Positions 1 through 64,000 of a DNA stretch of 64,000 nucleotides are shown one piece after another. A program made the position numbers and the translations under genes. Where the stretch lies: positions 83,773-147,772 of the forward strand of contig CBDHYJ010000078.1 of the NCBI GenBank assembly GCA_965275905.1, read 5' to 3'. Source of the stretch: Hyphomicrobiales bacterium. GTDB lineage: Bacteria; Pseudomonadota; Alphaproteobacteria; Rhizobiales; JAJFHC01. The notes under the pieces are model-generated. The model did not search any database. It was not told where the DNA came from and worked only from the letters and a program-made list of their open reading frames with translations. The first letter of the stretch is position 1; the number at the start of each line of letters is the position of its first letter.

Positions 1-1
1 C

Positions 2-1111
2 TTCTTCGCGGGCGAAGCGCTGCGTCTCTCAGGCGAGAAGATCGCTTCCGTGCGCCCCGGAATCGAGGTTGAGATCACGCGGGAACCGGTCGGGATCGTC
101 GGCCTCATTACGCCCTGGAACTTTCCGATTGCAATACCGGCGTGGAAGATTGCACCCGCGCTCTGCCACGGCAACACGGTGGTCTTCAAACCGGCCGAAC
201 TGGTTCCGGGGTGCGCCTGGACCATTGCCGATATCCTGCATCGCGCGGGCCTGCCGGCCGGCGTGTTCAATCTTGTCAACGGCCCCGGATCCGTGGTCGG
301 GCAGGCGATGCTGGACGATCCGCGTGTCGACGCGATCAGCTTCACGGGTTCGGTGGCGACAGGGCAGAGGGTGGCCGAGGCCTGCGCCCGCCATATGCGC
401 AAGTGCCAGCTCGAAATGGGCGGAAAAAATCCGCTTGTGGTGCTTGATGACGCCGACCTCGACATTGCCGTCGACTGTGCCGTCAACGGTGCCTATTTCT
501 CGACAGGCCAGCGGTGCACGGCGTCCTCCAGGCTGATCGTGACCGAGGGCATTCACAATCGCTTCGTCGAGGCGATGGTCGAGCGCCTGAAGACGCTTGT
601 CGTTGACGATGCGCTCAAGGCGGGTACCGAGATGGGGCCGGTGGTCGATGCCGTGCAACTCGGGCAGGATGAGGAATACATCGAGATCGGCAGGCAGGAA
701 GGCGGCAATCTGCGCTGGGGCGGGCAGCGCCTGACCCGGGACACGCCCGGGTTCTACCTGCAACCGGCCTTGTTCACCGACACCAGGAATACGATGCGCA
801 TCAACCGGGAGGAGGTGTTCGGGCCGGTCGCGTCGGTCATTCGCGTGCGCGATTATGACGAGGCGCTGCAGGTCGCAAACGACACCGAGTTCGGCCTGAC
901 ATCCGGCATCTGTACGACAAGCCTCAAGCACTCGAGTCATTTCAAGCGCAATTCGGAGGCCGGCATGGTCATGGTCAACCTGCCGACCGCGGGGGTCGAC
1001 TATCACGTCCCGTTCGGTGGGCGGAAGGGTTCAAGTTTCGGTCCCCGCGAGCAGGGGCGTCATGCGAAGGAGTTCTATACGACGGTCAAGACGGCCTATA
1101 CGCGGCCATAG
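2..1111 (+). CDS. NAD(P)-dependent aldehyde dehydrogenase, 5'-partial (frame open to the window edge)
   Basis: ITPWNFP, FKPAE, FTGS, catalytic LEMGGKNP, GQRCTA (catalytic Cys), EEVFGP, PFGG motifs. Confidence 0.95.
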   Translation, partial: FFAGEALRLSGEKIASVRPGIEVEITREPVGIVGLITPWNFPIAIPAWKIAPALCHGNTVVFKPAELVPGCAWTIADILHRAGLPAGVFNLVNGPGSVVGQAMLDDPRVDAISFTGSVATGQRVAEACARHMRKCQLEMGGKNPLVVLDDADLDIAVDCAVNGAYFSTGQRCTASSRLIVTEGIHNRFVEAMVERLKTLVVDDALKAGTEMGPVVDAVQLGQDEEYIEIGRQEGGNLRWGGQRLTRDTPGFYLQPALFTDTRNTMRINREEVFGPVASVIRVRDYDEALQVANDTEFGLTSGICTTSLKHSSHFKRNSEAGMVMVNLPTAGVDYHVPFGGRKGSSFGPREQGRHAKEFYTTVKTAYTRP

Positions 1112-1240
1112 GCGTTCCCAGGGCCGGATATCCGGCGAGAGCAGACTTTCTGTCGGGTCTTGCCAATTGACGGCACGTCATGGGAACATCTGAGGAAAAC
1201 GGGAGGAAGGAGGCGCGAACGCAGAATTCGCGCGAAAGGG

Positions 1241-2074
1241 ATGAGTACTGCGATCTCGATTTATCATGGCAAGTTCGGCCGGGCGACGCTCTATCAGCTG
1301 AACCGCCCGATGACGACCCATGCCCATCGGGAGGGGCATCTGATATTCCTGCTCGAAGGGCACGATTCACATCAGAACGTATCGGGCAGACGGTACGAAC
1401 TCACGCCCATCTCGGCGACGGCAATTAATCCGTGGGAACCGCACGATTTCAACCCTGGAGACAGTAACGGCGGGATTTTCGCCCTTACGCTCTACATCAA
1501 ACCGATCTGGTTCCTGGAGGTTGCGCGCAGCGCGCGGTCGGCCTTGAGATTCGGGCGGACGCAGATCGAGGTGACCGACTTTATCGGCCGTTCAATGCAG
1601 AAGGTCGTAACCCTGCTTCTGGAAGACTGCGATAGCGACCTGTTTGACGGCTACCTCTACGAGTTGACGCAGGAATGTTACGACCAGTCGTGGCAGTGGA
1701 ATCCGGTCACGCCGCTGCGCAACGACATCCGGACGTCGTTCACGGACTTTCGCGTACGCAAGTCAATGAGGCTGATCAGCGAAAGTCTGGGCAATGAGAT
1801 CGAACTCGACCTGATTGCACGCGAATCCGGCCTGTCGCGTCCGCATTTCTACAAACTGTTCCGCCAGCAGACCGGCATCACACCGAATCTCTTCATGAAC
1901 ACGCTCAGGACGGAGCGGGCGATCCTGCATCTGACGGAGTCTGATCAGTCGATTACAGACATCAGTTTCGATCTCGGATTCTCGTCACAGAGCGGGTTTA
2001 CCCGGTTCTTCTGCTCCAATGTCGGGATGGCGCCGACGGAGTACCGCCGGGTCGCCCATATTCTGAACGCTTAA
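1241..2074 (+). CDS. AraC-family transcriptional regulator with N-terminal cupin-like domain
   Basis: HAHREGH cupin motif; C-terminal double HTH (LSRPHFYKLFRQQTG...SITDISFDLGFSSQSGFTRFF...GMAPTEYRR). Confidence 0.93.
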   Translation: MSTAISIYHGKFGRATLYQLNRPMTTHAHREGHLIFLLEGHDSHQNVSGRRYELTPISATAINPWEPHDFNPGDSNGGIFALTLYIKPIWFLEVARSARSALRFGRTQIEVTDFIGRSMQKVVTLLLEDCDSDLFDGYLYELTQECYDQSWQWNPVTPLRNDIRTSFTDFRVRKSMRLISESLGNEIELDLIARESGLSRPHFYKLFRQQTGITPNLFMNTLRTERAILHLTESDQSITDISFDLGFSSQSGFTRFFCSNVGMAPTEYRRVAHILNA

Positions 2075-2294
2075 GCGCCGTTTGCCGCGGTTTTTTACGA
2101 CCGTCCGTGAATTTATAATACTCAGGGATATGAGGCTTTTGGCCCCGCGTCCTAGTGTTTCAGGCCTAACGTGATCCGGAAAACCGGACGCCTGAAGAGG
2201 GAGGATATGCGTCTGCCATGCCGCTGACGCTAAATCGGGCTGAATACGGTGATTGTCCGGCTCCGGCAGCGCCCCGATGCACGGGGGACTGGGC

Positions 2295-3310
2295 GTGAGC
2301 CGTTTTCTTGAACGTCACCCGTTCTGGTCGCTTGCCATTCTGGTGGGCGTCATCGTTCTGCTGTGGCTGATCGTGGCGCCCTGGACGCCGGGCATGGTCT
2401 CGGTGATCGGCAAGAAAAAGGTCTTTCTGAACGCGCTGCTGAACGGCATTACGCTGGGCAGTCTCTACTTCCTGGTGGCCTCCGGCTTCACGCTGATCTT
2501 CGGCCTCATGCGCAACGTCAACCTGGCGCATGGCTCGCTCTATCTGTTCGGCGGCTATATCGGCTACGAGACCGTGAATCTGACGGGTGTCTGGATTCTC
2601 GGCTTCATCGTCGCCTTCATCGTCGTGGCGTTCTTCGGCCTGCTGCTGCAGATCGTCGTGTTCCGGCGCATGGAAGGCGAGGACCTGCGCCAGACCCTGG
2701 TCACGATCGGCATCTCGATCGTCGTGGCGGACCTGATGCTGTGGTACTGGGGCGGCGACTTCTACCAGATCCTCACGCCGGACTGGCTGTCCGGGCCTGT
2801 CGTCACGCCGATCGTCTCGGCGATCAAGCGCAGCACGGGCGATCCGATCTACCTCAAATACCCGATGGTGCGGCTGGTGATCTTCGCCGCATCCGTCGCG
2901 GTCGGCATCATCATGTGGCTGCTGCTGAACCGGACCCGTGTCGGCATGCTGATCCGCGCAGGCGTCGACGACCGAGAAATGCTCGCCGCGAGCGGCGTGC
3001 GCGTCCAGCTGATCTTCGTCGGCGTGTTCGCCTTCGGCGCGGGGCTGGCCGGTGTCGCCGGTGTCGTCGGAGGCACGTTCCAGTCCCTTGCGCCCGGCGA
3101 GGATACCCGGTTCCTGCTGGCGTCCCTTGTGGTCGTCATTGTCGGCGGCATGGGGTCGATCCCCGGGCGCCGCCCTCGGGGCGTTGCTGATCGGGCTCGC
3201 CGAGCAGTTCGGCTCCGTCTACATGCCGACCTATGCCGTCGTGCTGACCTTCCTGATCATGGTGCTCGTGCTGGCCTTCCGGCCGCAGGGCCTGTTGAGC
3301 GGCGCGCTAG
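2295..3310 (+). CDS. Branched-chain amino acid-type ABC transporter permease (LivH-like), frameshifted near 3165; ends approximate
   Basis: LVASGFTLIFGLMRNVNLAHG; VVIVGGMGSIPG continues as GAALGALLIG...FRPQGL in another frame. Confidence 0.85.
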
Positions 3311-3313
3311 GCC

Positions 3314-4419
3314 ATGGTGGCGATCGATGGCCACAGCAACACGCCGGACCGGCCGGAGCGCCAATACCCGGTCGGGACTCTCCGAGTGCGTCAGGCAGGT
3401 CCATCCGGCATCTACGTGGATGCTGGCGGCATTCCTGCTGTTCCTGCCGCCTTCGCCAGCGACTTCGTGCAGTTCCAGATTTTCGGCTGGGCCTTCATCC
3501 TCGGCATGATCGCGCTCAGCCTGATGTTTCTGGCGGGCTATGGCGGCATGGTCAGCCTGGTGCAGATGACGGTTGCCGGATGCGCCGGCTACATGATGGC
3601 GATCTCGGCGACCAGCGCGGTCACGAATATCAGCCTCGGCTGGCCGTGGTGGCTGGCGGTGCCGGTCGCGATCGGGATCGCAGTGCTGTTCGGCACCATC
3701 TCCGGCGCGCTGGCGGTGCGGACCGAGGGCATCTACACGATCATGATCACGCTGGCGATCGCCTCGGCGTTCTTCTATTTCACCCGCCAGAACTACACTC
3801 TCTTCAACGGGTTCAGCGGCTTCAATTCGGTCTGCCGCCCGAAATCTTCGGTGTCGACTGGCGCCAGCCGACGGCCGTTCTACTACCTCACGCTGTTGGG
3901 TATGGGCGACGTACTGAGCTATTTCGTCGTGCTCTATGTCTCGCGCTCGCCGTTCGGGCTGGCGCTGCAGGGCGTGCGCGACAACCCCGCCGGATGGCGG
4001 CACTCGGTTACAACGTCACCGCCCACCGCATCGCGGCCTATGCGTTCGCGGCCGTCATCGCGGCTCGTTGCCGGCATCCTCCTGACCTGGCAGAACAACC
4101 AGATCTCGCCCGGCACGGCCGTCCGAATCGGACCGGTCATCGATATCCTCGTCATTGCCGTGGTCGGCGGCCTGAGCCGCCCCATCGGCCCGTTCATCGG
4201 CGCATTCATCTATGTCCTGCTAAGGACGTTCGCACTGGACGTGCTCGTGGCGGTCGGCTGGCCGGGCAACGGTTCCAGCTGCTGATCGGCATGGGCTTCC
4301 TGCTGATCGTGTTCTTCTCGCCAGACGGTGCTCGGCCTCGGACCGCTGGCGCCCGGTTCCGCCGCCATCTGAGCATGACCAATTCGAGCCTGAGCCCGGG
4401 CGACGGAGGCGAGCGATGA
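3314..4419 (+). CDS. Branched-chain amino acid-type ABC transporter permease (LivM-like), several frameshifts
   Basis: GYGGMVSL, GIYTIMITLA, SPFGLALQGVRDN, VVGGL...GPFIGA, FFSPDG motifs spread across frames. Confidence 0.8.
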
Positions 4420-5203
4420 TCCAGACCGCCGCCGAACGCCTGTCTTCCGCCGGAACCGCCAACGCGCTGGAACTGCGCGGCGTGTCCCGCAATTTCGGTG
4501 CGCTCGCCGCGCTGACCGATGTCACGATGAGCGTGCGGCACGGGCGAGCGCCGTGCCGTGCTCGGGTCGAACGGTGCCGGCAAGACAACGCTGTTCAACT
4601 GCATCACCGGAGACTTCCCGCCGAGCTCGGGCACGATCCGCTTCTTCGGGGAAGACGTGACCACCCTGCCGCCGCACGAGCGTATCCGCAACGGCTTGCG
4701 GCGGACCTACCAGATCTCGCTTCTGTTCGGCGGGCTGACGGTGATCGACAACGTGTATCTGGCCTGCCGCGGTGTCTCGCGCGGCCGCTTCTCCCTGATC
4801 AGGCCGAGGCGTAGCGAGGCACTGATGCAGTCCGCGCTCGAACTGGTCGAAGCGGTGCACCTGACCGACGTGCGCGATCAGCCCGTCTCGGAACTCAGCC
4901 ACGGCCAGCAGCGGCAGCTCGAGATTGCGCTGGCCCTCGCCGGCGCGCCGCGGTTCATCCTGTTCGACGAGCCCGCGGCCGGACTGTCGCCGACCGAGCG
5001 GGCAGAGCTGATCGAGATCCTGACATCGCTGCCGGAGCATATCGGCTACATCATCATCGAACACGACATGGACGTGGCGCTGCAGGGTCGTCGAAAGCGT
5101 GACGATGATGCACAACGGCCGCATCTTCAAGGAAGGCCGCCCGGAGGAGATCGAGTCCGATCCGGAGGTGCAGGAACTCTACCTGGGAGGCGGCCATGAC
5201 TAG
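4416..5203 (+). CDS. ABC transporter ATP-binding protein (LivG-like), frameshifts near 4544 and 5083
   Basis: Walker [38 protein letters not shown]-terminal EVQELYLG ends at TAG 5201-5203 after reframing. Confidence 0.88.
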
Positions 5204-7428
5204 GTTTGACCGTCCCAGGAGCCCGCCCGCGCCGGTGCTGCAGGTCAGTGGTCTCAACGTCTACTACGGGCATTCCCATGCGCTGCAGGGCGTGGATCTG
5301 ACGCTTGATCACGGCGTTCTTTCCGTGGTCGGGCGCAACGGCATGGGCAAGACCACGCTGTGCATGGCCATCATGGGGCTGGTGCCCGGCATCGAGCGGT
5401 TCGATCCGGTTCAACGGCGAGGAACTGACAAACCTTTCTTCGTCGCAGATTGCCCAGTACGGCATCGGCTACGTGCCGCAGGGGCGCCGGTTGTGGCCGT
5501 CGCTCACCGTGCATGAGCATCTCCGGCTGGTCGCCGGAAACACGCGCGGCGCCTGGAGCATCGAACGCATCTACGACACTTTCCCGCGCCTGGCGGAACG
5601 GCGCAACAACGGCGGCGGGCAGCTTTCCGGCGGCGAACAGCAGATGCTGGCGATCTCGCGCGCGCTGCTGCTCAATCCGCAGTTGCTGGTCATGGATGAG
5701 CCGACCGAGGGGCTTGCCCCCGTCATTGTCAGCCAGGTCGAGGAGATGCTTCTGCATCTGGGCGACGAAAGTGACATTTCGGTGCTGGTGATCGAGCAGA
5801 ACATCGGTGTCGCCACGGAAATCTCCGAGCAGGTCGCCATCATGGTCAACGGCCGGATCAACCGGGTGATGGACGCCGGGCGGCTGGCCGCCGACAAGGA
5901 TCTGCAGCAGAGACTGCTGGGTGTTGGACGCCACGCGCACGATGACGACCTGGAGCTGCAGGCGCAGGCCGGTGCCGCGGGTGAGGCAGAGGACGTATCC
6001 GAAAGCCGCAAGGGGCCGGTCAGGATCTTCGTCTCCAATCCGACCATCCCGACGCGCTGGTCGAAGCCCGCGCCGCTCGCCCGGATTGAATCTGCGGCAC
6101 GCCTCGACTCCGGATCGGCGGCGGGAAGGACGGCTTCGGCCGGTCCGGCGCAGCATGTCGAATTGCGGCCGCTGTCGGCCGGTCGCGAGGACGTGGTCCT
6201 CGTTGCCGGCACGCTCGACACCAAGGGCGACGAGATCCGCTTCATCCGGGATATCCTCAAGGACGCAGGGATTCGCACCCGGCTGGTGGATCTTTCGACC
6301 ACCGGCAAACTGTCGAGTGCCGATATCCCGCCGCACCAGATCGCGGCCTATCACCGCCACGGGCCGAGCGCGGTCTTCACCGACGACCGGGGCAAGTCCG
6401 TGGCCGGCATGGCCGAGGCGTTCGAGGCCTGGATCAGCCGTCAGGGCGGCATAGCCGGCATTATTTCGGCCGGCGGGTCGGGCGGCACGGCCATGGCGAC
6501 GCCCGCCATGCGCGTGCTGCCTGTCGGCGTGCCGAAGATCATGATCTCGACGGTCGCCTCCAGCGATGTCAGCCGCTATGTCGGACCGGCGGATATCATG
6601 ATGATGCATTCGGTGGCCGACGTTCAGGGCCTGAACTCGATCACCCGCGAAGTCCTTGCGAACGGGGCCAATGCCATGGTTTCGATGGTCAAGGCCCGGC
6701 AGGAACGGCATCGCACGCGGGACACCGGGGCAGGGGATCTGCCGGCGATCGGGCTGACCATGTTCGGCGTCACCACTCCTTGCGTCCAGCAGATCACGCC
6801 CGCCCTCGAAAACGACTACGACTGCCTCGTGTTCCATGCCACCGGTGTCGGCGGACGCTCGATGGAGAAGCTGGTCGACAGTGGCCTGCTGACAGGCGTC
6901 ATCGACATCACCACCACGGAAGTCTGCGACCTTTTGATGGGCGGGGTTTTCGCGGCCACGGAAGACCGGTTCGGCGCGATGATCCGTGCGCAGATGCCCT
7001 ATGTCGGGGCTTGCGGGGCGCTCGACATGGTCAATTTCGGAGCGCCGGACACGGTGCCCGCGCATTATGCGGACCGTCTGTTCTACGAGCACAATCCCCA
7101 GGTCACGCTGATGCGCACGACAGCCGAGGAAAACGAGCGCATGGGCCGCTGGATTGGCGAGAAGCTGAACCAGATGGACGCGCCGGTCCGCTTCTTCCTG
7201 CCCGAAGGCGGCGTATCGCTGCTCGACGCGCCCGGTCAGGCGTTCCACGACCCGGCAGCCGATGCGGCGCTCTTTACAGCACTCGAGCAGACCGTGCGCC
7301 AGACGTCGAACCGGCAGCTTATCCGCCTGCCGCACAATGTGAACGATCAGGAGTTTTCCGATGCGGTCGTCAGGGCGTTTCTGTCCCTGCACGGCGGCCA
7401 GTCAACGCGCAGAAGTGCCAGGAGATAA
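5196..7428 (+). CDS. Fusion of LivF-like ABC ATPase and Tm-1-like (UPF0261) ATP-binding domain; one frameshift near 5385
   Basis: GRNGMGKTT, LSGGEQQML, MDEPTEGLAP, then in the same frame GTLDTKG, GGSGGT, PKIMISTVAS, TMFGVTTPCV, VFHATGVGG, GALDMVNFG, HNPQVTLMRT. Confidence 0.85.
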
Positions 7429-7431
7429 TGC

Positions 7432-8265
7432 ATGCCACGATTTGAACGCTCGACCCTTCTCGAAAAATACCGGGGCATGATTGCCCGGGGCGAGCCGATT
7501 ATCGGTGGCGGCGCGGGGACGGGGCTGTCCGCCAAGTGCGAGGAGGCCGGCGGCATCGACCTCATCGTGATCTACAATTCCGGGCGCTACCGAATGGCCG
7601 GGCGAGGCTCTCTGGCCGGCCTCATGCCCTATGGCGACGCCAACCAGATCGTGGTCGAGATGGCGAGCGAAGTGCTGCCCGTGGTGAGCAACACGCCTGT
7701 GCTCGCGGGCGTCAACGGGACCGATCCGTTCCGGCTGATGGACGTGTTTCTCGATGAACTGAAGGCGATCGGCTTCTCCGGCGTGCAGAACTTTCCGACG
7801 GTCGGACTGATCGACGGCACGTTCCGGGCCAATCTCGAAGAGACCGGCATGTCCTACGGCCTTGAGGTCGACATGATCGCGAAGGCTCACGAGAAGGACA
7901 TGCTGACCACGCCCTATGTGTTCAACGAGGACGATGCGACAGCCATGGCGAAGGCCGGCGCGGACATCATCGTCTGCCATCTGGGGTTGACTACGGGCGG
8001 GTCGATCGGGGCCGAGACGGCCCTCAAGCTGGAGGACTGCTCGGCCATGGTCGATGCCTGGGCCCAGGCAGCTCTCAATGTGAACGGGGATGCCATCGTG
8101 CTGGTGCACGGCGGGCCGGTTTCATCGCCTGAGGACGCGGACTACGTGCTCAGGAACACAAGCAACTGTCACGGGTTTTACGGTGCGTCTTCCATGGAGC
8201 GTTTGCCGACCGAGGTCGCGCTCACGGAACAGACGCGCAAATTCAAGCAGATCGGCGCGAGCTGA
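7432..8265 (+). CDS. TIM-barrel signal transduction / PEP-hydrolase-like family protein (homologous to the Tm-1 C-terminal domain)
   Basis: [45 protein letters not shown]. Confidence 0.9.
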
Positions 8266-8319
8266 TCGGAGACAAAAGGACGGCACCCGCAAGGGGCGGG
8301 GTGACGGGAGGTAAAGATC

Positions 8320-11300
8320 ATGTCGGGTCAATTGATCGGTGAACTGATTCTCTGGCTGATCGTGGCGGTTATCGTCATCGCGATCATCTACTGGGTCATG
8401 AACTGGCTTTATCGCCGGTCCACCAAGGAGGTCTCGTTCGTACGGACCGGTTTCCTTGGCGAAAAGGTGGTGATCAATGGCGGCGCATTCGTGTGGCCGA
8501 TCGTCCACGATATCACGCCGGTGAACATGAACGTGCTGCCGATCGCGGTGACCCGCGACAGGGATGACGCACTGATCACACGTGACCGGATGCGTGTCGA
8601 CGTCGACGCGGAATTCTATGTGCGTGTCGCACCCACAAAGGACTCCGTGTCGGTCGCTGCGGCAACACTTGGCCGCCGGACCATGGAGCAGGAGCGGCTG
8701 CACGCGCTTCTGGTCGGCAAGTTCATCTCGGCACTCAGATCGGTTGCCGCGGAGATGGATCTGCAGGAGATGCACGAGCAGCGCGGCGATTATGTCATGC
8801 GGGTGCGGGCTGCCGCGCAGGAAGGGCTGGCCCAGAACGGTCTTGAGCTCGAATCCGTCGCCATCACCGATATCGACCAGACGGACCTTGAGTACTTCAA
8901 TCCTTCCAACCAGTTCGATGCCGTCGGTCTGACGCAACTGATCGAGGACATCGAGGCCAAGCGCAAGCTGCGCAACGACATCGAGCAGGACTCGATGATC
9001 AGGATCAGGGCACGAAACCTGGAAGCCGAGAAACAGTCTCTCGACATCGAGCGTGAAAGCGAGTCCGCTCGTCTTGAGCAGGAACGCGAAATCGAGTCGA
9101 ACCGCGCGGCCCAGCGGGCCGAGATCGCACGCCAGCGTGCCGAACGGGAGACGGAAGCCGAACAGGCGCAGATCACCGCACGTGAGGAAATCGAGAAGTC
9201 GCGGATTGCCAACGAGCACGCCATCAGTCAGGCGCGCATCGCGTCTGAACGGGAGATCCGTCAGAAGGAAATCGAACGCCAGCAGATCATCGATGCCGCC
9301 GAAATCGCGTCGCGTGAGCAGGTCGAGATGGCGCGGATTACGCAGGAGCGCTCGGTCACCGAGGCAAGGATCGCAAACGAGCAGGAGACGCAATCCAAGG
9401 ATATCGCCCGCCGCCGCGCCGTTGAGGAAGCGCAGATCGCGGCCAATGAGGCGACCGAGCGGGCACGCATTGCCCAGGAGAAGGCCGTTACCGAGGCCCG
9501 CATCACCAAGGACGAGGAAACCCAGCGCCGCGAAATCGAGGCGCGTGAGGAAACCGAGAAGGCGCGTATTGCGCAGGAGCGGGTGCTGACCGATGCCCGT
9601 ATCCACAACGAGGAAGAGACGCGGCGGCGCGAAATCGCCCGTAACCTCGCTGTCGAGGAAGCCGAGATCGCATCACGCGAAGCGACCGAGAAACTGCGCA
9701 TTGCCCAGGAGACCGTGGTCAACGAGGAACGCATAGCCTCGGACCGCAAGATCCGGGATATGGAGATCGAGCGCACGCGCGTGCTGGAAGAAGCTGAAAT
9801 CGCGGCTCAGCAGGCGACCGAAGCGGCCCGTATCGCGCGGGAGAAGAAGCTCGCCGCTGATCGTATTGCGTCCGAACAGAACACCAGGGAGCTCGAAATC
9901 GAGCGGCGCAAGATCGTGGAGGAAGCCACGATCACGGCCCAGGAAGCGATCGAGGCGACACGGATCGCCCAGGAAGAGCGGGTGCGCGGGCTGGAGATCG
10001 CCCGCAACCGTGCGGTCGACGAGTCCGAGATTGCAGCCCGTGAGGCCGTCGAGGCTGCACGCATCGCGCAGGAGAAGTCGCTCGCCGTCGAGCGCATCGA
10101 GAGCGAAGGCGCGACGAAGGAACGTCAGGTTGAACGCGACAAGGCGGTTCGGGAGGCGGAAATCGCCGCCCACGAGGCCACCGAAGCCGCACGCATCGCG
10201 CAGGAAAAGCGGATCGCGGCGGAACGCATTGCCTCGGAAGAGGAAACGCGCAAGCGCGAGATCGTCCGCAACCGCGAGGTCGATGCCGCCGATATCGCCA
10301 CGCAGGAGTTCATCGAGACGGCGCGGATCGAGCAGCGGGTGAAGGTCGACGCCGAGCGGATCGCCGCCGACGAGGCGACGACGCTTCGCGAATTCGTGGC
10401 GCGCGAGAGCACGGAAGCGGCCCGGATCGCACAGGAAAGAAACACCGAAGCCGAGCGCATTCTGGCCGACCAGGAAACCCGTTCGCGCGAGATCGAGCGC
10501 AACGAGGCGGTCGAGATGGCGGAGATCGGGTCGCGGCGCAGCGTCGACCAGACCCGGATCGAGCGCGAGAAGGAGACGAGTGTCGACCGGATCGGGCGGG
10601 ACGAGGAGGTGCGCAAGCTCGAGATCGCACGCAACGAAGCGCTCGATGCCGCGCAGATTGCCGCCGACAAGGCGATCGAGGCCGCCCGCATTTCGCGTCA
10701 GAAGACGATCGACGCGGAACGCATTCTGGCCGAACAGGAGACCAGAGGCCGGGAGATTGCCCGCGACCAGGTTGTCGAAAGCTCCGAAATCGCCAAGCGC
10801 GATGCCGTCGAGAAGGAACGGATCGCCATGGAGCTGCGGCTGGAGCAGGAACGTATCGATTCGTCCGAGACCCGCGAGATTGCCGATATCGGCCGCAAGA
10901 AGAAGGTCGAGGAGGCGGAAGAAGATCGCGTCATCGCGCTTGCAGGCAAACGCATCGAGCGCGCGGAATCCGATGCCCAGGTCAAGAAGGCCGATATCGA
11001 GGCCCAGCGCGATGTCGATACAGCCGACATTTCGCGCGAGCAGGTGCTCGATGCCGTGAAACTCGAACGCAAGCGTGCGCTCGAGCAACTCGAGGTGGCG
11101 AGGCTCCAGGCCCTGCGTGAGGCAGAGATCGCGTCGCGCGAGGAAATCGAGCGCGCCCAGATCGCATCCGAGCGCGGTCTGGACGAGGCCCGGATCACCC
11201 GCGAGCGCGACCGCCGCAAGCTCGAAGTCGAGCGCGAGCGTGAGGTCGAGTCGGCCGAGATGGAAAAGGCCATCGTGCTTTACCAGAAGTCGCTTGAGGA

Positions 11301-12000
11301 ATCGGCCGCGCAGGCTGAAGCCGATGCGGCTCGTGCCAAGGCCGCGGAGGCCGAGGAGCAGGTCAAGACCGTCCGCGAGAGCGAGGAGGCCAAGCGCCGC
11401 CGGTCCGTCGACGTGATCATGGCCGAGAAGGAAGCCGAGGCGAAGAAGATCGCCGCGGAAGCCGAGAAAGTGCGCGCCGCGGTCGAAGCCGAGGCCCAGC
11501 GTCTGTTGAACGAGGCCGAGAACGTCCTCACCGACGAGGCGCGCTACGCGCTGTTCCGCCGCAAGCTGCTGGAACACGTGGAAGGCATTGTCTCGGCGTC
11601 GGTCAAGCCGATGGAGAAGATCCAGGATATCCGGATCATGCAGCTCGACGGCATGAGCGGCGGCGGGGGCGGCGACCGCAAGAATGCGACCGACGAGGTC
11701 ATCGACTCCGCCCTGCGCTACCGCGTCCAGGCGCCGCTGGTCGACAGCCTGATGTCCGATCTCGGCATCGACGGCAGCAACATCTCCAAACTGGGCGGTC
11801 TGGTGCGGGAAGCACGCGACATGCAGTCCATCGCCGAGAAGGCCGAGAAACAGGCGTCTGCTGGTGACGGCGGCTCCGATAGCTCGGGCGACGGCGGTGG
11901 TTCGGGCGGCGGAGATGACGGCGGCGGATCCGGCGGCTCAGGCGGCTCGGGCAGTTCGCGGCGTTCGGGCGGCCGGCGCTCAACCAGATCCAAGAAGTAG
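8320..12000 (+). CDS. Giant SPFH/band-7 flotillin (YqiK-like), 1226 aa, with an expanded hendecad helical region and a Gly/Ser/Arg tail
   Basis: N-terminal TM helix; SPFH core (FVRTGFLGEKVV, LITRDRMRVDVDAEFYVRV, NGLELESVAITDIDQT, NQFDAVGLT); flotillin C-terminus (VKPMEKIQDIRIMQ, SALRYRVQAPLVD). Confidence 0.9.
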   Translation: MSGQLIGELILWLIVAVIVIAIIYWVMNWLYRRSTKEVSFVRTGFLGEKVVINGGAFVWPIVHDITPVNMNVLPIAVTRDRDDALITRDRMRVDVDAEFYVRVAPTKDSVSVAAATLGRRTMEQERLHALLVGKFISALRSVAAEMDLQEMHEQRGDYVMRVRAAAQEGLAQNGLELESVAITDIDQTDLEYFNPSNQFDAVGLTQLIEDIEAKRKLRNDIEQDSMIRIRARNLEAEKQSLDIERESESARLEQEREIESNRAAQRAEIARQRAERETEAEQAQITAREEIEKSRIANEHAISQARIASEREIRQKEIERQQIIDAAEIASREQVEMARITQERSVTEARIANEQETQSKDIARRRAVEEAQIAANEATERARIAQEKAVTEARITKDEETQRREIEAREETEKARIAQERVLTDARIHNEEETRRREIARNLAVEEAEIASREATEKLRIAQETVVNEERIASDRKIRDMEIERTRVLEEAEIAAQQATEAARIAREKKLAADRIASEQNTRELEIERRKIVEEATITAQEAIEATRIAQEERVRGLEIARNRAVDESEIAAREAVEAARIAQEKSLAVERIESEGATKERQVERDKAVREAEIAAHEATEAARIAQEKRIAAERIASEEETRKREIVRNREVDAADIATQEFIETARIEQRVKVDAERIAADEATTLREFVARESTEAARIAQERNTEAERILADQETRSREIERNEAVEMAEIGSRRSVDQTRIEREKETSVDRIGRDEEVRKLEIARNEALDAAQIAADKAIEAARISRQKTIDAERILAEQETRGREIARDQVVESSEIAKRDAVEKERIAMELRLEQERIDSSETREIADIGRKKKVEEAEEDRVIALAGKRIERAESDAQVKKADIEAQRDVDTADISREQVLDAVKLERKRALEQLEVARLQALREAEIASREEIERAQIASERGLDEARITRERDRRKLEVEREREVESAEMEKAIVLYQKSLEESAAQAEADAARAKAAEAEEQVKTVRESEEAKRRRSVDVIMAEKEAEAKKIAAEAEKVRAAVEAEAQRLLNEAENVLTDEARYALFRRKLLEHVEGIVSASVKPMEKIQDIRIMQLDGMSGGGGGDRKNATDEVIDSALRYRVQAPLVDSLMSDLGIDGSNISKLGGLVREARDMQSIAEKAEKQASAGDGGSDSSGDGGGSGGGDDGGGSGGSGGSGSSRRSGGRRSTRSKK
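9169..10917 (+). repeat. 53 tandem 11-aa (33-bp) coding repeats with a 44-aa super-period inside the flotillin gene
   Basis: Manual alignment from QITAREEIEKS to DIGRKKKVEEA; Ile at position 2 in 51 of 53 units (one Val, one Phe). Confidence 0.92.
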
Positions 12001-12012
12001 GCGGGCGGACGC

Positions 12013-12450
12013 ATGGCGAGAGTCTTCACATCAAGCGTGATCGGCGCGCCCGCCGACAAGGTCTGGGCCCGGATCCGTGACTTCAACGGTCTGCCGAGCT
12101 GGCATCCGGCGATCCGGGAGAGCCAGATCGAGGGCGGCGAACCGTCGGACAAGGTCGGCTGTATCAGGGACTTCTACCTGCAGAACGGCGACCGGATCCG
12201 CGAGCAACTGCTGGGCCTGTCGGACTACGACATGTTCTGCACCTATTCGATCCTGGAAAGCCCGATGCCGCTCGAGAACTACGTGGCCACGCTGCGCTTG
12301 ACACCGATCACGGACGGCAACAGGACGTTCGCCGAGTGGACGGCGGAGTTCGACTGCGCGCCGGAAGAGGAATCCGGTCTCGTTTCCGGCATTGGTGAAA
12401 ATGTGTTCCAGGGCGGCTTCGACTCGCTCAAGCGGCACTTCGGAAACTGA
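12013..12450 (+). CDS. SRPBCC/START-fold (polyketide cyclase 2) protein, copy 1
   Basis: IGAPADKVWARIRDFNGLPSWHP, GCIRDF, YSILESPMPLENYVAT. Confidence 0.9.
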   Translation: MARVFTSSVIGAPADKVWARIRDFNGLPSWHPAIRESQIEGGEPSDKVGCIRDFYLQNGDRIREQLLGLSDYDMFCTYSILESPMPLENYVATLRLTPITDGNRTFAEWTAEFDCAPEEESGLVSGIGENVFQGGFDSLKRHFGN

Positions 12451-12459
12451 CGGTCGGGC

Positions 12460-12903
12460 ATGGTGAAAGTGGTCAAGAGCACGATCCTCGACGCACCCAT
12501 CGATGAGGTGTGGGACGTGCTGCGTGACTTCAACGGTCACGACCACTGGCACCCGGCCGTTGCCGACAGCACTGTCGAGCGCGGCTCACCGTCGGACCGG
12601 GTGGGCTGCGTCAGGCGCTTTCACCTGCAGGACGGTTCGGAGCTGCGCGAGCAGCTGCTGACGTTGTCCGACATGGAAACGGCGTTCAGCTACTGCCTGC
12701 TCGATACACCGGTGCCGCTGTTCAACTACGTCGCTCATGTGCGGCTGATTCCGGTAACCGACGGCAACCGCACGTTCTGGCAGTGGGAGTCGCGCTTCGA
12801 CACGCCGAAGGGTCGCGAGAGCGAGCTTGAGCAACTGGTCGGAACGGACATCTACGAGGCGGGCTTCGAGGCCGTTCGCCAGCATATGGGCCTGGCGGCC
12901 TGA
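12460..12903 (+). CDS. SRPBCC/START-fold protein, copy 2 (paralogue of the preceding gene)
   Basis: LDAPIDEVWDVLRDFNGHDHWHP, GCVRRF, aligns colinearly with copy 1. Confidence 0.9.
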   Translation: MVKVVKSTILDAPIDEVWDVLRDFNGHDHWHPAVADSTVERGSPSDRVGCVRRFHLQDGSELREQLLTLSDMETAFSYCLLDTPVPLFNYVAHVRLIPVTDGNRTFWQWESRFDTPKGRESELEQLVGTDIYEAGFEAVRQHMGLAA

Positions 12904-12922
12904 GGAAAGGGGACAGACCCGC

Positions 12923-13744
12923 ATGGCATATACAGTCAGGACATTCGACCAACTCGGCGAAGCCGCCAGCGCGATGGCGTCGGACCGCGCCGCGCGCTTC
13001 CTCGGCGGCGGCACGCTGGTGATGCGCGCGGTGAACGAGGGCGATCAGTCATTCCGGACGATCGTGCGTGCGACCGACCAGTCCCTGAAACAGATCCGGC
13101 CGGCGTCGAACCGGATCGAGATCGGGGCTGCCGTCACCATGTCGGACATCCTGGCGAGCCAGGACGCGGCATTCCTGCATCCCGCGGCGCGAGCGGTCGG
13201 CGGCCCGGCGATCCGCAATATGGCGACGATCGGCGGCAATCTGTTCGCGCGGTCTCCCTACGGCGACTTTACGACGGCCTTGCTGGCGCTGGATACCACC
13301 GTCTCGACGGTTGGCGGCATGGGCAGCCGGGATATGGCCCTTGCGGAGTTTCTGGCCCAGCGCGACAGCGGGCAGGCGGGACTCGTTGCGGGCGTTTCCG
13401 TGACGCGTCCCTCGACACCGGACGCGTTACGCTTCGTCAAGGTGAGCCGCGTGAAGCCGAAGGGCATCTCGGTTCTGAGCATTTCGGCACTCCTGCCGGT
13501 CTCCGGCGGACGGGTCAGCGGCGCTGCGGTCGCCTACGGGGCGATGGCGCCGACACCGATCCGGGTACCAGCAGTCGAGCGCGCACTCGAAGGCCAGACA
13601 TTGGACGAGGCCGGTATCGCAGGCGCCCTTGCCGTGGCAACGGAAGGCTGTGCCCCGGCGACGGATGCAATTGCGTCCGAATGGTACCGCCGGGAGGTGG
13701 CGCCGGTGCATCTGAAACGGCTTCTGCTCGGACAGGCGAGGTAG
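12923..13744 (+). CDS. Xanthine-oxidase-family molybdoenzyme, FAD-binding (CoxM-like) subunit
   Basis: FLGGGT, IGAAVT, AIRNMATIGGNL, DAIASEWYRR; RBS-like purine tract upstream of ATG 12923. Confidence 0.92.
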   Translation: MAYTVRTFDQLGEAASAMASDRAARFLGGGTLVMRAVNEGDQSFRTIVRATDQSLKQIRPASNRIEIGAAVTMSDILASQDAAFLHPAARAVGGPAIRNMATIGGNLFARSPYGDFTTALLALDTTVSTVGGMGSRDMALAEFLAQRDSGQAGLVAGVSVTRPSTPDALRFVKVSRVKPKGISVLSISALLPVSGGRVSGAAVAYGAMAPTPIRVPAVERALEGQTLDEAGIAGALAVATEGCAPATDAIASEWYRREVAPVHLKRLLLGQAR

Positions 13745-13746
13745 CA

Positions 13747-14229
13747 ATGGCGCGTAAACCGATACAGTTCAGGCTCAACGGCTCGGAGAAGGCCGTGTTT
13801 GTCGAGGACGGCCAGAACCTGCTCGACACCGTGCGCCGCGAGGTCGGCGACTTCGCGCCGAAATACGGTTGCGGGCAGGGCACGTGCGGCTGCTGTACCG
13901 TACTGATCGACGGCGAACCTCATCTTTCCTGCCTGACCCTTGCCGAGACCTGCGAAGGCCGTGCCATCGAGACGACCAGCGCGCTCGCCGACGGCCCCGA
14001 CCTCCATCCCCTGCAGGCCGCATTTACGGAGCATTTCTCAGCACAATGCGGCTTCTGCACGCCCGGCATGCTGATGGCCGCCAAGGCTCTGCTCGACCGC
14101 AATCCGCAGCCGACACGCGAAGACGTGGTCGAGGCGATCTCCGGCAACATCTGCCGGTGCACCGGCTACGAGTCGATCATCAATGCCATTCTCGATGCCG
14201 CATCGCGGCGTAACGCGCGCAGCGCCTGA
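13747..14229 (+). CDS. Xanthine-oxidase-family molybdoenzyme, 2x[2Fe-2S] (CoxS-like) subunit
   Basis: GCGQGTCGCCTV, QCGFCTPGM, GNICRCTGY. Confidence 0.95.
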   Translation: MARKPIQFRLNGSEKAVFVEDGQNLLDTVRREVGDFAPKYGCGQGTCGCCTVLIDGEPHLSCLTLAETCEGRAIETTSALADGPDLHPLQAAFTEHFSAQCGFCTPGMLMAAKALLDRNPQPTREDVVEAISGNICRCTGYESIINAILDAASRRNARSA

Positions 14230-14241
14230 GGACCGTCCGTC

Positions 14242-16011
14242 ATGCTCGAATTCAGAAAAGATCTTTTTGCCGATGAACGCGACGACGATCTGAACGAGAT
14301 CGGCCAGCCGACACAGCGCCAGGACATACTGGGTCATGTCACCGCCCGGTCCCGGTTCTTCGACGACCACGCGTTTGACGGCCTGCTGCACCTTAAGTGT
14401 GTGCGCAGCCCACACCACCATGCGCGCATCCGCTCGGTCGACTGTTCGCAGGCGGAAACGGCGCCCGGCGTTGTGCGGATCATCCGTCCCGGCGACGTCC
14501 CGGTCAATCTCAACACGCTCCTGAGCCTGATCGGCTTCGGCAGGGATGACGAGCCGGTGCTCGCGGTCGACAAGGTCCGCTACAAGGGCGAGCCGCTGGT
14601 CGCCATCATTGCGGAAAGCGAAATTGCGGCACGGGATGCCGTCCAGCTCGTCAGGGTCGACTACGAGGTCCTGCCGCACGTGCTCGAGGTCGAGGAGGCC
14701 CTGAAGCCCGGTGCGCCGACGGTCAACGATACCTATCCGGAGAACTACTTCGTCTACCACGAGCATTACGACCGCCAGAAGCTTCGCTACGGCGATGTCG
14801 AGCGGGGCTTTGCCTCGGCCGATCATGTGCTCGAGGAGCGCTACCAGATGTCGCCGATCGAGCAGGCGCCGACCGAAACGAACGGATGCATCGCCGCGCC
14901 GGAGAACAATGACCGGTTCGTCGTGCACACGTCCACGCAGGCGCTGTTCTTCTCGCTCGGGACGACCGCAAAGCTGCTCGATATGCCGTCGAACCAGTTG
15001 CATTTCATCGGTGGCACGGTCGGCGGCGGCTTTGGCGGCAAGGTCGACTCCCTGTGTGAGCCGCTTGCCGTGCTCGGGGCCAAATTCACCGGCCGGCCGG
15101 TGCGCTACGTGTTCGACCGGGAAGAGGAAATGCAGGTCGGCGCGCCGCGCGGCGCGGAGGTCTGGTACATCAAGGACGGGGTCATGAATGACGGGCGCAT
15201 CGTCGCCCGGCAGATCCGTGGATACTTCGATGCCGGCGCCTATACCCGGCTGTCGAGCTACGCGATCATCAAGTGCACCGCGCATCTGCCGGGGCCCTAC
15301 ACGATCCCCAACGTCAAGTCGGACGCGTTCTGCGTCTACACCAACCGGACGCCGGCAACCGCCATGCGCGGCTTCGGCATTACGGGCGTCGATTTCGCGC
15401 TCGAATGCCACATGGACAAGATGGCGCATCTGGTCGGCATGGATCCGATCGAGATGCGTATCCTCAATGCCTATCGCGACGGCGATATGAAGGCGCACCG
15501 GCGCGAGGCCAAGAACTGCGCGCTGATCGAGTGCTGCCAGGTGGCCGCGGAAAAGGCTGGCTGGACCATCCGCGACGAGTTCAGGCAGATGGCCTCGATG
15601 AGGGACGGCGGCGGGGACCGGGCGCTGATCCCGCAGACGGCGATGGACAACGAGGGACGTATCGGCGGTGGCGCCGCACCGTCGCCGGTCTCGACGCCGC
15701 AGCCCGCGCCACTGATCACGCCGGGCGTGCAGCCGCAGACCGTGACGGCACCTCCGCCGCAACCTCAACCGGCACCTCCGCCGGCGCAGGCGCAGCCACC
15801 GCAACCTGCCGCCCCGCCGCCGGCCCAACAGACCACGCAGCCGCCACAACCCGCGGCTCCGCCGCCGCAGCCGCATCCCCCGGTGCAGACACGGCCGGAA
15901 CCGCATAGCGAGCCGGCCGGTTCGGCACGGCCGTCGCCGTCGCCACGGCCCGGGTCGCAGCGCCATGGCGCGCACCGGTCATCTTCCATTTCAGGCATGA
16001 GGAGGCGCTGA
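14242..16011 (+). CDS. Molybdopterin-binding subunit, N-terminal half, with a ~110-aa Pro/Gln-rich C-terminal tail
   Basis: RSPHHHARI, KVRYKGEP, GGGFGGK, DAGAY, PYTIPN, AMRGFG, DPIEMR. Confidence 0.92.
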   Translation: MLEFRKDLFADERDDDLNEIGQPTQRQDILGHVTARSRFFDDHAFDGLLHLKCVRSPHHHARIRSVDCSQAETAPGVVRIIRPGDVPVNLNTLLSLIGFGRDDEPVLAVDKVRYKGEPLVAIIAESEIAARDAVQLVRVDYEVLPHVLEVEEALKPGAPTVNDTYPENYFVYHEHYDRQKLRYGDVERGFASADHVLEERYQMSPIEQAPTETNGCIAAPENNDRFVVHTSTQALFFSLGTTAKLLDMPSNQLHFIGGTVGGGFGGKVDSLCEPLAVLGAKFTGRPVRYVFDREEEMQVGAPRGAEVWYIKDGVMNDGRIVARQIRGYFDAGAYTRLSSYAIIKCTAHLPGPYTIPNVKSDAFCVYTNRTPATAMRGFGITGVDFALECHMDKMAHLVGMDPIEMRILNAYRDGDMKAHRREAKNCALIECCQVAAEKAGWTIRDEFRQMASMRDGGGDRALIPQTAMDNEGRIGGGAAPSPVSTPQPAPLITPGVQPQTVTAPPPQPQPAPPPAQAQPPQPAAPPPAQQTTQPPQPAAPPPQPHPPVQTRPEPHSEPAGSARPSPSPRPGSQRHGAHRSSSISGMRRR

Positions 16012-16013
16012 CG

Positions 16014-17039
16014 ATGGCTCTGCATCGCGGACGCGGCGTTGCCGCAATCAACTATCCGATCGGCATGAACCTCGGCGGGGACCCGAGCCAGGCGCTCGTG
16101 CACTCCAATCCGGACGGCAAGTTCACGGTTGCCCTGTCGTCGATCGATCTCGGACAGGGCATGAAGTCGGTGACGCGGCAGATCGCGGCTGAAACCCTCG
16201 GAATTCCCGTCACGGACGTTTATGTCGACACTGCCGACAGCGATACCGGCCCGCACTGCATGGGCAGCTTTGCCTCGCGCGGCACCCACCGGGTCGGCAA
16301 CGCGGTCATTGCGGCGGCCAAGGAAGCCCGCGGCGTGCTGCTGGAGGCGGCGGCCGAGGAACTGGAGGTCAATGCGGACGATCTCGAGACCGACGGCAAG
16401 GGCAACATCCATGTCAAGGGCGCCCCGCAGCGCTCGATCACCACGACCGAAGTGGCGATCGCCGCTCAGTTCAAGCAGGGCAAGACCATTTCAGGGCGCG
16501 GCATTTTCCTGATCCCCATGTCGGACGTCGATCCCGAGACCGGCGAGATGACCCCGGTGTCCTGTTATGCCCATGCCTGCCTCGTTGTCGACGTGGAGGT
16601 CGATGACGAGACGGGCGAGGTCGAGGTGCTGGAGATCAACAGCGCCTACGAAGTCGGCCGTGCGCTCAATCCGAAGCTGGTCGAACAGCAGCTTGTCGGC
16701 GGGGCCTGGATGGGCCTGAGCCACGCGCTCTACGAGACCACCGAACCGTATTATCCGGACAGGAGCCACGGGCCGGTCGACTTCAACGAGTATCTGATGC
16801 CGGGTCCGGGCGATGTCGCAACCCACAATATTGCCGTGCTTGAGCGGCCGGCGCCTGACGGGCCGTATGGCGGCAAGGGGCCGGGCGAGATGTGCGCCAA
16901 TCCGGTCCTGCCCGCCGTCACCAATGCGGTGTTCAACGCGGTCGGCGTGCGCATAGACGAACTGCCGATCACGCCGGAAAAGGTGCTGCGCGGCATCAAG
17001 GCCCAGGGCGGAGCGGCCCCGGCGGGACGGACGGGCTAG
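16014..17039 (+). CDS. Molybdopterin-binding subunit, C-terminal half
   Basis: DLGQG, GSFASRGT, VEVDDETGEV, GRALNP, GKGPGE (catalytic Glu position), LPITPE; own AGGAGG RBS. Confidence 0.92.
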   Translation: MALHRGRGVAAINYPIGMNLGGDPSQALVHSNPDGKFTVALSSIDLGQGMKSVTRQIAAETLGIPVTDVYVDTADSDTGPHCMGSFASRGTHRVGNAVIAAAKEARGVLLEAAAEELEVNADDLETDGKGNIHVKGAPQRSITTTEVAIAAQFKQGKTISGRGIFLIPMSDVDPETGEMTPVSCYAHACLVVDVEVDDETGEVEVLEINSAYEVGRALNPKLVEQQLVGGAWMGLSHALYETTEPYYPDRSHGPVDFNEYLMPGPGDVATHNIAVLERPAPDGPYGGKGPGEMCANPVLPAVTNAVFNAVGVRIDELPITPEKVLRGIKAQGGAAPAGRTG

Positions 17040-17051
17040 GAGGGTGTCGGC

Positions 17052-17933
17052 GTGGCGGTAAGGCGTGAAATAGTCGGCATTGACGGGCCGGACACGCTTG
17101 AGAGCGCTCTGCGCGCCGCCCAATACCTGGCGGATGGCGGCCTGTCCACCGCGGCCTATCTGGCGCTTGCTCTTGGCAAGCCGCTGCTGCTTGAAGGCGC
17201 GCCCGGTGTCGGCAAGACCGAGGCCGCCAAGGCGATTTCCTCCGTTCTCGGACGCCAGTTGATCCGGCTGCAGTGTTACGAGGGCATCGATGCCGCCCAT
17301 GCGCTCTACGAATGGAACTATCCGCGCCAGATGCTGGCGATCCGGCAGGCCGGCGAGGAATCGGTCGACATCTACCGCGACGAATTCCTGATCGAGCGGC
17401 CGATGCTTGCCGCGCTTCAGGCGCCGCGCAACACCGTCCTGCTGATCGACGAGATCGACCGCTCCGATCACGAGTTCGAGGCCTTCCTCCTGGAATTCCT
17501 GTCCGACTTCCAGATCTCGATCCCCGAACGCGGGACGGTCCGGGCGCACGAGCATCCGGTGGTGGTCCTTACGTCGAACCGGACCCGCGAACTGCACGAA
17601 GCGCTCAGGCGACGCTGTGTCTATCACTGGATCGCGTATCCGGACGCCGAACGCGAGGCGCAGATCGTCATGATGCGCGCCTCCAGCGTTGCCGAAGCGA
17701 CAGCGCAGGCCGTGGTCGCCGCCGTCGCCCGGATGCGGCAGGAGCCGCTCACGAAGCCGCCGGGCGTGGCCGAGACCGTCGAGTGGGCGGAGGCCGCGAC
17801 TCTGCTCAACAGTCAGGGCGCGCCGTGGCCGGAGGCCTTCCGGCGGGCCATCGGCGTGGTGCTCAAGGACGAGGAAGACCTCGCCTATCTGGCACCGCGT
17901 CTCGACTCTCTCATAGCAGGAGAGGCGGCATGA
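17052..17933 (+). CDS. MoxR-family AAA+ ATPase (CoxD-like)
   Basis: LLEGAPGVGKT, RLQCYEG, LLIDEIDR, LTSNRTRELHEALRRRC. Confidence 0.93.
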   Translation: MAVRREIVGIDGPDTLESALRAAQYLADGGLSTAAYLALALGKPLLLEGAPGVGKTEAAKAISSVLGRQLIRLQCYEGIDAAHALYEWNYPRQMLAIRQAGEESVDIYRDEFLIERPMLAALQAPRNTVLLIDEIDRSDHEFEAFLLEFLSDFQISIPERGTVRAHEHPVVVLTSNRTRELHEALRRRCVYHWIAYPDAEREAQIVMMRASSVAEATAQAVVAAVARMRQEPLTKPPGVAETVEWAEAATLLNSQGAPWPEAFRRAIGVVLKDEEDLAYLAPRLDSLIAGEAA

Positions 17934-19051
17934 CGGACCTGCGGCAGATACCCGATGCGGCGAAGCCGTTTGTCGAGTTTCCCGCGGTTCTGCGCGGGCA
18001 CGGATTTTCGGTCGCGCCCGAGCAGACAATGAATTTCATCACGGCAATCGAACTGCTGGGGCCGAGAGGCATGAGCGATATCGCCAATGCGGCTCATGCG
18101 ACGCTTGCGCCAGCGCCTGAGCGGCGCGACGAGTTCGACGCGCTGTTCCGCATGTTCTTCATGGGCCAGACGGTCGCCGCGCCGATCGTCAGCGACGATG
18201 ACGAAGAAGAGCAGATGCGGGTGCAGGAGGAGGGCGGCACGTTCGAGCCGCTCGACTCCGACGATATCAACGAAACCGGCGAAGCGGCCACCACGACCGA
18301 GGCACTCTCGGTGCGGGAATTCCCGGCCGGGGATCGCGATGAGGTGCTGCGCCGGTTCGCCCGCGCGGTGCCGGACCGTATCCCAGTGCGAAAGGGACAC
18401 AGGCGCGCCGTGGTGCGCCAGGGCCCCGGCTTCGATCTGCGGGCGGTGCTGCGTCAGGCGGTGCGCAATGACGGCGAGATCATCGCCCTGCCGCGCCTCA
18501 AACGGAAGATGCGCCAGCGCGCGATCCTGCTGCTGATCGACGTGTCCGGTTCGATGAAGGCGCAGACGGAAGATCATATGCGCTTCGCTCATGTCCTTGC
18601 GCAAGCCGCCGACAGGATCGAGGTCTTCACGCTCGGTACACGGCTGACGCGGATCACGCCCGCCCTGCGCTACAGGAACGCGGATCATGCGCTGGCCGCC
18701 GCGTCCTCGACCGTCTCCGACTGGGACGGCGGCACACGCATCGGCGATGCCCTGCAGGCGTTTCTCTCGATCCCGCGTTTCGCCGGGTTCGCGCGCGGCG
18801 CCCTGACGCTGATCCTTTCCGACGGGCTGGAGCGTGGCGAACATGACGCCATGCTTGATGCGGTGGCACGGCTCTCGCGCCGGGCCTGGCGCATAAGCTG
18901 GCTGTCGCCGCTCGCCACCGGCCCCGGCTTCGAACCGCAAACGGCCGCGCTCAAGGCGATCAGGCCCCTCATTGACGACCTTGCCGACTGCAGCTCCCTC
19001 GACCGTCTCTGCACGCATGTGCTCGAGCTTTCCCGGGAGCAGATGCCATGA
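17930..19051 (+). CDS. VWA-domain CoxE-like protein
   Basis: MIDAS motif DVSGS, FTLGTRLTRIT, WDGGTRIG, ILSDGLERG, WLSPL; ATGA overlap with the MoxR gene. Confidence 0.92.
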   Translation: MTDLRQIPDAAKPFVEFPAVLRGHGFSVAPEQTMNFITAIELLGPRGMSDIANAAHATLAPAPERRDEFDALFRMFFMGQTVAAPIVSDDDEEEQMRVQEEGGTFEPLDSDDINETGEAATTTEALSVREFPAGDRDEVLRRFARAVPDRIPVRKGHRRAVVRQGPGFDLRAVLRQAVRNDGEIIALPRLKRKMRQRAILLLIDVSGSMKAQTEDHMRFAHVLAQAADRIEVFTLGTRLTRITPALRYRNADHALAAASSTVSDWDGGTRIGDALQAFLSIPRFAGFARGALTLILSDGLERGEHDAMLDAVARLSRRAWRISWLSPLATGPGFEPQTAALKAIRPLIDDLADCSSLDRLCTHVLELSREQMP

Positions 19052-19926
19052 TCGTCGACGCCCATCACCATGTCTGGCGCCAGGAAGACTTGCCGTGGCT
19101 GATGGGGCCGATGCAGCCGCGGATATTTGGGGAATACGAGGCGATCAGGCGGGACTACCTCATGCCCGAGTTCCTCGACGATATTGCGGGAACCGGGGTG
19201 ACCAAGTCGGTTTACGTGCAGGCGAACTGGGCACCCGACCGCTTCGAGGACGAAGTGGAGTGGGTTCAGCACGTCGCCGACGAGACGGGCTGGCCGCACG
19301 GCATCGTGGGCTATGCTGACTTCCTCGCCGACGATGTGCGACCGCAGCTTGACCGTCTGGCCGAGTACCCTCTGATGCGCGGCGTGCGCATGCAGCTTCA
19401 CTGGCACGAGAACGAGATGTACCGGTTCGCCGGCGATCCTGATTTGTGCACGAACCCGAAGCTTCAGGAGAACGTTGCGCATCTCGCGGATTATGACTGG
19501 AGCTTCGATCTTCAGGTGTTCACCGGTCAGATGGATGGTGCTGCCGAACTGGCGGCGGCCTGTCCGAAGGTGAAGTTTATTCTGCAGCACGCCGGTATGC
19601 CGGAGGACCAGGACGACGTGCCGCGCCGGTCCTGGTACGCGGCGATCCGGCGTCTCGCCAAGAAGAAGAACGTCTACTGCAAGCTCTCGGGCTTCGGCAC
19701 GTTCATCCACTGGAACAATCCGGACCGCGTCGGGCTTCTTGTCCAGGAGGGAGTGAGGATCTTCGGGGCCGAACGCTGCCTCTACGGCTCGAACTTCCCG
19801 ATCGAGAAACTCTGGACGACCTATCCGCAACTGTTCGCCGCCTTCGAAGCGGGGGCAGGCGACCTGCCTCCCGACGACCGCCGGGCAATCTTTCACGACA
19901 CCGCGACGCGGGTCTACCGACTCTAG
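19048..19926 (+). CDS. Amidohydrolase_2-family protein (lactonase-like)
   Basis: VDAHHHVW, VYVQA, RGVR, ILQHAGMP, CKLSG, YGSNFP. Confidence 0.9.
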   Translation: MIVDAHHHVWRQEDLPWLMGPMQPRIFGEYEAIRRDYLMPEFLDDIAGTGVTKSVYVQANWAPDRFEDEVEWVQHVADETGWPHGIVGYADFLADDVRPQLDRLAEYPLMRGVRMQLHWHENEMYRFAGDPDLCTNPKLQENVAHLADYDWSFDLQVFTGQMDGAAELAAACPKVKFILQHAGMPEDQDDVPRRSWYAAIRRLAKKKNVYCKLSGFGTFIHWNNPDRVGLLVQEGVRIFGAERCLYGSNFPIEKLWTTYPQLFAAFEAGAGDLPPDDRRAIFHDTATRVYRL

Positions 19927-19977
19927 TCAAGGAGAACCAAGAGGGGCTGAAGTGCCTCCAAAAAAGGAGACAAGAAC

Positions 19978-20826
19978 ATGGCGCTCGAAATCAAGATACT
20001 CGACTACGGGGACATCGAGCTGGAAACGAGCTTTCTCGTGCTCGGCCACGAGTGCGGCCGCATCCGGCGGGTGCCGGTCTATGGCTATCTGATCCTGGGC
20101 GGGAAGTACCCGGTCCTGGTCGATACCGGCTACCGCGACAACGCGATCATGGAATCGCTCGGCATGCGCGGGCTGCAATACCACGAGAACATGATCGAGA
20201 ACCAGTTGGCCAAGCACGGACTCAAGCTGGGCGATATCCGCTACATCCTGCACACGCACCTGCATATCGACCACGCGGGCAAGGACGACCTGTTCCCGAT
20301 GAACACGACGGTCGTGGTGAACCGGCGCGAGCTCGAATGCTCCGTGTCCGGTCTCATGCACCCGCAATACCCGCAGCCGGACATCAAGCACCTGATCGAC
20401 CGTCTGCACACCCAGGACGCGCTGCGCTTCCTCGATCTCGAGATCACCGGCACGGAAGAAATCATTCCGGGCGTGTGGTGCGAAGCGGCCAATGCCCACA
20501 CGGAAGGGTCGATGAACGTGGTGGTCGAGACCGCCGACGGTCTCGCCAATATCTGCGGCGACGTGATCTACAACTTCAACGACCAGATCGTGAACCAGGT
20601 GCGCCAGACCCAGTTCATGGAGCCGCAGGTGACGGGCAACCACGCGGGCTCCAAGCGGTCTGAGAAGGGCGCGATCAAGAAGCTGCTCCACAATTACCAG
20701 TTCCTGCTGCCGATCCACGACAAACCGGCGAAGATCGAGGAACAGCAGATCGTCGGGCGGCTCGAGGCTCAGGTTCCGGGACCGATCGTGGAGTCGCTGC
20801 CGAAGCGCGACTGGTTCCCGGTCTGA
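19978..20826 (+). CDS. Metallo-beta-lactamase-fold lactonase (AHL-lactonase/pyridoxolactonase-like)
   Basis: LVDTG, THLHIDH (HxHxDH), HTEGS, CGD, PIHD. Confidence 0.88.
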   Translation: MALEIKILDYGDIELETSFLVLGHECGRIRRVPVYGYLILGGKYPVLVDTGYRDNAIMESLGMRGLQYHENMIENQLAKHGLKLGDIRYILHTHLHIDHAGKDDLFPMNTTVVVNRRELECSVSGLMHPQYPQPDIKHLIDRLHTQDALRFLDLEITGTEEIIPGVWCEAANAHTEGSMNVVVETADGLANICGDVIYNFNDQIVNQVRQTQFMEPQVTGNHAGSKRSEKGAIKKLLHNYQFLLPIHDKPAKIEEQQIVGRLEAQVPGPIVESLPKRDWFPV

Positions 20827-20851
20827 CGCCTGCCTGGGGAGGACAAGGACG

Positions 20852-22446
20852 ATGACGCACGAAGCCCTGCGCCCGGAATTCAACGACCTGATCGACCAGT
20901 ATGCGCCTGTCGGCCAGCTCGCCACGGGGTTCGAGTTCACCGAAGGGCCGATCTGGCATCCCGTGGATCAGTTCCTCCTGTTCTCGGACATGCCGGGCGA
21001 CGTGCGGCGGCGCTGGGACCGGCACGGCGTGCGCGAAGTCATGCGGCCGTCGAACAAGTGCAACGGCATGACCTACGACGCGCCGACCTCAACCTCATCG
21101 TCTGCGAGCACTCGACGTCGTCGCTGATCCGGGAACGCCGGACGGGCGGCGCGAGGTTCTGGCCTCGCACTTCGAGGGCCGGGAACTGAACAGCCCGAAC
21201 GACGTCTGCGTGCGCTCGGACGGATCGATCTATTTCTCCGATCCATGGTACGGGCGCATGCCTGGCTTCGGCGTGGAGCGGCCCCGGGAGCTGGGCTTCC
21301 AGGGCGTCTACCGCGTCCGGCCCGGCACGGTCGGGCAGGAGCCGGAGCTCGTCGTCGACCGCATGCTGTTCGATCAGCCGAACGGTCTGTGTTTCTCGCC
21401 GGACGAGTCCATCCTCTACATCAACGACACGACCAACGCCCTGATCCGGGCCTTCGATGTCAATCCGGACGGCACGCTCAAGAACGGGCGGCTGTTCGCC
21501 AGCGGCATCAAGTCGGACCTGCTGCCGGGCGTGCCCGACGGCATGAAGTGCGATGCGCTCGGCAATGTCTGGGTCACGGCGCCGGGCGGCGTCTGGGTCT
21601 ACGCGCCGAGCGGCACGCTGATCGGCAAGGTGCGCGTGCCCGAACTGGTCGCCAACCTGCACTGGGGCGGCGAGGACTGGCGCACGCTCTACATGTGCTG
21701 CGACCCATTCCGTCTACACCGTGACGACAAAGGTCGGGCCACGGAACGAACCTTTCATGCGCACGCGCGGCGGGCCTGAAGCCGGGACTGTTTCGGCAGC
21801 GCCGCCCCCGGAGGCGCCCGCTGCTTCTCCCTCAAGCGGGGGCCTCCGGCTAGATCCGGGACGATGCGCGCTGATCATCCAGGACATGCAGAACGACGTG
21901 GTCATGGAAGGCGGCGCCTTTGCGGAGTCCGGATCGCCGGCGCACTGCAAGCAGCAGAACAATATCGAGCATTTGCGGCGGCTGGCCGACGTGTGCCGGT
22001 CCAAGGGCGTCATGGTCATCCATGTCTGGTTCGTGGTCGAACCCGGCGCGCCGGGCGTGACTTTGAATGCGCCGCTGTTCGAGGGGCTGCGGGATGCCAA
22101 TGCACTGGTGCGCGGTACCTGGGGCGTGGCGGCGGTGACAGGCCTGGAGCCGCGGCCCGGCGATCACGTGGTCACAAAGATGCGCATGAGCGCCTTTGAA
22201 GGCAGCACTCTCGAAACCGTGCTCAAGAGCGGCGGGCGGGACACGATCATCAGCACGGGGGCGTGGACCAACATGTCGGTCGAGCACACGGCCCGCACAG
22301 GCGCCGACAAGGGCTACAAGGTTGTCGTGCCGGAAGACTGCTGCTCGACCATGAATGCCGACTGGCACAATGCGTCGATCAATTTCGCCATGCAGAACGT
22401 CGCCACCGTGACGTCCACGAACGAGCTCATCGCCGCGTTCGGATGA
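20852..22446 (+). CDS. SMP-30/gluconolactonase fused to an isochorismatase-like domain; indels near 21080, 21137 and 21699
   Basis: FTEGPIW, FSD, LNSPND, YFSDP, PNGLCFSPDE, PDGMKCD; reframed C-terminus runs through a Pro/Ala linker into ALIIQDMQND...KMRMSAF...GAWTNMSVEHTAR. Confidence 0.8.
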
Positions 22447-22549
22447 CGCGTGAGCCCGCCGGAATGCGCGCTCAATGCCGGTTGGACTCGACTCAGTGCG
22501 TCAAGTACGCTCGAAATTCCATCGACTCCACTCACGAGGGGAGAGCCAC

Positions 22550-23191
22550 ATGATTATCGGTGTGTTGAATCAGAAGGGTGGCGTTGGCAAGACGACGGTC
22601 AGCATCAATCTGGCCGGGTACTTTGCCGATCAGGGGTACAAGACCCTGCTGGTCGATGCGGACCCGCAGGGCAGCGCGCAGAACTGGTCGATCGTGCGCG
22701 AAGCGGAACCGAAGTTTCCGGTCATCGGCATGGCCAAGCCGACCCTGCACAGGGACCTTCCTGCTGTTGCGGGCGACTACGACATCACGGTCATCGACGG
22801 GGCGCCGCGCGTGAACGATCTCGGCCGTGCCGCGATCCTTGCGAGCGATCTCGTGCTGATCCCGGTCCAGCCGTCGCCGTTCGATGTCTGGGCGACCGAC
22901 GACACGGTCCGGCTGATCCGCGAGGCGCAGCAGTACAAGGAAGGCATCGACGCGGTGTTCGCCATCAACCGCAAGATCGTCAACACCGCGATCGGACGTG
23001 ATGTGGCCGATGCTTTTGCGGAGCAGCCCTTCGAAGTGCTGCCCGCCACGCTGTGCCAGCGCGTGATCTATGCGGAAAGCGCGGCCCAGGGGCTGACCGT
23101 GCTCGAAGCAGCGCCCGCCAGTCTTGCAGCGCTTGAAATCGCCTCGCTCGGCCGTTCGCTCGTTCAGGAGCAGGAAAGCCAGGCGGCATGA
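22550..23191 (+). CDS. parA: Short ParA/ParF-type Walker-A ATPase (no N-terminal HTH)
   Basis: NQKGGVGKTT, LVDADPQGS, VIDGAP, LIPVQPSPFD, QRVIYAESAAQG. Confidence 0.92.
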   Translation: MIIGVLNQKGGVGKTTVSINLAGYFADQGYKTLLVDADPQGSAQNWSIVREAEPKFPVIGMAKPTLHRDLPAVAGDYDITVIDGAPRVNDLGRAAILASDLVLIPVQPSPFDVWATDDTVRLIREAQQYKEGIDAVFAINRKIVNTAIGRDVADAFAEQPFEVLPATLCQRVIYAESAAQGLTVLEAAPASLAALEIASLGRSLVQEQESQAA

Positions 23192-23628
23192 ACAAGAAGA
23201 TCTCGTTCAAGCGGCCCGCCAAGCCCGCCAGTCCGGAAGCGGACGACTGGGTCAAGGCCGGCGGGGACGATGACGAGAACGGGGCGCCGCCGAAAAAGCC
23301 GGCGGCCGCGAAGCCTGCAGCGCGCAAGCGCAAGGCGGCGGCCCCTAAGCCGAAGGAGAAAACGGAGCCGGCCGCAAGCCCCGCGCCGGCAGCCCGGGCT
23401 CCAACACCCTCATCGATGACTGCAGCCACCGTTCCGAGCGAGGTCAGGTGGCTCGACCGGACGCTCGACAGTGTCGACCGGCAGCTCGAGACCATTTCAG
23501 CGCGGGTCGTGGCGCGCCTCGGCCAGTCAGGCAAATCCGATGCGGATCTTATGGCCGAGATCGGCCGCAAGGCCGACCGGACGATCAAGCGGCTCGAAGA
23601 CCTGAAAAAGTCGCTGCGCAGGAGCTAG
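23188..23628 (+). CDS. Putative ParA partner/adaptor: basic N-terminal peptide, K/A/P-rich disordered region, C-terminal helical segment
   Basis: ATGA overlap with parA; MNKKISFKRP...ADDWV N-terminus; no recognisable ParB or RHH domain. Confidence 0.75.
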   Translation: MNKKISFKRPAKPASPEADDWVKAGGDDDENGAPPKKPAAAKPAARKRKAAAPKPKEKTEPAASPAPAARAPTPSSMTAATVPSEVRWLDRTLDSVDRQLETISARVVARLGQSGKSDADLMAEIGRKADRTIKRLEDLKKSLRRS

Positions 23629-23778
23629 AGGTCGTCCCTTGCTATCATTTTGGCAGCTGTTCTTTGGCCGGGTTTCTATTGGTGTCGACGGATGCCTTGA
23701 CTAACGTCGTGTCAATTTATGTGAAGAAACATGATTGCGTTTGACCAGAATACAGTACGTAATCTCTCATTCTAATTG

Positions 23779-24525
23779 ATGGCGAGTGATTTGAAGCTGC
23801 AGGATTGGATATCTCTTGGCGCGTTTTTGGTGTCCGGACTCTCTGCTTACGCTGCGATCCAGGCCAAGAACACGGCTCAGGAACTTTCCGAACGCGAGTT
23901 TCGCACCGAGAGAACGCTCGAAATTCTAGCGTCCGTTCATACGGAAATGACCAAAGCGGGAAATGATCCTGAGAGGCTTGCGCGGAGCTGTTTTTTTGTG
24001 GCGACGCTAGGAAATGCAGAATTACACCTTCGTAAGAACGAACCACCTCATTTTGTCCGGAATTACGTTGAGGACGTCTCGCGCGCCGGCTTGTGGCCGC
24101 CGACGTGTGATTCAAAACTCGAATCATTAATCTCCGATAGTGCGCCTGCGGCGACTGACGTCGAAGCCTCCAGCGGAAGTCCAGACACTCCCAGCAAGAT
24201 CGGCCAATGGCATGCTTTGATCGCCTCCTATAACGTTACAGAAAAAGGATGCAACGAAGCCAGGAACGACGTGAAGTACTTCGCGCCGAGATTGTCCGGA
24301 CAAGGTTTCAAAGGAAAGCTTGTCTACGTCGTGCGCACAAAGATATCGAATAATTACGCTGTCACTGTAGATGCCGGAGATGACCGGAGTACTGCATCAG
24401 CGATTTCCGATGTCATTCGGTCAGTTGGTCCCCCTGACGGCACGGGGCGCGATTCATTTGTTCAAGGCAATCGCAGCTGGTTCATAGACCAGAATTGCAT
24501 CGAGTTCGCCCGCATTGCTGACTGA
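23779..24525 (+). CDS. Hypothetical protein with N-terminal hydrophobic segment, lower GC than flanks
   Basis: ~250-codon ORF in visibly AT-richer DNA; WISLGAFLVSGLSAYAAI hydrophobic stretch. Confidence 0.7.
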   Translation: MASDLKLQDWISLGAFLVSGLSAYAAIQAKNTAQELSEREFRTERTLEILASVHTEMTKAGNDPERLARSCFFVATLGNAELHLRKNEPPHFVRNYVEDVSRAGLWPPTCDSKLESLISDSAPAATDVEASSGSPDTPSKIGQWHALIASYNVTEKGCNEARNDVKYFAPRLSGQGFKGKLVYVVRTKISNNYAVTVDAGDDRSTASAISDVIRSVGPPDGTGRDSFVQGNRSWFIDQNCIEFARIAD

Positions 24526-24671
24526 ATGCCGCCTCGGTGCACTCTGTCTTTGCGGCAATGTCAATTCGGCCGCCGAAGCCAGACTCCGGTTTATTGATGC
24601 ATTGAATTGCCAAGTGGCGAGATCCGACCATGATCAGATCTGCGGTCGGGGCTTGGGGCAATTCCCGGGAA

Positions 24672-26789
24672 TTACTGTACGAACACCGTGATCCTGTCCG
24701 ATTTGCCCGAAGCGTCGAGCACGGAGATGGTGACGAAACCCGGGCCGTCGGGCATCCAGCTCGTCGAGCGCGAGAAGTGCGAGCGCTCGATGAGCGTGCC
24801 GTTCACGAACCAGACGAACGGCGGCACGCCGTTGCGGATCTTGATGGCAAGCGGCGAGGGTCGGGCGCCGTCGCCAAATCCCAGATCGACTTTCAATCCT
24901 TCGCGCGGAAAGGCGATTTCCGGATCGGTATCGGTCTGGCTCCGGTTGGCGTCGGGGTGACGGAAACGCTGCAGGGGACCGGGCAGGGCGCCGGATGCGG
25001 ATTCGATGACACCCGGCGGCGCGGCCGGCAGAGGCGTGCGCTTCGGCGACAGCCGGTCGAAGGCTTCCATCAGAAGCGGTGCGGCGGTCTCAAGCCCTGA
25101 CAGGCCGGGGACGGGGGCGCCGTCGGGCCTGCCGACCCAGACGCCGATGACGTGCTTGCCGTCGAAGCCGACCGCCCAGGCGTCACGGTATCCGTAGGAC
25201 GTGCCGGTCTTGAACGCGATCTTGCCGGGATAACCGTTAGCCGGCGGTGATGTGTCGGTCAGGATGTCGCTGACATACCAGGCCGCGAGCGGTTCAAGGA
25301 CGGGCGGCGTGTCCGTCAACACAGATACCTCCACGGTCTCGTGCAGGGGTGGGGACGTGCCGGCATTTGCGAAAGCCGCGTAGAGCGACACCAGATCATG
25401 CAGCGACATGCCGATGCCGCCGAGGCCGATGGCAAGGCCGGGTGCTCCGTCCTTCGGCAATTTCGGTGTGGCGCCGGCCCGTCTCAGGCGCGCCATGAGG
25501 CGCGTCGGGCCGACCGCATCGAGCACCAGGACGGCCGGCACGTTGAGCGACTGGGTGAGGGCGTCGCGGACGGTGACGGTGCCCCGGAAACGCCCGTCGA
25601 AGTTGACGGGGTCGTAACCGGCAAAGGCCGTCGGGCGATCCTCGACGAGGCTTTCCGGATGGGCAAGCCCCGCCTCGAAAGCGAGGCCGTAGATCAGGGG
25701 CTTGAGCGTCGATCCGGGCGAGCGCAGGGCCCTGGTCATGTCGACGAAGCCGTTGCGCGACGTCTCGAACAGCCCCGCGGAGCCGACGGACGCGAGCACC
25801 TCGCCGGAAGCATGATCCGCAACGAGGACCGCGGCAGAGAGCCGTGATGTCCGGTTAGTGAGCCGGTCGGCAACGAGTTTTTCCAGCGCAGTCTGGAGCG
25901 TCCGGTCGATGGTCAGGCGATGACGCGATACCGACGCATTGCGTTGGATCGCTCTGTCCGCGGCATGGGCTGCAATGATCGGGAAGTTCCGGCGTTTGGC
26001 GGGCATGCGTTCGCGTGCGGCTCCGGCGGCCTCTCCGGCTGATATCACGCTGGCCCGCGCCAGTCTCTTGAGGACGCGGTCGCGGGCGCGCTTCGCCGCT
26101 CCGGGGAAGCGGTCGGGCCGGCGGGCTTCCGGCGACTGCGGAATGGCGACGAGCAGAGCAGCCTGTGCAACGGTGAGCCGGCCCGGCTCCTTGCCGAAAT
26201 AGGCGAGGCTCGCGGCCCGTATCCCCTCGAGATTGCCGCCATAGGGCGCCAGGGCCAGGTAGAGATCGAGAATGTCGTCCTTCGACAACCGCCGTTCGAG
26301 CGCACGCGCCAGCAGGATCTGGCGCAGTTTGGCCTGCAGGCTTCTGGTCGGCCTGGCCTCGATCAGCCGAGCGACCTGCATGGTCAGGGTCGACGCGCCG
26401 GACACGATCCGCTGAAACACCGCCAACTGACCGGCCGCGCGGAGCATGGCGCGATAGTCGACCCCGCCGTGTTCCCTGAAGCGGCGGTCCTCGTAGCCGA
26501 TCAGCATGTCGAGGAAGCGCCGGTCGACATCCCCGGTCTTCGCCGGCAGGCGCCAGCGCCCGTCCTCGACCGCGTAGGCCCGCAGCAGAAGACCGTTCCG
26601 GTCGAGCACGACGGGCGAAACAGCGAGCTTGTCCGGTTCCGGTATGGCGGGCAGGATCCGCTCGATCGCATTGATGACATGAGCGAGCGACGACACGCCG
26701 GCAAGACCGCCGACCGTGGCCGTCATGGAGGCAGCCAGCAGCAGCGGCGGAGCGATCCGCCGCCATGCCGATATGTGTTTGCCTGTCAT
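24672..26789 (-). CDS. pbpC: Penicillin-binding protein 1C
   Basis: Transglycosylase EDRRFREHGGVD, SGASTLTMQVAR; transpeptidase RSPGSTLKP, SLN, KTGTS; directly downstream of alpha-2-macroglobulin. Confidence 0.95.
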   Translation of the reverse strand: MTGKHISAWRRIAPPLLLAASMTATVGGLAGVSSLAHVINAIERILPAIPEPDKLAVSPVVLDRNGLLLRAYAVEDGRWRLPAKTGDVDRRFLDMLIGYEDRRFREHGGVDYRAMLRAAGQLAVFQRIVSGASTLTMQVARLIEARPTRSLQAKLRQILLARALERRLSKDDILDLYLALAPYGGNLEGIRAASLAYFGKEPGRLTVAQAALLVAIPQSPEARRPDRFPGAAKRARDRVLKRLARASVISAGEAAGAARERMPAKRRNFPIIAAHAADRAIQRNASVSRHRLTIDRTLQTALEKLVADRLTNRTSRLSAAVLVADHASGEVLASVGSAGLFETSRNGFVDMTRALRSPGSTLKPLIYGLAFEAGLAHPESLVEDRPTAFAGYDPVNFDGRFRGTVTVRDALTQSLNVPAVLVLDAVGPTRLMARLRRAGATPKLPKDGAPGLAIGLGGIGMSLHDLVSLYAAFANAGTSPPLHETVEVSVLTDTPPVLEPLAAWYVSDILTDTSPPANGYPGKIAFKTGTSYGYRDAWAVGFDGKHVIGVWVGRPDGAPVPGLSGLETAAPLLMEAFDRLSPKRTPLPAAPPGVIESASGALPGPLQRFRHPDANRSQTDTDPEIAFPREGLKVDLGFGDGARPSPLAIKIRNGVPPFVWFVNGTLIERSHFSRSTSWMPDGPGFVTISVLDASGKSDRITVFVQ

Positions 26790-26803
26790 CTCTGCCGCCC
26801 CCG

Positions 26804-29800
26804 TCAGCGCAGCGGTCCGACAACCTCGACATATCCGGCGGCCGTACGTCCCCGCCGGTCAGGCCGGTACATATCCTCGACCGTGGCGGCCGGGTGGGAG
26901 AACCGTCCCGGCGAAACGGCCCTGACCGTGTAGGCAACGCGGAGTTCGGTCGTCTCGCCGCGCTTGCGGTTCATGGCGGCGACGAAGCGATCGGCGCGCG
27001 CCTCGACGTGGACCGCGGTCTGGTCGACCTCGAGCCAGCCGTAATTGGCCGGCTTGCCGCTCTGGGTCAGGTTCGGGTTCTCGATCTCGAAGCCTGCGGG
27101 CAGCGGATCGACAATCAACAGCCGCCCGGCCTTGTCCTCGACGGCCGTGACCTTGAGCATCACGACGAAGCGGTCGTTCTGTCCGACGGTCTTCACGTCA
27201 ACGGGCTCGCCCTTGGGCGTGAAGTAGCTGCGTTCAATCGCAAAGCCGTTGGCATCGGCCGGCTCAAGCGTCTGCGGGATGCCGGTCGCGGTGATGATCG
27301 CCTCGACATCGCGGTCGCCGCGGTTCTCGACAACGACTGCTTTTTCCCCAAGCGCGTCTCCATCGAAGCGCTTGAACAGGGCCTCTGTGGTCATTTCGCC
27401 GTCAACCGCGAGCGCGAAGTTCGCGGCGTTCCGGTAAAGCGCGTTGGCGGCCAGCAGCAGCCAGGCGTTTTCCTGCGTGCTGGTATGAATGTTCCGGTCG
27501 CGCTCGTCGGAGATACGGCTGGCGAGCCTCGCGATGTCGACACCGGTCTGTCCGGTCTCGGAAGCGAGTGTGAGAACGGCGGCCTGATCGCGCATGTGCG
27601 AGCCGTAGTCGGAGCGCCAGGACCGCTGTCCGTCGCTGTTTTCTTCGAACGAGGCGACGGCTGCCTTGAAGGCGGACGCCGAGCGCTGCCGGTCACCGTA
27701 AAGTGCGAGTGCGGCACCGATCTGGGCCTTTGCGAGCGGCGTCGAGAATGCGCCCAGCTTGACTTCTGCGAAGTAGCGCAGGTCGCCGATGGTGGCACGG
27801 CCGTTGCGGGCCAGCACATAGAGCGAATAAGCGATGCCTTCGCCGCCGCGTTCGAAGTCGTTGGCGTAGGAGAGGCGGTTCGACAGGTTGTCGAGCGCCG
27901 TGTCCTTGGCGACCGCCGGGACCGTATACCCCTTCTGGGCCGCTCGGGTCAGGAAGTCGGTGATGTAGGCGTCGAGCCAGAGATCGCCGTCCCCCGGCGA
28001 CCAGAGGCCGAAGCCGCCGTTCGAAGACTGGACGGCGAGCACGCCGGCGATGGCCTCGTCGACGCGCTCCTTGATCTTTTTGTCGCCCGCAAGACCGGCG
28101 GCCTTGGAGACATCGTCCAGATAGACCAGCGGCAGTGCCCGACTCGTGAGCTGTTCGGCGCAGCCATAGGGGTAGCGGTCGAGCGCCAGCAGCAGGCCGG
28201 GGACGTCGAGACGCCCGGCAGGGCTGACGGAGACCGTGGCGGCCGCCGTGCCCGCGATGAAGCCGTCCAGCAGTCCGGTGTCGATATTGACCCGGCCCGA
28301 ACCCGCGGCGAGCGTTACGATGCTGCGGCGGATCACCGGCTGGTCCGTATAACGGACGTCGAGCGTCAGCGTTTTCTCGAACGTCTCGCCGTCGGGCGTG
28401 GTCAGTTCCACGGAAATATTCGACGTGCCGACATCGTCCGCGGTGACCGGTATGGCGACCGTGGTGCGGGCGTCCTTCTCGAGGCTGAGTGTCCGCCCGG
28501 CGTCGCTGTCCGGGATAGTGACGTAATCGTCGGCCGAAACGCTGAGCTCGTGATCACCGGCCTTGCCGGAGACGTTGCTGACTTCCACAAACAGGCGTGA
28601 CTGGTCGCGCGGCGTCAGGAATCTGGGCAGGCTCGCCAGGACGACGACCGGATCGCGAACCAGAAGGTCCTTGCCGGCGTGGCCGACACCGTCCTTCGAC
28701 CAGGCCATGGCCATCACGCGGACCGTGCCGTTGAAGTCCGGCATGTCGAACGTCACTTCGGCCTTGCCGTCGGCATCGACTTTGACGATGCCGGAATAGA
28801 AGGCGACAAGCTTCTGCGTGGGCGGCGGACCCTTGAGGCCGGCAGCCGAACCGTCGCCGCCGGAGCGGATGCGCCCGAGCGCACCTTGCGTGCGGTCAAT
28901 GAGCTGACCGTAGAGGTCGCGCATCTCGACGCCGAGCGCGCGCTGACCGAAGTACCAGTCGTCAGGTGCGGGGTCCTTGAAGCCGGTCAGGCTCAGGATA
29001 CCGGCATCGACGGCTGCCACGGTCACGTAGGCTTCCGTGTCCGCGGCGAGGTTCGAGATTGAAACGGGGATCGACAGGGGACCGCGCGGCCGGGTCTCGT
29101 CCGGCAAGTCGATGGCGACCTGAAGGTCGCGGCCGGCGGGGTCCACATCGAGCCACTGCAGGCCCAGCGCGCGGCCGGGCATGCGTTTGGCCTCGATATC
29201 CATGGGCCGGTAGAGGGTCGCGGTCACATAGGCGCCGGCGCCCCACTTTTCCGTTACGGCGAGATCGACTGTCGTTCCCTCCGCGGGTACCTCGACGGTT
29301 CTGGTCTCGATCAGGCCCGTGTCGACAACGGCTATGAGGGCGGTGCCGGCAAAGCGCGGGTTGATCCTGAGTTTGGCCGTCTCGCCGGGGCGGTACTTCT
29401 GCCGGTCGAACGAGATGTCCAGAAAGTCCGGTGTCTCGGTTGCGGCGTCTGCGGAGTACCAACCGGCGCTGAACTCGACGCTCGAGGCCGTCGGCGAGTC
29501 GCCGGAGGAGGCGACCTGCAGCCTGTACCGGCCCCATTTTACGGGTGCTGAGATCCGGGTTGGCGTATCCGCCGCTACGTCGACCGTGCCATCAGCGACA
29601 CGACGGGCCGCCGAGACGCGCTCGTAATTCCAGCGGCCGTTCTCCTGATACCACTGGAACGAGGTCTCGACCTTCTCAAGCGTCCAGGAGAGCTTGGGAC
29701 TAGCGATCTTCGTCCCGTCCGGGGCCATCATGATGACATCGAAGCCGGCCGTGCTGCCCTCGTCGACGGAACCGTCCTTGAACAGCGGCTTGATCCCGAT

Positions 29801-32305
29801 GCGCGGGCCGTCGGGCCTGACGGGCACGGTCAGGGTGCGTTCGATCGAACGTCCGTTTGTGTCGGAAAGCCGGGCGGTGATCCTGGCCTCGAACAGGCGC
29901 GTGGATACCGGCAGGTCCGGTAATTCCAGGGAAAACCGGCCGTTGCCCTCGTCATCCGTGCGGCCGATGTCACCGAGCGGCTCGAGCAGCGGCCGAACAG
30001 AGTCGTCCGCCAGTCCGAACGTGTATCCGGGGAAAGCGGCCGGGCTGGTCTTGAGCGGCGTGACCTTCAGGTCGCCATCCATCGACAGTCCTGCCGCCGG
30101 TGCGCCGTAGAGGTAGCGGGCGGAAACCGACACGTCGGCCGGCGCTTCGCTCTCGATCTGCCTGGCGGCCGTCTTGAGGTCGAAGGCGAGCCGTTCCGGC
30201 TCGAAATCCTCGACAAGCACGGAGACCGCAGACAAAGGCTTGGCCTTGGGATCGGCATAGACGCTCATGCGCCAGGACCCGCGCATGGCGTTTCCAGCGA
30301 GGTCCAGACCGTAGGCGTAACCGCCAAGGCCCTCGGCCTTGAGCGTGACGCGCCTGTGCTCGACGCCGTCCGGACGCTCGACCACGAGGGTCAGCGGCAG
30401 GCCGGTGAGCGCGGTCGCCCTGGTATCGCGCGTCAGGGCCGTGAGGTGGACTGTCTCGCCGGGGCGGTACACCCCGCGTTCCGGTGTCAGGAAGACGTCG
30501 ACCGGCTTGGGTGCCGCGCGTCCCTTGACGCCGCGATCGGTCAGGTCGAAGGCGGACTTGCCGAGATCGAGGAACGCGTAATCGCCATCTGCGCCTTCGG
30601 CAACGAGCAGGCGCGGGGCCATTCCACCGGTGCCGCGGGCCAGACCCGGTTCGAACCTGAGGTATCCGCCGGTATCGGTTTTCGCCGTCCCGAGCACCTC
30701 GTTGTTGACGGCGACGAGGCGCACATTGACGTCGCCCTTCGCTTGGGCATCCGACAGCGCGCGCACGAAGACATGGACACCGTCGTTTCCGTTGAACGCG
30801 CTCAGACCAAGGTCGGTGACGATGAACCACTGGGTCGCAAGCGGACTCCAGCTGTCGCGCCGCCCGACCGCGGCCTTGGCGGTGATGACATAGACGCCGG
30901 GCTTCAGCGACTTCACGGCCTCCTCGATCGGAATGGCGGTGGTGACGTTCTCGTTGAGGACCTTGGAGACCTCGATCTCGCCTTCCCAGATCTTTTCGCC
31001 GGTCCTGTCACCGATCCGCTCGGTGCTGTACTGACTCAGCTGCTGGAGGAAATTGCGGTCGCGCAGGGTCGATGCCAGGGCGCGGTCGCCGACGTGATGG
31101 ATGCTGGCCTTGATCAGATCCGTATTGACCGAAACCACGGGGATCGTCGCGCCCTTGCCGCGCGGCAGTACGTAGGACTTGCCGGCAAAGCCGACGAACG
31201 GTGCGCGGTCACGGACGTAGACGGTCAGATCGGAGCTTTTTTCCAGGGTTTCGCCGTCCTGCGACGTCAGCCCGGCGCGGACACCGATTTCATAGCGCCG
31301 TCCGTGCGAAACGCCGTCGACGCAGATCTGGTTGTCCTTGCCTTCGATCGCGAGGTTGTTCACGTCCTCTACGGAGACGAACTGCGGCGCGTCCGTTCCC
31401 GAGGCGAGCGGGTCGGAGAAGACAACACAGATGCGGGGGTTCTGACTGTCGGAGTCGACCTTGTGTGAGAGGATGCGGAAACCGTGCTGGGCGACGGCGG
31501 TCTCGTAGGCCTTGCGCACACTGTCATTCTCACGCAGTGCGAGGCTGGCGCGGTAGGCGCGGATGGCCGGGCGCCAGACTGACCGGCGCTCGAGCGACAT
31601 GCCGATGACGTTGAGCGCCACGGCGCGCTCGCGGTTCGTTCCGGCACGCAGATACGCGCTGACTGCGGCGCCCGTTCCGCGCCGGGCGATTTCCTGGTTC
31701 TTGCGGTAGTTGTCCGCGCGCCAGTTGATCGAGGCGATGGCGAGCCGGGACCAGGCGTCCATACTGTCCGGATCGCGCGCAATCGCGCCGGCATAGGCGT
31801 TTGTCGCCGCCTGGAGGTTCTTCTGTCCGAATGCGACATCGCCGGCCTGGATCAGGGCCAGGAACCCGTCATCGCCTGCGTTGCCGGCGTTTCTGACACG
31901 GGTCTCCACCTTGCGGGCCTCGTCCAGGAACCGTTTCGGCAGGAAGGTGAGTTCGCCCGTCCGCTGTTGTTTCAGTGTTTCGGCGGGGACGGCCGTCGTG
32001 ACGATGCGGCCTGATGTTGCACCGTTGAACTGGATGAGCTCGCCGAAATCCGACTTCAGAAAGCAGTGCTGTGCCTTCTCATTGTGCGTGAAGGCCTGGC
32101 AGGCGCCGTCTGAAACACAGGCCGATCGGCAGGCGTTGAGATCAATGTCAGCGATGTCGCGGTAGTCGAATCCCGGGTAGTCGGCATTCGGCGTGACGAT
32201 GGCGTCGCGGTCGGCGGCGCTCGCGTCCGACCCAATCAGGGTCATTGCGGTAACAACAGCGGGGATAAAGCAGACTCCACCCAGCCAACGGAGAAAGACC
32301 GTCAT
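26804..32305 (-). CDS. Bacterial alpha-2-macroglobulin with N-terminal PAN/apple-like and TPR-like regions
   Basis: 1833 aa; RGVYRPGETV, AAVDAGIL, thioester motif YPYGCAEQ, DPLPAGFEIEN, VEDMYRP. Confidence 0.95.
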   Translation of the reverse strand: MTVFLRWLGGVCFIPAVVTAMTLIGSDASAADRDAIVTPNADYPGFDYRDIADIDLNACRSACVSDGACQAFTHNEKAQHCFLKSDFGELIQFNGATSGRIVTTAVPAETLKQQRTGELTFLPKRFLDEARKVETRVRNAGNAGDDGFLALIQAGDVAFGQKNLQAATNAYAGAIARDPDSMDAWSRLAIASINWRADNYRKNQEIARRGTGAAVSAYLRAGTNRERAVALNVIGMSLERRSVWRPAIRAYRASLALRENDSVRKAYETAVAQHGFRILSHKVDSDSQNPRICVVFSDPLASGTDAPQFVSVEDVNNLAIEGKDNQICVDGVSHGRRYEIGVRAGLTSQDGETLEKSSDLTVYVRDRAPFVGFAGKSYVLPRGKGATIPVVSVNTDLIKASIHHVGDRALASTLRDRNFLQQLSQYSTERIGDRTGEKIWEGEIEVSKVLNENVTTAIPIEEAVKSLKPGVYVITAKAAVGRRDSWSPLATQWFIVTDLGLSAFNGNDGVHVFVRALSDAQAKGDVNVRLVAVNNEVLGTAKTDTGGYLRFEPGLARGTGGMAPRLLVAEGADGDYAFLDLGKSAFDLTDRGVKGRAAPKPVDVFLTPERGVYRPGETVHLTALTRDTRATALTGLPLTLVVERPDGVEHRRVTLKAEGLGGYAYGLDLAGNAMRGSWRMSVYADPKAKPLSAVSVLVEDFEPERLAFDLKTAARQIESEAPADVSVSARYLYGAPAAGLSMDGDLKVTPLKTSPAAFPGYTFGLADDSVRPLLEPLGDIGRTDDEGNGRFSLELPDLPVSTRLFEARITARLSDTNGRSIERTLTVPVRPDGPRIGIKPLFKDGSVDEGSTAGFDVIMMAPDGTKIASPKLSWTLEKVETSFQWYQENGRWNYERVSAARRVADGTVDVAADTPTRISAPVKWGRYRLQVASSGDSPTASSVEFSAGWYSADAATETPDFLDISFDRQKYRPGETAKLRINPRFAGTALIAVVDTGLIETRTVEVPAEGTTVDLAVTEKWGAGAYVTATLYRPMDIEAKRMPGRALGLQWLDVDPAGRDLQVAIDLPDETRPRGPLSIPVSISNLAADTEAYVTVAAVDAGILSLTGFKDPAPDDWYFGQRALGVEMRDLYGQLIDRTQGALGRIRSGGDGSAAGLKGPPPTQKLVAFYSGIVKVDADGKAEVTFDMPDFNGTVRVMAMAWSKDGVGHAGKDLLVRDPVVVLASLPRFLTPRDQSRLFVEVSNVSGKAGDHELSVSADDYVTIPDSDAGRTLSLEKDARTTVAIPVTADDVGTSNISVELTTPDGETFEKTLTLDVRYTDQPVIRRSIVTLAAGSGRVNIDTGLLDGFIAGTAAATVSVSPAGRLDVPGLLLALDRYPYGCAEQLTSRALPLVYLDDVSKAAGLAGDKKIKERVDEAIAGVLAVQSSNGGFGLWSPGDGDLWLDAYITDFLTRAAQKGYTVPAVAKDTALDNLSNRLSYANDFERGGEGIAYSLYVLARNGRATIGDLRYFAEVKLGAFSTPLAKAQIGAALALYGDRQRSASAFKAAVASFEENSDGQRSWRSDYGSHMRDQAAVLTLASETGQTGVDIARLASRISDERDRNIHTSTQENAWLLLAANALYRNAANFALAVDGEMTTEALFKRFDGDALGEKAVVVENRGDRDVEAIITATGIPQTLEPADANGFAIERSYFTPKGEPVDVKTVGQNDRFVVMLKVTAVEDKAGRLLIVDPLPAGFEIENPNLTQSGKPANYGWLEVDQTAVHVEARADRFVAAMNRKRGETTELRVAYTVRAVSPGRFSHPAATVEDMYRPDRRGRTAAGYVEVVGPLR

Positions 32306-32518
32306 TATGCGTCTCCCGTCAGATCAATATCCGGTGCTGCCCACAGGGTAGATGTCGTGTCGGGGCAGGTAAAGTTCAACCGTGCCGCTACTGCGGGGTG
32401 CCGGCCGCCGGTTGGTTATCGCGGGATAAAATGCGATTCGCGGCTTGTGTGCATCGTTCAGGCGGTTGACAATGCACGCCAACGAATGCGGCACCGAGGA
32501 GTAGAGGGGGTCACAACC

Positions 32519-33139
32519 ATGCAAAAGAACGAGGATATCGCATCAAGCGCTGCCGAGGGCGCGCAGGATGTTGAAAACCTGGCGCCGGCGGGCAACGGCG
32601 GCGCAGAGGGCGCCGGCGAAGCCGACCCCCGGGCGACGGCGCGGCAGGCGCTGAGCGCGAAAATGGCGGCGGCGGCTTTCGGCGAAATTGTCGCGCTCTT
32701 CATGCGGTCGCCGGGTCACAAGCACTACAGCCTTTCAGACCTCGAATGGATGGTTCTGCCGGCGGTCATGTCCAATCAGTTTGCTTTCGCCAACGCCAAG
32801 GCCAAGAACAATGCGTCCTTGTCGGTCCCGGTCGGCGTTGCGCTATGGGCCAGGGTCTCGGAGGAGGTCGACGCGGAGATTTCGTCAAATCTCGACCGAC
32901 CCTTGCGGTTGCGGCCGGATCAGTGGTCCAGCGGGGACATCAACTGGCTGGTCGACGTGATTGCGGGACCCGAAGTCGGCCGCGCTCTGGTGGACCAGTT
33001 GTCGCGTACCGCATTTGCGGGCAAGGAATTCAAGATGCGGGTCGCGGACAAGGAAGGCAACCGGACCGTCAGGACGATGCAGGGCGCGGATCCTGACGCC
33101 GCGGCAGAAGAAGAGAAGGCGGAAGCCGAAGAGGCGTAA
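32519..33139 (+). CDS. HlyC/CyaC-like toxin-activating lysine acyltransferase
   Basis: LFMRSPGH, LPAVMSNQF, ALWARVS, DQWSSGDINWLVDVIA. Confidence 0.85.
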   Translation: MQKNEDIASSAAEGAQDVENLAPAGNGGAEGAGEADPRATARQALSAKMAAAAFGEIVALFMRSPGHKHYSLSDLEWMVLPAVMSNQFAFANAKAKNNASLSVPVGVALWARVSEEVDAEISSNLDRPLRLRPDQWSSGDINWLVDVIAGPEVGRALVDQLSRTAFAGKEFKMRVADKEGNRTVRTMQGADPDAAAEEEKAEAEEA

Positions 33140-33183
33140 GCCTCCCCGTCCTCACGGATTGTCAAACGAAACGGGTTGACGAC

Positions 33184-35118
33184 TTAGCGCAGGGCCAGAC
33201 GCCGGCGGGAATTCGCGCTGTCGTTCTGTTCCATCGCCTGAACCAGGACACGGTCGCGGTCATAGACATCGTCGCGGAACTCGACGCGGCCGTCCTCGTT
33301 TGCCCATGCGGTGTAGTAGCCCAGATAGACCGGAATCTTGGTCTTCAGCTTGATTTCCTGGCGTTCGCCGCTTTCAATCGCATTCGCGACCCGGCTCCGG
33401 CTCCAGCCTTCCGACTGCATGATGACCTTGGCGAATTCAAGCGGCTTGGCGACACGGACACAGCCGTGACTGAACGTGCGCACCTTCCTGCTGAACAGGT
33501 TCCGGGCCGGCGTGTCGTGCATGTAGATGGCATGCTTGTTCGGGAACAGGAACTTGACGCGGCCAAGGGCGTTTTTCGGTCCGGGTGGCTGGCGGATATC
33601 GTACGGCATGGTCTCCGCGTCGAGGTCGTACCAGTCGATCGACGACGAGCTGCGGACTTCGCGGGTCTGTGTCACGACTTCGTAGCCGAGCCGGTCGAGA
33701 TAACTCGGATCGACCCGCAAATGCGGAAGATATTCGGCTCTTGCGATCGAACGCGGAATCCACCAGTAGGGGTTAAAGACGACGGTTTCCATTTCGTCCA
33801 TGAACACGGCGGTCTGGAACCGCGGCTTGCCGACGATGACATCCGAGCGGAAAATAACCTTGCCGGAGTCGATCAGCCAGGTCTTGAAGAAGGCCTGGTT
33901 GACGAAGACGTATTTGCTCTTCAGATCCCGCGGCAGCCAGCGCAGGCGCTCCATGCTGAGGCGGATCTTTTCGATCTGGCCGGTGACGGACTGGCCGTTC
34001 ATGGCGGTGATGGTGCGGCGACCGATGATCCCGTCGACACCAAGTCCCGCCTCGCGCTGGAACGCCTTCACCGCCTTGACCAGCGCTTCGTCATAGACAT
34101 TCGCGGGTGCGGTTTCGGCTGTCTCCTCGGACGTCGCAGCGGTTTCAGCGGTTTCTTCCGAAGTTATCGTCGACGAAGCCTGTTTGGCCCTGGCCGGCGC
34201 TTCGTACAGCCCGAGCTGCTCGAGGCGGGCGTGGATGAGTCCCATCCGGTCGTCGGTCGCGCCCGGACGGATGGTCGGTCCTGCCGGGATCCGGACAGTC
34301 GCGGCGTTCTCGGCCTGCTTGCGGAAATTGGCGAGAGCGGTCTTGAGCAGTCCGTATTGCGGCATTGTCGGTACCAGCGTGGCCAGATAGACCTGCGGGC
34401 GAACCGTTGCGTTCAGTTGCTTGAGCGCTTCGGCGGGCGACACCTCTTTGACCTTGAGGGTATGGATCTCGCTGATGCGGAACGGATCGACCGTGCCGGC
34501 CGTCATGTCCTGAACGTAGTCAAGCGCGGCCGCGGTCAGCTCGAGATCGAGCCGCGCCAGTGTCGACGGCGTGGCATCGGCGATTGCGGAATAGTCACCG
34601 TAGGCCGTCATCGTGGCCGGCAGGTAGTCGATCGACCGGAGGCCTTCTTCGTCGGCCTTTGCCAGCACGTCGAGGATGCGCTTGCCGCGTTCGCTGAGGC
34701 CGTAATCGCCGGTCCAGGCCGGTACGAAGCCCCTATCGCGATAGAACGAGAGGATGGCCGGCCGGTGTTCCTTGCGGACCCGTATCGCCTTTGCCGCCGG
34801 TGCGATCAGTTCGCTGTGCAGGGCGGTCGAGAAACTGTCCGTGCTCTTGGGAGGTTCGAGCTTGCGGTCGCGCAGCGCCACGCGCGGTTCTGGCGGCAAT
34901 GCCACGTCCCGGGCCCGGCTTTCGGTGGCCTCGACGACCGGCACTTCTTCCGCCAGGCGGCGGAAGTAATTGGATGCCGAGAAGTTGCCGGTGACGGATG
35001 CCGGCGGCTTGCCAAAGACGGTTTCCGGCGTCGGACGGTCCGCTTGGACCACTTCGGTACTCAAAAACAAACCTGCAGCCAGTACTGGCGCAAACAGGGT
35101 CATGGGGCGGCCGTGCAT
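33184..35118 (-). CDS. L,D-transpeptidase (YcbB/LdtD-like) with scaffold and peptidoglycan-binding domains
   Basis: AVKAFQREAGLGVDGIIG, MERLRWLP, QPPGPKNALGRVKFLFPN, YMHDTP, FSHGCVRV; GAGGAG RBS. Confidence 0.93.
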   Translation of the reverse strand: MHGRPMTLFAPVLAAGLFLSTEVVQADRPTPETVFGKPPASVTGNFSASNYFRRLAEEVPVVEATESRARDVALPPEPRVALRDRKLEPPKSTDSFSTALHSELIAPAAKAIRVRKEHRPAILSFYRDRGFVPAWTGDYGLSERGKRILDVLAKADEEGLRSIDYLPATMTAYGDYSAIADATPSTLARLDLELTAAALDYVQDMTAGTVDPFRISEIHTLKVKEVSPAEALKQLNATVRPQVYLATLVPTMPQYGLLKTALANFRKQAENAATVRIPAGPTIRPGATDDRMGLIHARLEQLGLYEAPARAKQASSTITSEETAETAATSEETAETAPANVYDEALVKAVKAFQREAGLGVDGIIGRRTITAMNGQSVTGQIEKIRLSMERLRWLPRDLKSKYVFVNQAFFKTWLIDSGKVIFRSDVIVGKPRFQTAVFMDEMETVVFNPYWWIPRSIARAEYLPHLRVDPSYLDRLGYEVVTQTREVRSSSSIDWYDLDAETMPYDIRQPPGPKNALGRVKFLFPNKHAIYMHDTPARNLFSRKVRTFSHGCVRVAKPLEFAKVIMQSEGWSRSRVANAIESGERQEIKLKTKIPVYLGYYTAWANEDGRVEFRDDVYDRDRVLVQAMEQNDSANSRRRLALR

Positions 35119-35406
35119 GACTCCCTCCTCAATAGTGCGAAGGCAATTTATAAAATTGCGCAGGGTTCGACAACCGTGGGCGCAATAGATCACCAAACCG
35201 TGTTCTTCCTGCAACTCTCGATAGTTACGTGACAATTCTGCAACAATCGTCACAATTGCCGCATTTCCGGCGCGACTCAGCGACATAAAGCCTGGTTATG
35301 CCGCGAATTGCCGCGATGGAGCGCGCGAACAACGAGAGATTCTTTGCGCGGATGATTCGGAATACTACAATCCGGCTCCATAACGTGCTGTGCCGGAGGC
35401 GGCAGA

Positions 35407-36690
35407 ATGACCGAGAATCAGGGAGAGCCGGGAGCAGGGGAACACGCCAACCTCACGCGCGTCGACATCTCCGATGTCTGCGAGACGCCGCTTCCCCCGG
35501 TCGGCAACATCTTCCGCAATCTCGGCATCTGGTTTCCGCTGTTCTTTGCGCCTTTCGCACTCTCCTTCGTCATCATGTTCATCGTGTCCACGCTGTTCAC
35601 CAGGGTGCCCGACGCCGTTTACATGACGATCTTCCTGGGCGTTACCGGACTGGGGATAATCTTCCTCCTGGCCCAGCTGCGCGGAGCCCAGGACTGGGTT
35701 TCGGGAGACACGATGCTGGGGGCGGAGATCGACTTCAACGCCGGCGAGCTGGGTCTCCGGATCGAGGTCTTCGACCGCACGCTGGGCGACATATTCCGGG
35801 ACGTGCACAAATATACCTCGTCCCGCTTCCCCATCGACGTGGCGTTCATCGAGCGATCCAGACGGAAGGCCTTCCTGTACAGGCTGCTCGCGGGCGCGGT
35901 TTTCGTGATCGCCTCGTTCACCGTGGTGGTCGACCCGGGGAACCTCGGCCTGGGCGCCAAATCCCTCCTCGGCGTGGTCGGTTTCGTGGCCGCACTGGCG
36001 GCAATCACCAAGGCGTCCAATATCTCGAAGCAGCACGCCCAGCCGTCATTCGAGGAACTCAGGGAGGCGGATGACCGCAAGCCGGTTCTGCTGCTGCGGT
36101 CGTTCAAGGACGACACGCTGATCGTTCTTAAGCGCTTCAAGCGCTGGCTGTGGCGGTATGACCGCGGGATCCGGTTCGAGCAGGCGATCGCCAACAGGTT
36201 CAGCCAGATCGGGCCCCTGATCGCGGTCAGCGCACCGGGCGAGAGCGTGCCGGAGCTCGGCGCGGCGCGCAAGCCTCTGGACGAGGCCGAATGGAAGCAA
36301 CAGGTCATGGGCTGGATGAACGAGGCGGCCCTGATCCCGATGATTGCCGGGCCGACGGAATGGATCCGGTGGGAGCTGAACCAGATCATCACCAAGAACC
36401 ACGTCGACCGGCTGTTCATTCTGCTGTCGTCCAAGAGGCTGACCCATCATCCGCCGCTCTGGGACCGGTGGTCCAACGTCATCGACTGCTTTGCCGGGAC
36501 GCCGTGGTACGCCGCGCTGGAGAAACTGGACCCGGAGCAGACCCTGCTTGTGTCGTTCGCGCCCGAAGGTCGCGTGTTCGCCGTGACATCGGAAGCCGGA
36601 GCCAACTACATGCGCGACTATCAGGTCGCGATCACGCTCGGGGTCTACCAGCGGTTCCTGCACCAGACAGACAGGTATACGGCTGAGTAG
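35407..36690 (+). CDS. Membrane protein (about four TM helices) with a C-terminal TIR/nucleoside-deoxyribosyltransferase-like alpha/beta domain (tentative)
   Basis: Hydrophobic helices, then VLLLRSFKDD, GPLIAVSAPGE..PELGAAR, W..V..W...A, WIRWEL. Confidence 0.65.
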   Translation: MTENQGEPGAGEHANLTRVDISDVCETPLPPVGNIFRNLGIWFPLFFAPFALSFVIMFIVSTLFTRVPDAVYMTIFLGVTGLGIIFLLAQLRGAQDWVSGDTMLGAEIDFNAGELGLRIEVFDRTLGDIFRDVHKYTSSRFPIDVAFIERSRRKAFLYRLLAGAVFVIASFTVVVDPGNLGLGAKSLLGVVGFVAALAAITKASNISKQHAQPSFEELREADDRKPVLLLRSFKDDTLIVLKRFKRWLWRYDRGIRFEQAIANRFSQIGPLIAVSAPGESVPELGAARKPLDEAEWKQQVMGWMNEAALIPMIAGPTEWIRWELNQIITKNHVDRLFILLSSKRLTHHPPLWDRWSNVIDCFAGTPWYAALEKLDPEQTLLVSFAPEGRVFAVTSEAGANYMRDYQVAITLGVYQRFLHQTDRYTAE

Positions 36691-36860
36691 GGATTGACGG
36701 CGCCGGGCCGCCGACAATCTATGCTAAGATCCGCGACATCGTGATCAGACGACGATCAACCTGACCCCAACCACAACAACCGTTTTGCACATTCCGTGAC
36801 AGGCGACCGCCGTTTCAGGGGCGTCCGTTCCCGCGCACTTCAACTCGCAAGGATTTTCTC

Positions 36861-37250
36861 ATGCCCTTCAACAAGCTTCATGTGCCGCAGACTCTTCCCG
36901 CCGAGACCTGTCACGCCATCAACGATCTGTTGCACGACAGTCTTGTCGAAACGTGCGGGGTGAACCCGGATGACTATTTCTGTCTCGTGTCGCGATACGC
37001 GGCAGACGACATGATCCTGCACCCGACCTTCCTGGGCCATCGCGATCCGGCATCGACGGTGGTTATCGAGATCGCCCTGCTTGCCGGACGATCAGACGAA
37101 CAGAAGGAAGCTCTGTTCAGGGACGTCCGCCATCGGCTCGGCGGGATCGATTTCAATCCGGATAACTCGATCATCTTCCTGATCGAGAACAACCCGATCG
37201 ACTGGTCGTTCAGCGGCGCCGGGTCCGTGAAGTCCGTGTTGGGTCTTTGA
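36861..37250 (+). CDS. Tautomerase-superfamily protein
   Basis: Pro-1 after Met; IEIALLAGRSDEQK; ENNPIDWSF. Confidence 0.85.
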   Translation: MPFNKLHVPQTLPAETCHAINDLLHDSLVETCGVNPDDYFCLVSRYAADDMILHPTFLGHRDPASTVVIEIALLAGRSDEQKEALFRDVRHRLGGIDFNPDNSIIFLIENNPIDWSFSGAGSVKSVLGL

Positions 37251-37402
37251 AGCTTCCCGTCATTGCCGGACCCTGGTCCGCCAACCGAGCAGGAATATTC
37301 AAATATTGCCCGGTTCTGTTCAATAACCGGGCGGCGTTCGTCTCCATCTCCAGTCCAACGACACATCAGTCCAACGACATATCGAGACCATGGAGACGAC
37401 AC

Positions 37403-37960
37403 ATGAAGAAGATTGCAGCGATTGCCATTGCATACGGATTGTCGGCCACATCCGCCCTTGCCGGCGAAAACCTGGCCGGCGACCCGGTTTCATCCGCCAC
37501 CGTTGCGGACCGCCTGGAACTGGTGAGGATCGCCGATGCGCTGGATGCGGCGGTCGACGCAAAGGACTGGACGCTCGCCCGGTCGTTCTTTACCGACCAG
37601 ATCAACGTCGACTTCACGTCGCTTGTCGGGGGTGAGCCGGCGCGGATACCGGCCGACGGCCTGATCGCGGGATGGTCGGCAAATCTCACGGAAGAAAAGA
37701 CCTCCTTCCATCTCCGCGGCAATCACCGGCTGACCTTCACCGGCTCCGACACCGCGACGATGCTGAGCCACGGCTATGCCTGGAACCGCATGGAGCGCGG
37801 GGCCGAGAAGGAGAACGGCGGAGAGGCGCTGTGGGAAGTCTGGGGCACCTACCGGCATGACTTCAAGCGGTCCGCCGACGGCTGGCGCATAACCGGCATG
37901 GCGTTCAACGCGACGGCACAGCGCGGCAACAGCTTCGTTCGCGATACCCCTGGCCGGTGA
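37403..37960 (+). CDS. Secreted SnoaL/NTF2-like protein
   Basis: Signal peptide MKKIAAIAIAYGLSATSALA; VDAKDW, FHLRGNH, WGTYRH, GWRITGM. Confidence 0.82.
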   Translation: MKKIAAIAIAYGLSATSALAGENLAGDPVSSATVADRLELVRIADALDAAVDAKDWTLARSFFTDQINVDFTSLVGGEPARIPADGLIAGWSANLTEEKTSFHLRGNHRLTFTGSDTATMLSHGYAWNRMERGAEKENGGEALWEVWGTYRHDFKRSADGWRITGMAFNATAQRGNSFVRDTPGR

Positions 37961-37978
37961 TCAACGGGCCTCGGCCGG

Positions 37979-38455
37979 TCATCCGAAGCTGAAGATATCG
38001 CCGATGTTTTCGATGATTGCGACGAGCAGAAGCACACCTGCGAGCAACAGGGCGGCCCACCAGAAGAAATGGAAGATGATCGCCGATGCGCCAAGGCCGG
38101 TGGCGTATGCCGGGTATCTCCAGTTTTCACGCCGAATGCCGGAGATCAGGGACAGGACGATGGCAACGACCCCGAGAATGGGCGCTGCGACCGCAAGGTA
38201 GTCCATTGCCGAGGCGGGCTCGGGAGCCGCGGTCTCGGTGGACAAGCCAAAGAACGATCGCCATGCGGAGCGCTTGATCTCTCCGGCAATTTCACCGATC
38301 TGGGTGCCGACAGACGGCTGTGGCTCCAGCGTGGGGCCAAAAACCTGGAAAATGACGAGAATCAGGGACGTTGCGCCGAACAGAACGGCCCAGAAACCCC
38401 ATCGTCTCAGCGGGCCAAGCGCGGCCGCATCGCTATTTGCAGTGTGTTCTCCCAT
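37979..38455 (-). CDS. Inner-membrane protein resembling YidI
   Basis: TM helices with FGP..P, EIKR and GIRREN motifs recalled from E. coli YidI. Confidence 0.6.
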   Translation of the reverse strand: MGEHTANSDAAALGPLRRWGFWAVLFGATSLILVIFQVFGPTLEPQPSVGTQIGEIAGEIKRSAWRSFFGLSTETAAPEPASAMDYLAVAAPILGVVAIVLSLISGIRRENWRYPAYATGLGASAIIFHFFWWAALLLAGVLLLVAIIENIGDIFSFG

Positions 38456-38579
38456 GCCGCTTCACGTAGTGAGGCTGTCTCGCGAAAACAAGATGCAGGG
38501 AAAATCGAGGCACGCCCTGGCGTCGAGCGGGGTTGTGCGCTGATGAATGGAGTTAACGGCCTGACGTCAGGTTTTCTGC

Positions 38580-39893
38580 CTAGAAGAACCCGACCAGGAA
38601 CAGGGTCAGGACCGGGAAGGAGACGAGGATCACGACCCGGATAAAGTCCGAGATCAGGAACGGCATCACGCCGCGATAAGTCTCGCGCAGGGGCACGTCG
38701 CCCGCGAGCTTGTTGATGATGAAGACGTTCAGCCCAACGGGCGGCGTGATCAGCCCGACCTCCACGACAATGAGCGTGATGATGCCGAACCAGATGGCGG
38801 TGTGCTCCGGCGTCATGCCGAAATCGAGCGCCATGATCACGGGGAAGAAGATCGGGATGGTCAGGAGGATCATGGAAAGCGCGTCCATCACGCAGCCGAG
38901 GATCAGGTACATGACCAGGATCAGGACCAGGATGAGCGTCGGCGAATAACCGGTCGCCCCGACATACTGGGCAAGCGTCTGGGGGAGCTGCGTCTGGGTC
39001 AGGAACGCGTTAAAGACGTCGGCGCCGACGAGGATCATGTAGATCATGGCCGTTGCGACCGCCGTGCCGGTCAGGCTCTCGGCAAGCTGGGCGCGGGATA
39101 TGCCGTTCCAGACGGCGAGCGCGCCGGTGCCGAGCACACCGAAGGCTGCCGCTTCGGTCGGCGTGAAGACGCCGCCGTAAATGCCGCCGATGACGACGAT
39201 GAAGATCACCGCGGCGGGGGTCGCGCCCAGAAGGTCGCGCAGCCGCTGCTTGCCGCGTACGGCCTCGCCGGCCGGCCCGGCTTCGGGGTAAAGCCGCACA
39301 TAGACCGCCACCGCAATCATGTAGCCGACGGCTGCCATAAAGCCCGGAATGAAGGCGGCCAGGAACATCTTGGCGACGTTCTGCTCGGTCAGGATGGCGT
39401 AGATGACGAGTACGACCGAGGGCGGGATGAGAATGCCGAGCGTGCCGCCGGCGGCCAGCGTGCCGGTGGCGAGCGCGCCGGAATAGTTGAAGCGCTTCAT
39501 CTCCGGCAGGGTGACCTGACCCATGGTGGCAGCAGTGGCGAGTGACGAGCCGCAGATGGCGCCGAACATGGCGCAGCCGCCGATGGAGGCGATCGAGAGC
39601 CCGCCGCGCATGGAGCCGAACACGGCGTTGGCGGCCCGGAACAGTGCGCGCGAGACCCCGGCATGGGTCGCCAGATGGCCCATCAGCAAGAACAGCGGGA
39701 CCACCGAAAGGGAATAGGATGACAGCTGGTAATAGGGGCTGGTCTTGAGATAGGCGAGCAGGGGCACCCAGCCCGATACGGTGACATACCCGCCGATGCC
39801 GGCGACCAGCATGGAGATTGCGATCGGCACGCGGACCGCCATGAGGGCGAGCATGCACGCAATCACGATTGCCCCCGTTATCGGCCCCGACAT
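38580..39893 (-). CDS. dctM: TRAP transporter large permease
   Basis: VPLFLLMG, FGAICGSS, GGTLGILIPPS, FTPTEAA, ITPPVG. Confidence 0.95.
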   Translation of the reverse strand: MSGPITGAIVIACMLALMAVRVPIAISMLVAGIGGYVTVSGWVPLLAYLKTSPYYQLSSYSLSVVPLFLLMGHLATHAGVSRALFRAANAVFGSMRGGLSIASIGGCAMFGAICGSSLATAATMGQVTLPEMKRFNYSGALATGTLAAGGTLGILIPPSVVLVIYAILTEQNVAKMFLAAFIPGFMAAVGYMIAVAVYVRLYPEAGPAGEAVRGKQRLRDLLGATPAAVIFIVVIGGIYGGVFTPTEAAAFGVLGTGALAVWNGISRAQLAESLTGTAVATAMIYMILVGADVFNAFLTQTQLPQTLAQYVGATGYSPTLILVLILVMYLILGCVMDALSMILLTIPIFFPVIMALDFGMTPEHTAIWFGIITLIVVEVGLITPPVGLNVFIINKLAGDVPLRETYRGVMPFLISDFIRVVILVSFPVLTLFLVGFF

Positions 39894-39896
39894 GGC

Positions 39897-40430
39897 TTAT
39901 TCGAACTCCCCGACGGTGTGGGTGCTGAAACGGCCGTTGAGCGCGCGCCACGTGGTCAGCGCACCCACAAGGGTCAGCAGGGCCGTGCAGGGCACGAGCA
40001 CCAGAAAGCCCCACCATGTGCCGATCTGAAGGATCATGGTCTGATCGTTGAAGCGGTAGAGGTCGTAACCGCCGAGCCCGAGACGCCAGGTCAGCACGGC
40101 GAAGGCGAGCGTCAGCAGAATACAGCCGAACGCGTCGAGCAGGTTCCTGACGCGCTCCGGCGCCCGCAGGGTGAAGAAGTCGACGATGACGTTGCCGTTC
40201 TTGAGCTGGCAGTAAGGCAGGAAGGTCGAGACCGCGATGGCGCAGCCGACCTCGACCATCTCGAAATCGCCGGTGATCGGCGTGTTGAAGAGGTAACGGC
40301 CGAGCACGCTCACGACCGTGATGCCCGAAAGCACGACAAGCACCAGCGCACCGCCCATGGCAAGCACGCGGCATGCTCCTTCCAGAAGCATGACCGCGCG
40401 CGAGCCGTTTTGCGTATCGGATTCGCTCAT
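39897..40430 (-). CDS. dctQ: TRAP transporter small permease
   Basis: Four TM helices; GRYLFNTPI.G..E, NVIVDFF. Confidence 0.92.
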   Translation of the reverse strand: MSESDTQNGSRAVMLLEGACRVLAMGGALVLVVLSGITVVSVLGRYLFNTPITGDFEMVEVGCAIAVSTFLPYCQLKNGNVIVDFFTLRAPERVRNLLDAFGCILLTLAFAVLTWRLGLGGYDLYRFNDQTMILQIGTWWGFLVLVPCTALLTLVGALTTWRALNGRFSTHTVGEFE

Positions 40431-40460
40431 CAGGCGGGCCCGATCAGTGCCGGACCGGAT

Positions 40461-41492
40461 CTATTTCGAGTACTTGTCGAGCAGGGCGTTGGCGTCGTCG
40501 AACAGCATCTGCCCCTTGTCGCCGCGCGCCTTGATCCAGTCGTCGATCACGGGCCTTGTCTTCACCTTCAGTTGCTCGACCTCTTCTGCCGACAGAGCCA
40601 TGATTGTGTTTTCGCTCTTCTTGGAGACCGCGATACCGGTTTCCTCGGCCTTGTCCCAGATGATGCCCGTGCTCTTGGCCAGCGTCATGCCGGAGTTATT
40701 GTCGATCACCTTCTTGAGGTCGTCCGGCAGGCCTTCGTATTTCGCCTTGTTCATGGCGAAGACGAAGATCGCGGTGTAAAGCCCGCGCGGGCCGGGCGTT
40801 TCGGTGTGGTAGGGCGCAAGCTCGTTGACCTTGAGCGCCGGCACGATTTCCCACGGGATCACGGCACCGTCGACCACGCCCTTGGACAGGGCTTCGGGCA
40901 GGGCCGGAACCGGCATGAAGACCGGTGCGGCGCCGAGCTTCGACAGGGCCGTGCCGATGCCGCGGTTGGGCGCGCGCATCTTCTTGCCGTCCAGGTCGGC
41001 GATGCTCTTCACCGGGGCTTCGCGGGTGTGGAAGACACCGCGCGCGTGGGTATGGAACCACAGGGGGTGAACGTCCTTGAACTCTTCCCTGGCGTGCTTC
41101 TCGTAATATTCCTGCAGCGCCTGCGACGTGGCTTCTGCGTTCGACACCATGAACGGCAGCTCGAACGCCGAGATGATCGGGAAGCGGCCCGGTGAATAGC
41201 CCGGCAGCGCCCAGACGATGTCGGCAACGCCGTCACGGGCCTGATCCATGAGCTGCGGCGGCTTGCCGCCAAGCTGCATGGACGGATAGATCTCGACCTT
41301 GATGCGGCCGTTGGATTCCTTCTGAACCTTCTCCGCCCATGGCACGAGCACCTTGGCATGAGTGTTGTGCTTCGCCGGCAGGAAATGGTGAACCTTCAGG
41401 GTCACTTCCTGCGCGGCAGTCGTCGCCGCGGCGAAGGCCAGTCCGCCGGCCATGATGGCAACGGCGGCAATCGTCTTTTTCAGAGACATCAT
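40461..41492 (-). CDS. dctP: TRAP transporter substrate-binding protein
   Basis: Signal peptide; ESNGRIKVEIYPSMQLGG, DLDGKKMR, ALSKGVVDG. Confidence 0.93.
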   Translation of the reverse strand: MMSLKKTIAAVAIMAGGLAFAAATTAAQEVTLKVHHFLPAKHNTHAKVLVPWAEKVQKESNGRIKVEIYPSMQLGGKPPQLMDQARDGVADIVWALPGYSPGRFPIISAFELPFMVSNAEATSQALQEYYEKHAREEFKDVHPLWFHTHARGVFHTREAPVKSIADLDGKKMRAPNRGIGTALSKLGAAPVFMPVPALPEALSKGVVDGAVIPWEIVPALKVNELAPYHTETPGPRGLYTAIFVFAMNKAKYEGLPDDLKKVIDNNSGMTLAKSTGIIWDKAEETGIAVSKKSENTIMALSAEEVEQLKVKTRPVIDDWIKARGDKGQMLFDDANALLDKYSK

Positions 41493-41629
41493 GAATTCCC
41501 TCCCAGTATTTGACGTCTTTTCAGCCGCTTGGCGGATTTTCCGCACGGCCTCAGCGTTGTTTCGAGTTTTGCATGTGAGGTGATTTTCTAGCAACTCGTT
41601 ACTCTCCCTTGCTGGTGTTCCTCGCGATT

Positions 41630-41842
41630 TCAGTTGTCCTCGGGCCTGTCTGCAGCGGCGTCCAGAATCGACTTGAGCAGGTCGCCGTCGCCGACCTGAT
41701 TGGCCAGCAGCAGAACGAGGCGGGCATTGAGTGCAGCGCTCTGTTCGAAGGTAAGTCCGTCGTGCGCTTTCATCAGCGCTTCGTAGAAGTCGTCGCCGCC
41801 GGCCGCGAGCCGGTCTTTTCCGATATCGCCATTGCCGGCCAT
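41630..41842 (-). CDS. DUF2783 small protein (MhaB-like coupling protein)
   Basis: DDFYEALMKAH.GL...S..LNARLVLLLANQVGD. Confidence 0.85.
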   Translation of the reverse strand: MAGNGDIGKDRLAAGGDDFYEALMKAHDGLTFEQSAALNARLVLLLANQVGDGDLLKSILDAAADRPEDN

Positions 41843-43458
41843 TACATTTCACCCTTGAGCGCGGTTGCGCGTGCGGCGTCGAGCCCGGCGGCGTCGATCC
41901 GGTCGAACCGTGCCGCCACGTGCTGGTCGGGCCGGATCAGATAGGCGAGGCCCGAACCGTAACGCCCGGTTGCCAGGCCGGTTGTGTCGGAGAGGCAATC
42001 CCGGTCTTCCGGGCCGGCCGAAACACGGACATGGCGCATGCCGGCGACGGTATCGCTCCCGGCTTCGCCGCCGGGGCAGTCCCCGAACGAAAGGACGGTG
42101 AACTCGCCGCCAAGCTCGCCGAGGAGCCAGCCGGCCTTGCCGTTTGTCACCGGCGCGTCGAGGCACGGCTGACCCGGCAGAAGGCCATCGGCGCGGCTGT
42201 CCGTCTTCGGGCGGACCAGGCTTTCAAGCGAGCAGGGGACGGAAAGACGGCCGGAGTTCACCAGCTTTCGCGCGAACGGAAGATCGGACGCCAGGTCAAG
42301 GACGGAGTCCCGGAACAGGCGTTCCATGTCCGACTTGGGCGTCATGAAGCTCGTCGCCCGGCTGGAATTGCGCAGGTTCTCGTCGGCGCCGAACGTGCGC
42401 TCGCGATCGTAGCTTTCCAGCAATCCCGCCTGCGCATCGCCCCTGAGCACGGCGGCGAGCTTCCAGACCAGATTGTCGACGTCCTGGATGCCGCCATTGC
42501 CGCCGCGGGCGCCGAACGGCGAGACGATGTGGGCGCTGTCTCCAACGAAGATGACGCGGTCGTGCACGAAGCGGTCGATGCGGCGGCACTGGAAGGTGTA
42601 GACCGAGACCCAGTCGATTTCGAACGGCCGGTCGCCGACCATGGCCCTGATCCGGGGCAACACGTTCTCGGGCTTCTTCTCTTCTTCCGGGTCAGCGTCG
42701 GGACCCAGTTGCAGGTCGATGCGGTAGATGTCGTCGGGCTGCTTGTGCAGGAGTGCCGAGCGGCCGCTGTGGAAGGGCGGCTCGAACCAGAACCAGCGTT
42801 CCGAGGGGAACTCCGCCTTCATCTCGACATCGCAGATCAGGAATCGCTCCTCGAACACCTCGCCGGCGAAGTCGAGGCCCATCATGGCGCGGACCGGCGA
42901 TCTGGCGCCATCGCAGGCGAGCAGGTAGTCGCCTTCAACCGTATAGCTGCCGTCGGGCGTCTCGACCCCGGCGCGGACGCCGTCGCCGGTCTGCTCTACG
43001 CCCGTGACCCGGTTGTTCCAGCGCAGGTCGATCAGATCGGGGAATTCGCGAGCGCGCTCGACCAGATACTGTTCGACGTAATACTGCTGCAGATTGATGA
43101 AGGCCGGCATCTTGTGGCCGTCCTCGGGCAGCAGGTCAAAATTGTAGACCTCCCGGTCGCCGTGGAAGAGCCGCCCGACCTGCCACGTCACGCCCTTCTT
43201 AAGCATGCGGTCGCCGACCCCCAGCCGGTCGAAGATCTCCAGCGTCCGCTTGGCCCAGCAGATCGCCCGCGAGCCGACCGAAACCACGTTGTTGTCGTCG
43301 AGCACCACGCTTTCGATGCCGTGGAGCGCGAGGTCGATCGCCGCGGCGAGCCCGATGGGCCCGGCACCGACAATGACGACCGGCCAGCGGCGTCCCTCGA
43401 CACCGCTCAGTTCAGGCGGCGTCTCGTAGTCGAACGGTGTGTATTTGTAACGCGCCAC
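41842..43458 (-). CDS. FAD-dependent aromatic monooxygenase (MhaA-like)
   Basis: IVGAGPIGL, LACDGARS, VGDSAHIVSPFGARGGNGGIQD, YLIRPDQHVAAR; GTG start. Confidence 0.9.
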   Translation of the reverse strand: MARYKYTPFDYETPPELSGVEGRRWPVVIVGAGPIGLAAAIDLALHGIESVVLDDNNVVSVGSRAICWAKRTLEIFDRLGVGDRMLKKGVTWQVGRLFHGDREVYNFDLLPEDGHKMPAFINLQQYYVEQYLVERAREFPDLIDLRWNNRVTGVEQTGDGVRAGVETPDGSYTVEGDYLLACDGARSPVRAMMGLDFAGEVFEERFLICDVEMKAEFPSERWFWFEPPFHSGRSALLHKQPDDIYRIDLQLGPDADPEEEKKPENVLPRIRAMVGDRPFEIDWVSVYTFQCRRIDRFVHDRVIFVGDSAHIVSPFGARGGNGGIQDVDNLVWKLAAVLRGDAQAGLLESYDRERTFGADENLRNSSRATSFMTPKSDMERLFRDSVLDLASDLPFARKLVNSGRLSVPCSLESLVRPKTDSRADGLLPGQPCLDAPVTNGKAGWLLGELGGEFTVLSFGDCPGGEAGSDTVAGMRHVRVSAGPEDRDCLSDTTGLATGRYGSGLAYLIRPDQHVAARFDRIDAAGLDAARATALKGEM

Positions 43459-43462
43459 GTGA

Positions 43463-44413
43463 CTATCCCTGCAGAGCGTTCCACATTTCGATGTCGCGCT
43501 CGTTGGTCCAGATGCGCGGCGTGTCCATGCCCAACGCCTCGTCATAAGCGCGCGATACGTTGAACGGCAGGCAGTGCTCGTAGATCGCGTAGTCCGCGAA
43601 CTTCTCGTCGCAGGCCGCCCGGCAGGCGTCCCAGGCTTCCTTGAGGTCACCGCCACGCGCTGCCACGGCCGCGATCGGGTCGTAGGTCGAGCGCAGGAAA
43701 TCGCGCGTAAGCGCAATGGCTTCGGCGACCTTGTCCGGATCGGCGAGCGCGTCGCCGCGGCCGGGCGCGATCGCCTCCGGCCGGAATGTTGCAATGGCGT
43801 CGAGCGTGCCCTGCCAGTCCGCGAAGTGGCCGTCGCCGCAATAGCAGGCCGACTTGTACTCGACGATGTCGCCGGAGAACATGACCCGGGAATCCGGGAC
43901 CCAGGCAACGATGTCGCCGGCGGTGTGCGCACGGCCCAGATGCATCAGATCGACCCGGCGCTTGCCCATGTAGACCGTCATTTTGTCCTTGAAGGTCATG
44001 GTCGGCCAGGTGAGGCCGGGAATGCTGTCGGCGGCCTGGAACAGGCGCGGGAAACGGGCGAATTCGGAGTCCCAGTCTTCCTGGCCGCGTTCGTGAATCA
44101 TGGCCCGGCAGGTTTCGGACGCGATGATCTGCTCGGCATCGTAGGCGGATGCGCCGAGGACGCGCACGGCGTGATAGTGGGACAGCACGACATACTTTAT
44201 GGGTTTGTCGGTGACGCCGCGGATCTGCTCGATCACCAGGTTGGCCATGACAGGCGTAGCCTGGGCGTCGACAATCATGACGCTGTCGTCGCCGATGATG
44301 ACGCCCGTGTTGGGGTCGCCCTCTGCGGTGAAGGCGTAGAGGCCTTCGCCGAGTTGCGTGAACGAAATCTTCTTTTCCTCAAGGTCGCCTTGCGACGCGA
44401 ATGCCTTGGCCAT
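43463..44413 (-). CDS. MBL-fold metallohydrolase associated with homogentisate clusters
   Basis: GDPNTG, LSHYHAVR, RAHTAGD, FSGDIVE, APGRG. Confidence 0.88.
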   Translation of the reverse strand: MAKAFASQGDLEEKKISFTQLGEGLYAFTAEGDPNTGVIIGDDSVMIVDAQATPVMANLVIEQIRGVTDKPIKYVVLSHYHAVRVLGASAYDAEQIIASETCRAMIHERGQEDWDSEFARFPRLFQAADSIPGLTWPTMTFKDKMTVYMGKRRVDLMHLGRAHTAGDIVAWVPDSRVMFSGDIVEYKSACYCGDGHFADWQGTLDAIATFRPEAIAPGRGDALADPDKVAEAIALTRDFLRSTYDPIAAVAARGGDLKEAWDACRAACDEKFADYAIYEHCLPFNVSRAYDEALGMDTPRIWTNERDIEMWNALQG

Positions 44414-44447
44414 GTCCTGCCGTCCGTCCCTTGTCTCTGCGCCCGTT

Positions 44448-45461
44448 TCAGGGCTTGTATTGCTGTACGGTCTGTTCGATCGCTCCGAAAACCGAATTGC
44501 CGCCGCTGTCGAGCATCTCGATGCGCACCGTGTCACCGAACGCCATGAACGGCGTCTCCGGCTTGCCTGAATTTATCGTCTCGATCATGCGGATCTCGGC
44601 GATGCACGAGTAGCCGACGCCGCCTTCGGCGACCGGCTTGCCGGGGCCGCCGTCGAGCTTGTTCGAAACCGTGCCCGATCCGATGATGGTCCCGGCGGAA
44701 AGCGGGCGGCTCTTGGCGGCGTGCGCGATCAGGGTCGGGAAGTCGAACGTCATGTCGATGCCGGCCTCGGCGCGGCCGAAGGGCTCGCCGTTATAGTCGA
44801 CCCGCAGCGGCAACGAGAGCTTGCCGCCGTCCCAGGCGTCTCCGAGTTCGTCGGGCGTTACCGCCACAGGCGTAAAGGCGGAAGAGGGCTTGGACTGGAA
44901 GAAGCCGAACCCCTTGCCGAGTTCGGCCGGAATCAGGCCGCGCAGCGAAACGTCGTTCACCAGCATGATCAGCCGGATGGCGGCGCGCGCCTGGTCTGTG
45001 CTAGCACCCATGGCCACGTCGTCGACGATGACGGCGACCTCGCCTTCCATGTCGATGCCCCAGGCCTCGTCGGCCAGCATGATCGGATCGCGCGGAGCCA
45101 GGAAGGCGTCGGAGCCGCCCTGGTACATCAGCGGATCGGTCCAGAAGCTCTCCGGCATCTCCGCGCCGCGCGCCTTGCGCACGAGCTCCACATGATTGAC
45201 GTAGGCCGAGCCGTCCGCCCACTGATAGGCGCGCGGCAGGGGCGAGAGCGCCTGATGCTCGTCGAACGGCATGGACGGGCCGTCGCCTCTGTCGAGCACG
45301 TGGGACATCTCCCTCAGGCGCGGTTCGCATTCCGCCCAGTCGTCGAGGGCCGCCTGCAGGGTCGGGGCCACGACGGAGGCGTCGGCGCAGCGGGCGAGGT
45401 CACGGGAGACAACGGCCAGTGCGCCGTCCCGTGTGCCGTTGCGTAGTGTCGCAAGCTTCAT
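44448..45461 (-). CDS. Fumarylacetoacetate hydrolase-family protein
   Basis: PLPRAYQWADGSAY, IDMEGE, NDVSLR, FFQSKP, GSGTVSN. Confidence 0.92.
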   Translation of the reverse strand: MKLATLRNGTRDGALAVVSRDLARCADASVVAPTLQAALDDWAECEPRLREMSHVLDRGDGPSMPFDEHQALSPLPRAYQWADGSAYVNHVELVRKARGAEMPESFWTDPLMYQGGSDAFLAPRDPIMLADEAWGIDMEGEVAVIVDDVAMGASTDQARAAIRLIMLVNDVSLRGLIPAELGKGFGFFQSKPSSAFTPVAVTPDELGDAWDGGKLSLPLRVDYNGEPFGRAEAGIDMTFDFPTLIAHAAKSRPLSAGTIIGSGTVSNKLDGGPGKPVAEGGVGYSCIAEIRMIETINSGKPETPFMAFGDTVRIEMLDSGGNSVFGAIEQTVQQYKP

Positions 45462-45489
45462 GAAAAACCCTTCGTTGTTCCGGCCGCCG

Positions 45490-46788
45490 TCACGGCGTTC
45501 CGTTGAATTTCTTTTCGAGGCCGGTCCAGCAGTCGGTATAGCCGTGATCGAGCGTCTCCAGCTCCACCGCGAAACGGGTCAGGTGCTGCGGGAACCGGGT
45601 CTCGAACATGAAGGCGAGCGTATCCGTCAGCTTTTCGGGTTTCAGCTCGGTATTGCTCGCGCCCTCGAACGCATTTGTGTCGGGACCATGCGGCAGCATG
45701 CAGTTGTGCAGGCTCATGCCGCCCGGCACGAAGCCGTCGGGCTTGGCGTCGTAGACGCCTTCGATGAGTCCCATGAACTCCGACATGATGTTGAGATGGT
45801 ACCAGGGCGGACGGAAGGAATGCTCCGCGACCATCCAGCGCTCGGGGAAGATGACGAAATCGATATTGGCCGTGCCGGGGGTCTCGGACGGTGCGGTCAG
45901 CACGGTGAAAATCGACGGATCGGGGTGATCGAACAGGATGGCGCCGACCGGTGAGAATGTCTTGAGGTCGTATTTGCAGGGCGTGTAGTTGCCGTGCCAC
46001 GCGACGACGTCGAGCGGCGAATGTCCGAGTTCGGTGCGGTGGAAGCCGCCGCACCACTTGACGGTGAGCGTGCAGGGCGTTTCCTTTTCCTCGTATGCGG
46101 CGACCGGCGTCTTGAAGTCGCGCGGATTGGCCAGGCAGTTCGCGCCGATCGGTCCTCGGTCCGGCAGGGTGAACTTTGCGCCGTAGTTCTCGCACATGTA
46201 GCCGCGCGCCTGGTCGTCGAGCAGCTCGACCTTGAATTTCATGCCGCGCGGGATGACGCAGATGTCGCCGGGCCCGACCTCCATTCGGCCGAGCTCCGTG
46301 AAGAAGACCATCCGGCCCATCTGCGGAACGACCAGCATCTCGCCGTCGGCGCTGTAAAAATAGTCGTCCACCATTGAGGTATTGGCGAGATAGACATGGG
46401 CGGCCATGCCGGCCTGGGTATTGACGTCGCCCGCGGTCGTCATGGTGCGCATGCCCGTGATGAACGTGCAGGGTTCGCCCGGGACGGGAACGGGGCCCCA
46501 GCGCAACTGCGTGATTGGCATGTCGTGATCGTCGATGCACGGCGCGGTCTTCCAGTAGGGCAGGTCGATGCGGGCAAACGTGCCGCTGTGCCGGACCGAC
46601 GGCCTCATCCGGTAAAGCCAGGAGCGCTCGTTTTCGCCGCGCGGGGCCGTGAAGGGAGAGCCTGAAAGCTGTTCGGCGTAAAGGCCGTATGCGCATTTCT
46701 GCGGCGAGTTCTGTCCCTGAGGGAGGGCACCTTCGAGCGCTTCCGTCTCGAAGTCGTTTCCGAAACCCGGCATGTATGCGTTCGACAT
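45490..46788 (-). CDS. hmgA: Homogentisate 1,2-dioxygenase
   Basis: [54 protein letters not shown]. Confidence 0.97.
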
Positions 46789-46828
46789 GGTTGTACCTGT
46801 ATCGTCCGTGGGATAGTACTTTCGTATA

Positions 46829-46848
46829 ATAGTTTCACATGCAACTAT
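46829..46848. promoter_or_regulatory. Palindromic operator between divergent hmgA and marR, probably bound by the adjacent MarR
   Basis: ATAGTTTCACATGCAACTAT is a near-perfect inverted repeat overlapping TATAAT (+) and lying within a TTGATA-N17-TATACG (-) promoter-like spacing. Confidence 0.7.
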
Positions 46849-46888
46849 CAAGGCCGCATCTCGATCGAGGAGACGAATCCGTAGAAGC

Positions 46889-47341
46889 ATGGCTGAAGAA
46901 TTCAATCTCAACGCGTTCCTGCCATTCCGGCTGAACCGTGTCGCGGCGGTTGTGTCGAGCCGGATGTCGGAGATCTACAGCGACCGTTTCGGCATCGATA
47001 TTCCGGAGTGGCGGGTCATGGCGACGCTCGGGGCCGAGGAGCCGACCACGGCGCAGGCCGTCGTGCGCTCGACGCGCACGCACAAGTCGACAATCAGCCG
47101 GGCCGTGGCGCGGCTGATTGATCTGGGCTGGATCGAGCGCGTCACCTCCGGCGACGACCGCCGTGAGCTGCAACTCCGGTTCACGGCGAAGGGGCGCGAA
47201 AAGTTCGACGCTCTGCTGCCGGATGTGCTTGCCTTCGAGCGCGCCCTGTACGAGACATTGCCGGAGGACGCGCGCGGGCGCCTGCTTGATGGGCTGGCGG
47301 AGCTTGAGCGGGCCCTCGGCCTCGACGAGAATTCGGATTGA
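46889..47341 (+). CDS. MarR-family regulator
   Basis: [31 protein letters not shown]...DDRR...L.FT.KG. Confidence 0.93.
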
Positions 47342-47353
47342 CGGGTGACAGGT

Positions 47354-48058
47354 ATGGCTGAGAACGAAATCGTCCAGGATGTCGAAACGCCGCTCGACAT
47401 GTTCAGACAGTGCCTGGACGTGACGGGCCGGACGGTGGTCGATGTCGGATGCGGGAGGGGCGGCAATGCCCGCGCTATTGCGCGGCTGGGTGCCGATGTC
47501 ATTGCCATCGAGGTCGAGCAGGCCCGTGTCGATGCCGCCGTGGCGGCCGACGAGGAGGGGCTTGCCCGCTACGCTCTCGGTTTCGCACAGGATCTGCCGG
47601 TCGAGGATGGCTCGGCTGATGTGATGGCCTATTTCAATTCGTTTCATCACGTGCCGGGGGACGCTCACGATGCAACGTTCGCCGAGATGGTGCGCGTCCT
47701 CAAACCCGGCGGAACCGTCTACATCCAGGAACCCGTGGCCAGGGGCTCGTATTACGATGTTACCCGACTGATCGACGATGAGGCCGCGCTCTACGATCTT
47801 GTCGAAGGCCGTCTTCACGGCGGATTTGACGGGCTTCCCCTTTCGGTGACGGCGCGCCATCGCTTCAAGATGTTCAATGTGTTTCCCGCTCCCGACCAGA
47901 TGAAGGCCTCGAGCCTCGTGGTCGATCCGGGGCGTCAGGCGGCGTTCGACCGCGTCGGCGAGGAATTCGATCGCGTCTTTCACGAGCGCGGTGAAGTCAT
48001 CGCTGAAGGAATCCGGTTCGATCATCACTACCGGGCAACGGTTCTGCGCCGGGACTGA
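47354..48058 (+). CDS. Class I SAM-dependent methyltransferase
   Basis: VVDVGCGRG, SFHHVP, EMVRVLKPGG. Confidence 0.9.
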   Translation: MAENEIVQDVETPLDMFRQCLDVTGRTVVDVGCGRGGNARAIARLGADVIAIEVEQARVDAAVAADEEGLARYALGFAQDLPVEDGSADVMAYFNSFHHVPGDAHDATFAEMVRVLKPGGTVYIQEPVARGSYYDVTRLIDDEAALYDLVEGRLHGGFDGLPLSVTARHRFKMFNVFPAPDQMKASSLVVDPGRQAAFDRVGEEFDRVFHERGEVIAEGIRFDHHYRATVLRRD

Positions 48059-48129
48059 TCGGTATTTCCATATTGACTTGATGCCGGCCTGCCGGTCCGA
48101 TGGCGGCGGGATCAGTGTCGAGGGCGATC

Positions 48130-49164
48130 ATGCGATCATCGAAGGTTCTGCACGTGGTGAGCTGTCACGCCGAGGGTGAAGTCGGCGACGTCATTGTCGG
48201 CGGTGCCGCGCCGCCGCCGGGCGAGACGCTGTGGGAACAGTCGCGCTGGATCGCTGAAGACCAGAGTTTGAGAAACTTCGTTCTCAACGAACCGCGCGGC
48301 GGGGTGTTCCGGCACGTCAACCTGCTGGTCCCGCCGAAGGATCCGCGCGCCGATTTCGGCTGGATCGTCATGGAGCCGGAAGACACGCCGCCCATGTCAG
48401 GCTCGAATTCCATGTGCGTGGCGACTGTCCTGCTCGATACCGGCATGGTGCCGATGACCGAGCCGGAGACGACGGTCATGCTGGAAGCGCCAGGCGGGCT
48501 GGTCGAGGCGCGGGTGGCCTGCCGGAACGGCAAGGCGGAGCGGGTGACGACGCGCAACCTGCCGTCCTTCGTCGACCGGCTGGATGCGGATCTCGAAGTG
48601 CCGGGCGTCGGCACGCTCAAGGTGGACACGGCCTATGGCGGCGACAGTTTCGTCATTGTCGATGCTCAAACGCTCGGTTTTTCACTCGCGGCAGACGAGG
48701 CGCGCGACATCGCCAGGACCGGCATCGCCATCACCAATGCGGCGAACGAGCAGCTCGGCTTCACCCATCCGGAAAACCCGGACTGGGCGCATATCTCGTT
48801 CTGCCAGATCGCCATGCCCCTTGAGGAGGACGACGGCGTTTTGTCGGGGCGCAACGCGGTCGCGATCCAGCCGGGCAAGCTCGACCGCTCGCCTTGCGGG
48901 ACCGGCTGTTCGGCGCGCATGGCGGTGCTGCACGCGCGCGGGCAGCTCAAGACCGGCGACCGCTTCACCGGACGCTCGATCATCGGCTCGCGGTTCGACT
49001 GCACGGTCGAGGCGGAGACGACGGTCGGCGACAGGCCGGCGATCGTCCCGACGATCTCGGGCCGCGCCTGGATCACCGGCATCCACCAGCACATGCTCGA
49101 CCCGGACGACCCGTGGCCCGGCGGCTACAAGCTCGGCGACACCTGGCCCATGCTGGGGGAGTAA
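48130..49164 (+). CDS. Proline racemase superfamily protein (Ser/Cys catalytic pair)
   Basis: [28 protein letters not shown]. Confidence 0.92.
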
Positions 49165-49173
49165 GGTTTTTAC

Positions 49174-49243
49174 TGTCACCCTCGTGCTCGACACGAGGGT
49201 CTGCGGCGAAACGCAGATGCTCGTGTCGAGCACGAGCATGACA
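49174..49243. repeat. REP/RIME-like palindromic element 1
   Basis: TGTCACCCTCGTGCTCGACACGAGGG ... TGCTCGTGTCGAGCACGAGCATGACA: two hairpins that are inverted copies of each other around a central hairpin. Confidence 0.8.
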
Positions 49244-49263
49244 TCTGTTGGGTTCTGCAGGCT

Positions 49264-49348
49264 GTTCCCCGGACTTGATCCGGGGCCCAGCGGCGGATGC
49301 TGCGGTAGTTGGTTGGTGTAAATAGGCCCCGGCTCGGAGGCGGGGAAC
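49264..49348. repeat. REP/RIME-like palindromic element 2 (degenerate)
   Basis: GTTCCCCGGACTTGATCCGGGGCC ... GGCCCCGGCTCGGAGGCGGGGAAC. Confidence 0.65.
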
Positions 49349-49373
49349 GCGCCAATCCGGTATGGCGCCAGCC

Positions 49374-50333
49374 TCACCCCTGCCGGTGGTGCAGGATGCG
49401 CCCGATGGTGTTCATGAGAATCTGGGCGGCGAGGATCGCGGTCGAGCCCGTGAGGTCGTAATCCGGCGCGACCTCGACTAGGTCGATGCCGACAATGTCG
49501 CCCTGTTTCGTCAGCCCGTCGATGAGTTCGAGCGCTTCATAATAGAGAAATCCGCCGTGGCTGGGCGTGCCGGTGCCCGGCGCGATGGAGGGGTCGAAGC
49601 CGTCAATGTCGATGGTGAGGTAATAGCGCACGCCTTTCGGTATGCGGTCGAGCACGCCGTCGACGCCGAGCTTGCGGAACTGGCGGACGGAGAGAATGTC
49701 GGAGCCCATGCCGCGGGCGTCCTCGTAGCCTTCGCGCGCGGTCGACGAGACGTTGCGGATGCCGATCTGGGACAGGCCCGTGACGTAGTCCTTCTCCGCT
49801 GCCCGGCGCATCGGGTTGCCGTGGCCGTAGCGCACGCCGTGACGCTCGTCGACGAAGTCGAGATGGGCGTCGATCTGCACGATATGGATGGGCTCCTGTT
49901 CGGAGAAGGCGTTGATGCAGGGAATATTGACCGAGTGATCTCCGCCGAGGACGACCGGGATCGCGCCGGCGGCAAGGATCTTGCGCACGCCAAGCTCGAT
50001 GTTTGCGTGGCTCGTCATCGTGTCGGTATGGACAATATCGGCATCGCCGATGTCGACCACGCTGGTGGTCTCCGCAGGCAGGTAGACGACGTCGTCTTCA
50101 TGGTCGTAGGCGCCGGCGTGGCCGAAGGAGAACAGGGTCGAGGCCTCCCGGATGGCGCGCGGCCCCTGCCGGGCGCCGGCCCGCCACTGGGTGCCGAAGT
50201 CGAACGGCGCGCCGAGAATAGCGACATCGGCATCGATGCTGTCCCAGTCCTGTGCGATCGGGTATTTGCCGAACGTGCACAGGCCGACAAACGGCAGGTT
50301 GAGACGTCCCTGGTCGTAGGTATTGTCGCTCAT
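49374..50333 (-). CDS. speB: Agmatinase-like ureohydrolase
   Basis: GAPFD, GARQGP.AIR, GGDHS, DAHLD, DIDGFDPSIAPGTGTP, DLVEVAP; substrate not determinable from sequence. Confidence 0.85.
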   Translation of the reverse strand: MSDNTYDQGRLNLPFVGLCTFGKYPIAQDWDSIDADVAILGAPFDFGTQWRAGARQGPRAIREASTLFSFGHAGAYDHEDDVVYLPAETTSVVDIGDADIVHTDTMTSHANIELGVRKILAAGAIPVVLGGDHSVNIPCINAFSEQEPIHIVQIDAHLDFVDERHGVRYGHGNPMRRAAEKDYVTGLSQIGIRNVSSTAREGYEDARGMGSDILSVRQFRKLGVDGVLDRIPKGVRYYLTIDIDGFDPSIAPGTGTPSHGGFLYYEALELIDGLTKQGDIVGIDLVEVAPDYDLTGSTAILAAQILMNTIGRILHHRQG

Positions 50334-50516
50334 CGTGTATTCCCCTCGATCTCCCGCACCCGCGATCACTTTGTCACTCCCTGTCTAGCGCCAGACGGGT
50401 GGGAAGGAAATGAAAAGCCTCTCAGGCGGCGTCGCAAGAAAAGTTTCGTCGCCGGTTAACCGTCCATCGCCTCAATACCGGGTGCAGCCGGAATCCGCCC
50501 GGGCAAATGCACCCGC

Positions 50517-51698
50517 TCAGGCCGCCACGGCGGGCGACCCGTTTCGTGCCGGGCCGCCGGACGTGGCACGGGCTGTGGCGGCGTCGAGACCGCTGTAAGT
50601 ACGGTAGCGTGCGAACAGGCGCGGCATGAGACTCCGCGCCAGAGGGCGGAGCAGGGGGTTGCGGTGGGTTACGACATGCTGCAGCGGAACCAGATCGCAC
50701 CCGAGGCGCAGTTTGGGCTTGTACGTCGCCTGGCAGAAGCTCAGCCGCTTTACGCCAGCCGCGATGGCCTGGCGGATGCTCTCATACTGCAGGACAAAAT
50801 AGACACCCGCCTCGTGGGAGCGCTGATAGTCGAAACCGCCACGAAAGCAGACTCCGTGCTTTCCACCGAAGACATTGAGGATGAAACCGACCATTTGCTG
50901 GCCAGAGAAGCAGGCGACGAAGCGGTGGTCTATCCGGCCGTCGCGGGCGATCGCCGAAAAATACTCCGGCGAGAGGCGGTCCAGGCTCAGCTTCGCCCTG
51001 GCGTGGACCGTCTCATAGAGGTGCCGGATTTCCGGTGCGTATCCGTCGAAATCCTGGATCGTCTCGATCCGGAGGTCCTTGCATCTGTCGTACGCCCGGA
51101 TCCGCTTGCGTATGTTGCGTCGCATATTGGCCGAGCGCGAGTCCACAAAAGCTTCGAAGTCGGGATAATCGATACCGAGCGAGGCGTCAGGCAGGCCGTC
51201 AACTGCGAAGAATCGCGGGTCGTCGAGCCCCGTGATCAGGGATTGAGAACGTCCCGGCGTGAAGTCCTTGAAAAACACCCAGGACAGCCGGTGGTGCTTG
51301 GCGCGCTGCTCGACGATTTCCGCCAGATGGGCCGCGGCCGCGGCCTCGACAGGGCTTTCCGAAAGGATCATGCCCTCTCCGAGAGGATTGCCGGCGAAAT
51401 AGACCGAAAGGCTGACTGCACGCGGCACGAGGCGTCTGATCCGGTCGAGCGTGCGATCGATCGCGGGGTGAGATGCGGTCGGCAGCGGCATCGCGCGATA
51501 CCAGAAGGTCGGCAGGATGGCGATGATCGCGCCCTTGCGGCACAGAAGGAGGTACTCAAACCCGTCCGGGCCGGACCCGTTCTGCTCCATGATCCGGAAA
51601 TGCGACCAACTCCAGAGCGGGTCATCCGGGGGCGCCATGGTGTTCCAGATTTCTCTCGGGATCGCCGAGACGCTGGAGACGACCTCACAGTGATACAT
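50517..51698 (-). CDS. FemAB-like double-GNAT-fold protein (start uncertain, 51698-51731)
   Basis: FKDF, DFEAFV...NMRRNIRK, LYETV, YFVLQYESIRQAI, TYKPKLRLG. Confidence 0.75.
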   Translation of the reverse strand: MYHCEVVSSVSAIPREIWNTMAPPDDPLWSWSHFRIMEQNGSGPDGFEYLLLCRKGAIIAILPTFWYRAMPLPTASHPAIDRTLDRIRRLVPRAVSLSVYFAGNPLGEGMILSESPVEAAAAAHLAEIVEQRAKHHRLSWVFFKDFTPGRSQSLITGLDDPRFFAVDGLPDASLGIDYPDFEAFVDSRSANMRRNIRKRIRAYDRCKDLRIETIQDFDGYAPEIRHLYETVHARAKLSLDRLSPEYFSAIARDGRIDHRFVACFSGQQMVGFILNVFGGKHGVCFRGGFDYQRSHEAGVYFVLQYESIRQAIAAGVKRLSFCQATYKPKLRLGCDLVPLQHVVTHRNPLLRPLARSLMPRLFARYRTYSGLDAATARATSGGPARNGSPAVAA

Positions 51699-52809
51699 GC
51701 GACCGGTCCCGTTCGGCATTGAATGGAGCAAGACGGCCCGGCCGCGCCTTTGGTTTGGCCGCGACCGCGCCGGCTGCGCTCCGGGTCATCTCCGCCCAGT
51801 AAAGAACGCTGCGGATGAACGCGGTCTTCAGCAGGTTGCTGTCCAGCGTTCTGGGAAGCAGCGCCGTGTCGCCGGACGACGAGGGCAGGGGGTTCTGCAC
51901 CGAAAGGTATTTGCCGTAGGCCTCAAGCTGCATCAGTGCGGAGCGGACAGCCGGGAGCAGGTTGCGTCTGTTTTTCCGGCCGGTATAGGGGTCGCCTGCA
52001 CCGCCCGGAGGGACCAGGTGAGGCTGCATGATGCGTTCTCCCGTGTAGGCGGAGACCGTCCGGACAGCCGTCGTGATCAAGGCTTCCAACATCGGCGCGT
52101 GACGGCCCGCGGTGAGCCAGAACTCGCCCTCGCGCACGTCCGACAGCAGGAGGCCGGCGATCGCTTCGGCAACAAAGTCCTGCGGAATGATGTCGACACG
52201 GCCATCGGGCGATGCCGGCAGGACCGGGAGATGGCCGCTCAGAATGAGGCCGAGGACATGGTAGAAGCCCTGAAAGCCAGTCGTGACGCCGGTTCTGGAA
52301 TCGCCGATGACGATCGACGGACGGACGATCGAAACGGGCAGTCCGCTGTCGCGCACGACCCGTTCCGCCGACTGTTTGGATCGCTCGTAGGCGTTGAACC
52401 CGTCACCCGCAGGATGCGCGCTGACGGGGTGCACGAAGGCTGTGCTGACATAGACCGTCGAGGCGGTTGAACGGTCGGCCAGATCGAGCAGGTTGCGTGT
52501 GCCGCCGACGTTGATCTGATCGAGCTCTTCGGCGCTGGCGGTAAAGTTCGTGCTGGCGGCACTGTGTATGATCCAGCCGATCCGCCTGGACAGACGGTCG
52601 AATTCGTGTTGCGAGAGGCCGAGCATCGGCTTGCGGATGTCACCTCTCACGGTTTCGACCCGGGGGGCGCCGACCGGCTGGTGATGGGTGAGACAGATCA
52701 CATCCTCCCGCGGCAGCCGCTTGAGAAGAGCCTGTCCGACGACACCGCTTGCGCCGGTGATGAAGATCTTTCCGCGTGCGCCGAAGCGTTGCGCGCCCAC
52801 CAGATTCAT
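51685..52809 (-). CDS. Extended SDR, thioester-reductase/fatty-acyl-reductase-like
   Basis: [49 protein letters not shown]. Confidence 0.85.
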
Positions 52810-53034
52810 AGGGAATCCCCTTCATTGCTGGACGTCCCGGCGGGACATCCGGTTGGGAATGAAACTGCTCCTGTCCTGTTGAATTGGCGGCAGCCGCGAA
52901 CACGTTCAAATAACGTTTCATTGACACGGCGTGAGGCACTTCGTGAGCGCGACCGAGCGGATTGCGGGCGGAATTGCGATCGGTTAGAAGAAGCCACTCT
53001 TTCCCATATTCACGTTTCAGGAACAGGAACTCGA

Positions 53035-54717
53035 ATGGCGTCGTATCAATACGTCTATGTGATGGACCGGCTGTCGAAAACCTATGCCGGCGGCAAGCAG
53101 GTCCTCAAGGACATCAGGCTGTCCTTTTTCCCCGGAGCCAAGATCGGCGTCGTGGGCGTCAACGGCGCGGGCAAATCCACGCTGCTGCGGATCATGGCTG
53201 GCGAGGAAAAGGAATTTCAGGGCGAGGCCTGGGCAGCCGACGGCGCCAAGGTCGGCTATCTGGCCCAGGAGCCGGTGCTGGATCCGGAAAAGGACGTGCG
53301 CGGAAACGTCATGGAGGGCGTTGCTGAAACGCAGGCGCTGATCGACCGCTACAATGAAAACTGGGTCCGCCTCGGCGAAGCGGCGGATGCGGCGGAAGAA
53401 GAGGCCATCAACAACGAGCAGGCCGAGCTGCAGGACAAGATCGAGGCGCTCGGCGCCTGGGATCTCGACAGCCAGGTCGAAATGGCGATGGACGCACTGC
53501 GCTGCCCGGATGGCGACGCCGATGTCACCAAGCTGTCCGGCGGCGAACGCAGGCGCGTGGCGCTGTGCCGGCTGCTGCTGGCCAAGCCCGACCTGCTGCT
53601 GCTTGACGAGCCGACCAACCATCTGGATGCGGAATCCGTGGCCTGGCTCGAGCACTACCTCTCGGCCTACGCCGGGACCGTCGTGCTGGTCACGCACGAC
53701 CGCTATTTCCTCGACAATGTCACCGGCTGGATCCTGGAACTGGACCGCGGGCAGGGCGTGCCCTACGAGGGCAACTATTCGTCCTGGCTGGAACAGAAGC
53801 AGAAGCGGCTGGAAGTCGAGGGGCGCCAGGAAGAGGCCCGCCAGCGCACGCTTGCGCGGGAGCTCGAGTGGATCCGCTCAAGCCCGAAGGCGCGCCAGGC
53901 CAAGTCCAAGGCCAGAATCAGCGCCTATGACGAGCTGCTGGCCGAGGCCGGCAAGCAGCAGGAGGGCCGCGCGCAGATCGTGATCCCAGCCGGGCCGCGT
54001 CTGGGCGGCAACGTCATCGAGGCGGAGGGGCTCTCCAAGGCGTTCGGCGAAAAGCTGTTGATCGACGACCTGTCATTCCGTTTGCCGCCGGGCGGCATCG
54101 TCGGCGTGATCGGGCCGAACGGCGCGGGCAAGACCACCCTGTTCCGGATGCTGACGGGTCAGGAGGAGCCGGATGCCGGTACGCTCAGCACCGGTGAGAC
54201 GGTGGTGCTCGGTTATGTCGACCAGAGCCGTGACGACCTCGATCCGAACCATACGGTCTGGGAAGAGATCTCAGGGGGGACCGATGTCATCAAGCTCGGT
54301 ACCCGCGAGCAGTCGAGCCGGGCCTATGTGGGCGCCTTCAACTTCAGGGGCGGGGACCAGCAGAAGAAGGTCGGCCTGCTGTCCGGCGGCGAGCGCAACC
54401 GGGTCCATCTGGCCAAGATGCTGAAATCCGGTGCCAATCTGCTGCTGCTCGACGAACCGACCAACGACCTCGATGTCGATACCCTGCGCGCGCTTGAAGA
54501 CGGTCTCACGAATTTCGCCGGCTGTGCCGTGGTCATCAGCCACGACCGCTGGTTTCTGGACCGGATCGCCACCCATATGCTGGCTTTCGAAGGCGACAGC
54601 CATGTCGAATGGTTCGAGGGCAACTACGAGGACTACGAAGCCGACCGCAAGCGCCGGCTGGGTCCGGAGGCCGAAGTGCCCCAGCGAATCAAGTACAAGC
54701 GGTTCAGCCGCGCCTGA
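53035..54717 (+). CDS. ettA: Energy-dependent translational throttle ABC-F protein
   Basis: [10 protein letters not shown], two ABC domains, [24 protein letters not shown]. Confidence 0.96.
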
Positions 54718-54741
54718 TCTTTCGAAAGGCCCGGCAAACAG

Positions 54742-54768
54742 AAAGGGCGCCCGGAAGGGCGCCCTTTT
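54742..54768. terminator. Rho-independent, probably bidirectional terminator between ettA and mlaC
   Basis: AAAGGGCGCCC-GGAA-GGGCGCCCTTTT. Confidence 0.9.
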
Positions 54769-54814
54769 GCTTTAAGACCGGATAGGCGTCCGGACTCGGG
54801 TGTGTTCCCGATTG

Positions 54815-55435
54815 TCAGCCCTTGCCGCGCATGTAATTCAGCAGGGCGTCGACATTGCCGTTATTGCGGCGGATAACGGACGTAAATTCATCGCGTTGCG
54901 CCTTGATCATCGAGACACCCGAAACCAGGATGTCGATAACCTTGAAGCTGCCGCCCTTGCGGCGCAGACGCCAGGAAATGGCGAGGTCGGGGCGGCCGTC
55001 CGTGAATTTGACCTTCGACTTGACGAGCTCTTCGTTGTTGCCGCGCTTGCGGCTGCTGCTGATCTCGACCCTGTCCACGGCCGCGTCGGTCATGCGGCGG
55101 AGGAAAACGCGCGATACGTAAGGCCGGATAAGACGGAAATACTGTGACTTCTGCGAGCCGCTGATTTTTCTCGAGTACTTGCCGAGAGCGAACGTTCCGA
55201 TGGCCCTGATGTCGGCATTGCTCGTAAACACGGACGCGAATTTGCGGGTCTTCTGAGATGCGGAGCCGCCGCCTTTGATGGTCGCCACGACCTTGTTGGC
55301 GATGCCCTGAACGAACCGTTCGCCGGCGGCTGAGGCGTTTGCCGAATCGGCGGTCGCAACAGCGACGATCAGTCCAATAGCAAGGGTCAGCACCGAGAAA
55401 GCCGGAACACGGCCCCATGAGCGCACGTTTGTCAT
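54815..55435 (-). CDS. mlaC: MlaC/Ttg2D phospholipid-binding periplasmic protein
   Basis: Signal peptide; FALGKY, W.L......KVIDILVSGVSM...QRDEF; next to mlaA. Confidence 0.9.
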   Translation of the reverse strand: MTNVRSWGRVPAFSVLTLAIGLIVAVATADSANASAAGERFVQGIANKVVATIKGGGSASQKTRKFASVFTSNADIRAIGTFALGKYSRKISGSQKSQYFRLIRPYVSRVFLRRMTDAAVDRVEISSSRKRGNNEELVKSKVKFTDGRPDLAISWRLRRKGGSFKVIDILVSGVSMIKAQRDEFTSVIRRNNGNVDALLNYMRGKG

Positions 55436-55503
55436 GAGAACTCCCTGTTACAGTTTTTGAGAGGCTTGCTGTCCGCCCGGAAAGCCGGGCGCGCGATGCG
55501 CCA

Positions 55504-56466
55504 TCAACCGCCTACGTCAGGAATGTCGGGAAGATCGTCTTCGGATTCCTCGCCATTGCGAATCTCAGCCTCGCGATTCTGCGTATAGAGGCTTCGGATC
55601 GAGACGTAGTAGTCCGGTGAAGTTTCCCGTATCGCGTCGAGCGATTCAAGCGATTCCGAACGGGCGTGGACAACCGACACGGCTCCAGGCGTGAGCCGCA
55701 CAAGGGTTTCCTCGTCAGCCAGCAGCCAGAACCAGGGGTTGGCGAACAGATCGACGACCCGGCCAACCGCGTGGCGCGGCGAGGACGGCCCGAGGATCGG
55801 CAGCACCAGATAGGGCCCTGACGGAACACCGTAAACGGCGAGGGTCTGGCCGAAGTCTTCGGTATGGCGCTGGTAACCGACATGCTGAGCAACATCGGCG
55901 AGTCCGCCAATGCCGGCGGTCGAGTTGAGCATGAAGCGGACGATCGTGTTCTCCGCACGCAGCCATTCGCCCTGAAGCAGGTCGTTGGCCAGCGTGATAG
56001 GCGTCGCCACGTTCGAGAGGAAATTGCCGATGCCGCGCCGGACGAATGTCGGCAGCACTGTCTTGTAGACTGTAGCAATCGGACGAATGATGACGACGTC
56101 GAGCCCGTCATTGACCGCGAAGATTACGCGGTTGATCGGCTCAAGCGGGTCGTTGTCGAATTCTTCTGCCGATTCGTCGGCGCGGTCCTGCACCGGCGTG
56201 ATGATCACGCGGCTGGCGGGTTCGATGCGCACCTTCTTCGGCTGCTGAACCTTGGCTTCGCTCAACTTGCCTACAGACCGCTCCTGCGCCGGAACGATGT
56301 TGATCGGCGCACCGATTCTCTTCTTCTCCGCCGCATCGGCGATGCCGCTCAGTCCAGCCGCAGCAATGCCAGCCAGGAGTGCGGTTCCGGCGACATGCCT
56401 GCGAAGCGACTTCGTCGTCGCGGCAATCCGGCGCGGAAGTACGTTTTTATTGGAGATCTCGCTCAT
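55504..56466 (-). CDS. mlaA: MlaA/VacJ-family protein with N-terminal extension
   Basis: DPLEPINR, NDLLQG, RFMLNST.GIGG, EDFGQTL, GPYLVLPILGPSSPR, Y...RSLY.QNR. Confidence 0.93.
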   Translation of the reverse strand: MSEISNKNVLPRRIAATTKSLRRHVAGTALLAGIAAAGLSGIADAAEKKRIGAPINIVPAQERSVGKLSEAKVQQPKKVRIEPASRVIITPVQDRADESAEEFDNDPLEPINRVIFAVNDGLDVVIIRPIATVYKTVLPTFVRRGIGNFLSNVATPITLANDLLQGEWLRAENTIVRFMLNSTAGIGGLADVAQHVGYQRHTEDFGQTLAVYGVPSGPYLVLPILGPSSPRHAVGRVVDLFANPWFWLLADEETLVRLTPGAVSVVHARSESLESLDAIRETSPDYYVSIRSLYTQNREAEIRNGEESEDDLPDIPDVGG

Positions 56467-56847
56467 TGAGTGTGACGGTCCGTTTTATTTTCCCAGCAGT
56501 TCCGCGCAACGCAATCAAGGTTAACAAACATTCGCACGAGGGGGGCTAACGCTCCGTTAACTGACCCGGCATGACTGGCCGGTTGCGTCTTACCATCCCC
56601 GTTTCACTTCACCGGCGTCGCCGGAGCAACTCTTTACTCACACCACTCACTTTCAAGCCAGAGATTTCTGACCGAGCCTAACCAATCCGCAGGCCCTTTG
56701 ATCCCTTTAACAACGGCCAATAAATACCACAACGGCCAGCGACTACCACCAAATCATCACGATTCCGGTTCGATTCGAAACACCAATTTCCGCAGGTGTC
56801 ACTATTTTGCCACGTAAACTTCCGTCCTTGCCTTCGGAAATAGAATA

Positions 56848-56867
56848 ATATAAAGATATGTTTATAT
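56848..56867. promoter_or_regulatory. Putative SahR operator
   Basis: Palindrome ATATAAAGATATGTTTATAT immediately upstream of sahR-metF-metH. Confidence 0.75.
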
Positions 56868-56924
56868 CGTTCTTCATGTTGAACGTGTTCCGGGCCTGAG
56901 ATTTGCGAATCGGCGGATACGAGA

Positions 56925-57920
56925 ATGGACCATTTGCTTACTGGACTGCGCGCCGCGGGAGAAAAGACCCGCCTTCGTTTGCTTTTCGTACTGTCGCACG
57001 GGGAGCTGAACGTCAAGGAACTGACCCAGATCCTCGGTCAAAGCCAGCCGCGCGTGAGCCGGCACCTCAAGCTGTTGTGCGAGGCGGGTCTTCTGGAACG
57101 GCACAGGGAGGGCAGTTGGGTTCTTTTCAGACTGGCGGATACCGGCGCGCCCGGGGCACTCGCGCGGACGATCGTAAACCTTGTTCCGGGTGACGACGCC
57201 TCTGTCCGCAGGGATATCCAGCGTCTCGAGGCGGTCCGCGAATCGCGCAATCGCCGCGCCGCGGAGTATTTCACGGCGAACGCGGCGCGCTGGGACAAGA
57301 TCAGGTCACTGCATGTCGCCGAGGATGACGTCGAGACGGCCATGCTCGATGCGCTGGGAGACGATCACATCGAAACCCTTCTCGATCTCGGAACCGGCAC
57401 CGGCCGCGTCCTGGAACTGTTCGCCGACCGGGTCGACTACGGGATCGGGATCGATTTCAGCCAGGAGATGCTGACCTACGCCAGGGCCAAGCTCGAAAAG
57501 GCCGGCTTGAATCACTGCCAGGTCCGTCACGGCGACCTTTTCCATCTGCCCTATGACAGCGAATCGAAAGACACCATAACGATCCACCAGGTGCTTCATT
57601 ACCTGGACGATCCGCTGGCCGCCCTGCAGGAAGCGGCAAGAGTCCTGAAGCCGGGCGGGCGCCTGTTGGTCGTCGACTTTGCCCCGCACGAACTCGAATT
57701 CCTCCGCGAAGAGCACGCTCACCGGCGGCTTGGCATTTCGGCCGGCCAGATGGAGAGCTGGATTGAGGATGCGGGATTGAAACTCGTGTCGCAGGACGCC
57801 TTGCCGCCGACCGGGGGCGCCAAAGAAGAGGGGCTTACCGTGTCCATCTGGCTCGCCGAGCAGGCTCACGCCGGAAGCGGTCGCGGAAACGTCAAATCCA
57901 ATCGTGCGGAGAACGCCTGA
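56925..57920 (+). CDS. sahR: ArsR HTH plus methyltransferase-domain regulator of methionine/SAM genes
   Basis: QSQPRVSRHLKLL, REGSW; LDLGTGTG, HQVLHY, HAHRRLG; leads metF-metH. Confidence 0.88.
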   Translation: MDHLLTGLRAAGEKTRLRLLFVLSHGELNVKELTQILGQSQPRVSRHLKLLCEAGLLERHREGSWVLFRLADTGAPGALARTIVNLVPGDDASVRRDIQRLEAVRESRNRRAAEYFTANAARWDKIRSLHVAEDDVETAMLDALGDDHIETLLDLGTGTGRVLELFADRVDYGIGIDFSQEMLTYARAKLEKAGLNHCQVRHGDLFHLPYDSESKDTITIHQVLHYLDDPLAALQEAARVLKPGGRLLVVDFAPHELEFLREEHAHRRLGISAGQMESWIEDAGLKLVSQDALPPTGGAKEEGLTVSIWLAEQAHAGSGRGNVKSNRAENA

Positions 57921-58845
57921 TGCATCTTGTTGAGTCCGGAGCCGTAAAGCGTACCGAGGCCGGCGGTAATAAGGAGACCGAGGACGGCGTCAGGGTGTCG
58001 TTCGAATTCTTTCCACCCAAGACCGGGCAGATGGAAGAAGCGCTCTGGGCCGCGATCAAGCGGCTGGAGCCCGTGGGGCCGGAGTTCGTGTCCGTAACGT
58101 ACGGAGCGGGCGGCAGCACGCGGGAACGCACGCATGCGACTGTGAAGCGGATTCTTGACGAGACGTCTCTCGTTCCGGCGGCCCACCTGACCTGCGTCGA
58201 CGCTTCACGCAGCGAGGTCGACGACGTGATCGCGGCCTATGCCGATGCCGGCGTGAAACACATCGTGGCGCTGCGCGGAGATCCGTCGGCCGGCATCGAT
58301 GCGGGATACCGTCCGCATGAGAGCGGGTATCAGACCACCGCGGAACTGGTCGCCGGGATCCGGTCAGCCGGCAATTTCGATGTCAGCGTTGCCGCCTATC
58401 CCGAGAAACATCCGGAGTCGCCGTCCTTCGAAGTCGATCTCGCGATCCTGCGCGAAAAGGTTGAAGCCGGTGCCACCCGGGCGATCACACAGTTCTTTTT
58501 CGATAACGACGCCTATTTCCGCTACATCGACAAGGTGCGGGCGCGCGGCATAGACATTCCGGTTGTTCCGGGCCTGTTGCCGATCAGCAATATCCGAAGC
58601 GTGCAATCCTTCGCCCGGAAGTGCGGTGCGACGCTCTCGCCCAAACTGCTGGCACGTTTCGAGGGGCTCGACGACGATCCGGAAACCAGACTTCTGGTCG
58701 GCGCGGCGGTTGCGGCCGAACAGGTCAGCGCCCTGGTCGATCAGGGCGTGGACGAGTTTCACTTCTATACGCTCAACCGCGCCGAGCTCGTCTATGCGAT
58801 CTGCCGGATGCTGGGTCTTGGGGCTCCGAAGGCGCAGATTGCGGC

Positions 58846-58849
<4 letters not shown>
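57920..58849 (+). CDS. metF: 5,10-methylenetetrahydrofolate reductase
   Basis: [44 protein letters not shown]. Confidence 0.97.
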
Positions 58850-62588
<3,739 letters not shown>

Positions 62589-62625
62589 TCCGCCCGACGC
62601 TTCCGGACTCATCGCCGGATTTGGC

Positions 62626-62655
62626 AAAAGAAAAACCCGGCCGCCGGCCGGGTTT
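62626..62655. terminator. Rho-independent terminator between metH and the small ORF (longer U tract on the - strand)
   Basis: AAAAGAAAAA-CCCGGCC-GCC-GGCCGGG-TTT. Confidence 0.85.
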
Positions 62656-62705
62656 GTAAGTTCTGTATATCTTTTGGTGTGGTGTACGTTACGAAGGGGA
62701 CCGAA

Positions 62706-62789
62706 TCAGATCATCCCGATGATCAATGCGCCGACAAAACCAAACGCTGCGATAGCTGCCAGCGCATTCAGTTTTTGTTGAAGCGTCAT
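62706..62789 (-). CDS. 27-aa single-pass small membrane protein (MTLQQKLNALAAIAAFGFVGALIIGMI)
   Basis: AGGAGG RBS shortly upstream of ATG, one hydrophobic helix, downstream terminator. Confidence 0.7.
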   Translation of the reverse strand: MTLQQKLNALAAIAAFGFVGALIIGMI

Positions 62790-63244
62790 GGAAAAGCCTC
62801 CTCTTCCTGCACCTCGTATTATTGAGTCTAAGCGTAAATATTGGCGAGAATTAACTAAAATCGACGCTGCGTCGCACCATTGGTGTGCAATGCAACATTG
62901 CGCGCGCGGTAAGCTCTTGAAACGCCCAAAATAATAGTCATCGTCGATCAATAGCAGACCGGTTCAGGCGTTGCGGATAATTGCTCCGGCTCCGGTCGGG
63001 CGCCGGTCCATTGTGGCGAGATTGTGTTGACCCGGATCCGGTTGCGCCACCTGATGCGCCCGCTCCGGCTATCGCGCCAAAATTCCTGTCTTGATCGATC
63101 AGATACACTTAAGCCTTTGATATTTCACATATTTTTCTTATGCAAAAACATTGTTCAAATGCACAATGTTTTACCACTCCTTAATCAAAAGCGGCGATGG
63201 TATTGGCGGGGACCATTCCCCATGGAGAGAGTGAAGGGCTAGGC

Positions 63245-64000
63245 ATGTTTGCAAAAATCAAGGGGCTTATTGCGCCCGGCGGCGGAGCCGTGGGCGTGGG
63301 AACACGTATCTATGCAGTTGTCGGAATGTGTCTCGGGCTGCTTGTCGCGGTCGCCGGAACGGGGCTGTTCGAACTGTTCTCGATCGGCAAGAACATCGAG
63401 TCGATTGCCAGGCGCGACATCCCGCTGACGGAGGCGCTGACAAAGGTCACTGTGCACCAGCTGGAGCAGGCCGTGCATTTCGAGCGCGCGTTGCGCTACG
63501 GCGTGGAAATGGAGAGAGATTCCTCAGCCGCGCAGAGCTTCGCCGTCGAATCGGAGAAGTTCACCGAACTCGGAGCGAAGGTCGCCGTCGAGATCAGGGA
63601 CATCGAAAAGATGATCTCCGGCTGGCTGGCGGCCGGCGGTCTCTCGGCCAAGGAGCGGGTCGAGTTCGACAAGGTCCTCAAGGAGATGAAGGGCATTCAT
63701 GCCGAGCACGACGCCTATGACGCCGGCGTGGCCAGGATCAAGAACGCACTGCAATCCGGCGATGTCGCATCGGCCCTCAAGGAAGCAAAGTCGATCACGG
63801 TTATTGAAGACAAGCTCGATAAACACCTCGAAACCGTGCTGTTCGATGTCGAGGCATTCACGGCGCAAGCGGCGAATGATGCCGAGGCGAGCGAGAAGTT
63901 CGCTCTGACGTTGATGGCGATCATCGCGGTTGTGGCGCTCGCGCTTGGATCGTTCATGTCGTATCGGATCGTCAGCCGGAAGGTTGTCTCTCCCCTGCGC
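63245..64000 (+). CDS. Chemoreceptor-type sensor (probably methyl-accepting chemotaxis protein), 3'-partial; absent from the ORF track
   Basis: MFAKIKG...TM1 (IYAVVGMCLGLLVAVAG), periplasmic helical domain (DIPLTEALTKVTVHQLEQ), TM2 then V.SPL HAMP entry at the window edge. Confidence 0.78.
   Translation, partial: MFAKIKGLIAPGGGAVGVGTRIYAVVGMCLGLLVAVAGTGLFELFSIGKNIESIARRDIPLTEALTKVTVHQLEQAVHFERALRYGVEMERDSSAAQSFAVESEKFTELGAKVAVEIRDIEKMISGWLAAGGLSAKERVEFDKVLKEMKGIHAEHDAYDAGVARIKNALQSGDVASALKEAKSITVIEDKLDKHLETVLFDVEAFTAQAANDAEASEKFALTLMAIIAVVALALGSFMSYRIVSRKVVSPLR

Follow-up and report, generated by a model that had tools for sequence, protein, structure and literature searches.

We found that a run of genes in a 64,000-nucleotide stretch of DNA from a Hyphomicrobiales bacterium (the window) is part of what its sequence identifies as an uncharacterised import-and-breakdown operon of Alphaproteobacteria, with its own giant flotillin. 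We propose that this dedicated flotillin forms a tall membrane-attached wall that gathers an ABC importer, the kinase-like domain fused to it, and two SRPBCC carriers; that a molybdenum (Mo) hydroxylase docks there by its tail; and that a ParA pair is an optional addition. We give this reading a probability of about one half. For most bacterial SPFH proteins, according to the available part of PMC12005517, neither clients nor purpose are known, and this operon names candidate clients for one of them.

All of the parts that the first-pass annotation had named are present in the places it gave, on the + strand, but its left boundary at 5196 did not hold, as the unit begins upstream. The additional members are a binding protein (contig C78:80921-82174, outside the window), an aldehyde dehydrogenase, an araC gene, and livHMG. 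The aldehyde dehydrogenase (PF00171; its 3' part is at 50..1111, as the gene begins before the window; 478 amino acids in the complete genome G001) is an optional member, found within the 10-kb flanks of 9 of the 80 best flotillin loci. The AraC-family regulator (1241..2074, with the start taken from the 277-amino-acid orthologue in G001) is found at 60 of them. LivH, LivM, and LivG, of a branched-chain-type ABC importer (2253..5199), are followed by a fusion of the LivF ATPase, a linker, and a UPF0261/Tm-1 kinase-like domain (5196..7428; 743 amino acids in G001) and by a PF09370 TIM-barrel protein similar to Mll9387 (7432..8265; at 78 of the 80 loci). Next are the YqiK-type flotillin (8320..12000), SRPBCC protein 1 (12013..12450; at 75 of the 80 loci), SRPBCC protein 2 (12460..12903), and the FAD subunit (12923..13744), the 2x[2Fe-2S] subunit (13747..14229), and the split Mo subunit (14242..16011 and 16014..17039) of the Mo hydroxylase. 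The remaining genes encode a MoxR AAA+ ATPase and a CoxE-type VWA protein (17052..19051), an amidohydrolase-2 family hydrolase (19048..19926), a metallo-beta-lactamase-fold lactonase-like hydrolase (19978..20826), a fusion of an SMP-30/gluconolactonase domain to an isochorismatase-family hydrolase (20852..22446; 530 amino acids in G001), a short ParA ATPase (22550..23191), and its partner (23188..23628). The genes are tightly packed, as had been described: from livF::UPF0261 through to the lactonase-isochorismatase gene, intact neighbours are -4 to 54 bp apart, and 103 bp separate parA from the preceding gene. Promoter and terminator scans at the locus gave results at chance level.

In this assembly, livH, livM, livG, and livF carry indels (livF::UPF0261 has a single frameshift near 5389), and the lactonase-isochorismatase fusion carries three. 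All of these genes are intact in G001, and an independent contig of sequencing run X3 likewise lacks the three indels of the fusion. The indels are likely to be assembly errors.

We surveyed gene order in the 10-kb flanks of the 80 best flotillin loci. The order was fixed, the second half of the Mo subunit was within 10 kb at 65 of the 80, and most of the gene absences fell at the ends of contigs or flanks. Across 401 genomes of the order, 73 contain an orthologue of the Mo enzyme, 75 contain an orthologue of the flotillin, and 71 contain both; the 6 genomes with just one of them are assemblies of 320-840 contigs. The flotillin is thus tightly coupled to the pathway, as the first-pass annotation had supposed. 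Named genera that carry the cluster include Bradyrhizobium, Bosea, and Jannaschia. Our literature searches, limited mostly to freely available main texts, returned no paper that joins flotillin, SRPBCC, and xanthine dehydrogenase, none that links hendecads (11-residue repeats) with flotillin, none on a flotillin in an operon of the molybdenum hydroxylase/xanthine dehydrogenase family in Bradyrhizobium, and none on flotillin and ParA positioning of a microcompartment.

The flotillin does have the membrane anchor, SPFH domain, and very long helical repeat first ascribed to it. Its 1226 residues comprise a single N-terminal hydrophobic segment, a Band_7 domain (residues 46-194), a stalk of about 890 residues (8917..11589), a Flot cap (residues 1035-1150), and a G/S-rich tail; the anchor, Band_7, and C-terminal Flot domains together place it among the SPFH/flotillin proteins. 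The stalk is predicted to be helical, is strongly charged (net -47), and has an 11-residue repeat within a 44-residue super-repeat. There are no prolines between residues 200 and 1090, and the autocorrelation peaks solely at multiples of 11. Across relatives, the core of the stalk varies from 413 to 952 amino acids. In our survey of its register, the core spanned 501-952 amino acids, and its length was 6 modulo 11 in 62 of the 70 measurable proteins and 3 modulo 11 in the other 8. This natural length series offers a test of how wall length relates to the size of SPFH assemblies.

On a helical wheel of the stalk, one position is occupied by isoleucine 92% of the time, with a second seam at 164-229 degrees from it. 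Such a two-seam pattern is expected of wall helices that lie side by side. The best fold matches are flotillin cages (9BQ2 and 9L3G), which supports the suggested kinship with cage-forming proteins. The two seams and the strict register would fit side-by-side packing; the model of the monomer is of low confidence (mean pLDDT 60, pTM 0.27) and breaks the helix at three places. The flotillin-1/2 basket (9BQ2, 9L3G; PMC11260169) and the HflK/C cage share an SPFH domain, a long charged wall helix, and a Flot cap with this protein, and right-handed side-by-side helices would suit a hendecad repeat. In contrast, the wall helices of described SPFH proteins have 44-189 amino acids in the available text of PMC11260169, so the repeat segment here is nearly five times as long as its described counterparts. 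The flotillin also differs from the basket in that its length varies in steps of 11 residues, it is encoded by a single gene within a catabolic operon, and its oligomer is a putative one. It is likely to oligomerise into an unusually tall membrane-attached wall. We suppose that neighbouring subunits lie against one another in the manner of the solved basket; added hendecads would then lengthen the wall and leave the register unchanged.

In a sister clade, we found a different arrangement. At all 9 of the flotillin loci that we fetched, the importer, the UPF0261 fusion, and both SRPBCC genes are kept; the Mo enzyme is elsewhere in the genome, and it lacks the tail at all 8 of the fetched Mo loci. 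Furthermore, 4 of 13 sister-clade genomes contain the flotillin or the Mo enzyme without the other. In this clade, the linkage of flotillin to Mo enzyme breaks down, and the flotillin accompanies the importer and SRPBCC genes instead. This could mean that the flotillin is an ordinary microdomain scaffold that only clusters the importer. The repeat would then be a spacer that tolerates changes, the enzymes would be loose in the cytoplasm, and the two types of ParA (see below) would be hitchhikers. The roughly twofold variation in stalk length would also fit such a scaffold. However, the 11-residue register and the two seams point to constrained packing, and the tail of the Mo enzyme and its motif occur together with the fused operon.

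The Mo hydroxylase is of the xanthine dehydrogenase type, with FAD, 2x[2Fe-2S], and both MoCo-binding domains. Because it reached no NCBIfam equivalog cut-off, we do not name the enzyme. The best solved match for the first half of its Mo subunit is 3HRD (E = 8.6e-61), which is the nicotinate dehydrogenase NdhFSLM of Eubacterium barkeri. The large subunit of NdhFSLM is split in the same way (the first half here is NdhL-like), but its solved chain of 425 amino acids has no such tail. The long tail that had been noticed on the molybdoenzyme belongs to the subunit at 14242-16011: it is 148 amino acids long (15565..16008), includes 38 prolines, and ends in a conserved motif, R-F-S-S-x-x-G-x-R-R-R. 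The motif is present in 55 of 62 proteins, with synonymous change free; the phenylalanine is replaced in the genus of this genome, and the last three arginines overlap the ribosome-binding site of the next gene. We suggest that the Mo hydroxylase is likely to dock near the wall through this tail. Tail length did not correlate with flotillin length (rho = 0.17, p = 0.31, n = 39). We also considered whether the tail might be a MinD-like amphipathic membrane helix, and rejected this, as its hydrophobic moment was 0.21 versus 0.43 for shuffles. The MoxR and CoxE-type VWA proteins are likely to be a maturation pair for Mo enzymes; paralogous pairs also follow other Mo enzymes of the same genome (on C27 and C35).

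In the UPF0261 domain, the D-T-K motif, His219, and His304 of MarK align with identical residues, and His348 differs. At the residue level, then, the domain has the ATP site (D-T-K) and the substrate-site histidine (His219) of a MarK-type kinase. MarK (9MPY; the available part of PMC12624787) and tomato Tm-1 have these features in common with it. In contrast to these two, the domain is fused to an ABC ATPase and followed by the PF09370 TIM barrel; in sequence, it is nearer to Tm-1 than to MarK. (The idea that AcvAB/HpeHI are equivalent to the UPF0261 and TIM-barrel pair found no support in the available excerpts of the literature, and we do not use it.) In the pathway that we propose, the importer would take up a small solute, probably a cyclic one; the UPF0261 domain would phosphorylate this solute or one of its products; the Mo enzyme would hydroxylate; lactonase-type and cysteine hydrolases would open and strip the ring; and the SRPBCC proteins might shuttle a hydrophobic substrate or a quinone. 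The wall is likely to gather the importer, the kinase-like domain, and the SRPBCC proteins.

The operon ends, as first reported, with a ParA and a partner that is not ParB. The ParA scores 266 bits against NF041546 (cut-off 180), its best PDB matches are ParF, and it is of the ParF type, being short with a deviant Walker A motif and the signature lysine. Relative to G001, parA has 40 synonymous and 3 non-synonymous codon differences, so it is under purifying selection. The partner, of an undescribed small family, had no family match in profile searches. We found that the pair, which is plasmid-derived by its sequence, resembles plasmid ParF/ParG-type pairs (4DZZ, 5U1G; parA-parG-rep of pMRAD05 and pMJ700743b): the ParA proteins are 67-75% identical, the partner's N-tail has the ParG-type pattern K-K-I-x-x-K-x-P...A-D-x-W, and the genes share the 4-bp overlap. 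In contrast to the plasmid pairs, the cluster's pair is chromosomal in G001 (on a 5.58-Mb contig), has no adjacent rep gene, and has a partner without a ribbon-helix-helix match (no such family at E up to 1, versus 3 of 3 comparison partners positive). In place of the DNA-binding domain, beyond a Pro/Ala/Lys linker, is a conserved, new, helical-looking C-terminal domain.

Plasmid partition genes thus seem to have been converted to a non-DNA adaptor for a second time; for type 1 McdAB, the available text of PMC7182216 proposes the same plasmid-to-cargo route. McdAB likewise consists of a ParA and a small polar partner with a linker. McdB has a charged N-terminus and a C-terminal or central coiled coil; our partner has a charged N-tail and, at its C-terminus, a helical-looking sequence pattern. 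However, the idea of an McdB-like adaptor failed on two hallmarks of McdB, a tryptophan within the last four residues and a glutamine-rich region: the partner's tryptophans are at 21 and 88 only, and glutamine makes up 1.4%. Also in contrast to McdAB, we found no shell genes, and the pair is present in only a few copies of the cluster.

The partner is found in 3 of 401 genomes, from two families, and each time it directly follows the last hydrolase. One of these copies, in G186, overturned our idea that the pair was an accident of a single genus. A single origin of the clusters with the pair is not rejected (p-AU 0.108), and therefore the linkage may go back to one event that was then inherited. 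The partner is absent from all 80 other cluster genomes, and any ParA at all lies just downstream at only 10 of 60 loci. The pair is thus not the standard part that it had seemed, and positioning is optional at best; where present, the pair is likely to be an add-on that positions protein cargo of the cluster. Among 400 class-level genomes, the partner was found in the source genome (G000) only; an Atlas search with it gave no usable match; and we dropped a relative from Actinoplanes (P0010) as a likely low-complexity match. A metagenome scan with parA yielded one locus of 1052 bp without context.

In 10 more genomes, most of which have long flotillins, we also found an orphan ParA of another type next to the cluster. 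About 0.3 such loci would be expected from the genomes' Walker-A density, although kin are not independent, and the flanked clusters do not form one clade (p-AU 0.0004). Like the partner's exchange of its DNA-binding domain for a conserved new one, this argues against hitchhiking on a microdomain scaffold. On the other hand, 50 of 60 downstream flanks have no ParA, the orphan ParA also occurs in 7 genomes without a long flotillin, and, of the 17 cluster genomes that have it, 10 carry it far away from the cluster. In a quick tree, cluster-adjacent orphan ParAs are intermixed with distant ones. The window's ParA matches plasmid ParAs (74.5% over 184 amino acids) just as well as it does its G186 counterpart (73% over 213 amino acids). 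Overall, we consider the microdomain scaffold to be unlikely.

A bolder proposal is that metabolic compartments of a new class exist here. In it, a flotillin tube capped by the membrane, some 100-130 nm tall and tunable in steps of 11 residues, would sit over its own ABC importer; the molybdoenzyme would be loaded by its tethered C-terminal motif; and ParA ATPases would have been recruited repeatedly to position the tallest forms, in one case together with an adaptor of a new family. We consider this improbable. It is quite improbable that the structure is a true compartment of the kind first proposed, here a closed, capped SPFH tube of this height around the enzymes and the cytoplasmic side of the importer, loaded by tail motifs and, in its largest forms, spaced by ParA. 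The stalk would be 133 nm long if it is one helix, HflK/C encloses FtsH (available text of PMC11260169), so SPFH cages can enclose clients, and McdAB is a precedent for a plasmid pair becoming a cargo positioner. Also, the reported lack of a BMC or encapsulin shell gene extends from the window to the 86%-complete source genome (0 matches to PF00936, control positive in 2/14; 0 to PF04454, control positive in 3/14); if the enzymes are held inside, the shell would be of a type distinct from both. Stalks are longer in the ParA-flanked clusters (median 848, n = 10) than in others (639, n = 40), but this comparison was made post hoc on few lineages; G006, with a core of 688, was not part of it, and G049, G075, and G088 are exceptions with long stalks. 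Furthermore, in the consensus, a free terminal motif is present on only one of the cluster's enzymes, and the sister clade implies that this Mo-enzyme family is possible without a tail or a link to the operon.

The SRPBCC proteins (145 and 147 amino acids, 48% identical) recall CoxG of CO dehydrogenase, which the available part of 10.1101/2024.01.09.574806 describes as a quinone carrier of the SRPBCC type that accompanies enzymes of the xanthine-oxidase family. CoxG has a linker and a C-terminal membrane helix; here, there are two copies, they have no hydrophobic segment, and Pfam assigns them to Polyketide_cyc2. It is very improbable that the flotillin is a Huc-like conduit and the SRPBCC pair CoxG-like quinone shuttles that link the soluble Mo enzyme with respiration: anchorless SRPBCC proteins directly after the flotillin and an own SRPBCC gene at 2 of 8 sister-clade Mo loci would suit this, but the Pfam family, the stalk's charge, and the existence of the flotillin and SRPBCC module without an adjacent Mo enzyme speak against it. 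Among the matches listed, which did not include CoxG, the SRPBCC model was nearest to uncharacterised proteins and to plant PYL receptors.

The window cluster is a real, uncharacterised system. An ORF map and family scans of the window bore out the co-oriented gene run described in the first-pass annotation. Its genes encode LivF fused to UPF0261, a PF09370 TIM barrel, the 1226-aa flotillin, and two SRPBCC proteins; then an FAD subunit, an Fe-S subunit, a Mo subunit split in two, MoxR, and a CoxE-type VWA protein; and finally an amidohydrolase-2, an MBL-fold hydrolase, a lactonase-isochorismatase fusion, ParA, and an orphan partner. Upstream, the same unit contains livHMG, araC, an aldehyde dehydrogenase, and, beyond the window edge, a binding protein. 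The complete genome of a congener (G001) has none of the indels present in the transporter and lactonase genes, and the three in the lactonase gene are likewise missing from a contig of sequencing run X3. The window's own genome also encodes a second copy of the binding protein (C9:5520-6776; 75% identical), next to another branched-chain-type transporter and an SDR-like gene; this copy may help find the cluster's substrate.

The closest match of the Mo enzyme is a split nicotinate dehydrogenase, and the family scan of the window reached no named equivalog for it. The UPF0261 domain retains the D-T-K, His219, and His304 of MarK and does not keep His348 (MarK residues from PMC12624787). The hydrolytic set comprises three lactonase-type folds and a cysteine hydrolase, and aldehyde dehydrogenase, FAH, and SDR are optional cluster genes. 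Together these suggest that the cluster enzymes would hydroxylate a cyclic solute and open its ring.

A scan of GTDB species gave at least 441 related stretches among at least 587 pattern matches. In the best 80 of these loci, gene order is fixed, and the 10-kb flanks contain the TIM barrel (78/80), the first SRPBCC (75/80), the FAD gene (71/80), both Mo halves (65/80), and MoxR and VWA (64/80). For the converse test, the second Mo half and the flotillin N-terminus were each used as queries against 401 genomes of the order. With cut-offs at gaps in the identity ranking, 76% for the Mo half and 71% for the flotillin, which were picked after the rankings were seen, 73 genomes have the Mo-half orthologue, 75 have the flotillin orthologue, and 71 have both; these counts include non-independent kin, and the genomes with both span many families. 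The six genomes with just one are fragmented assemblies. The role proposed earlier for the flotillin, as a putative scaffold for the pathway, is well supported genetically, and the cluster may encode an organelle. (One genome, G006, has the cluster twice on C3, at 4484-7471 and 2481649-2484642, near both contig ends and with equal match scores, which is possibly an assembly overlap.)

A sister clade separates the components. Its flotillin (58-64% identical) and Mo half (66-73% identical) are each found in 13 genomes, and together in nine, on different contigs. In all 9 of the 13 flotillin loci that we fetched, the importer, the UPF0261 fusion, and both SRPBCC genes are kept, and no Mo genes lie within 20 kb; the TIM barrel is present in 5. 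This implies that what always accompanies the flotillin is the importer, together with the kinase-like domain and the two SRPBCC proteins. The stalk core is 413 residues in 8 of the 9 loci. In all 8 of the 13 Mo loci fetched, the first Mo half has 454-458 aa and is tail-less.

The tail comes with the fused, longer-stalk operon, in which the first Mo half carries a Pro-rich tail of 85-176 aa that is never fused to the second half (0/59). Of 62 proteins, 55 have R-F-S-S-x-x-G-x-R-R-R at the end of the tail and 60 finish in R-R/K-R; the Phe is missing in the window's genus. The arginines overlap the ribosome-binding site of the next gene, but the codons for R-F-S-S show synonymous variation, and the motif has no amphipathic character. 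Most simply read, the tail would be a tether bearing a linear docking motif for a putative receptor. Between variable stretches, the LivF-UPF0261 linker (window 5900-6190) conserves a block with the consensus Y-x-S-N-P-x-x-P-T-R-W, which is a second candidate docking motif.

Autocorrelation of the flotillin peaks only at multiples of 11, most strongly at 44. Among 70 flotillins (10 of the 80 were left out as cut, shifted, or without an anchor), two conserved anchors are 501-952 aa apart, a spacing that equals 6 mod 11 in 62 and 3 mod 11 in 8; the 413-residue sister stalk core is again 6 mod 11. On the hendecad wheel, Ile makes up 92% of one position. A second seam, of hydrophobic or small residues, is 164-229 degrees from it, with small and charged faces in between. 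We infer from this pattern a probable wall of helices lying side by side, which it fits better than a closed bundle. The low-confidence AlphaFold monomer has a membrane helix, an SPFH domain, and four long helices, and its best fold matches are flotillin cages. PMC11260169 describes a solved flotillin basket of 44 subunits and 22 nm height, whose right-handed helical wall is a single layer. The wall helices described there have 44-189 aa, whereas the window stalk has ~890 residues without proline and as one helix would span ~133 nm. Two further long flotillins lie outside the cluster system (L231, G045 C85, 730 aa; L232, G049, 894 aa); one has a 44-residue repeat and is near an outer-membrane efflux protein and an ABC exporter, and the other has a 29-residue repeat.

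ParA positioning, also proposed in the first-pass annotation, would be an optional, intriguing add-on: the partner's family is missing from all 80 other cluster genomes searched. The window ParA is ParF-type, and its nearest relatives are from small alphaproteobacterial plasmids, in parA-partner-rep cassettes whose partners share the partner's N-terminal tail. A family search for a ribbon-helix-helix in the partner gave no match. The small protein family of the partner shares a conserved C-terminal block and was found in 3 of the 401 order genomes (G000, which is the window's own, G001, and G186) and, apart from G000, in none of 400 class-level genomes. G186, from another family, has the same ParA pair behind the cluster's last hydrolase, again co-oriented with it, with flotillin and Mo genes present. 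In the hydrolase tree it is not sister to the window's genus, and a topology test did not reject a single origin of ParA-pair clusters. The pair lacks two McdB hallmarks named in PMC7182216, a paper that nevertheless sets out the same path from plasmid partition to cargo positioning.

Other clusters have a different ParA nearby. ParA is in 10 of 60 downstream flanks, versus ~0.3 expected from Walker-A density; one is G001's, and nine are an orphan type, convergent and partnerless. G006 has the orphan ParA at the cluster's 5' end. Clusters flanked by the orphan do not form one clade. ParA-flanked clusters have longer stalks (median 848, n=10, versus 639, n=40; p = 0.003 with five close kin collapsed), in a comparison that was post hoc, was not phylogeny-corrected, and left out G006 (688). 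Counting against a dedicated role, the orphan ParA also occurs in 7 genomes that lack the long flotillin, and in 10 of the 17 cluster genomes that carry it, it lies at a distance from the cluster. It follows the same ORF, thiamine-enzyme-like by sequence appearance, in G073 (cluster-adjacent) and G075 (not adjacent) (L182/L184).

Further along the window are an ordinary pair of bacterial alpha-2-macroglobulin and PBP1C genes (24672-32305, - strand) and an HlyC-family RTX acyltransferase-like ORF (32357-33139, + strand), with no RTX gene to go with it recognised among the window ORFs scanned. Directly after the ParA partner is a 249-aa ORF (23776-24525) with low GC (0.52) and no family match. 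It is missing at the same place in G001 and a contig of run X3 skips it, so it is a variable insertion.

Follow-up and report, generated by a model that had tools for sequence, protein, structure and literature searches.

A giant hendecad-repeat flotillin encoded between an ABC importer and a molybdenum hydroxylase in Alphaproteobacteria

The window, the whole 64,000-nucleotide stretch of Hyphomicrobiales DNA that was analysed, carries a giant flotillin gene set among genes for an ABC importer and a molybdenum hydroxylase. The features are as follows, with positions in the window, residue numbers of the flotillin, and G001 standing for a same-genus genome in two contigs:

1160..2074, + strand: AraC-family regulator (Pfam), present in 59 of the 65 long loci
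2253..5199, + strand: two LIV-type ABC permeases and the first ATPase (ORFs, G001 comparison); 1-nt indels relative to G001 disturb the frames
5196..7428, + strand: second ABC ATPase fused to a UPF0261 (Tm-1/MarK-like) domain (domain profiles)
7432..8265, + strand: PEP-hydrolase-like TIM barrel (Pfam PF09370)
8320..12000, + strand: giant flotillin (SPFH2b / YqiK-like), 1,226 aa, 138 kDa (ORF; Pfam Band_7 and Flot; PDB profile matches flotillin-1 only)
8332..8409, + strand: its hydrophobic N-terminal helix, about residues 5-30, then basic residues (sequence; helix 3-33 in the model)
8455..8901, + strand: SPFH (Band_7) domain, residues 46-194 (Pfam PF01145, E 9e-14)
8932..11517, + strand: predicted wall helix in full, 862 aa without Pro, about residues 205-1066 (sequence and model)
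9169..10917, + strand: core run, 53 hendecads marked by Ile at position 2 and cycling through four units every 44 aa (repeat analysis)
10918..10992, + strand: 3-residue register-shift module, residues 867-891 (register analysis)
10993..11289, + strand: nine more hendecads in the shifted register, residues 892-990 (register analysis)
11422..11769, + strand: Flot domain (wall end and cap region), residues 1035-1150 (Pfam PF15975, E 3e-35)
11863..12000, + strand: Gly/Ser-rich tail with a basic end, differing among orthologues (sequence)
12013..12903, + strand: two SRPBCC (Polyketide_cyc2) proteins (Pfam)
12923..14229, + strand: molybdenum hydroxylase FAD and 2Fe-2S subunits (domain profiles)
14242..16011, + strand: MoN, the N-terminal half of a split Mo subunit; nearest solved relative, nicotinate dehydrogenase large subunit 3HRD_A
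15622..16011, + strand: tail of MoN, rich in Pro/Ala/Gln and closing with a conserved basic peptide, only in loci with a giant flotillin
16014..19051, + strand: C-terminal half of the Mo subunit, MoxR-type AAA+ ATPase and CoxE-like VWA protein (Pfam)
19048..22446, + strand: amidohydrolase, metallo-beta-lactamase-fold lactonase-like protein and isochorismatase-family hydrolase (domain profiles)

The ABC genes, the UPF0261 domain, both SRPBCC proteins, the FAD and 2Fe-2S subunits, both Mo halves and the AAA+ ATPase occur in all 65 long loci (at least 6 kb on each side), and MarK is known to have kinase activity (PMC12624787).

Pfam domains, PDB profile matches and Foldseek agree that the protein is a flotillin, as originally predicted. 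It scores 52.3 bits against PF01145 (cut-off 23.6) and 121 bits against PF15975; a profile of the family matches only flotillin-1 chains in the PDB (E 3e-10), and flotillin ranks first in the Foldseek search, whose matches also include the major vault protein. Matches to LRR profiles were discarded as artefacts of the periodicity. E. coli YqiK, which is about 550 aa long, and B. subtilis FloT have the same two Pfam domains; against the FloT equivalog NF058507 (NCBIfam) the protein scores 28.1 bits, below the cut-off of 700. The N-terminal helix is likely a single membrane anchor, with the remainder cytoplasmic, as indicated by the positive-inside rule and the prediction for YqiK in PMC10434171. 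Only one Flot-domain gene was found in the 86%-complete genome, so a homo-oligomer is likely. No NfeD gene adjoins the flotillin gene, the genome's only NfeD match lying on another contig next to a different SPFH gene.

Giant SPFH2b flotillins have been known since 2009, when prokaryotic proteins of 800-1000 aa with a strongly expanded coiled-coil region and without NfeD were described (Hinderhofer et al. 2009, PMC2636767); the supplement enters B. japonicum USDA110 NP_770020 and Bradyrhizobium BTAi1 YP_001240744 as 'gigant SPFH2b w/o NfeD'. The flotillin described here shows the same expansion and absence of NfeD, and at 1,226 aa, with relatives of up to 1,264 aa, exceeds the stated range; the passages of that paper on giant SPFH2b proteins say nothing of periodicity, of a register rule, of the operon or of structure. 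Orthologues in Bradyrhizobium are 957-967 aa long, and bll3380 (2,901 nt), likely the orthologue of Bradyrhizobium diazoefficiens, has neighbours of 834 and 438 nt, matching the window. From the numbering of the accessions, NP_770020 is probably bll3380. This gene is transcribed (TPM 205) and is down 4.7-fold in a phaR mutant, as are the five neighbours checked (3.9-5.3-fold), and proteomics of B. diazoefficiens has detected a 109-kDa flotillin with up to 14 peptides. A PDB search returned no solved structure of a giant flotillin, an exact look-up of six orthologues gave no match, and among the papers listed by literature searches there was no structural or functional study of one and none joining hendecad and SPFH-family terms; SPFH proteins may already figure in the survey of hendecad families by Martinez-Goikoetxea and Lupas (2023).

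The original prediction described residues 284-866 as an unbroken, Pro-free run of hendecads with Ile at position 2, built from four unit types in a 44-aa cycle and followed, past a 3-residue shift, by about nine more, and the repeat analysis bears this out. The 583 residues divide into 53 x 11, with Ile at position 2 in 51 of the 53 units (V604 and F692 are the exceptions); the four-type cycle is obeyed in 40 of 52 unit-to-unit steps; and self-identity at lags 11, 44 and 77 is 0.27, 0.40 and 0.38, respectively, against a maximum at any lag of 0.18 over 200 shuffles. The period is 11/3 and not a heptad, the Ala signal having its maximum at 3.665 (power 5111, compared with 78 at 3.5), and there is no Pro from residue 196 to 1096. 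The register extends about four units upstream (240-283) and on to residue 888; 284-866 is the Ile-marked core, not the full helix. Nor are 53 units a record, as orthologues in Roseibium and Pseudahrensia have 60 unbroken units.

The repeat is not an assembly artefact, as judged from G001, which has an identical stalk length and zero indels relative to the window at 8320-11900, and from the low repetitiveness of the DNA (the longest exact repeat in the region is only 17 nt, and TRF finds no array there). Codon differences to G001 number 139 synonymous and 9 non-synonymous in the repeat, and 62 and 7 in the head, a pattern indicating that the repeat region is under purifying selection.

Orthologue lengths were expected to step by 11 aa, and when this check was run all 96 unique long orthologues proved to be in register, barring one optional 3-residue module; their stalks span 471-878 aa in 29 different lengths, with eight loci that were truncated or cut by contig ends excluded from the counts. 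Examples are Jannaschia pohangensis with a stalk of 534 aa, Bradyrhizobium with 603, Roseobacter sinensis with 710 and Pseudahrensia aquimaris with 798. Two register classes are found and no others (62 stalks in class 0 and 34 in class 8), and the 3-residue-shift module is present in 62 of the 96, always 171-206 residues ahead of the C-terminal anchor. Unit losses are scattered over many positions of the stalk, and one small clade with a common operon has stalks of 589, 666, 754 and 798 aa, that is, up to 19 units apart. Short alphaproteobacterial relatives with stalks of 204-248 aa share the 11-register. The predicted wall helix here has about four times the usual length, taking the stalks of the shortest relatives as reference; a further short orthologue, L052 (stalk 197), is 7 residues short of register. 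Neighbouring enzymes of similar divergence have gaps of 1-3 aa in 67 of 76 alignments of the UPF0261 part and in 50 of 64 of the VWA protein, and several others are gap-free. Recombination between repeats would, on its own, also give steps of 11 aa. Twenty class-4 proteins form a separate subfamily, 7 residues off, and at least one of them, P0046, contains an internal duplication. Frameshift-like stretches are also present in the two metagenome proteins that are off register (P0005 and P0008; class 2). Proteins P0008, P0009, P0011 and P0070, in which the flotillin seems joined to the PEP-hydrolase-like protein, to SRPBCC or to a cyclase, were discarded as fusions, since their junctions look out-of-frame.

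Residue faces were analysed over 3,258 units from 82 proteins, just two of which have one Pro in the stalk. Large hydrophobic residues fill position 2 in 99% of units and position 8 in 72%, and an Ala/Gly/Ser stripe runs along positions 3, 7, 10 and 11 (65, 46, 37 and 49%, respectively); positions 2 and 8 lie about -115 and +115 degrees from the stripe centre and about 130 degrees apart via the short arc. The canonical hendecad coiled coil has one a-d-e-h seam of large residues; here the a-d-e-h set is Ala-rich, and positions 5, 6 and 9, which would be the partners of Ile in a classical core, are mainly charged. Hydrophobic flanks on either side of an Ala stripe suit barrel staves, as had been proposed, and this two-flank arrangement fits the side-by-side staves of a cage better than a classical coiled coil.

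As published, the human flotillin-1/2 cage (PDB 9BQ2, 9L3G) shares the order of SPFH domain, long wall helix and cap, and a non-heptad wall with EA motifs; in our alignment of the family profile to the PDB chains, read by eye, human flotillin-1 has four (A/G)EAE motifs exactly 11 apart (287, 298, 309 and 320). It is a lipid-anchored hetero-44-mer whose 186-189-aa wall stands in a particle 22 nm tall, which indicates that tilt shortens the contour, whereas the flotillin described here has one predicted transmembrane anchor, probably one gene product, a wall of about 860 aa and a regular Ile/Val seam. The human wall is reported as a tilted right-handed barrel of mixed polar contacts, and wall-helix length (44-189 aa) has been proposed to set cage size (bioRxiv 10.1101/2024.05.09.593390; PMC13000311). 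By comparison, a strict 11/3 period favours nearly straight staves, so the geometry may differ from that of the known cages. The 87-nm helix of the original prediction stands as the contour of the core alone and fails as the whole: the predicted helix from about residue 205 to 1066 has a contour of 129 nm, and tilt would shorten the particle, for which we predict a height of about 60-130 nm. Computed from 44 straight staves, the tube would be only about 14 nm wide, which is tight for a dimeric Mo-hydroxylase.

We hypothesize, with a confidence slightly better than even, that the repeats are very long helical staves standing side by side in a cage or tube about 60-130 nm tall, which is made of this one protein, is anchored in the membrane and serves the surrounding import-and-breakdown operon. 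By analogy with the cages solved for flotillin, HflK/C and stomatin, a patch of inner membrane would be ringed by SPFH domains, the staves would run parallel and in register, and the distal end would be closed by Flot domains. Each stave would pack its Ile2 against Val/Ile/Thr8 of its neighbour and have its Ala stripe facing the concave side. Whole 11-mers could be gained or lost without turning the seams, so that length would change in 11s, and the 3-residue shift would form a small bend akin to the 3-10 'hoop' of human flotillin. More speculatively, the ABC importer of the operon might lie inside the ring, and the Mo-hydroxylase might be held through a tail peptide by the longer lumen or wall.

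The candidate peptide is the MoN tail. Of the MoN loci with a giant flotillin, 15 of 15 have it; of those without flotillin, 0 of 15 do. It is predicted to be disordered and undocked on its own chain. Cargo of enzyme-loaded nanocompartments bears a flexibly linked terminal peptide that shell-free homologues lack, and MoN shows this pattern. The likeness to the cargo-loading peptides of encapsulins and bacterial microcompartments would extend to an enzyme encoded with the shell gene; the shell folds there, however, are unrelated to flotillin, and the flotillin system is predicted to be membrane-anchored. Giant stalk and tailed enzyme occur together, probably from one origin, and as they resemble one evolutionary event, the 15/15 split does not represent 30 independent observations. 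The tail may tether the Mo enzyme to the flotillin cage, or it could instead bind any protein acquired in the same merger. Co-scaling of tail length with stalk length was rejected: a raw Spearman correlation of 0.42 (69 loci) was lost in contrasts (19 of 36 with the same sign, r 0.13) made on a quick tree with long-branch warnings, a basis for contrasts and rough grouping only.

This lack of co-scaling would suit a reading that we consider possible but doubtful, in which the fold is that of the cage model and the extra length is functionless, arising by recombination drift with selection for register only, while the tail serves another role, for example in holding the two halves of the Mo subunit together or in binding to an SRPBCC protein. 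The broad spread of stalks in close kin with one operon agrees with it, as do the relatives with 347-aa stalks, which serve the same importer and kinase-like module without molybdenum hydroxylase, and the overlap of two of the three terminal Arg codons of MoN with the next gene's ribosome-binding site. Yet no flotillin with a stalk below 471 aa was seen beside a Mo-hydroxylase among the loci examined (0 of 48 short-form flotillin rows have the hydroxylase), and a protein of 100-140 kDa is maintained under strong purifying selection. Moreover, tail-less MoN homologues occur in intact hydroxylase clusters, and the tail is therefore dispensable for joining the Mo halves. Of the earlier proposal that repeat number acts as a ruler, only a passive sense survives, since same-operon relatives differing by up to 19 units argue against a tuned length; it is likely that length is needed above some minimum, yet without fine tuning.

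It is unlikely, in our estimate, that the stalk is segmented or folded back into a shorter, multi-layered wall, with the Ala stripe packing helices between layers. Tightly packed antiparallel helices use Ala stripes, and the stripe here is conserved; the AlphaFold2 monomer, a low-confidence model (mean pLDDT 60.7, pTM 0.27), has breaks at 405-427, 677-710 and 850-875. However, the 11-register continues through the first two of these breaks, without Pro or a conserved Gly turn, and fixed hairpins should forbid unit losses at many places, which do occur. AlphaFold, moreover, is described as bending long coiled coils spuriously and handling hendecads poorly (PMC11676326). Least probable is that the SPFH heads ring or cluster at the membrane and the repeats form Ala-core hendecad rods of two to four helices, as tethers or spacers without a closed wall: such rods are a known architecture and the regular Ala-rich a-d-e-h pattern of positions 7, 10, 11 and 3 would suit them, but Ile2 (99%) and the hydrophobic position 8 (72%) would be left exposed about 115 degrees from the core, and solved flotillins use the equivalent helix as a barrel wall.

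Extended as far as it will go, the cage model would have many Alphaproteobacteria building a membrane-capped flotillin tube of 60-130 nm as a metabolic compartment over the ABC importer-kinase-like fusion, loading molybdenum hydroxylase via a C-terminal cargo peptide, its wall lengthened by 11s when the enzyme joined the operon; we regard this full scenario as rather improbable. New here are the short relatives in the same importer operon without the hydroxylase, and the flotillin-free hydroxylase homologues without the Pro-rich tail. If the compartment reading is true, this SPFH cage would house a soluble enzyme, and its height would vary in nature and be countable from the gene. A tube that gains 1.3-1.65 nm with each unit would also have use as a design scaffold. 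If length is mere drift, the finding comes down to common repeat expansion within a family on record since 2009. Few clients have been named for bacterial flotillins, and the operon comparison gives candidate clients and a specific peptide for the contents of a bacterial flotillin cage. With stalks from about 200 to 878 aa that share one register, the family forms a length series provided by nature, includes culturable, expressed systems such as Bradyrhizobium, and is suited to testing wall-helix length against SPFH cage height directly.

The giant flotillin (SPFH2b/YqiK-like) of the window and its domains are as follows.
8320-12000, + strand: giant flotillin ORF, 1,226 aa (ORF call)
Residues 46-194 of the flotillin: Band_7 domain (domain search)
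Residues 1035-1150 of the flotillin: Flot domain (domain search)

The run of 53 hendecads (11-residue units) claimed at residues 284-866 is confirmed, and 51 of the 53 carry Ile at position 2. Self-identity of the protein is highest at multiples of 11 (0.27 at lag 11, 0.40 at lag 44 and 0.38 at lag 77), a level that none of 200 shuffles approached (highest value 0.18). Other parts of the original prediction held as well: Pro is absent from residues 196 to 1096, 40 of 52 unit steps obey the proposed cycle of four unit types, and a three-residue shift is followed by the nine further hendecads expected (residues 892-990). The register persists to residue 888, up to this shift. The DNA units are old: even the two most similar match at just 26 of 33 bases, and no exact repeat exceeds 17 nt. 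The orthologue in G001 (a same-genus genome in 2 contigs) has a stalk of equal length, with zero indels across 8320-11900 and, within the repeat, 139 synonymous and 9 non-synonymous codon differences; judged by this comparison, the repeat is genuine, is translated and is maintained by purifying selection.

Stalk length was measured from one conserved anchor, N219, to another, N1064 (845 in the window flotillin), both present in 118 of 120 listed homologues (from 1,485 in the database). Together with the query, these fall into four classes of remainder modulo 11 (84, 20, 13 and 2 rows); the 20 proteins of remainder 4 are another flotillin subfamily, one of which, P0046, is longer through one internal duplication of the stalk start and not through 11-mers. 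Among 96 unique long proteins from genome loci (query included), stalks of 471-878 residues take 29 lengths, the longest being 867 and 878, and just two register classes, of 62 and 34 proteins, three residues apart. The shift, where present, lies 171-206 residues ahead of the C-terminal anchor (62 of 62), and the other 34 have uninterrupted hendecads, those of Roseibium and Pseudahrensia numbering as many as 60. Short relatives (204, 237, 248, 347) keep the common register, a few being off by 7. Orthologue lengths thus differ by multiples of 11 as predicted, with the cautions that such steps also arise from recombination between repeats alone and that some stalk lengths from short-read MAGs could be assembly collapses. 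A pure effect of mutation is disfavoured, because none of the 96 long stalks has a 1-2-residue shift while several neighbouring enzymes of similar divergence have 1-2-residue gaps in most alignments (others are gap-free). Exact length is not tightly held, as close kin in one clade have stalks of 589, 666, 754 and 798; that length is functionless, with selection for register alone, is a tentative possibility, and one compatible with the same fold.

An AlphaFold2 monomer model of residues 1-1169, of low confidence (pLDDT 60.7, pTM 0.27), has helices at 205-404, 428-676, 711-849 and 876-1066, and flotillin was the top-ranked Foldseek match. The breaks between helices weakly favour a wall that folds back on itself, but AlphaFold is reported to bend long coils and hendecad coils (PMC11676326), so they are weak evidence; we consider a folded-back wall improbable. 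In a set of 3,258 units taken from 82 proteins, a large hydrophobic residue fills position 2 in 99% and position 8 in 72%, positions 3, 7, 10 and 11 are Ala-rich, and charged residues predominate at positions 1, 5, 6 and 9. Placed on an 11/3 wheel, the Ala stripe is flanked by Ile2 on one side and position 8 on the other, each about 115 degrees from its centre. On sequence grounds this is no classical hendecad core, and small coiled-coil rods seem very unlikely. The pattern would suit side-by-side helices in a sheet that curves towards the side of the small residues. The human flotillin wall is described as a curved sheet of 44 parallel helices of 186-189 aa each, lacking heptads and bending slightly at two places, in pi and 3-10 motifs, in a particle of total height 22 nm (bioRxiv 10.1101/2024.05.09.593390; PMC13000311). 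In a PDB search, a profile of 12 shorter relatives matched flotillin-1 only, and human flotillin-1 has four EA motifs spaced 11 apart in the profile alignment; 11-periodicity is therefore likely a general flotillin trait.

We lean slightly towards a reading that takes four steps jointly: the flotillin would be anchored in the membrane through one N-terminal helix, the SPFH domains would ring the cytoplasmic face of the inner membrane, the repeats would be the staves, long and in register, of a tall cage or tube, and the Flot domains would close the far end. Since one Flot gene was found in the source genome (86% complete), staves of equal length from one gene are likely. The predicted 87 nm stands as the contour length of 583 residues, but the whole predicted helix is longer (862 aa, 129 nm). 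Scaled by the 0.118 nm per wall residue of the human particle, a maximum as the 22 nm includes SPFH domains, this helix comes to about 100 nm; a tilt of 45 degrees gives about 90 nm, and the core run alone 60-70 nm, so that particle height would be 60-130 nm as computed. A 24-44-mer is calculated at 3.3-6.1 MDa. The observation behind the original prediction is confirmed, and its interpretation partly supported.

The operon comprises AraC, a LIV-type ABC importer, an ATPase-UPF0261 fusion, a PEP-hydrolase-like barrel and flotillin, then two SRPBCC genes, a four-gene Mo-hydroxylase (large subunit split), MoxR AAA+, VWA and hydrolases; 64-65 of the 65 long loci that extend 6 kb or more in both directions contain its core. 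MarK, a UPF0261 protein, is reported to be an aromatic kinase (PMC12624787). For MoN, the N-terminal half of the split Mo subunit, the closest solved relative is nicotinate dehydrogenase, and close matches occur in 92 of 401 genomes of the same order (identity is at least 70% in about 70 of these). In B. diazoefficiens, bll3376-3386 are reported in the same gene order (PMC6759348), and bll3380 (2,901 nt), flanked by 834- and 438-nt genes as in the window, is expressed as RNA and regulated together with nearby genes (PMC6201568); we infer that it is the orthologue, judging by these lengths and the gene order. A 109-kDa flotillin was detected in this species by proteomics (PMC11996625).

More than 20 small indels relative to G001, mostly of 1 nt, lie at 3168-5389 (also 2150 and 17416), clustering in ABC permease and ATPase genes and disturbing frames in the window; they are likely consensus errors, decay being the alternative. 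Genome G006 has two operon copies, one (L045:4471-5347, G006:C3) with a flotillin frame that stops at 287 aa, the other (L037) intact. Directly past the operon end, 22475-23191 encodes an ATPase that we take to be ParA-like; at 24672-32305, a presumed penicillin-binding protein 1C-like gene (-) adjoins a 1,833-aa alpha-2-macroglobulin-like gene (+), a pair with no bearing on the flotillin repeat.

Three arrangements were found. In arrangement A, stalks of 347-446 stand beside importer, UPF0261, barrel and SRPBCC genes without Mo-hydroxylase, which occurs in 0 of 48 short-flotillin rows (some near-duplicates; 21 loci had at least 6 kb downstream). Arrangement B consists of flotillin-free Mo-hydroxylase clusters, in which MoN stops at the domain end. 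Arrangement C, which looks to be of single origin, is the merged operon with a giant stalk, in which MoN of all 69 loci (one looks frameshifted) bears a Pro/Ala/Gln-rich tail, 63-251 aa long.
15622-16011: MoN Pro-rich tail with conserved basic end peptide, in the sampled loci solely alongside giant flotillin

When loci were sampled independently of flotillin by MoN similarity (10 of 16 of one set, plus 20 same-order matches picked to cover 53-79% identity), the tail (34-150 aa) occurred in 15 of 15 with a giant flotillin, one duplicating an earlier locus, and in 0 of 15 without. A strict rule recognises its end peptide, R/P-F...G-x-R-R-R, in 62 of the 69 loci (the window has Ser in place of Phe); synonymous codons vary at R, F and G, and two of the last three Arg codons overlap the next gene's ribosome-binding site. 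Predicted to be disordered and undocked on its own chain, the tail has the anatomy of a candidate docking or cargo peptide, and whatever protein the merger brought in might be its partner. Tail and stalk lengths do not vary together (19 of 36 contrasts agree in sign).

Short-flotillin operons have, between permeases and ATPase, a 415-aa gene resembling a substrate-binding protein (L151:4864-6111), and the corresponding place in the window (4285-4416) has no such gene. In these operons (L151:12500-17000, L156, L157, L164, L166, L167, L180, L185; families by eye) the second SRPBCC is fused to an extra domain of about 350 aa and followed by hydrolases, the last of which (about 445 aa) often starts with a conserved F-x-G-W-G-G-like extension and flexible linker, possibly another docking peptide.

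SPFH cages elsewhere enclose the membrane protein FtsH, and aquaporin-1 and UT-B are reported within such cages (PMC12407830); because cages elsewhere enclose membrane proteins, the operon's ABC importer would be a natural client of the flotillin cage. A more speculative proposal is that the cage holds the Mo-hydroxylase through the MoN tail, and true enclosure of the enzyme is doubtful.

A 2009 paper gave giant SPFH2b flotillins, of 800-1000 aa, their name, Bradyrhizobium members without NfeD among them (PMC2636767), and the 2024 structure paper (bioRxiv 10.1101/2024.05.09.593390) already proposes that cage size is set by the length of the wall. Our literature search, with the main hendecad survey outside its scope, found no paper joining hendecads to flotillins and no study of any giant flotillin. 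The worth of the finding lies, rather than in the number 53, in a testable natural length series together with a candidate client bearing a candidate docking peptide.

Follow-up and report, generated by a model that had tools for sequence, protein, structure and literature searches.

A chromosomal ParF-type ATPase with a ParG-derived partner carrying a predicted helical hairpin in place of the ribbon–helix–helix domain

Described ParA systems and the locus

The TP228 partition pair ParF–ParG consists of a short ParA without an N-terminal HTH and a small partner encoded in an overlapping gene. A second pair of this general form is McdA–McdB, in which, according to the consulted part of PMC8359340, McdB has a charged N-terminus, a biased disordered region, low hydrophobicity, and an invariant C-terminal tryptophan or aromatic residue. 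A 2026 preprint, cited here from an excerpt (10.1101/2025.09.22.677801), describes McdAB as the sole minimal system known to position a bacterial organelle and reports that an N-terminal peptide of an McdB is enough for positioning when fused to other cargo. For PHB granules, the portion of a 2025 review available to us (PMC13052382) gives the spacing factor and the ATP dependence of granule positioning as unknown and allows that a carboxysome-like system might exist. The PhaF, PhaM, and PhaH tethers join a basic low-complexity stretch to a helical domain; in the same portion of that review they have no ParA partner, and their DNA-binding part is C-terminal. Chromosomal ParAs without parB or parS are represented, in the extract used of PMC9178275, by PpfA of Rhodobacter and by ParI of Pseudomonas putida, an orphan ParA that destabilizes IncP-7 plasmids.

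We analyzed a 64,000-nucleotide stretch of a Hyphomicrobiales assembly (the window; its own assembly, G000, is 86% complete) in which a short parA overlaps the gene of a small partner protein, P0001 (Table 1). The pair resembles ParF–ParG in its short ParA lacking an N-terminal HTH, in the overlapping small partner, and in a partner tail homologous to the tails of the family's RHH (ribbon–helix–helix) partners, and the solved structures closest to this ParA are TP228 ParF chains (5U1G, E 6e-29; 4DZZ, E 7e-29). Unlike TP228, the pair is chromosomal and lacks an RHH domain, operator or centromere boxes, and rep/mob genes; the partner instead carries a 61-aa basic linker and a predicted helical hairpin. 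Of the type Ib features, the short Walker-A ParA and the N-terminal ParA-binding tail are kept, and the C-terminal RHH, the upstream box array, and the plasmid or mobile-element location are missing.

Compared with McdA–McdB as the consulted sources describe it, the locus shares the short ParA, the small partner with a charged N-terminus, an A/P/K-biased disordered region, low hydrophobicity, and a predicted helical oligomerization part. It differs in having no aromatic among the last four partner residues (six homologs; their only Trp residues are in the tail and where helix 1 begins), in its derivation from a ParG-type adaptor, and in having no shell genes at the locus. The joined basic stretch and helical domain recall PhaF, PhaM, and PhaH, whereas the hairpin fails phasin profiles. 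In contrast to ParI and PpfA, the ParA here has a dedicated, translationally coupled, ParG-derived partner, and the window has neither chemotaxis genes nor an island. In the literature searched, which included few subscription journals and no supplements, we found no description of the hairpin family, nor of any ParA whose partner joins the tail to a phasin.

Table 1. Positions of the pair and its surroundings within the window
Feature	Position	Strand	Description
Linked cluster	8320..22446	+	candidate source of cargo
Spacer	22447..22549	+	103 bp, isochorismatase stop to parA; without RHH operator-box array or PhaR box
Short ParF-type ParA ATPase	22550..23191	+	213 aa, from ATG at 22550 to stop at 23191; Walker A KGGVGKT with signature lysine
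Partner gene	23188..23628	+	146 aa; ATGA overlap with the parA stop
Partner tail	23188..23262	+	residues 1–25; ParG-type tail, putatively docking on ParA
Partner linker	23263..23436	+	K/A/P-rich, basic, likely disordered
Partner C-domain	23437..23628	+	predicted helical hairpin; conserved W88, L93, S95-V-D-R-Q99, R106, R135

The ATPase and its three-part partner

The ParA scores 266 bits on NCBIfam NF041546 (ParA_partition; cutoff 180), and it retains 12 of the 14 basic (K/R) columns conserved in 45 RHH-partnered relatives. An in-frame ATG at 22475 was rejected as the start: the proteins of relatives open with MIIG, and 22550 has a purine-rich stretch ahead of it. Neither a sigma-70 promoter nor a terminator was called in the spacer upstream. 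This spacer holds an 11-bp element twice (window 22486–22535) in G000 and in the comparison genome G001. One further copy lies elsewhere in G000, the corresponding spacer of G136 has none, and the repeat finder reported no repeat family at the element when run on the window.

The partner matches no Pfam or NCBIfam family, and in searches to E 10 its best matches reach only E 0.024 or weaker. Its first 25 residues, however, score 32.1 bits against an HMM of the tails of 49 RHH partners. None of 500 whole-protein shuffles and none of 500 tail shuffles reached this value (maxima 8.4 and 7.1), and 13 tail positions are invariant across nine homologs. Because the tail is homologous to RHH-partner tails and shuffles never came near 32.1 bits, the partner is, as judged by sequence, a ParG-type adaptor by descent.

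We predicted the complex of ParA with partner residues 1–32, which scored 0.42, compared with 0.01 for the best control; the runs agreed in at least 63% of contacts, with partner pLDDT of at least 50. The mark set for such predictions was passed by 116 of 157 solved pairs and by 2 of 215 mismatched pairs. At scores of 0.60 or below, the range into which 0.42 falls, it was passed by just 18 solved pairs and by both mismatches, and the prediction therefore lends weak support to docking of the tail on ParA. Likeness to the solved ParF–ParG complex may contribute to the score.

Beyond the tail, the linker of the window's partner spans 61 aa, is 64% K/A/P, and has a net charge of +6. Linkers of four hairpin-bearing homologs are 61–62 aa long with net charges of +5 to +11, as opposed to a median of 22 aa and −1 in 46 RHH partners. 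The model of the C-domain contains two helices and no strand (pLDDT 80.8, from a three-row alignment), and the best 18-mer of the domain has a hydrophobic moment of 0.77. P0001 is matched neither by an HMM made from the RHH domains of the family nor by Pfam ParG, though relatives do match the latter. The hairpin aligns with the family's hydrophobic-tail and RHH domains at an hhalign probability below 1%, and Foldseek found no match to it in the PDB. Two ESM Atlas queries returned nothing usable and are no evidence of novelty. The C-domain likely binds cargo and oligomerizes.

These results bear out what the first-pass annotation of this DNA, made from the letters alone, had observed here. It had called the ParA short and ParF-like, which the family score and the nearest structures confirm, and had compared the partner's basic N-terminus with the tails of type Ib adaptors, a likeness that the 32.1 bits against shuffles of at most 8.4 upholds. 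It had also described a K/A/P-rich stretch and a C-terminal helical segment where an RHH would be expected, in agreement with the linker composition, the two-helix model obtained by the structure prediction it proposed, and the silent RHH HMM; a match to an RHH fold, which it named as grounds for refutation, was not seen. The complex prediction that it also suggested gave a score above the controls, at a level that lends weak support. It missed that the tail is homologous to the tails of ParG-like partners of the same ParA family, which places the origin of the partner among ParG-type adaptors rather than with McdB.

The layout of tail, linker, and hairpin is common to nine proteins, down to 26% identity: P0001, four proteins at 83–88%, P0127, P0128, P0148, and P0150. 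We excluded P0149, P0151, P0152, and P0154 (low-complexity or long), as well as P0153 and P0155. P0128 with ParA P0129 and P0148 with ParA P0159 probably belong to the same loci, judging from equal-sized contigs. A single origin of the four hairpin-linked ParAs is neither rejected nor proven (p-AU 0.62; quick tree, 45 selected rows). The pair is rare, occurring in 3 of 301 genomes of the order, in none of 400 further genomes of the class, and in one of five genomes in the family of G136.

Relative to G001, parA has a dN/dS of 0.021 and the partner gene one of 0.128, and hairpin helix 1 shows eight synonymous changes and no nonsynonymous one. Both genes are under purifying selection. The stretch 23170–23289, comprising the parA stop and the first 30 partner codons, is 120 bases without any difference from G001, while synonymous divergence elsewhere in the same gene is 0.35–0.5. 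A possible explanation would involve an overlapping signal or recent recombination.

Plasmid relatives and exchanged partner domains

ParAs on plasmids are near relatives of this ATPase: 203 plasmid records match it with E of at most 1e-50, the two best are annotated parA with ParG, and identities to plasmid ParAs are 60–75%. The partner has no match among 72,556 plasmids; a pair found mainly on plasmids was the other outcome that the first-pass annotation had named as damaging. Its statement that the window holds no rep, parB, integrase, or transfer genes also stands for the 49 ORFs that we scanned with Pfam, chosen by length and codon pattern from among all possible ones. Seven Pfam-verified rep, mob, and coupling-protein queries found no match in the G000 assembly (86% complete). 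GC content is not atypical. The G001 copy of the pair is located at 4.59 Mb of a 5.58-Mb contig, and separate adjacent parA–parB genes are present in G001 and G136.

We surveyed 80 metagenome loci with the closest ParAs and classed the overlapping partners by pattern. This gave 44 RHH, 18 hydrophobic-tailed, 2 phasin-like, and 16 unclassed loci; the unclassed loci mostly end at a contig edge, and L170 is by eye a 45th RHH locus. Among partners of at least 30 residues, 70 of 73 open with the same basic-hydrophobic tail followed by tryptophan. Two RHH partners match Pfam ParG (PF09274), one of them above the cutoff. Rep, relaxase, or coupling-protein matches accompany 20 of the 31 RHH loci that span at least 3 kb, none of 12 hydrophobic-tail loci, and not the one phasin locus.

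Upstream of parA, 43 RHH loci contain 150 CGBRAA boxes within 150 bp, compared with 42.9 expected, and 41 have at least one. The pattern was read by eye from these same loci, which makes the enrichment there partly circular and leaves the absence at hairpin loci unaffected: the three hairpin loci have 0, 1, and 0 boxes, one in total against 1.5 expected. A generic 6-mer repeat test, which is weak, gave p ≤ 0.05 at 9 of the 43 RHH loci.

One partner, at L164, unites a docking tail (13 bits) with a Phasin_2 domain (31.8 bits, cutoff 24.9; hhalign 96.5%). The locus has no rep/mob match and a chromosomal-looking context, and its cluster holds 18 sequences. This phasin-for-RHH swap is a precedent inside the same ParA family, and the L164 ParA with its tail–phasin partner is a candidate PHB granule positioning system. 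The arrangement (L164:2419–3629) is also seen at L174, where it is cut, and probably at L161 and L172. Among the 301 genomes of the order we found no tail–phasin fusion, the sole match being a stand-alone phasin.

At 18 loci in chromosomal-looking contexts, a hydrophobic W/F-rich helix replaces the RHH at the partner end (L147, L157, L163, L166, L173, L175–L177, L183, L184, L188, L191, L192, L194–L196, L198, and L200). The PhaR core is given as YGCRNYGCR in the consulted part of PMC12542648, and that of PMC10888616 agrees on a GC-N3-GC core. A strict PhaR-type box occurs in 12 of 15 distinct hydrophobic-tail upstream regions, against 0.6 expected; many of these loci are close kin, so the 12 are not independent events, and three divergent ones are box-free. 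Elsewhere the strict box is found at 1 of 43 RHH loci and at none of the two phasin or three hairpin loci. In quick trees with limited support, the hairpin, phasin, and hydrophobic types fall at separate places among RHH-partnered ParAs.

Three replacements of the RHH within one ParA family would amount to repeated domestication into cargo-positioning modules, some of them likely for PHB granules. It is possible, on this comparison, that chromosomal motors for cargo positioning arose from one plasmid ParA/ParG family in at least three domestications, the DNA-binding domain of the partner being exchanged for a helical hairpin that serves a metabolic cluster, for a true phasin, or for a hydrophobic helix under PhaR control. 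The route from DNA segregation to cargo positioning could then be read in sequence, with the ParA and tail kept, the RHH and operator dropped, and a new C-terminal domain. If so, the swaps would be natural counterparts of the "MapTag" fusions engineered from McdB, and the forms with a phasin or under PhaR control would position PHB granules at the expense of ATP. With the tail–phasin fusion behind a ParA, the question of PHB granule positioning can be tested directly, and a positioned metabolic assembly may come to light through the hairpin form.

The neighboring cluster and candidate cargo

The cluster ahead of the pair encodes a 1226-aa flotillin, two SRPBCC proteins, Mo-hydroxylase subunits, a MoxR AAA protein, a CoxE VWA protein, an amidohydrolase, a metallo-lactonase, and an SMP-30/isochorismatase. 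In G000, G001, and G136, the last from a different family than G000, the cluster closes with the SMP-30/isochorismatase gene, and the pair begins 102–103 bp beyond it. It thus lies directly behind the flotillin/Mo-hydroxylase cluster in both of the lineages, two only, whose context is readable.

What we observe at this locus is a ParF-type ATPase, a partner with a homologous docking tail and a hairpin for the RHH, absent operator boxes, a chromosomal place behind the cluster, and purifying selection. A cargo adaptor is the best reading of the partner. Our tentative preference is for a chromosomal module of the plasmid ParA–ParG type whose partner no longer has a DNA-binding domain and which would space a cargo other than DNA, probably an assembly that the adjacent catabolic cluster makes. 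If ParF/ParG and McdA/McdB are a guide, as treated in the consulted parts of PMC9178275 and PMC13052382, ATP-bound ParA would coat the nucleoid, and the partner tail would stimulate ATP hydrolysis and so clear ParA locally. Cargo held by the hairpin would move up the ParA gradient and be spaced over the nucleoid through a diffusion ratchet. The hairpin may bind a cluster product, with the flotillin, a Mo-hydroxylase/MoxR/VWA assembly, and the hydrolases as candidates.

Synteny, another of the checks proposed in the first-pass annotation, speaks in both directions: the pair follows the cluster in two families, but most copies of the cluster manage without it. Among 80 cluster-anchored loci, 70 have at least 1.5 kb downstream, where this pair is found once (at L044, whose sequence is that of the G136 contig) and a different short ParA eight times. 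A flotillin ortholog (a match at E 1e-130 or better) is present in 55 of 301 genomes, of which 24 have the second ParA, 2 have this pair, and 29 have neither. In five genomes with close cluster copies (completeness unstated), this ParA is absent at E 1e-20, and one of them has only the second type. The single occurrence among 70 cluster loci and the 29 ortholog genomes with neither ParA count against a cargo made by the cluster.

The second short ParA is 33–35% identical to that of the window. It occupies the same slot in G002 and G003, which represent the other two genera of the G000 family, and in two further genomes it lies ahead of a homolog of the solute-binding protein of the cluster. 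That two unrelated short ParAs occur at the same cluster suggests that positioning has a use there. The second ParA is nevertheless a single-copy gene in 61 of the 301 genomes, 37 of which have no flotillin ortholog, and its adjacency to the cluster may therefore be inherited linkage. At its loci (L045:1718–2359, L203, L204, and L211–L240) it is an orphan with no obvious partner gene. A strict PhaR-type box lies upstream at 15 of 36 loci, with 1.4 expected, and at none of the cluster-linked copies.

The first-pass annotation had named the flotillin as the possible cargo of an McdB-like adaptor. The adaptor role survives as the best reading, and membership in McdB does not, given the missing C-terminal aromatic and the lack of a shell gene at the locus. 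The flotillin itself becomes one candidate among several, and a very unlikely one, because 29 of the 55 ortholog genomes have neither ParA and close cluster copies occur without this ParA; just two ortholog genomes have the pair. The open frame of the flotillin is 1231–1232 aa in G000 and G001 and 1294 aa in G049, which lacks the pair, and flotillin length was accordingly discarded as a correlate. The window's flotillin (8320–12000) is unusually long and has internal repeats, orthologs having open frames of about 780 to 1290 aa. In the literature searched we found no function for its conserved cluster.

Against the preferred reading of a cluster product as cargo, the pair might instead position PHB granules, with the amphipathic hairpin binding either the surface of the granule or one of its proteins, and the basic linker as a nucleoid tether like those of PhaF and PhaM. 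The sister modules point this way, with Phasin_2 behind the tail at L164 and PhaR-type boxes at 12 of 15 hydrophobic-tail loci, and so do the basic K/A/P-rich linker and the two phasins and two PhaC genes of G000. The hairpin itself, however, scores −0.9 bits on a profile of 31 phasins, a value reached by 193 of 500 shuffles, with an hhalign probability of 0.19%, whereas L164 as positive control scores 27.8 bits. The PhaR core box is absent from all three hairpin loci, while the phasin promoter of G000, used as positive control, has two. The neighbor of the pair is a catabolic cluster and not pha genes, and PhaC was not found in G136 (71% complete). We consider PHB granule positioning by this pair unlikely. 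That the hairpin is a degenerate phasin or PhaF is ruled out by the phasin profile.

It is less likely still that the partner binds DNA through its basic linker or hairpin arginines, anchoring or moving a chromosomal region or repressing its own promoter. The linker charge of +5 to +11, as against −1 in RHH partners, the invariant R98, R106, and R135, and the paired 11-bp element, with its one other copy in G000, would suit such a role. The partner nevertheless belongs to no RHH or other DNA-binding family, and the operator boxes of the family are gone. The 11-bp element is missing from the G136 spacer and is not part of any family reported by the repeat finder, and G001 and G136 have a canonical parA–parB.

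An interference module resembling ParI would use a DNA-less decoy tail that cross-reacts with near-identical plasmid ParA/ParG and destabilizes them. The 60–75% identity to plasmid ParAs, a tail nearly unchanged from theirs, and the record of ParI acting on IncP-7 plasmids (PMC9178275, as excerpted) are consistent with this. The idea leaves the conserved hairpin and the fixed place behind the cluster in two families unexplained; GC content does not stand out, and mobile genes are absent nearby. We consider interference improbable. The rarity of the pair (3 of 301 genomes of the order, none of the further 400 of the class) might suggest the remnant of an integrated plasmid, now in decay and serving no role. 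This is largely refuted by the selection data (dN/dS 0.021 and 0.128), the three-part layout also persists in nine proteins down to 26% identity, and the reading is barely credible.

As to carboxysome or microcompartment cargo, no shell genes were found in the G000 assembly (86% complete); no encapsulin was found in five genomes. Shell genes lie away from the pair in G001 and G136 and are also present in G002 and G003, which have no pair. The microcompartment loci of G001, G002, G003, and G136 (L205:9758–13654, L206:8600–12506, and L207–L210) have no ParA beside them and look catabolic by ORF inspection, with shell ORFs next to aldehyde dehydrogenase-like, glutamine synthetase-like, or aminotransferase-like ORFs.

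Around the pair, the SMP-30/isochorismatase fusion, 530 aa in G001, is broken in the window (20852–22446) by small indels near 21081, 21134, and 21699. The contigs of relatives lack these indels, and the split is therefore probably an assembly error or strain-specific damage. An HlyC RTX-acyltransferase-family ORF lies at 32357–33139, with no RTX gene adjacent to it in the window. Between the partner and pbpC, a low-GC3 ORF of 249 aa (23776–24525) has no family match and is absent in G001, a strain-level insertion right behind the partner's stop.
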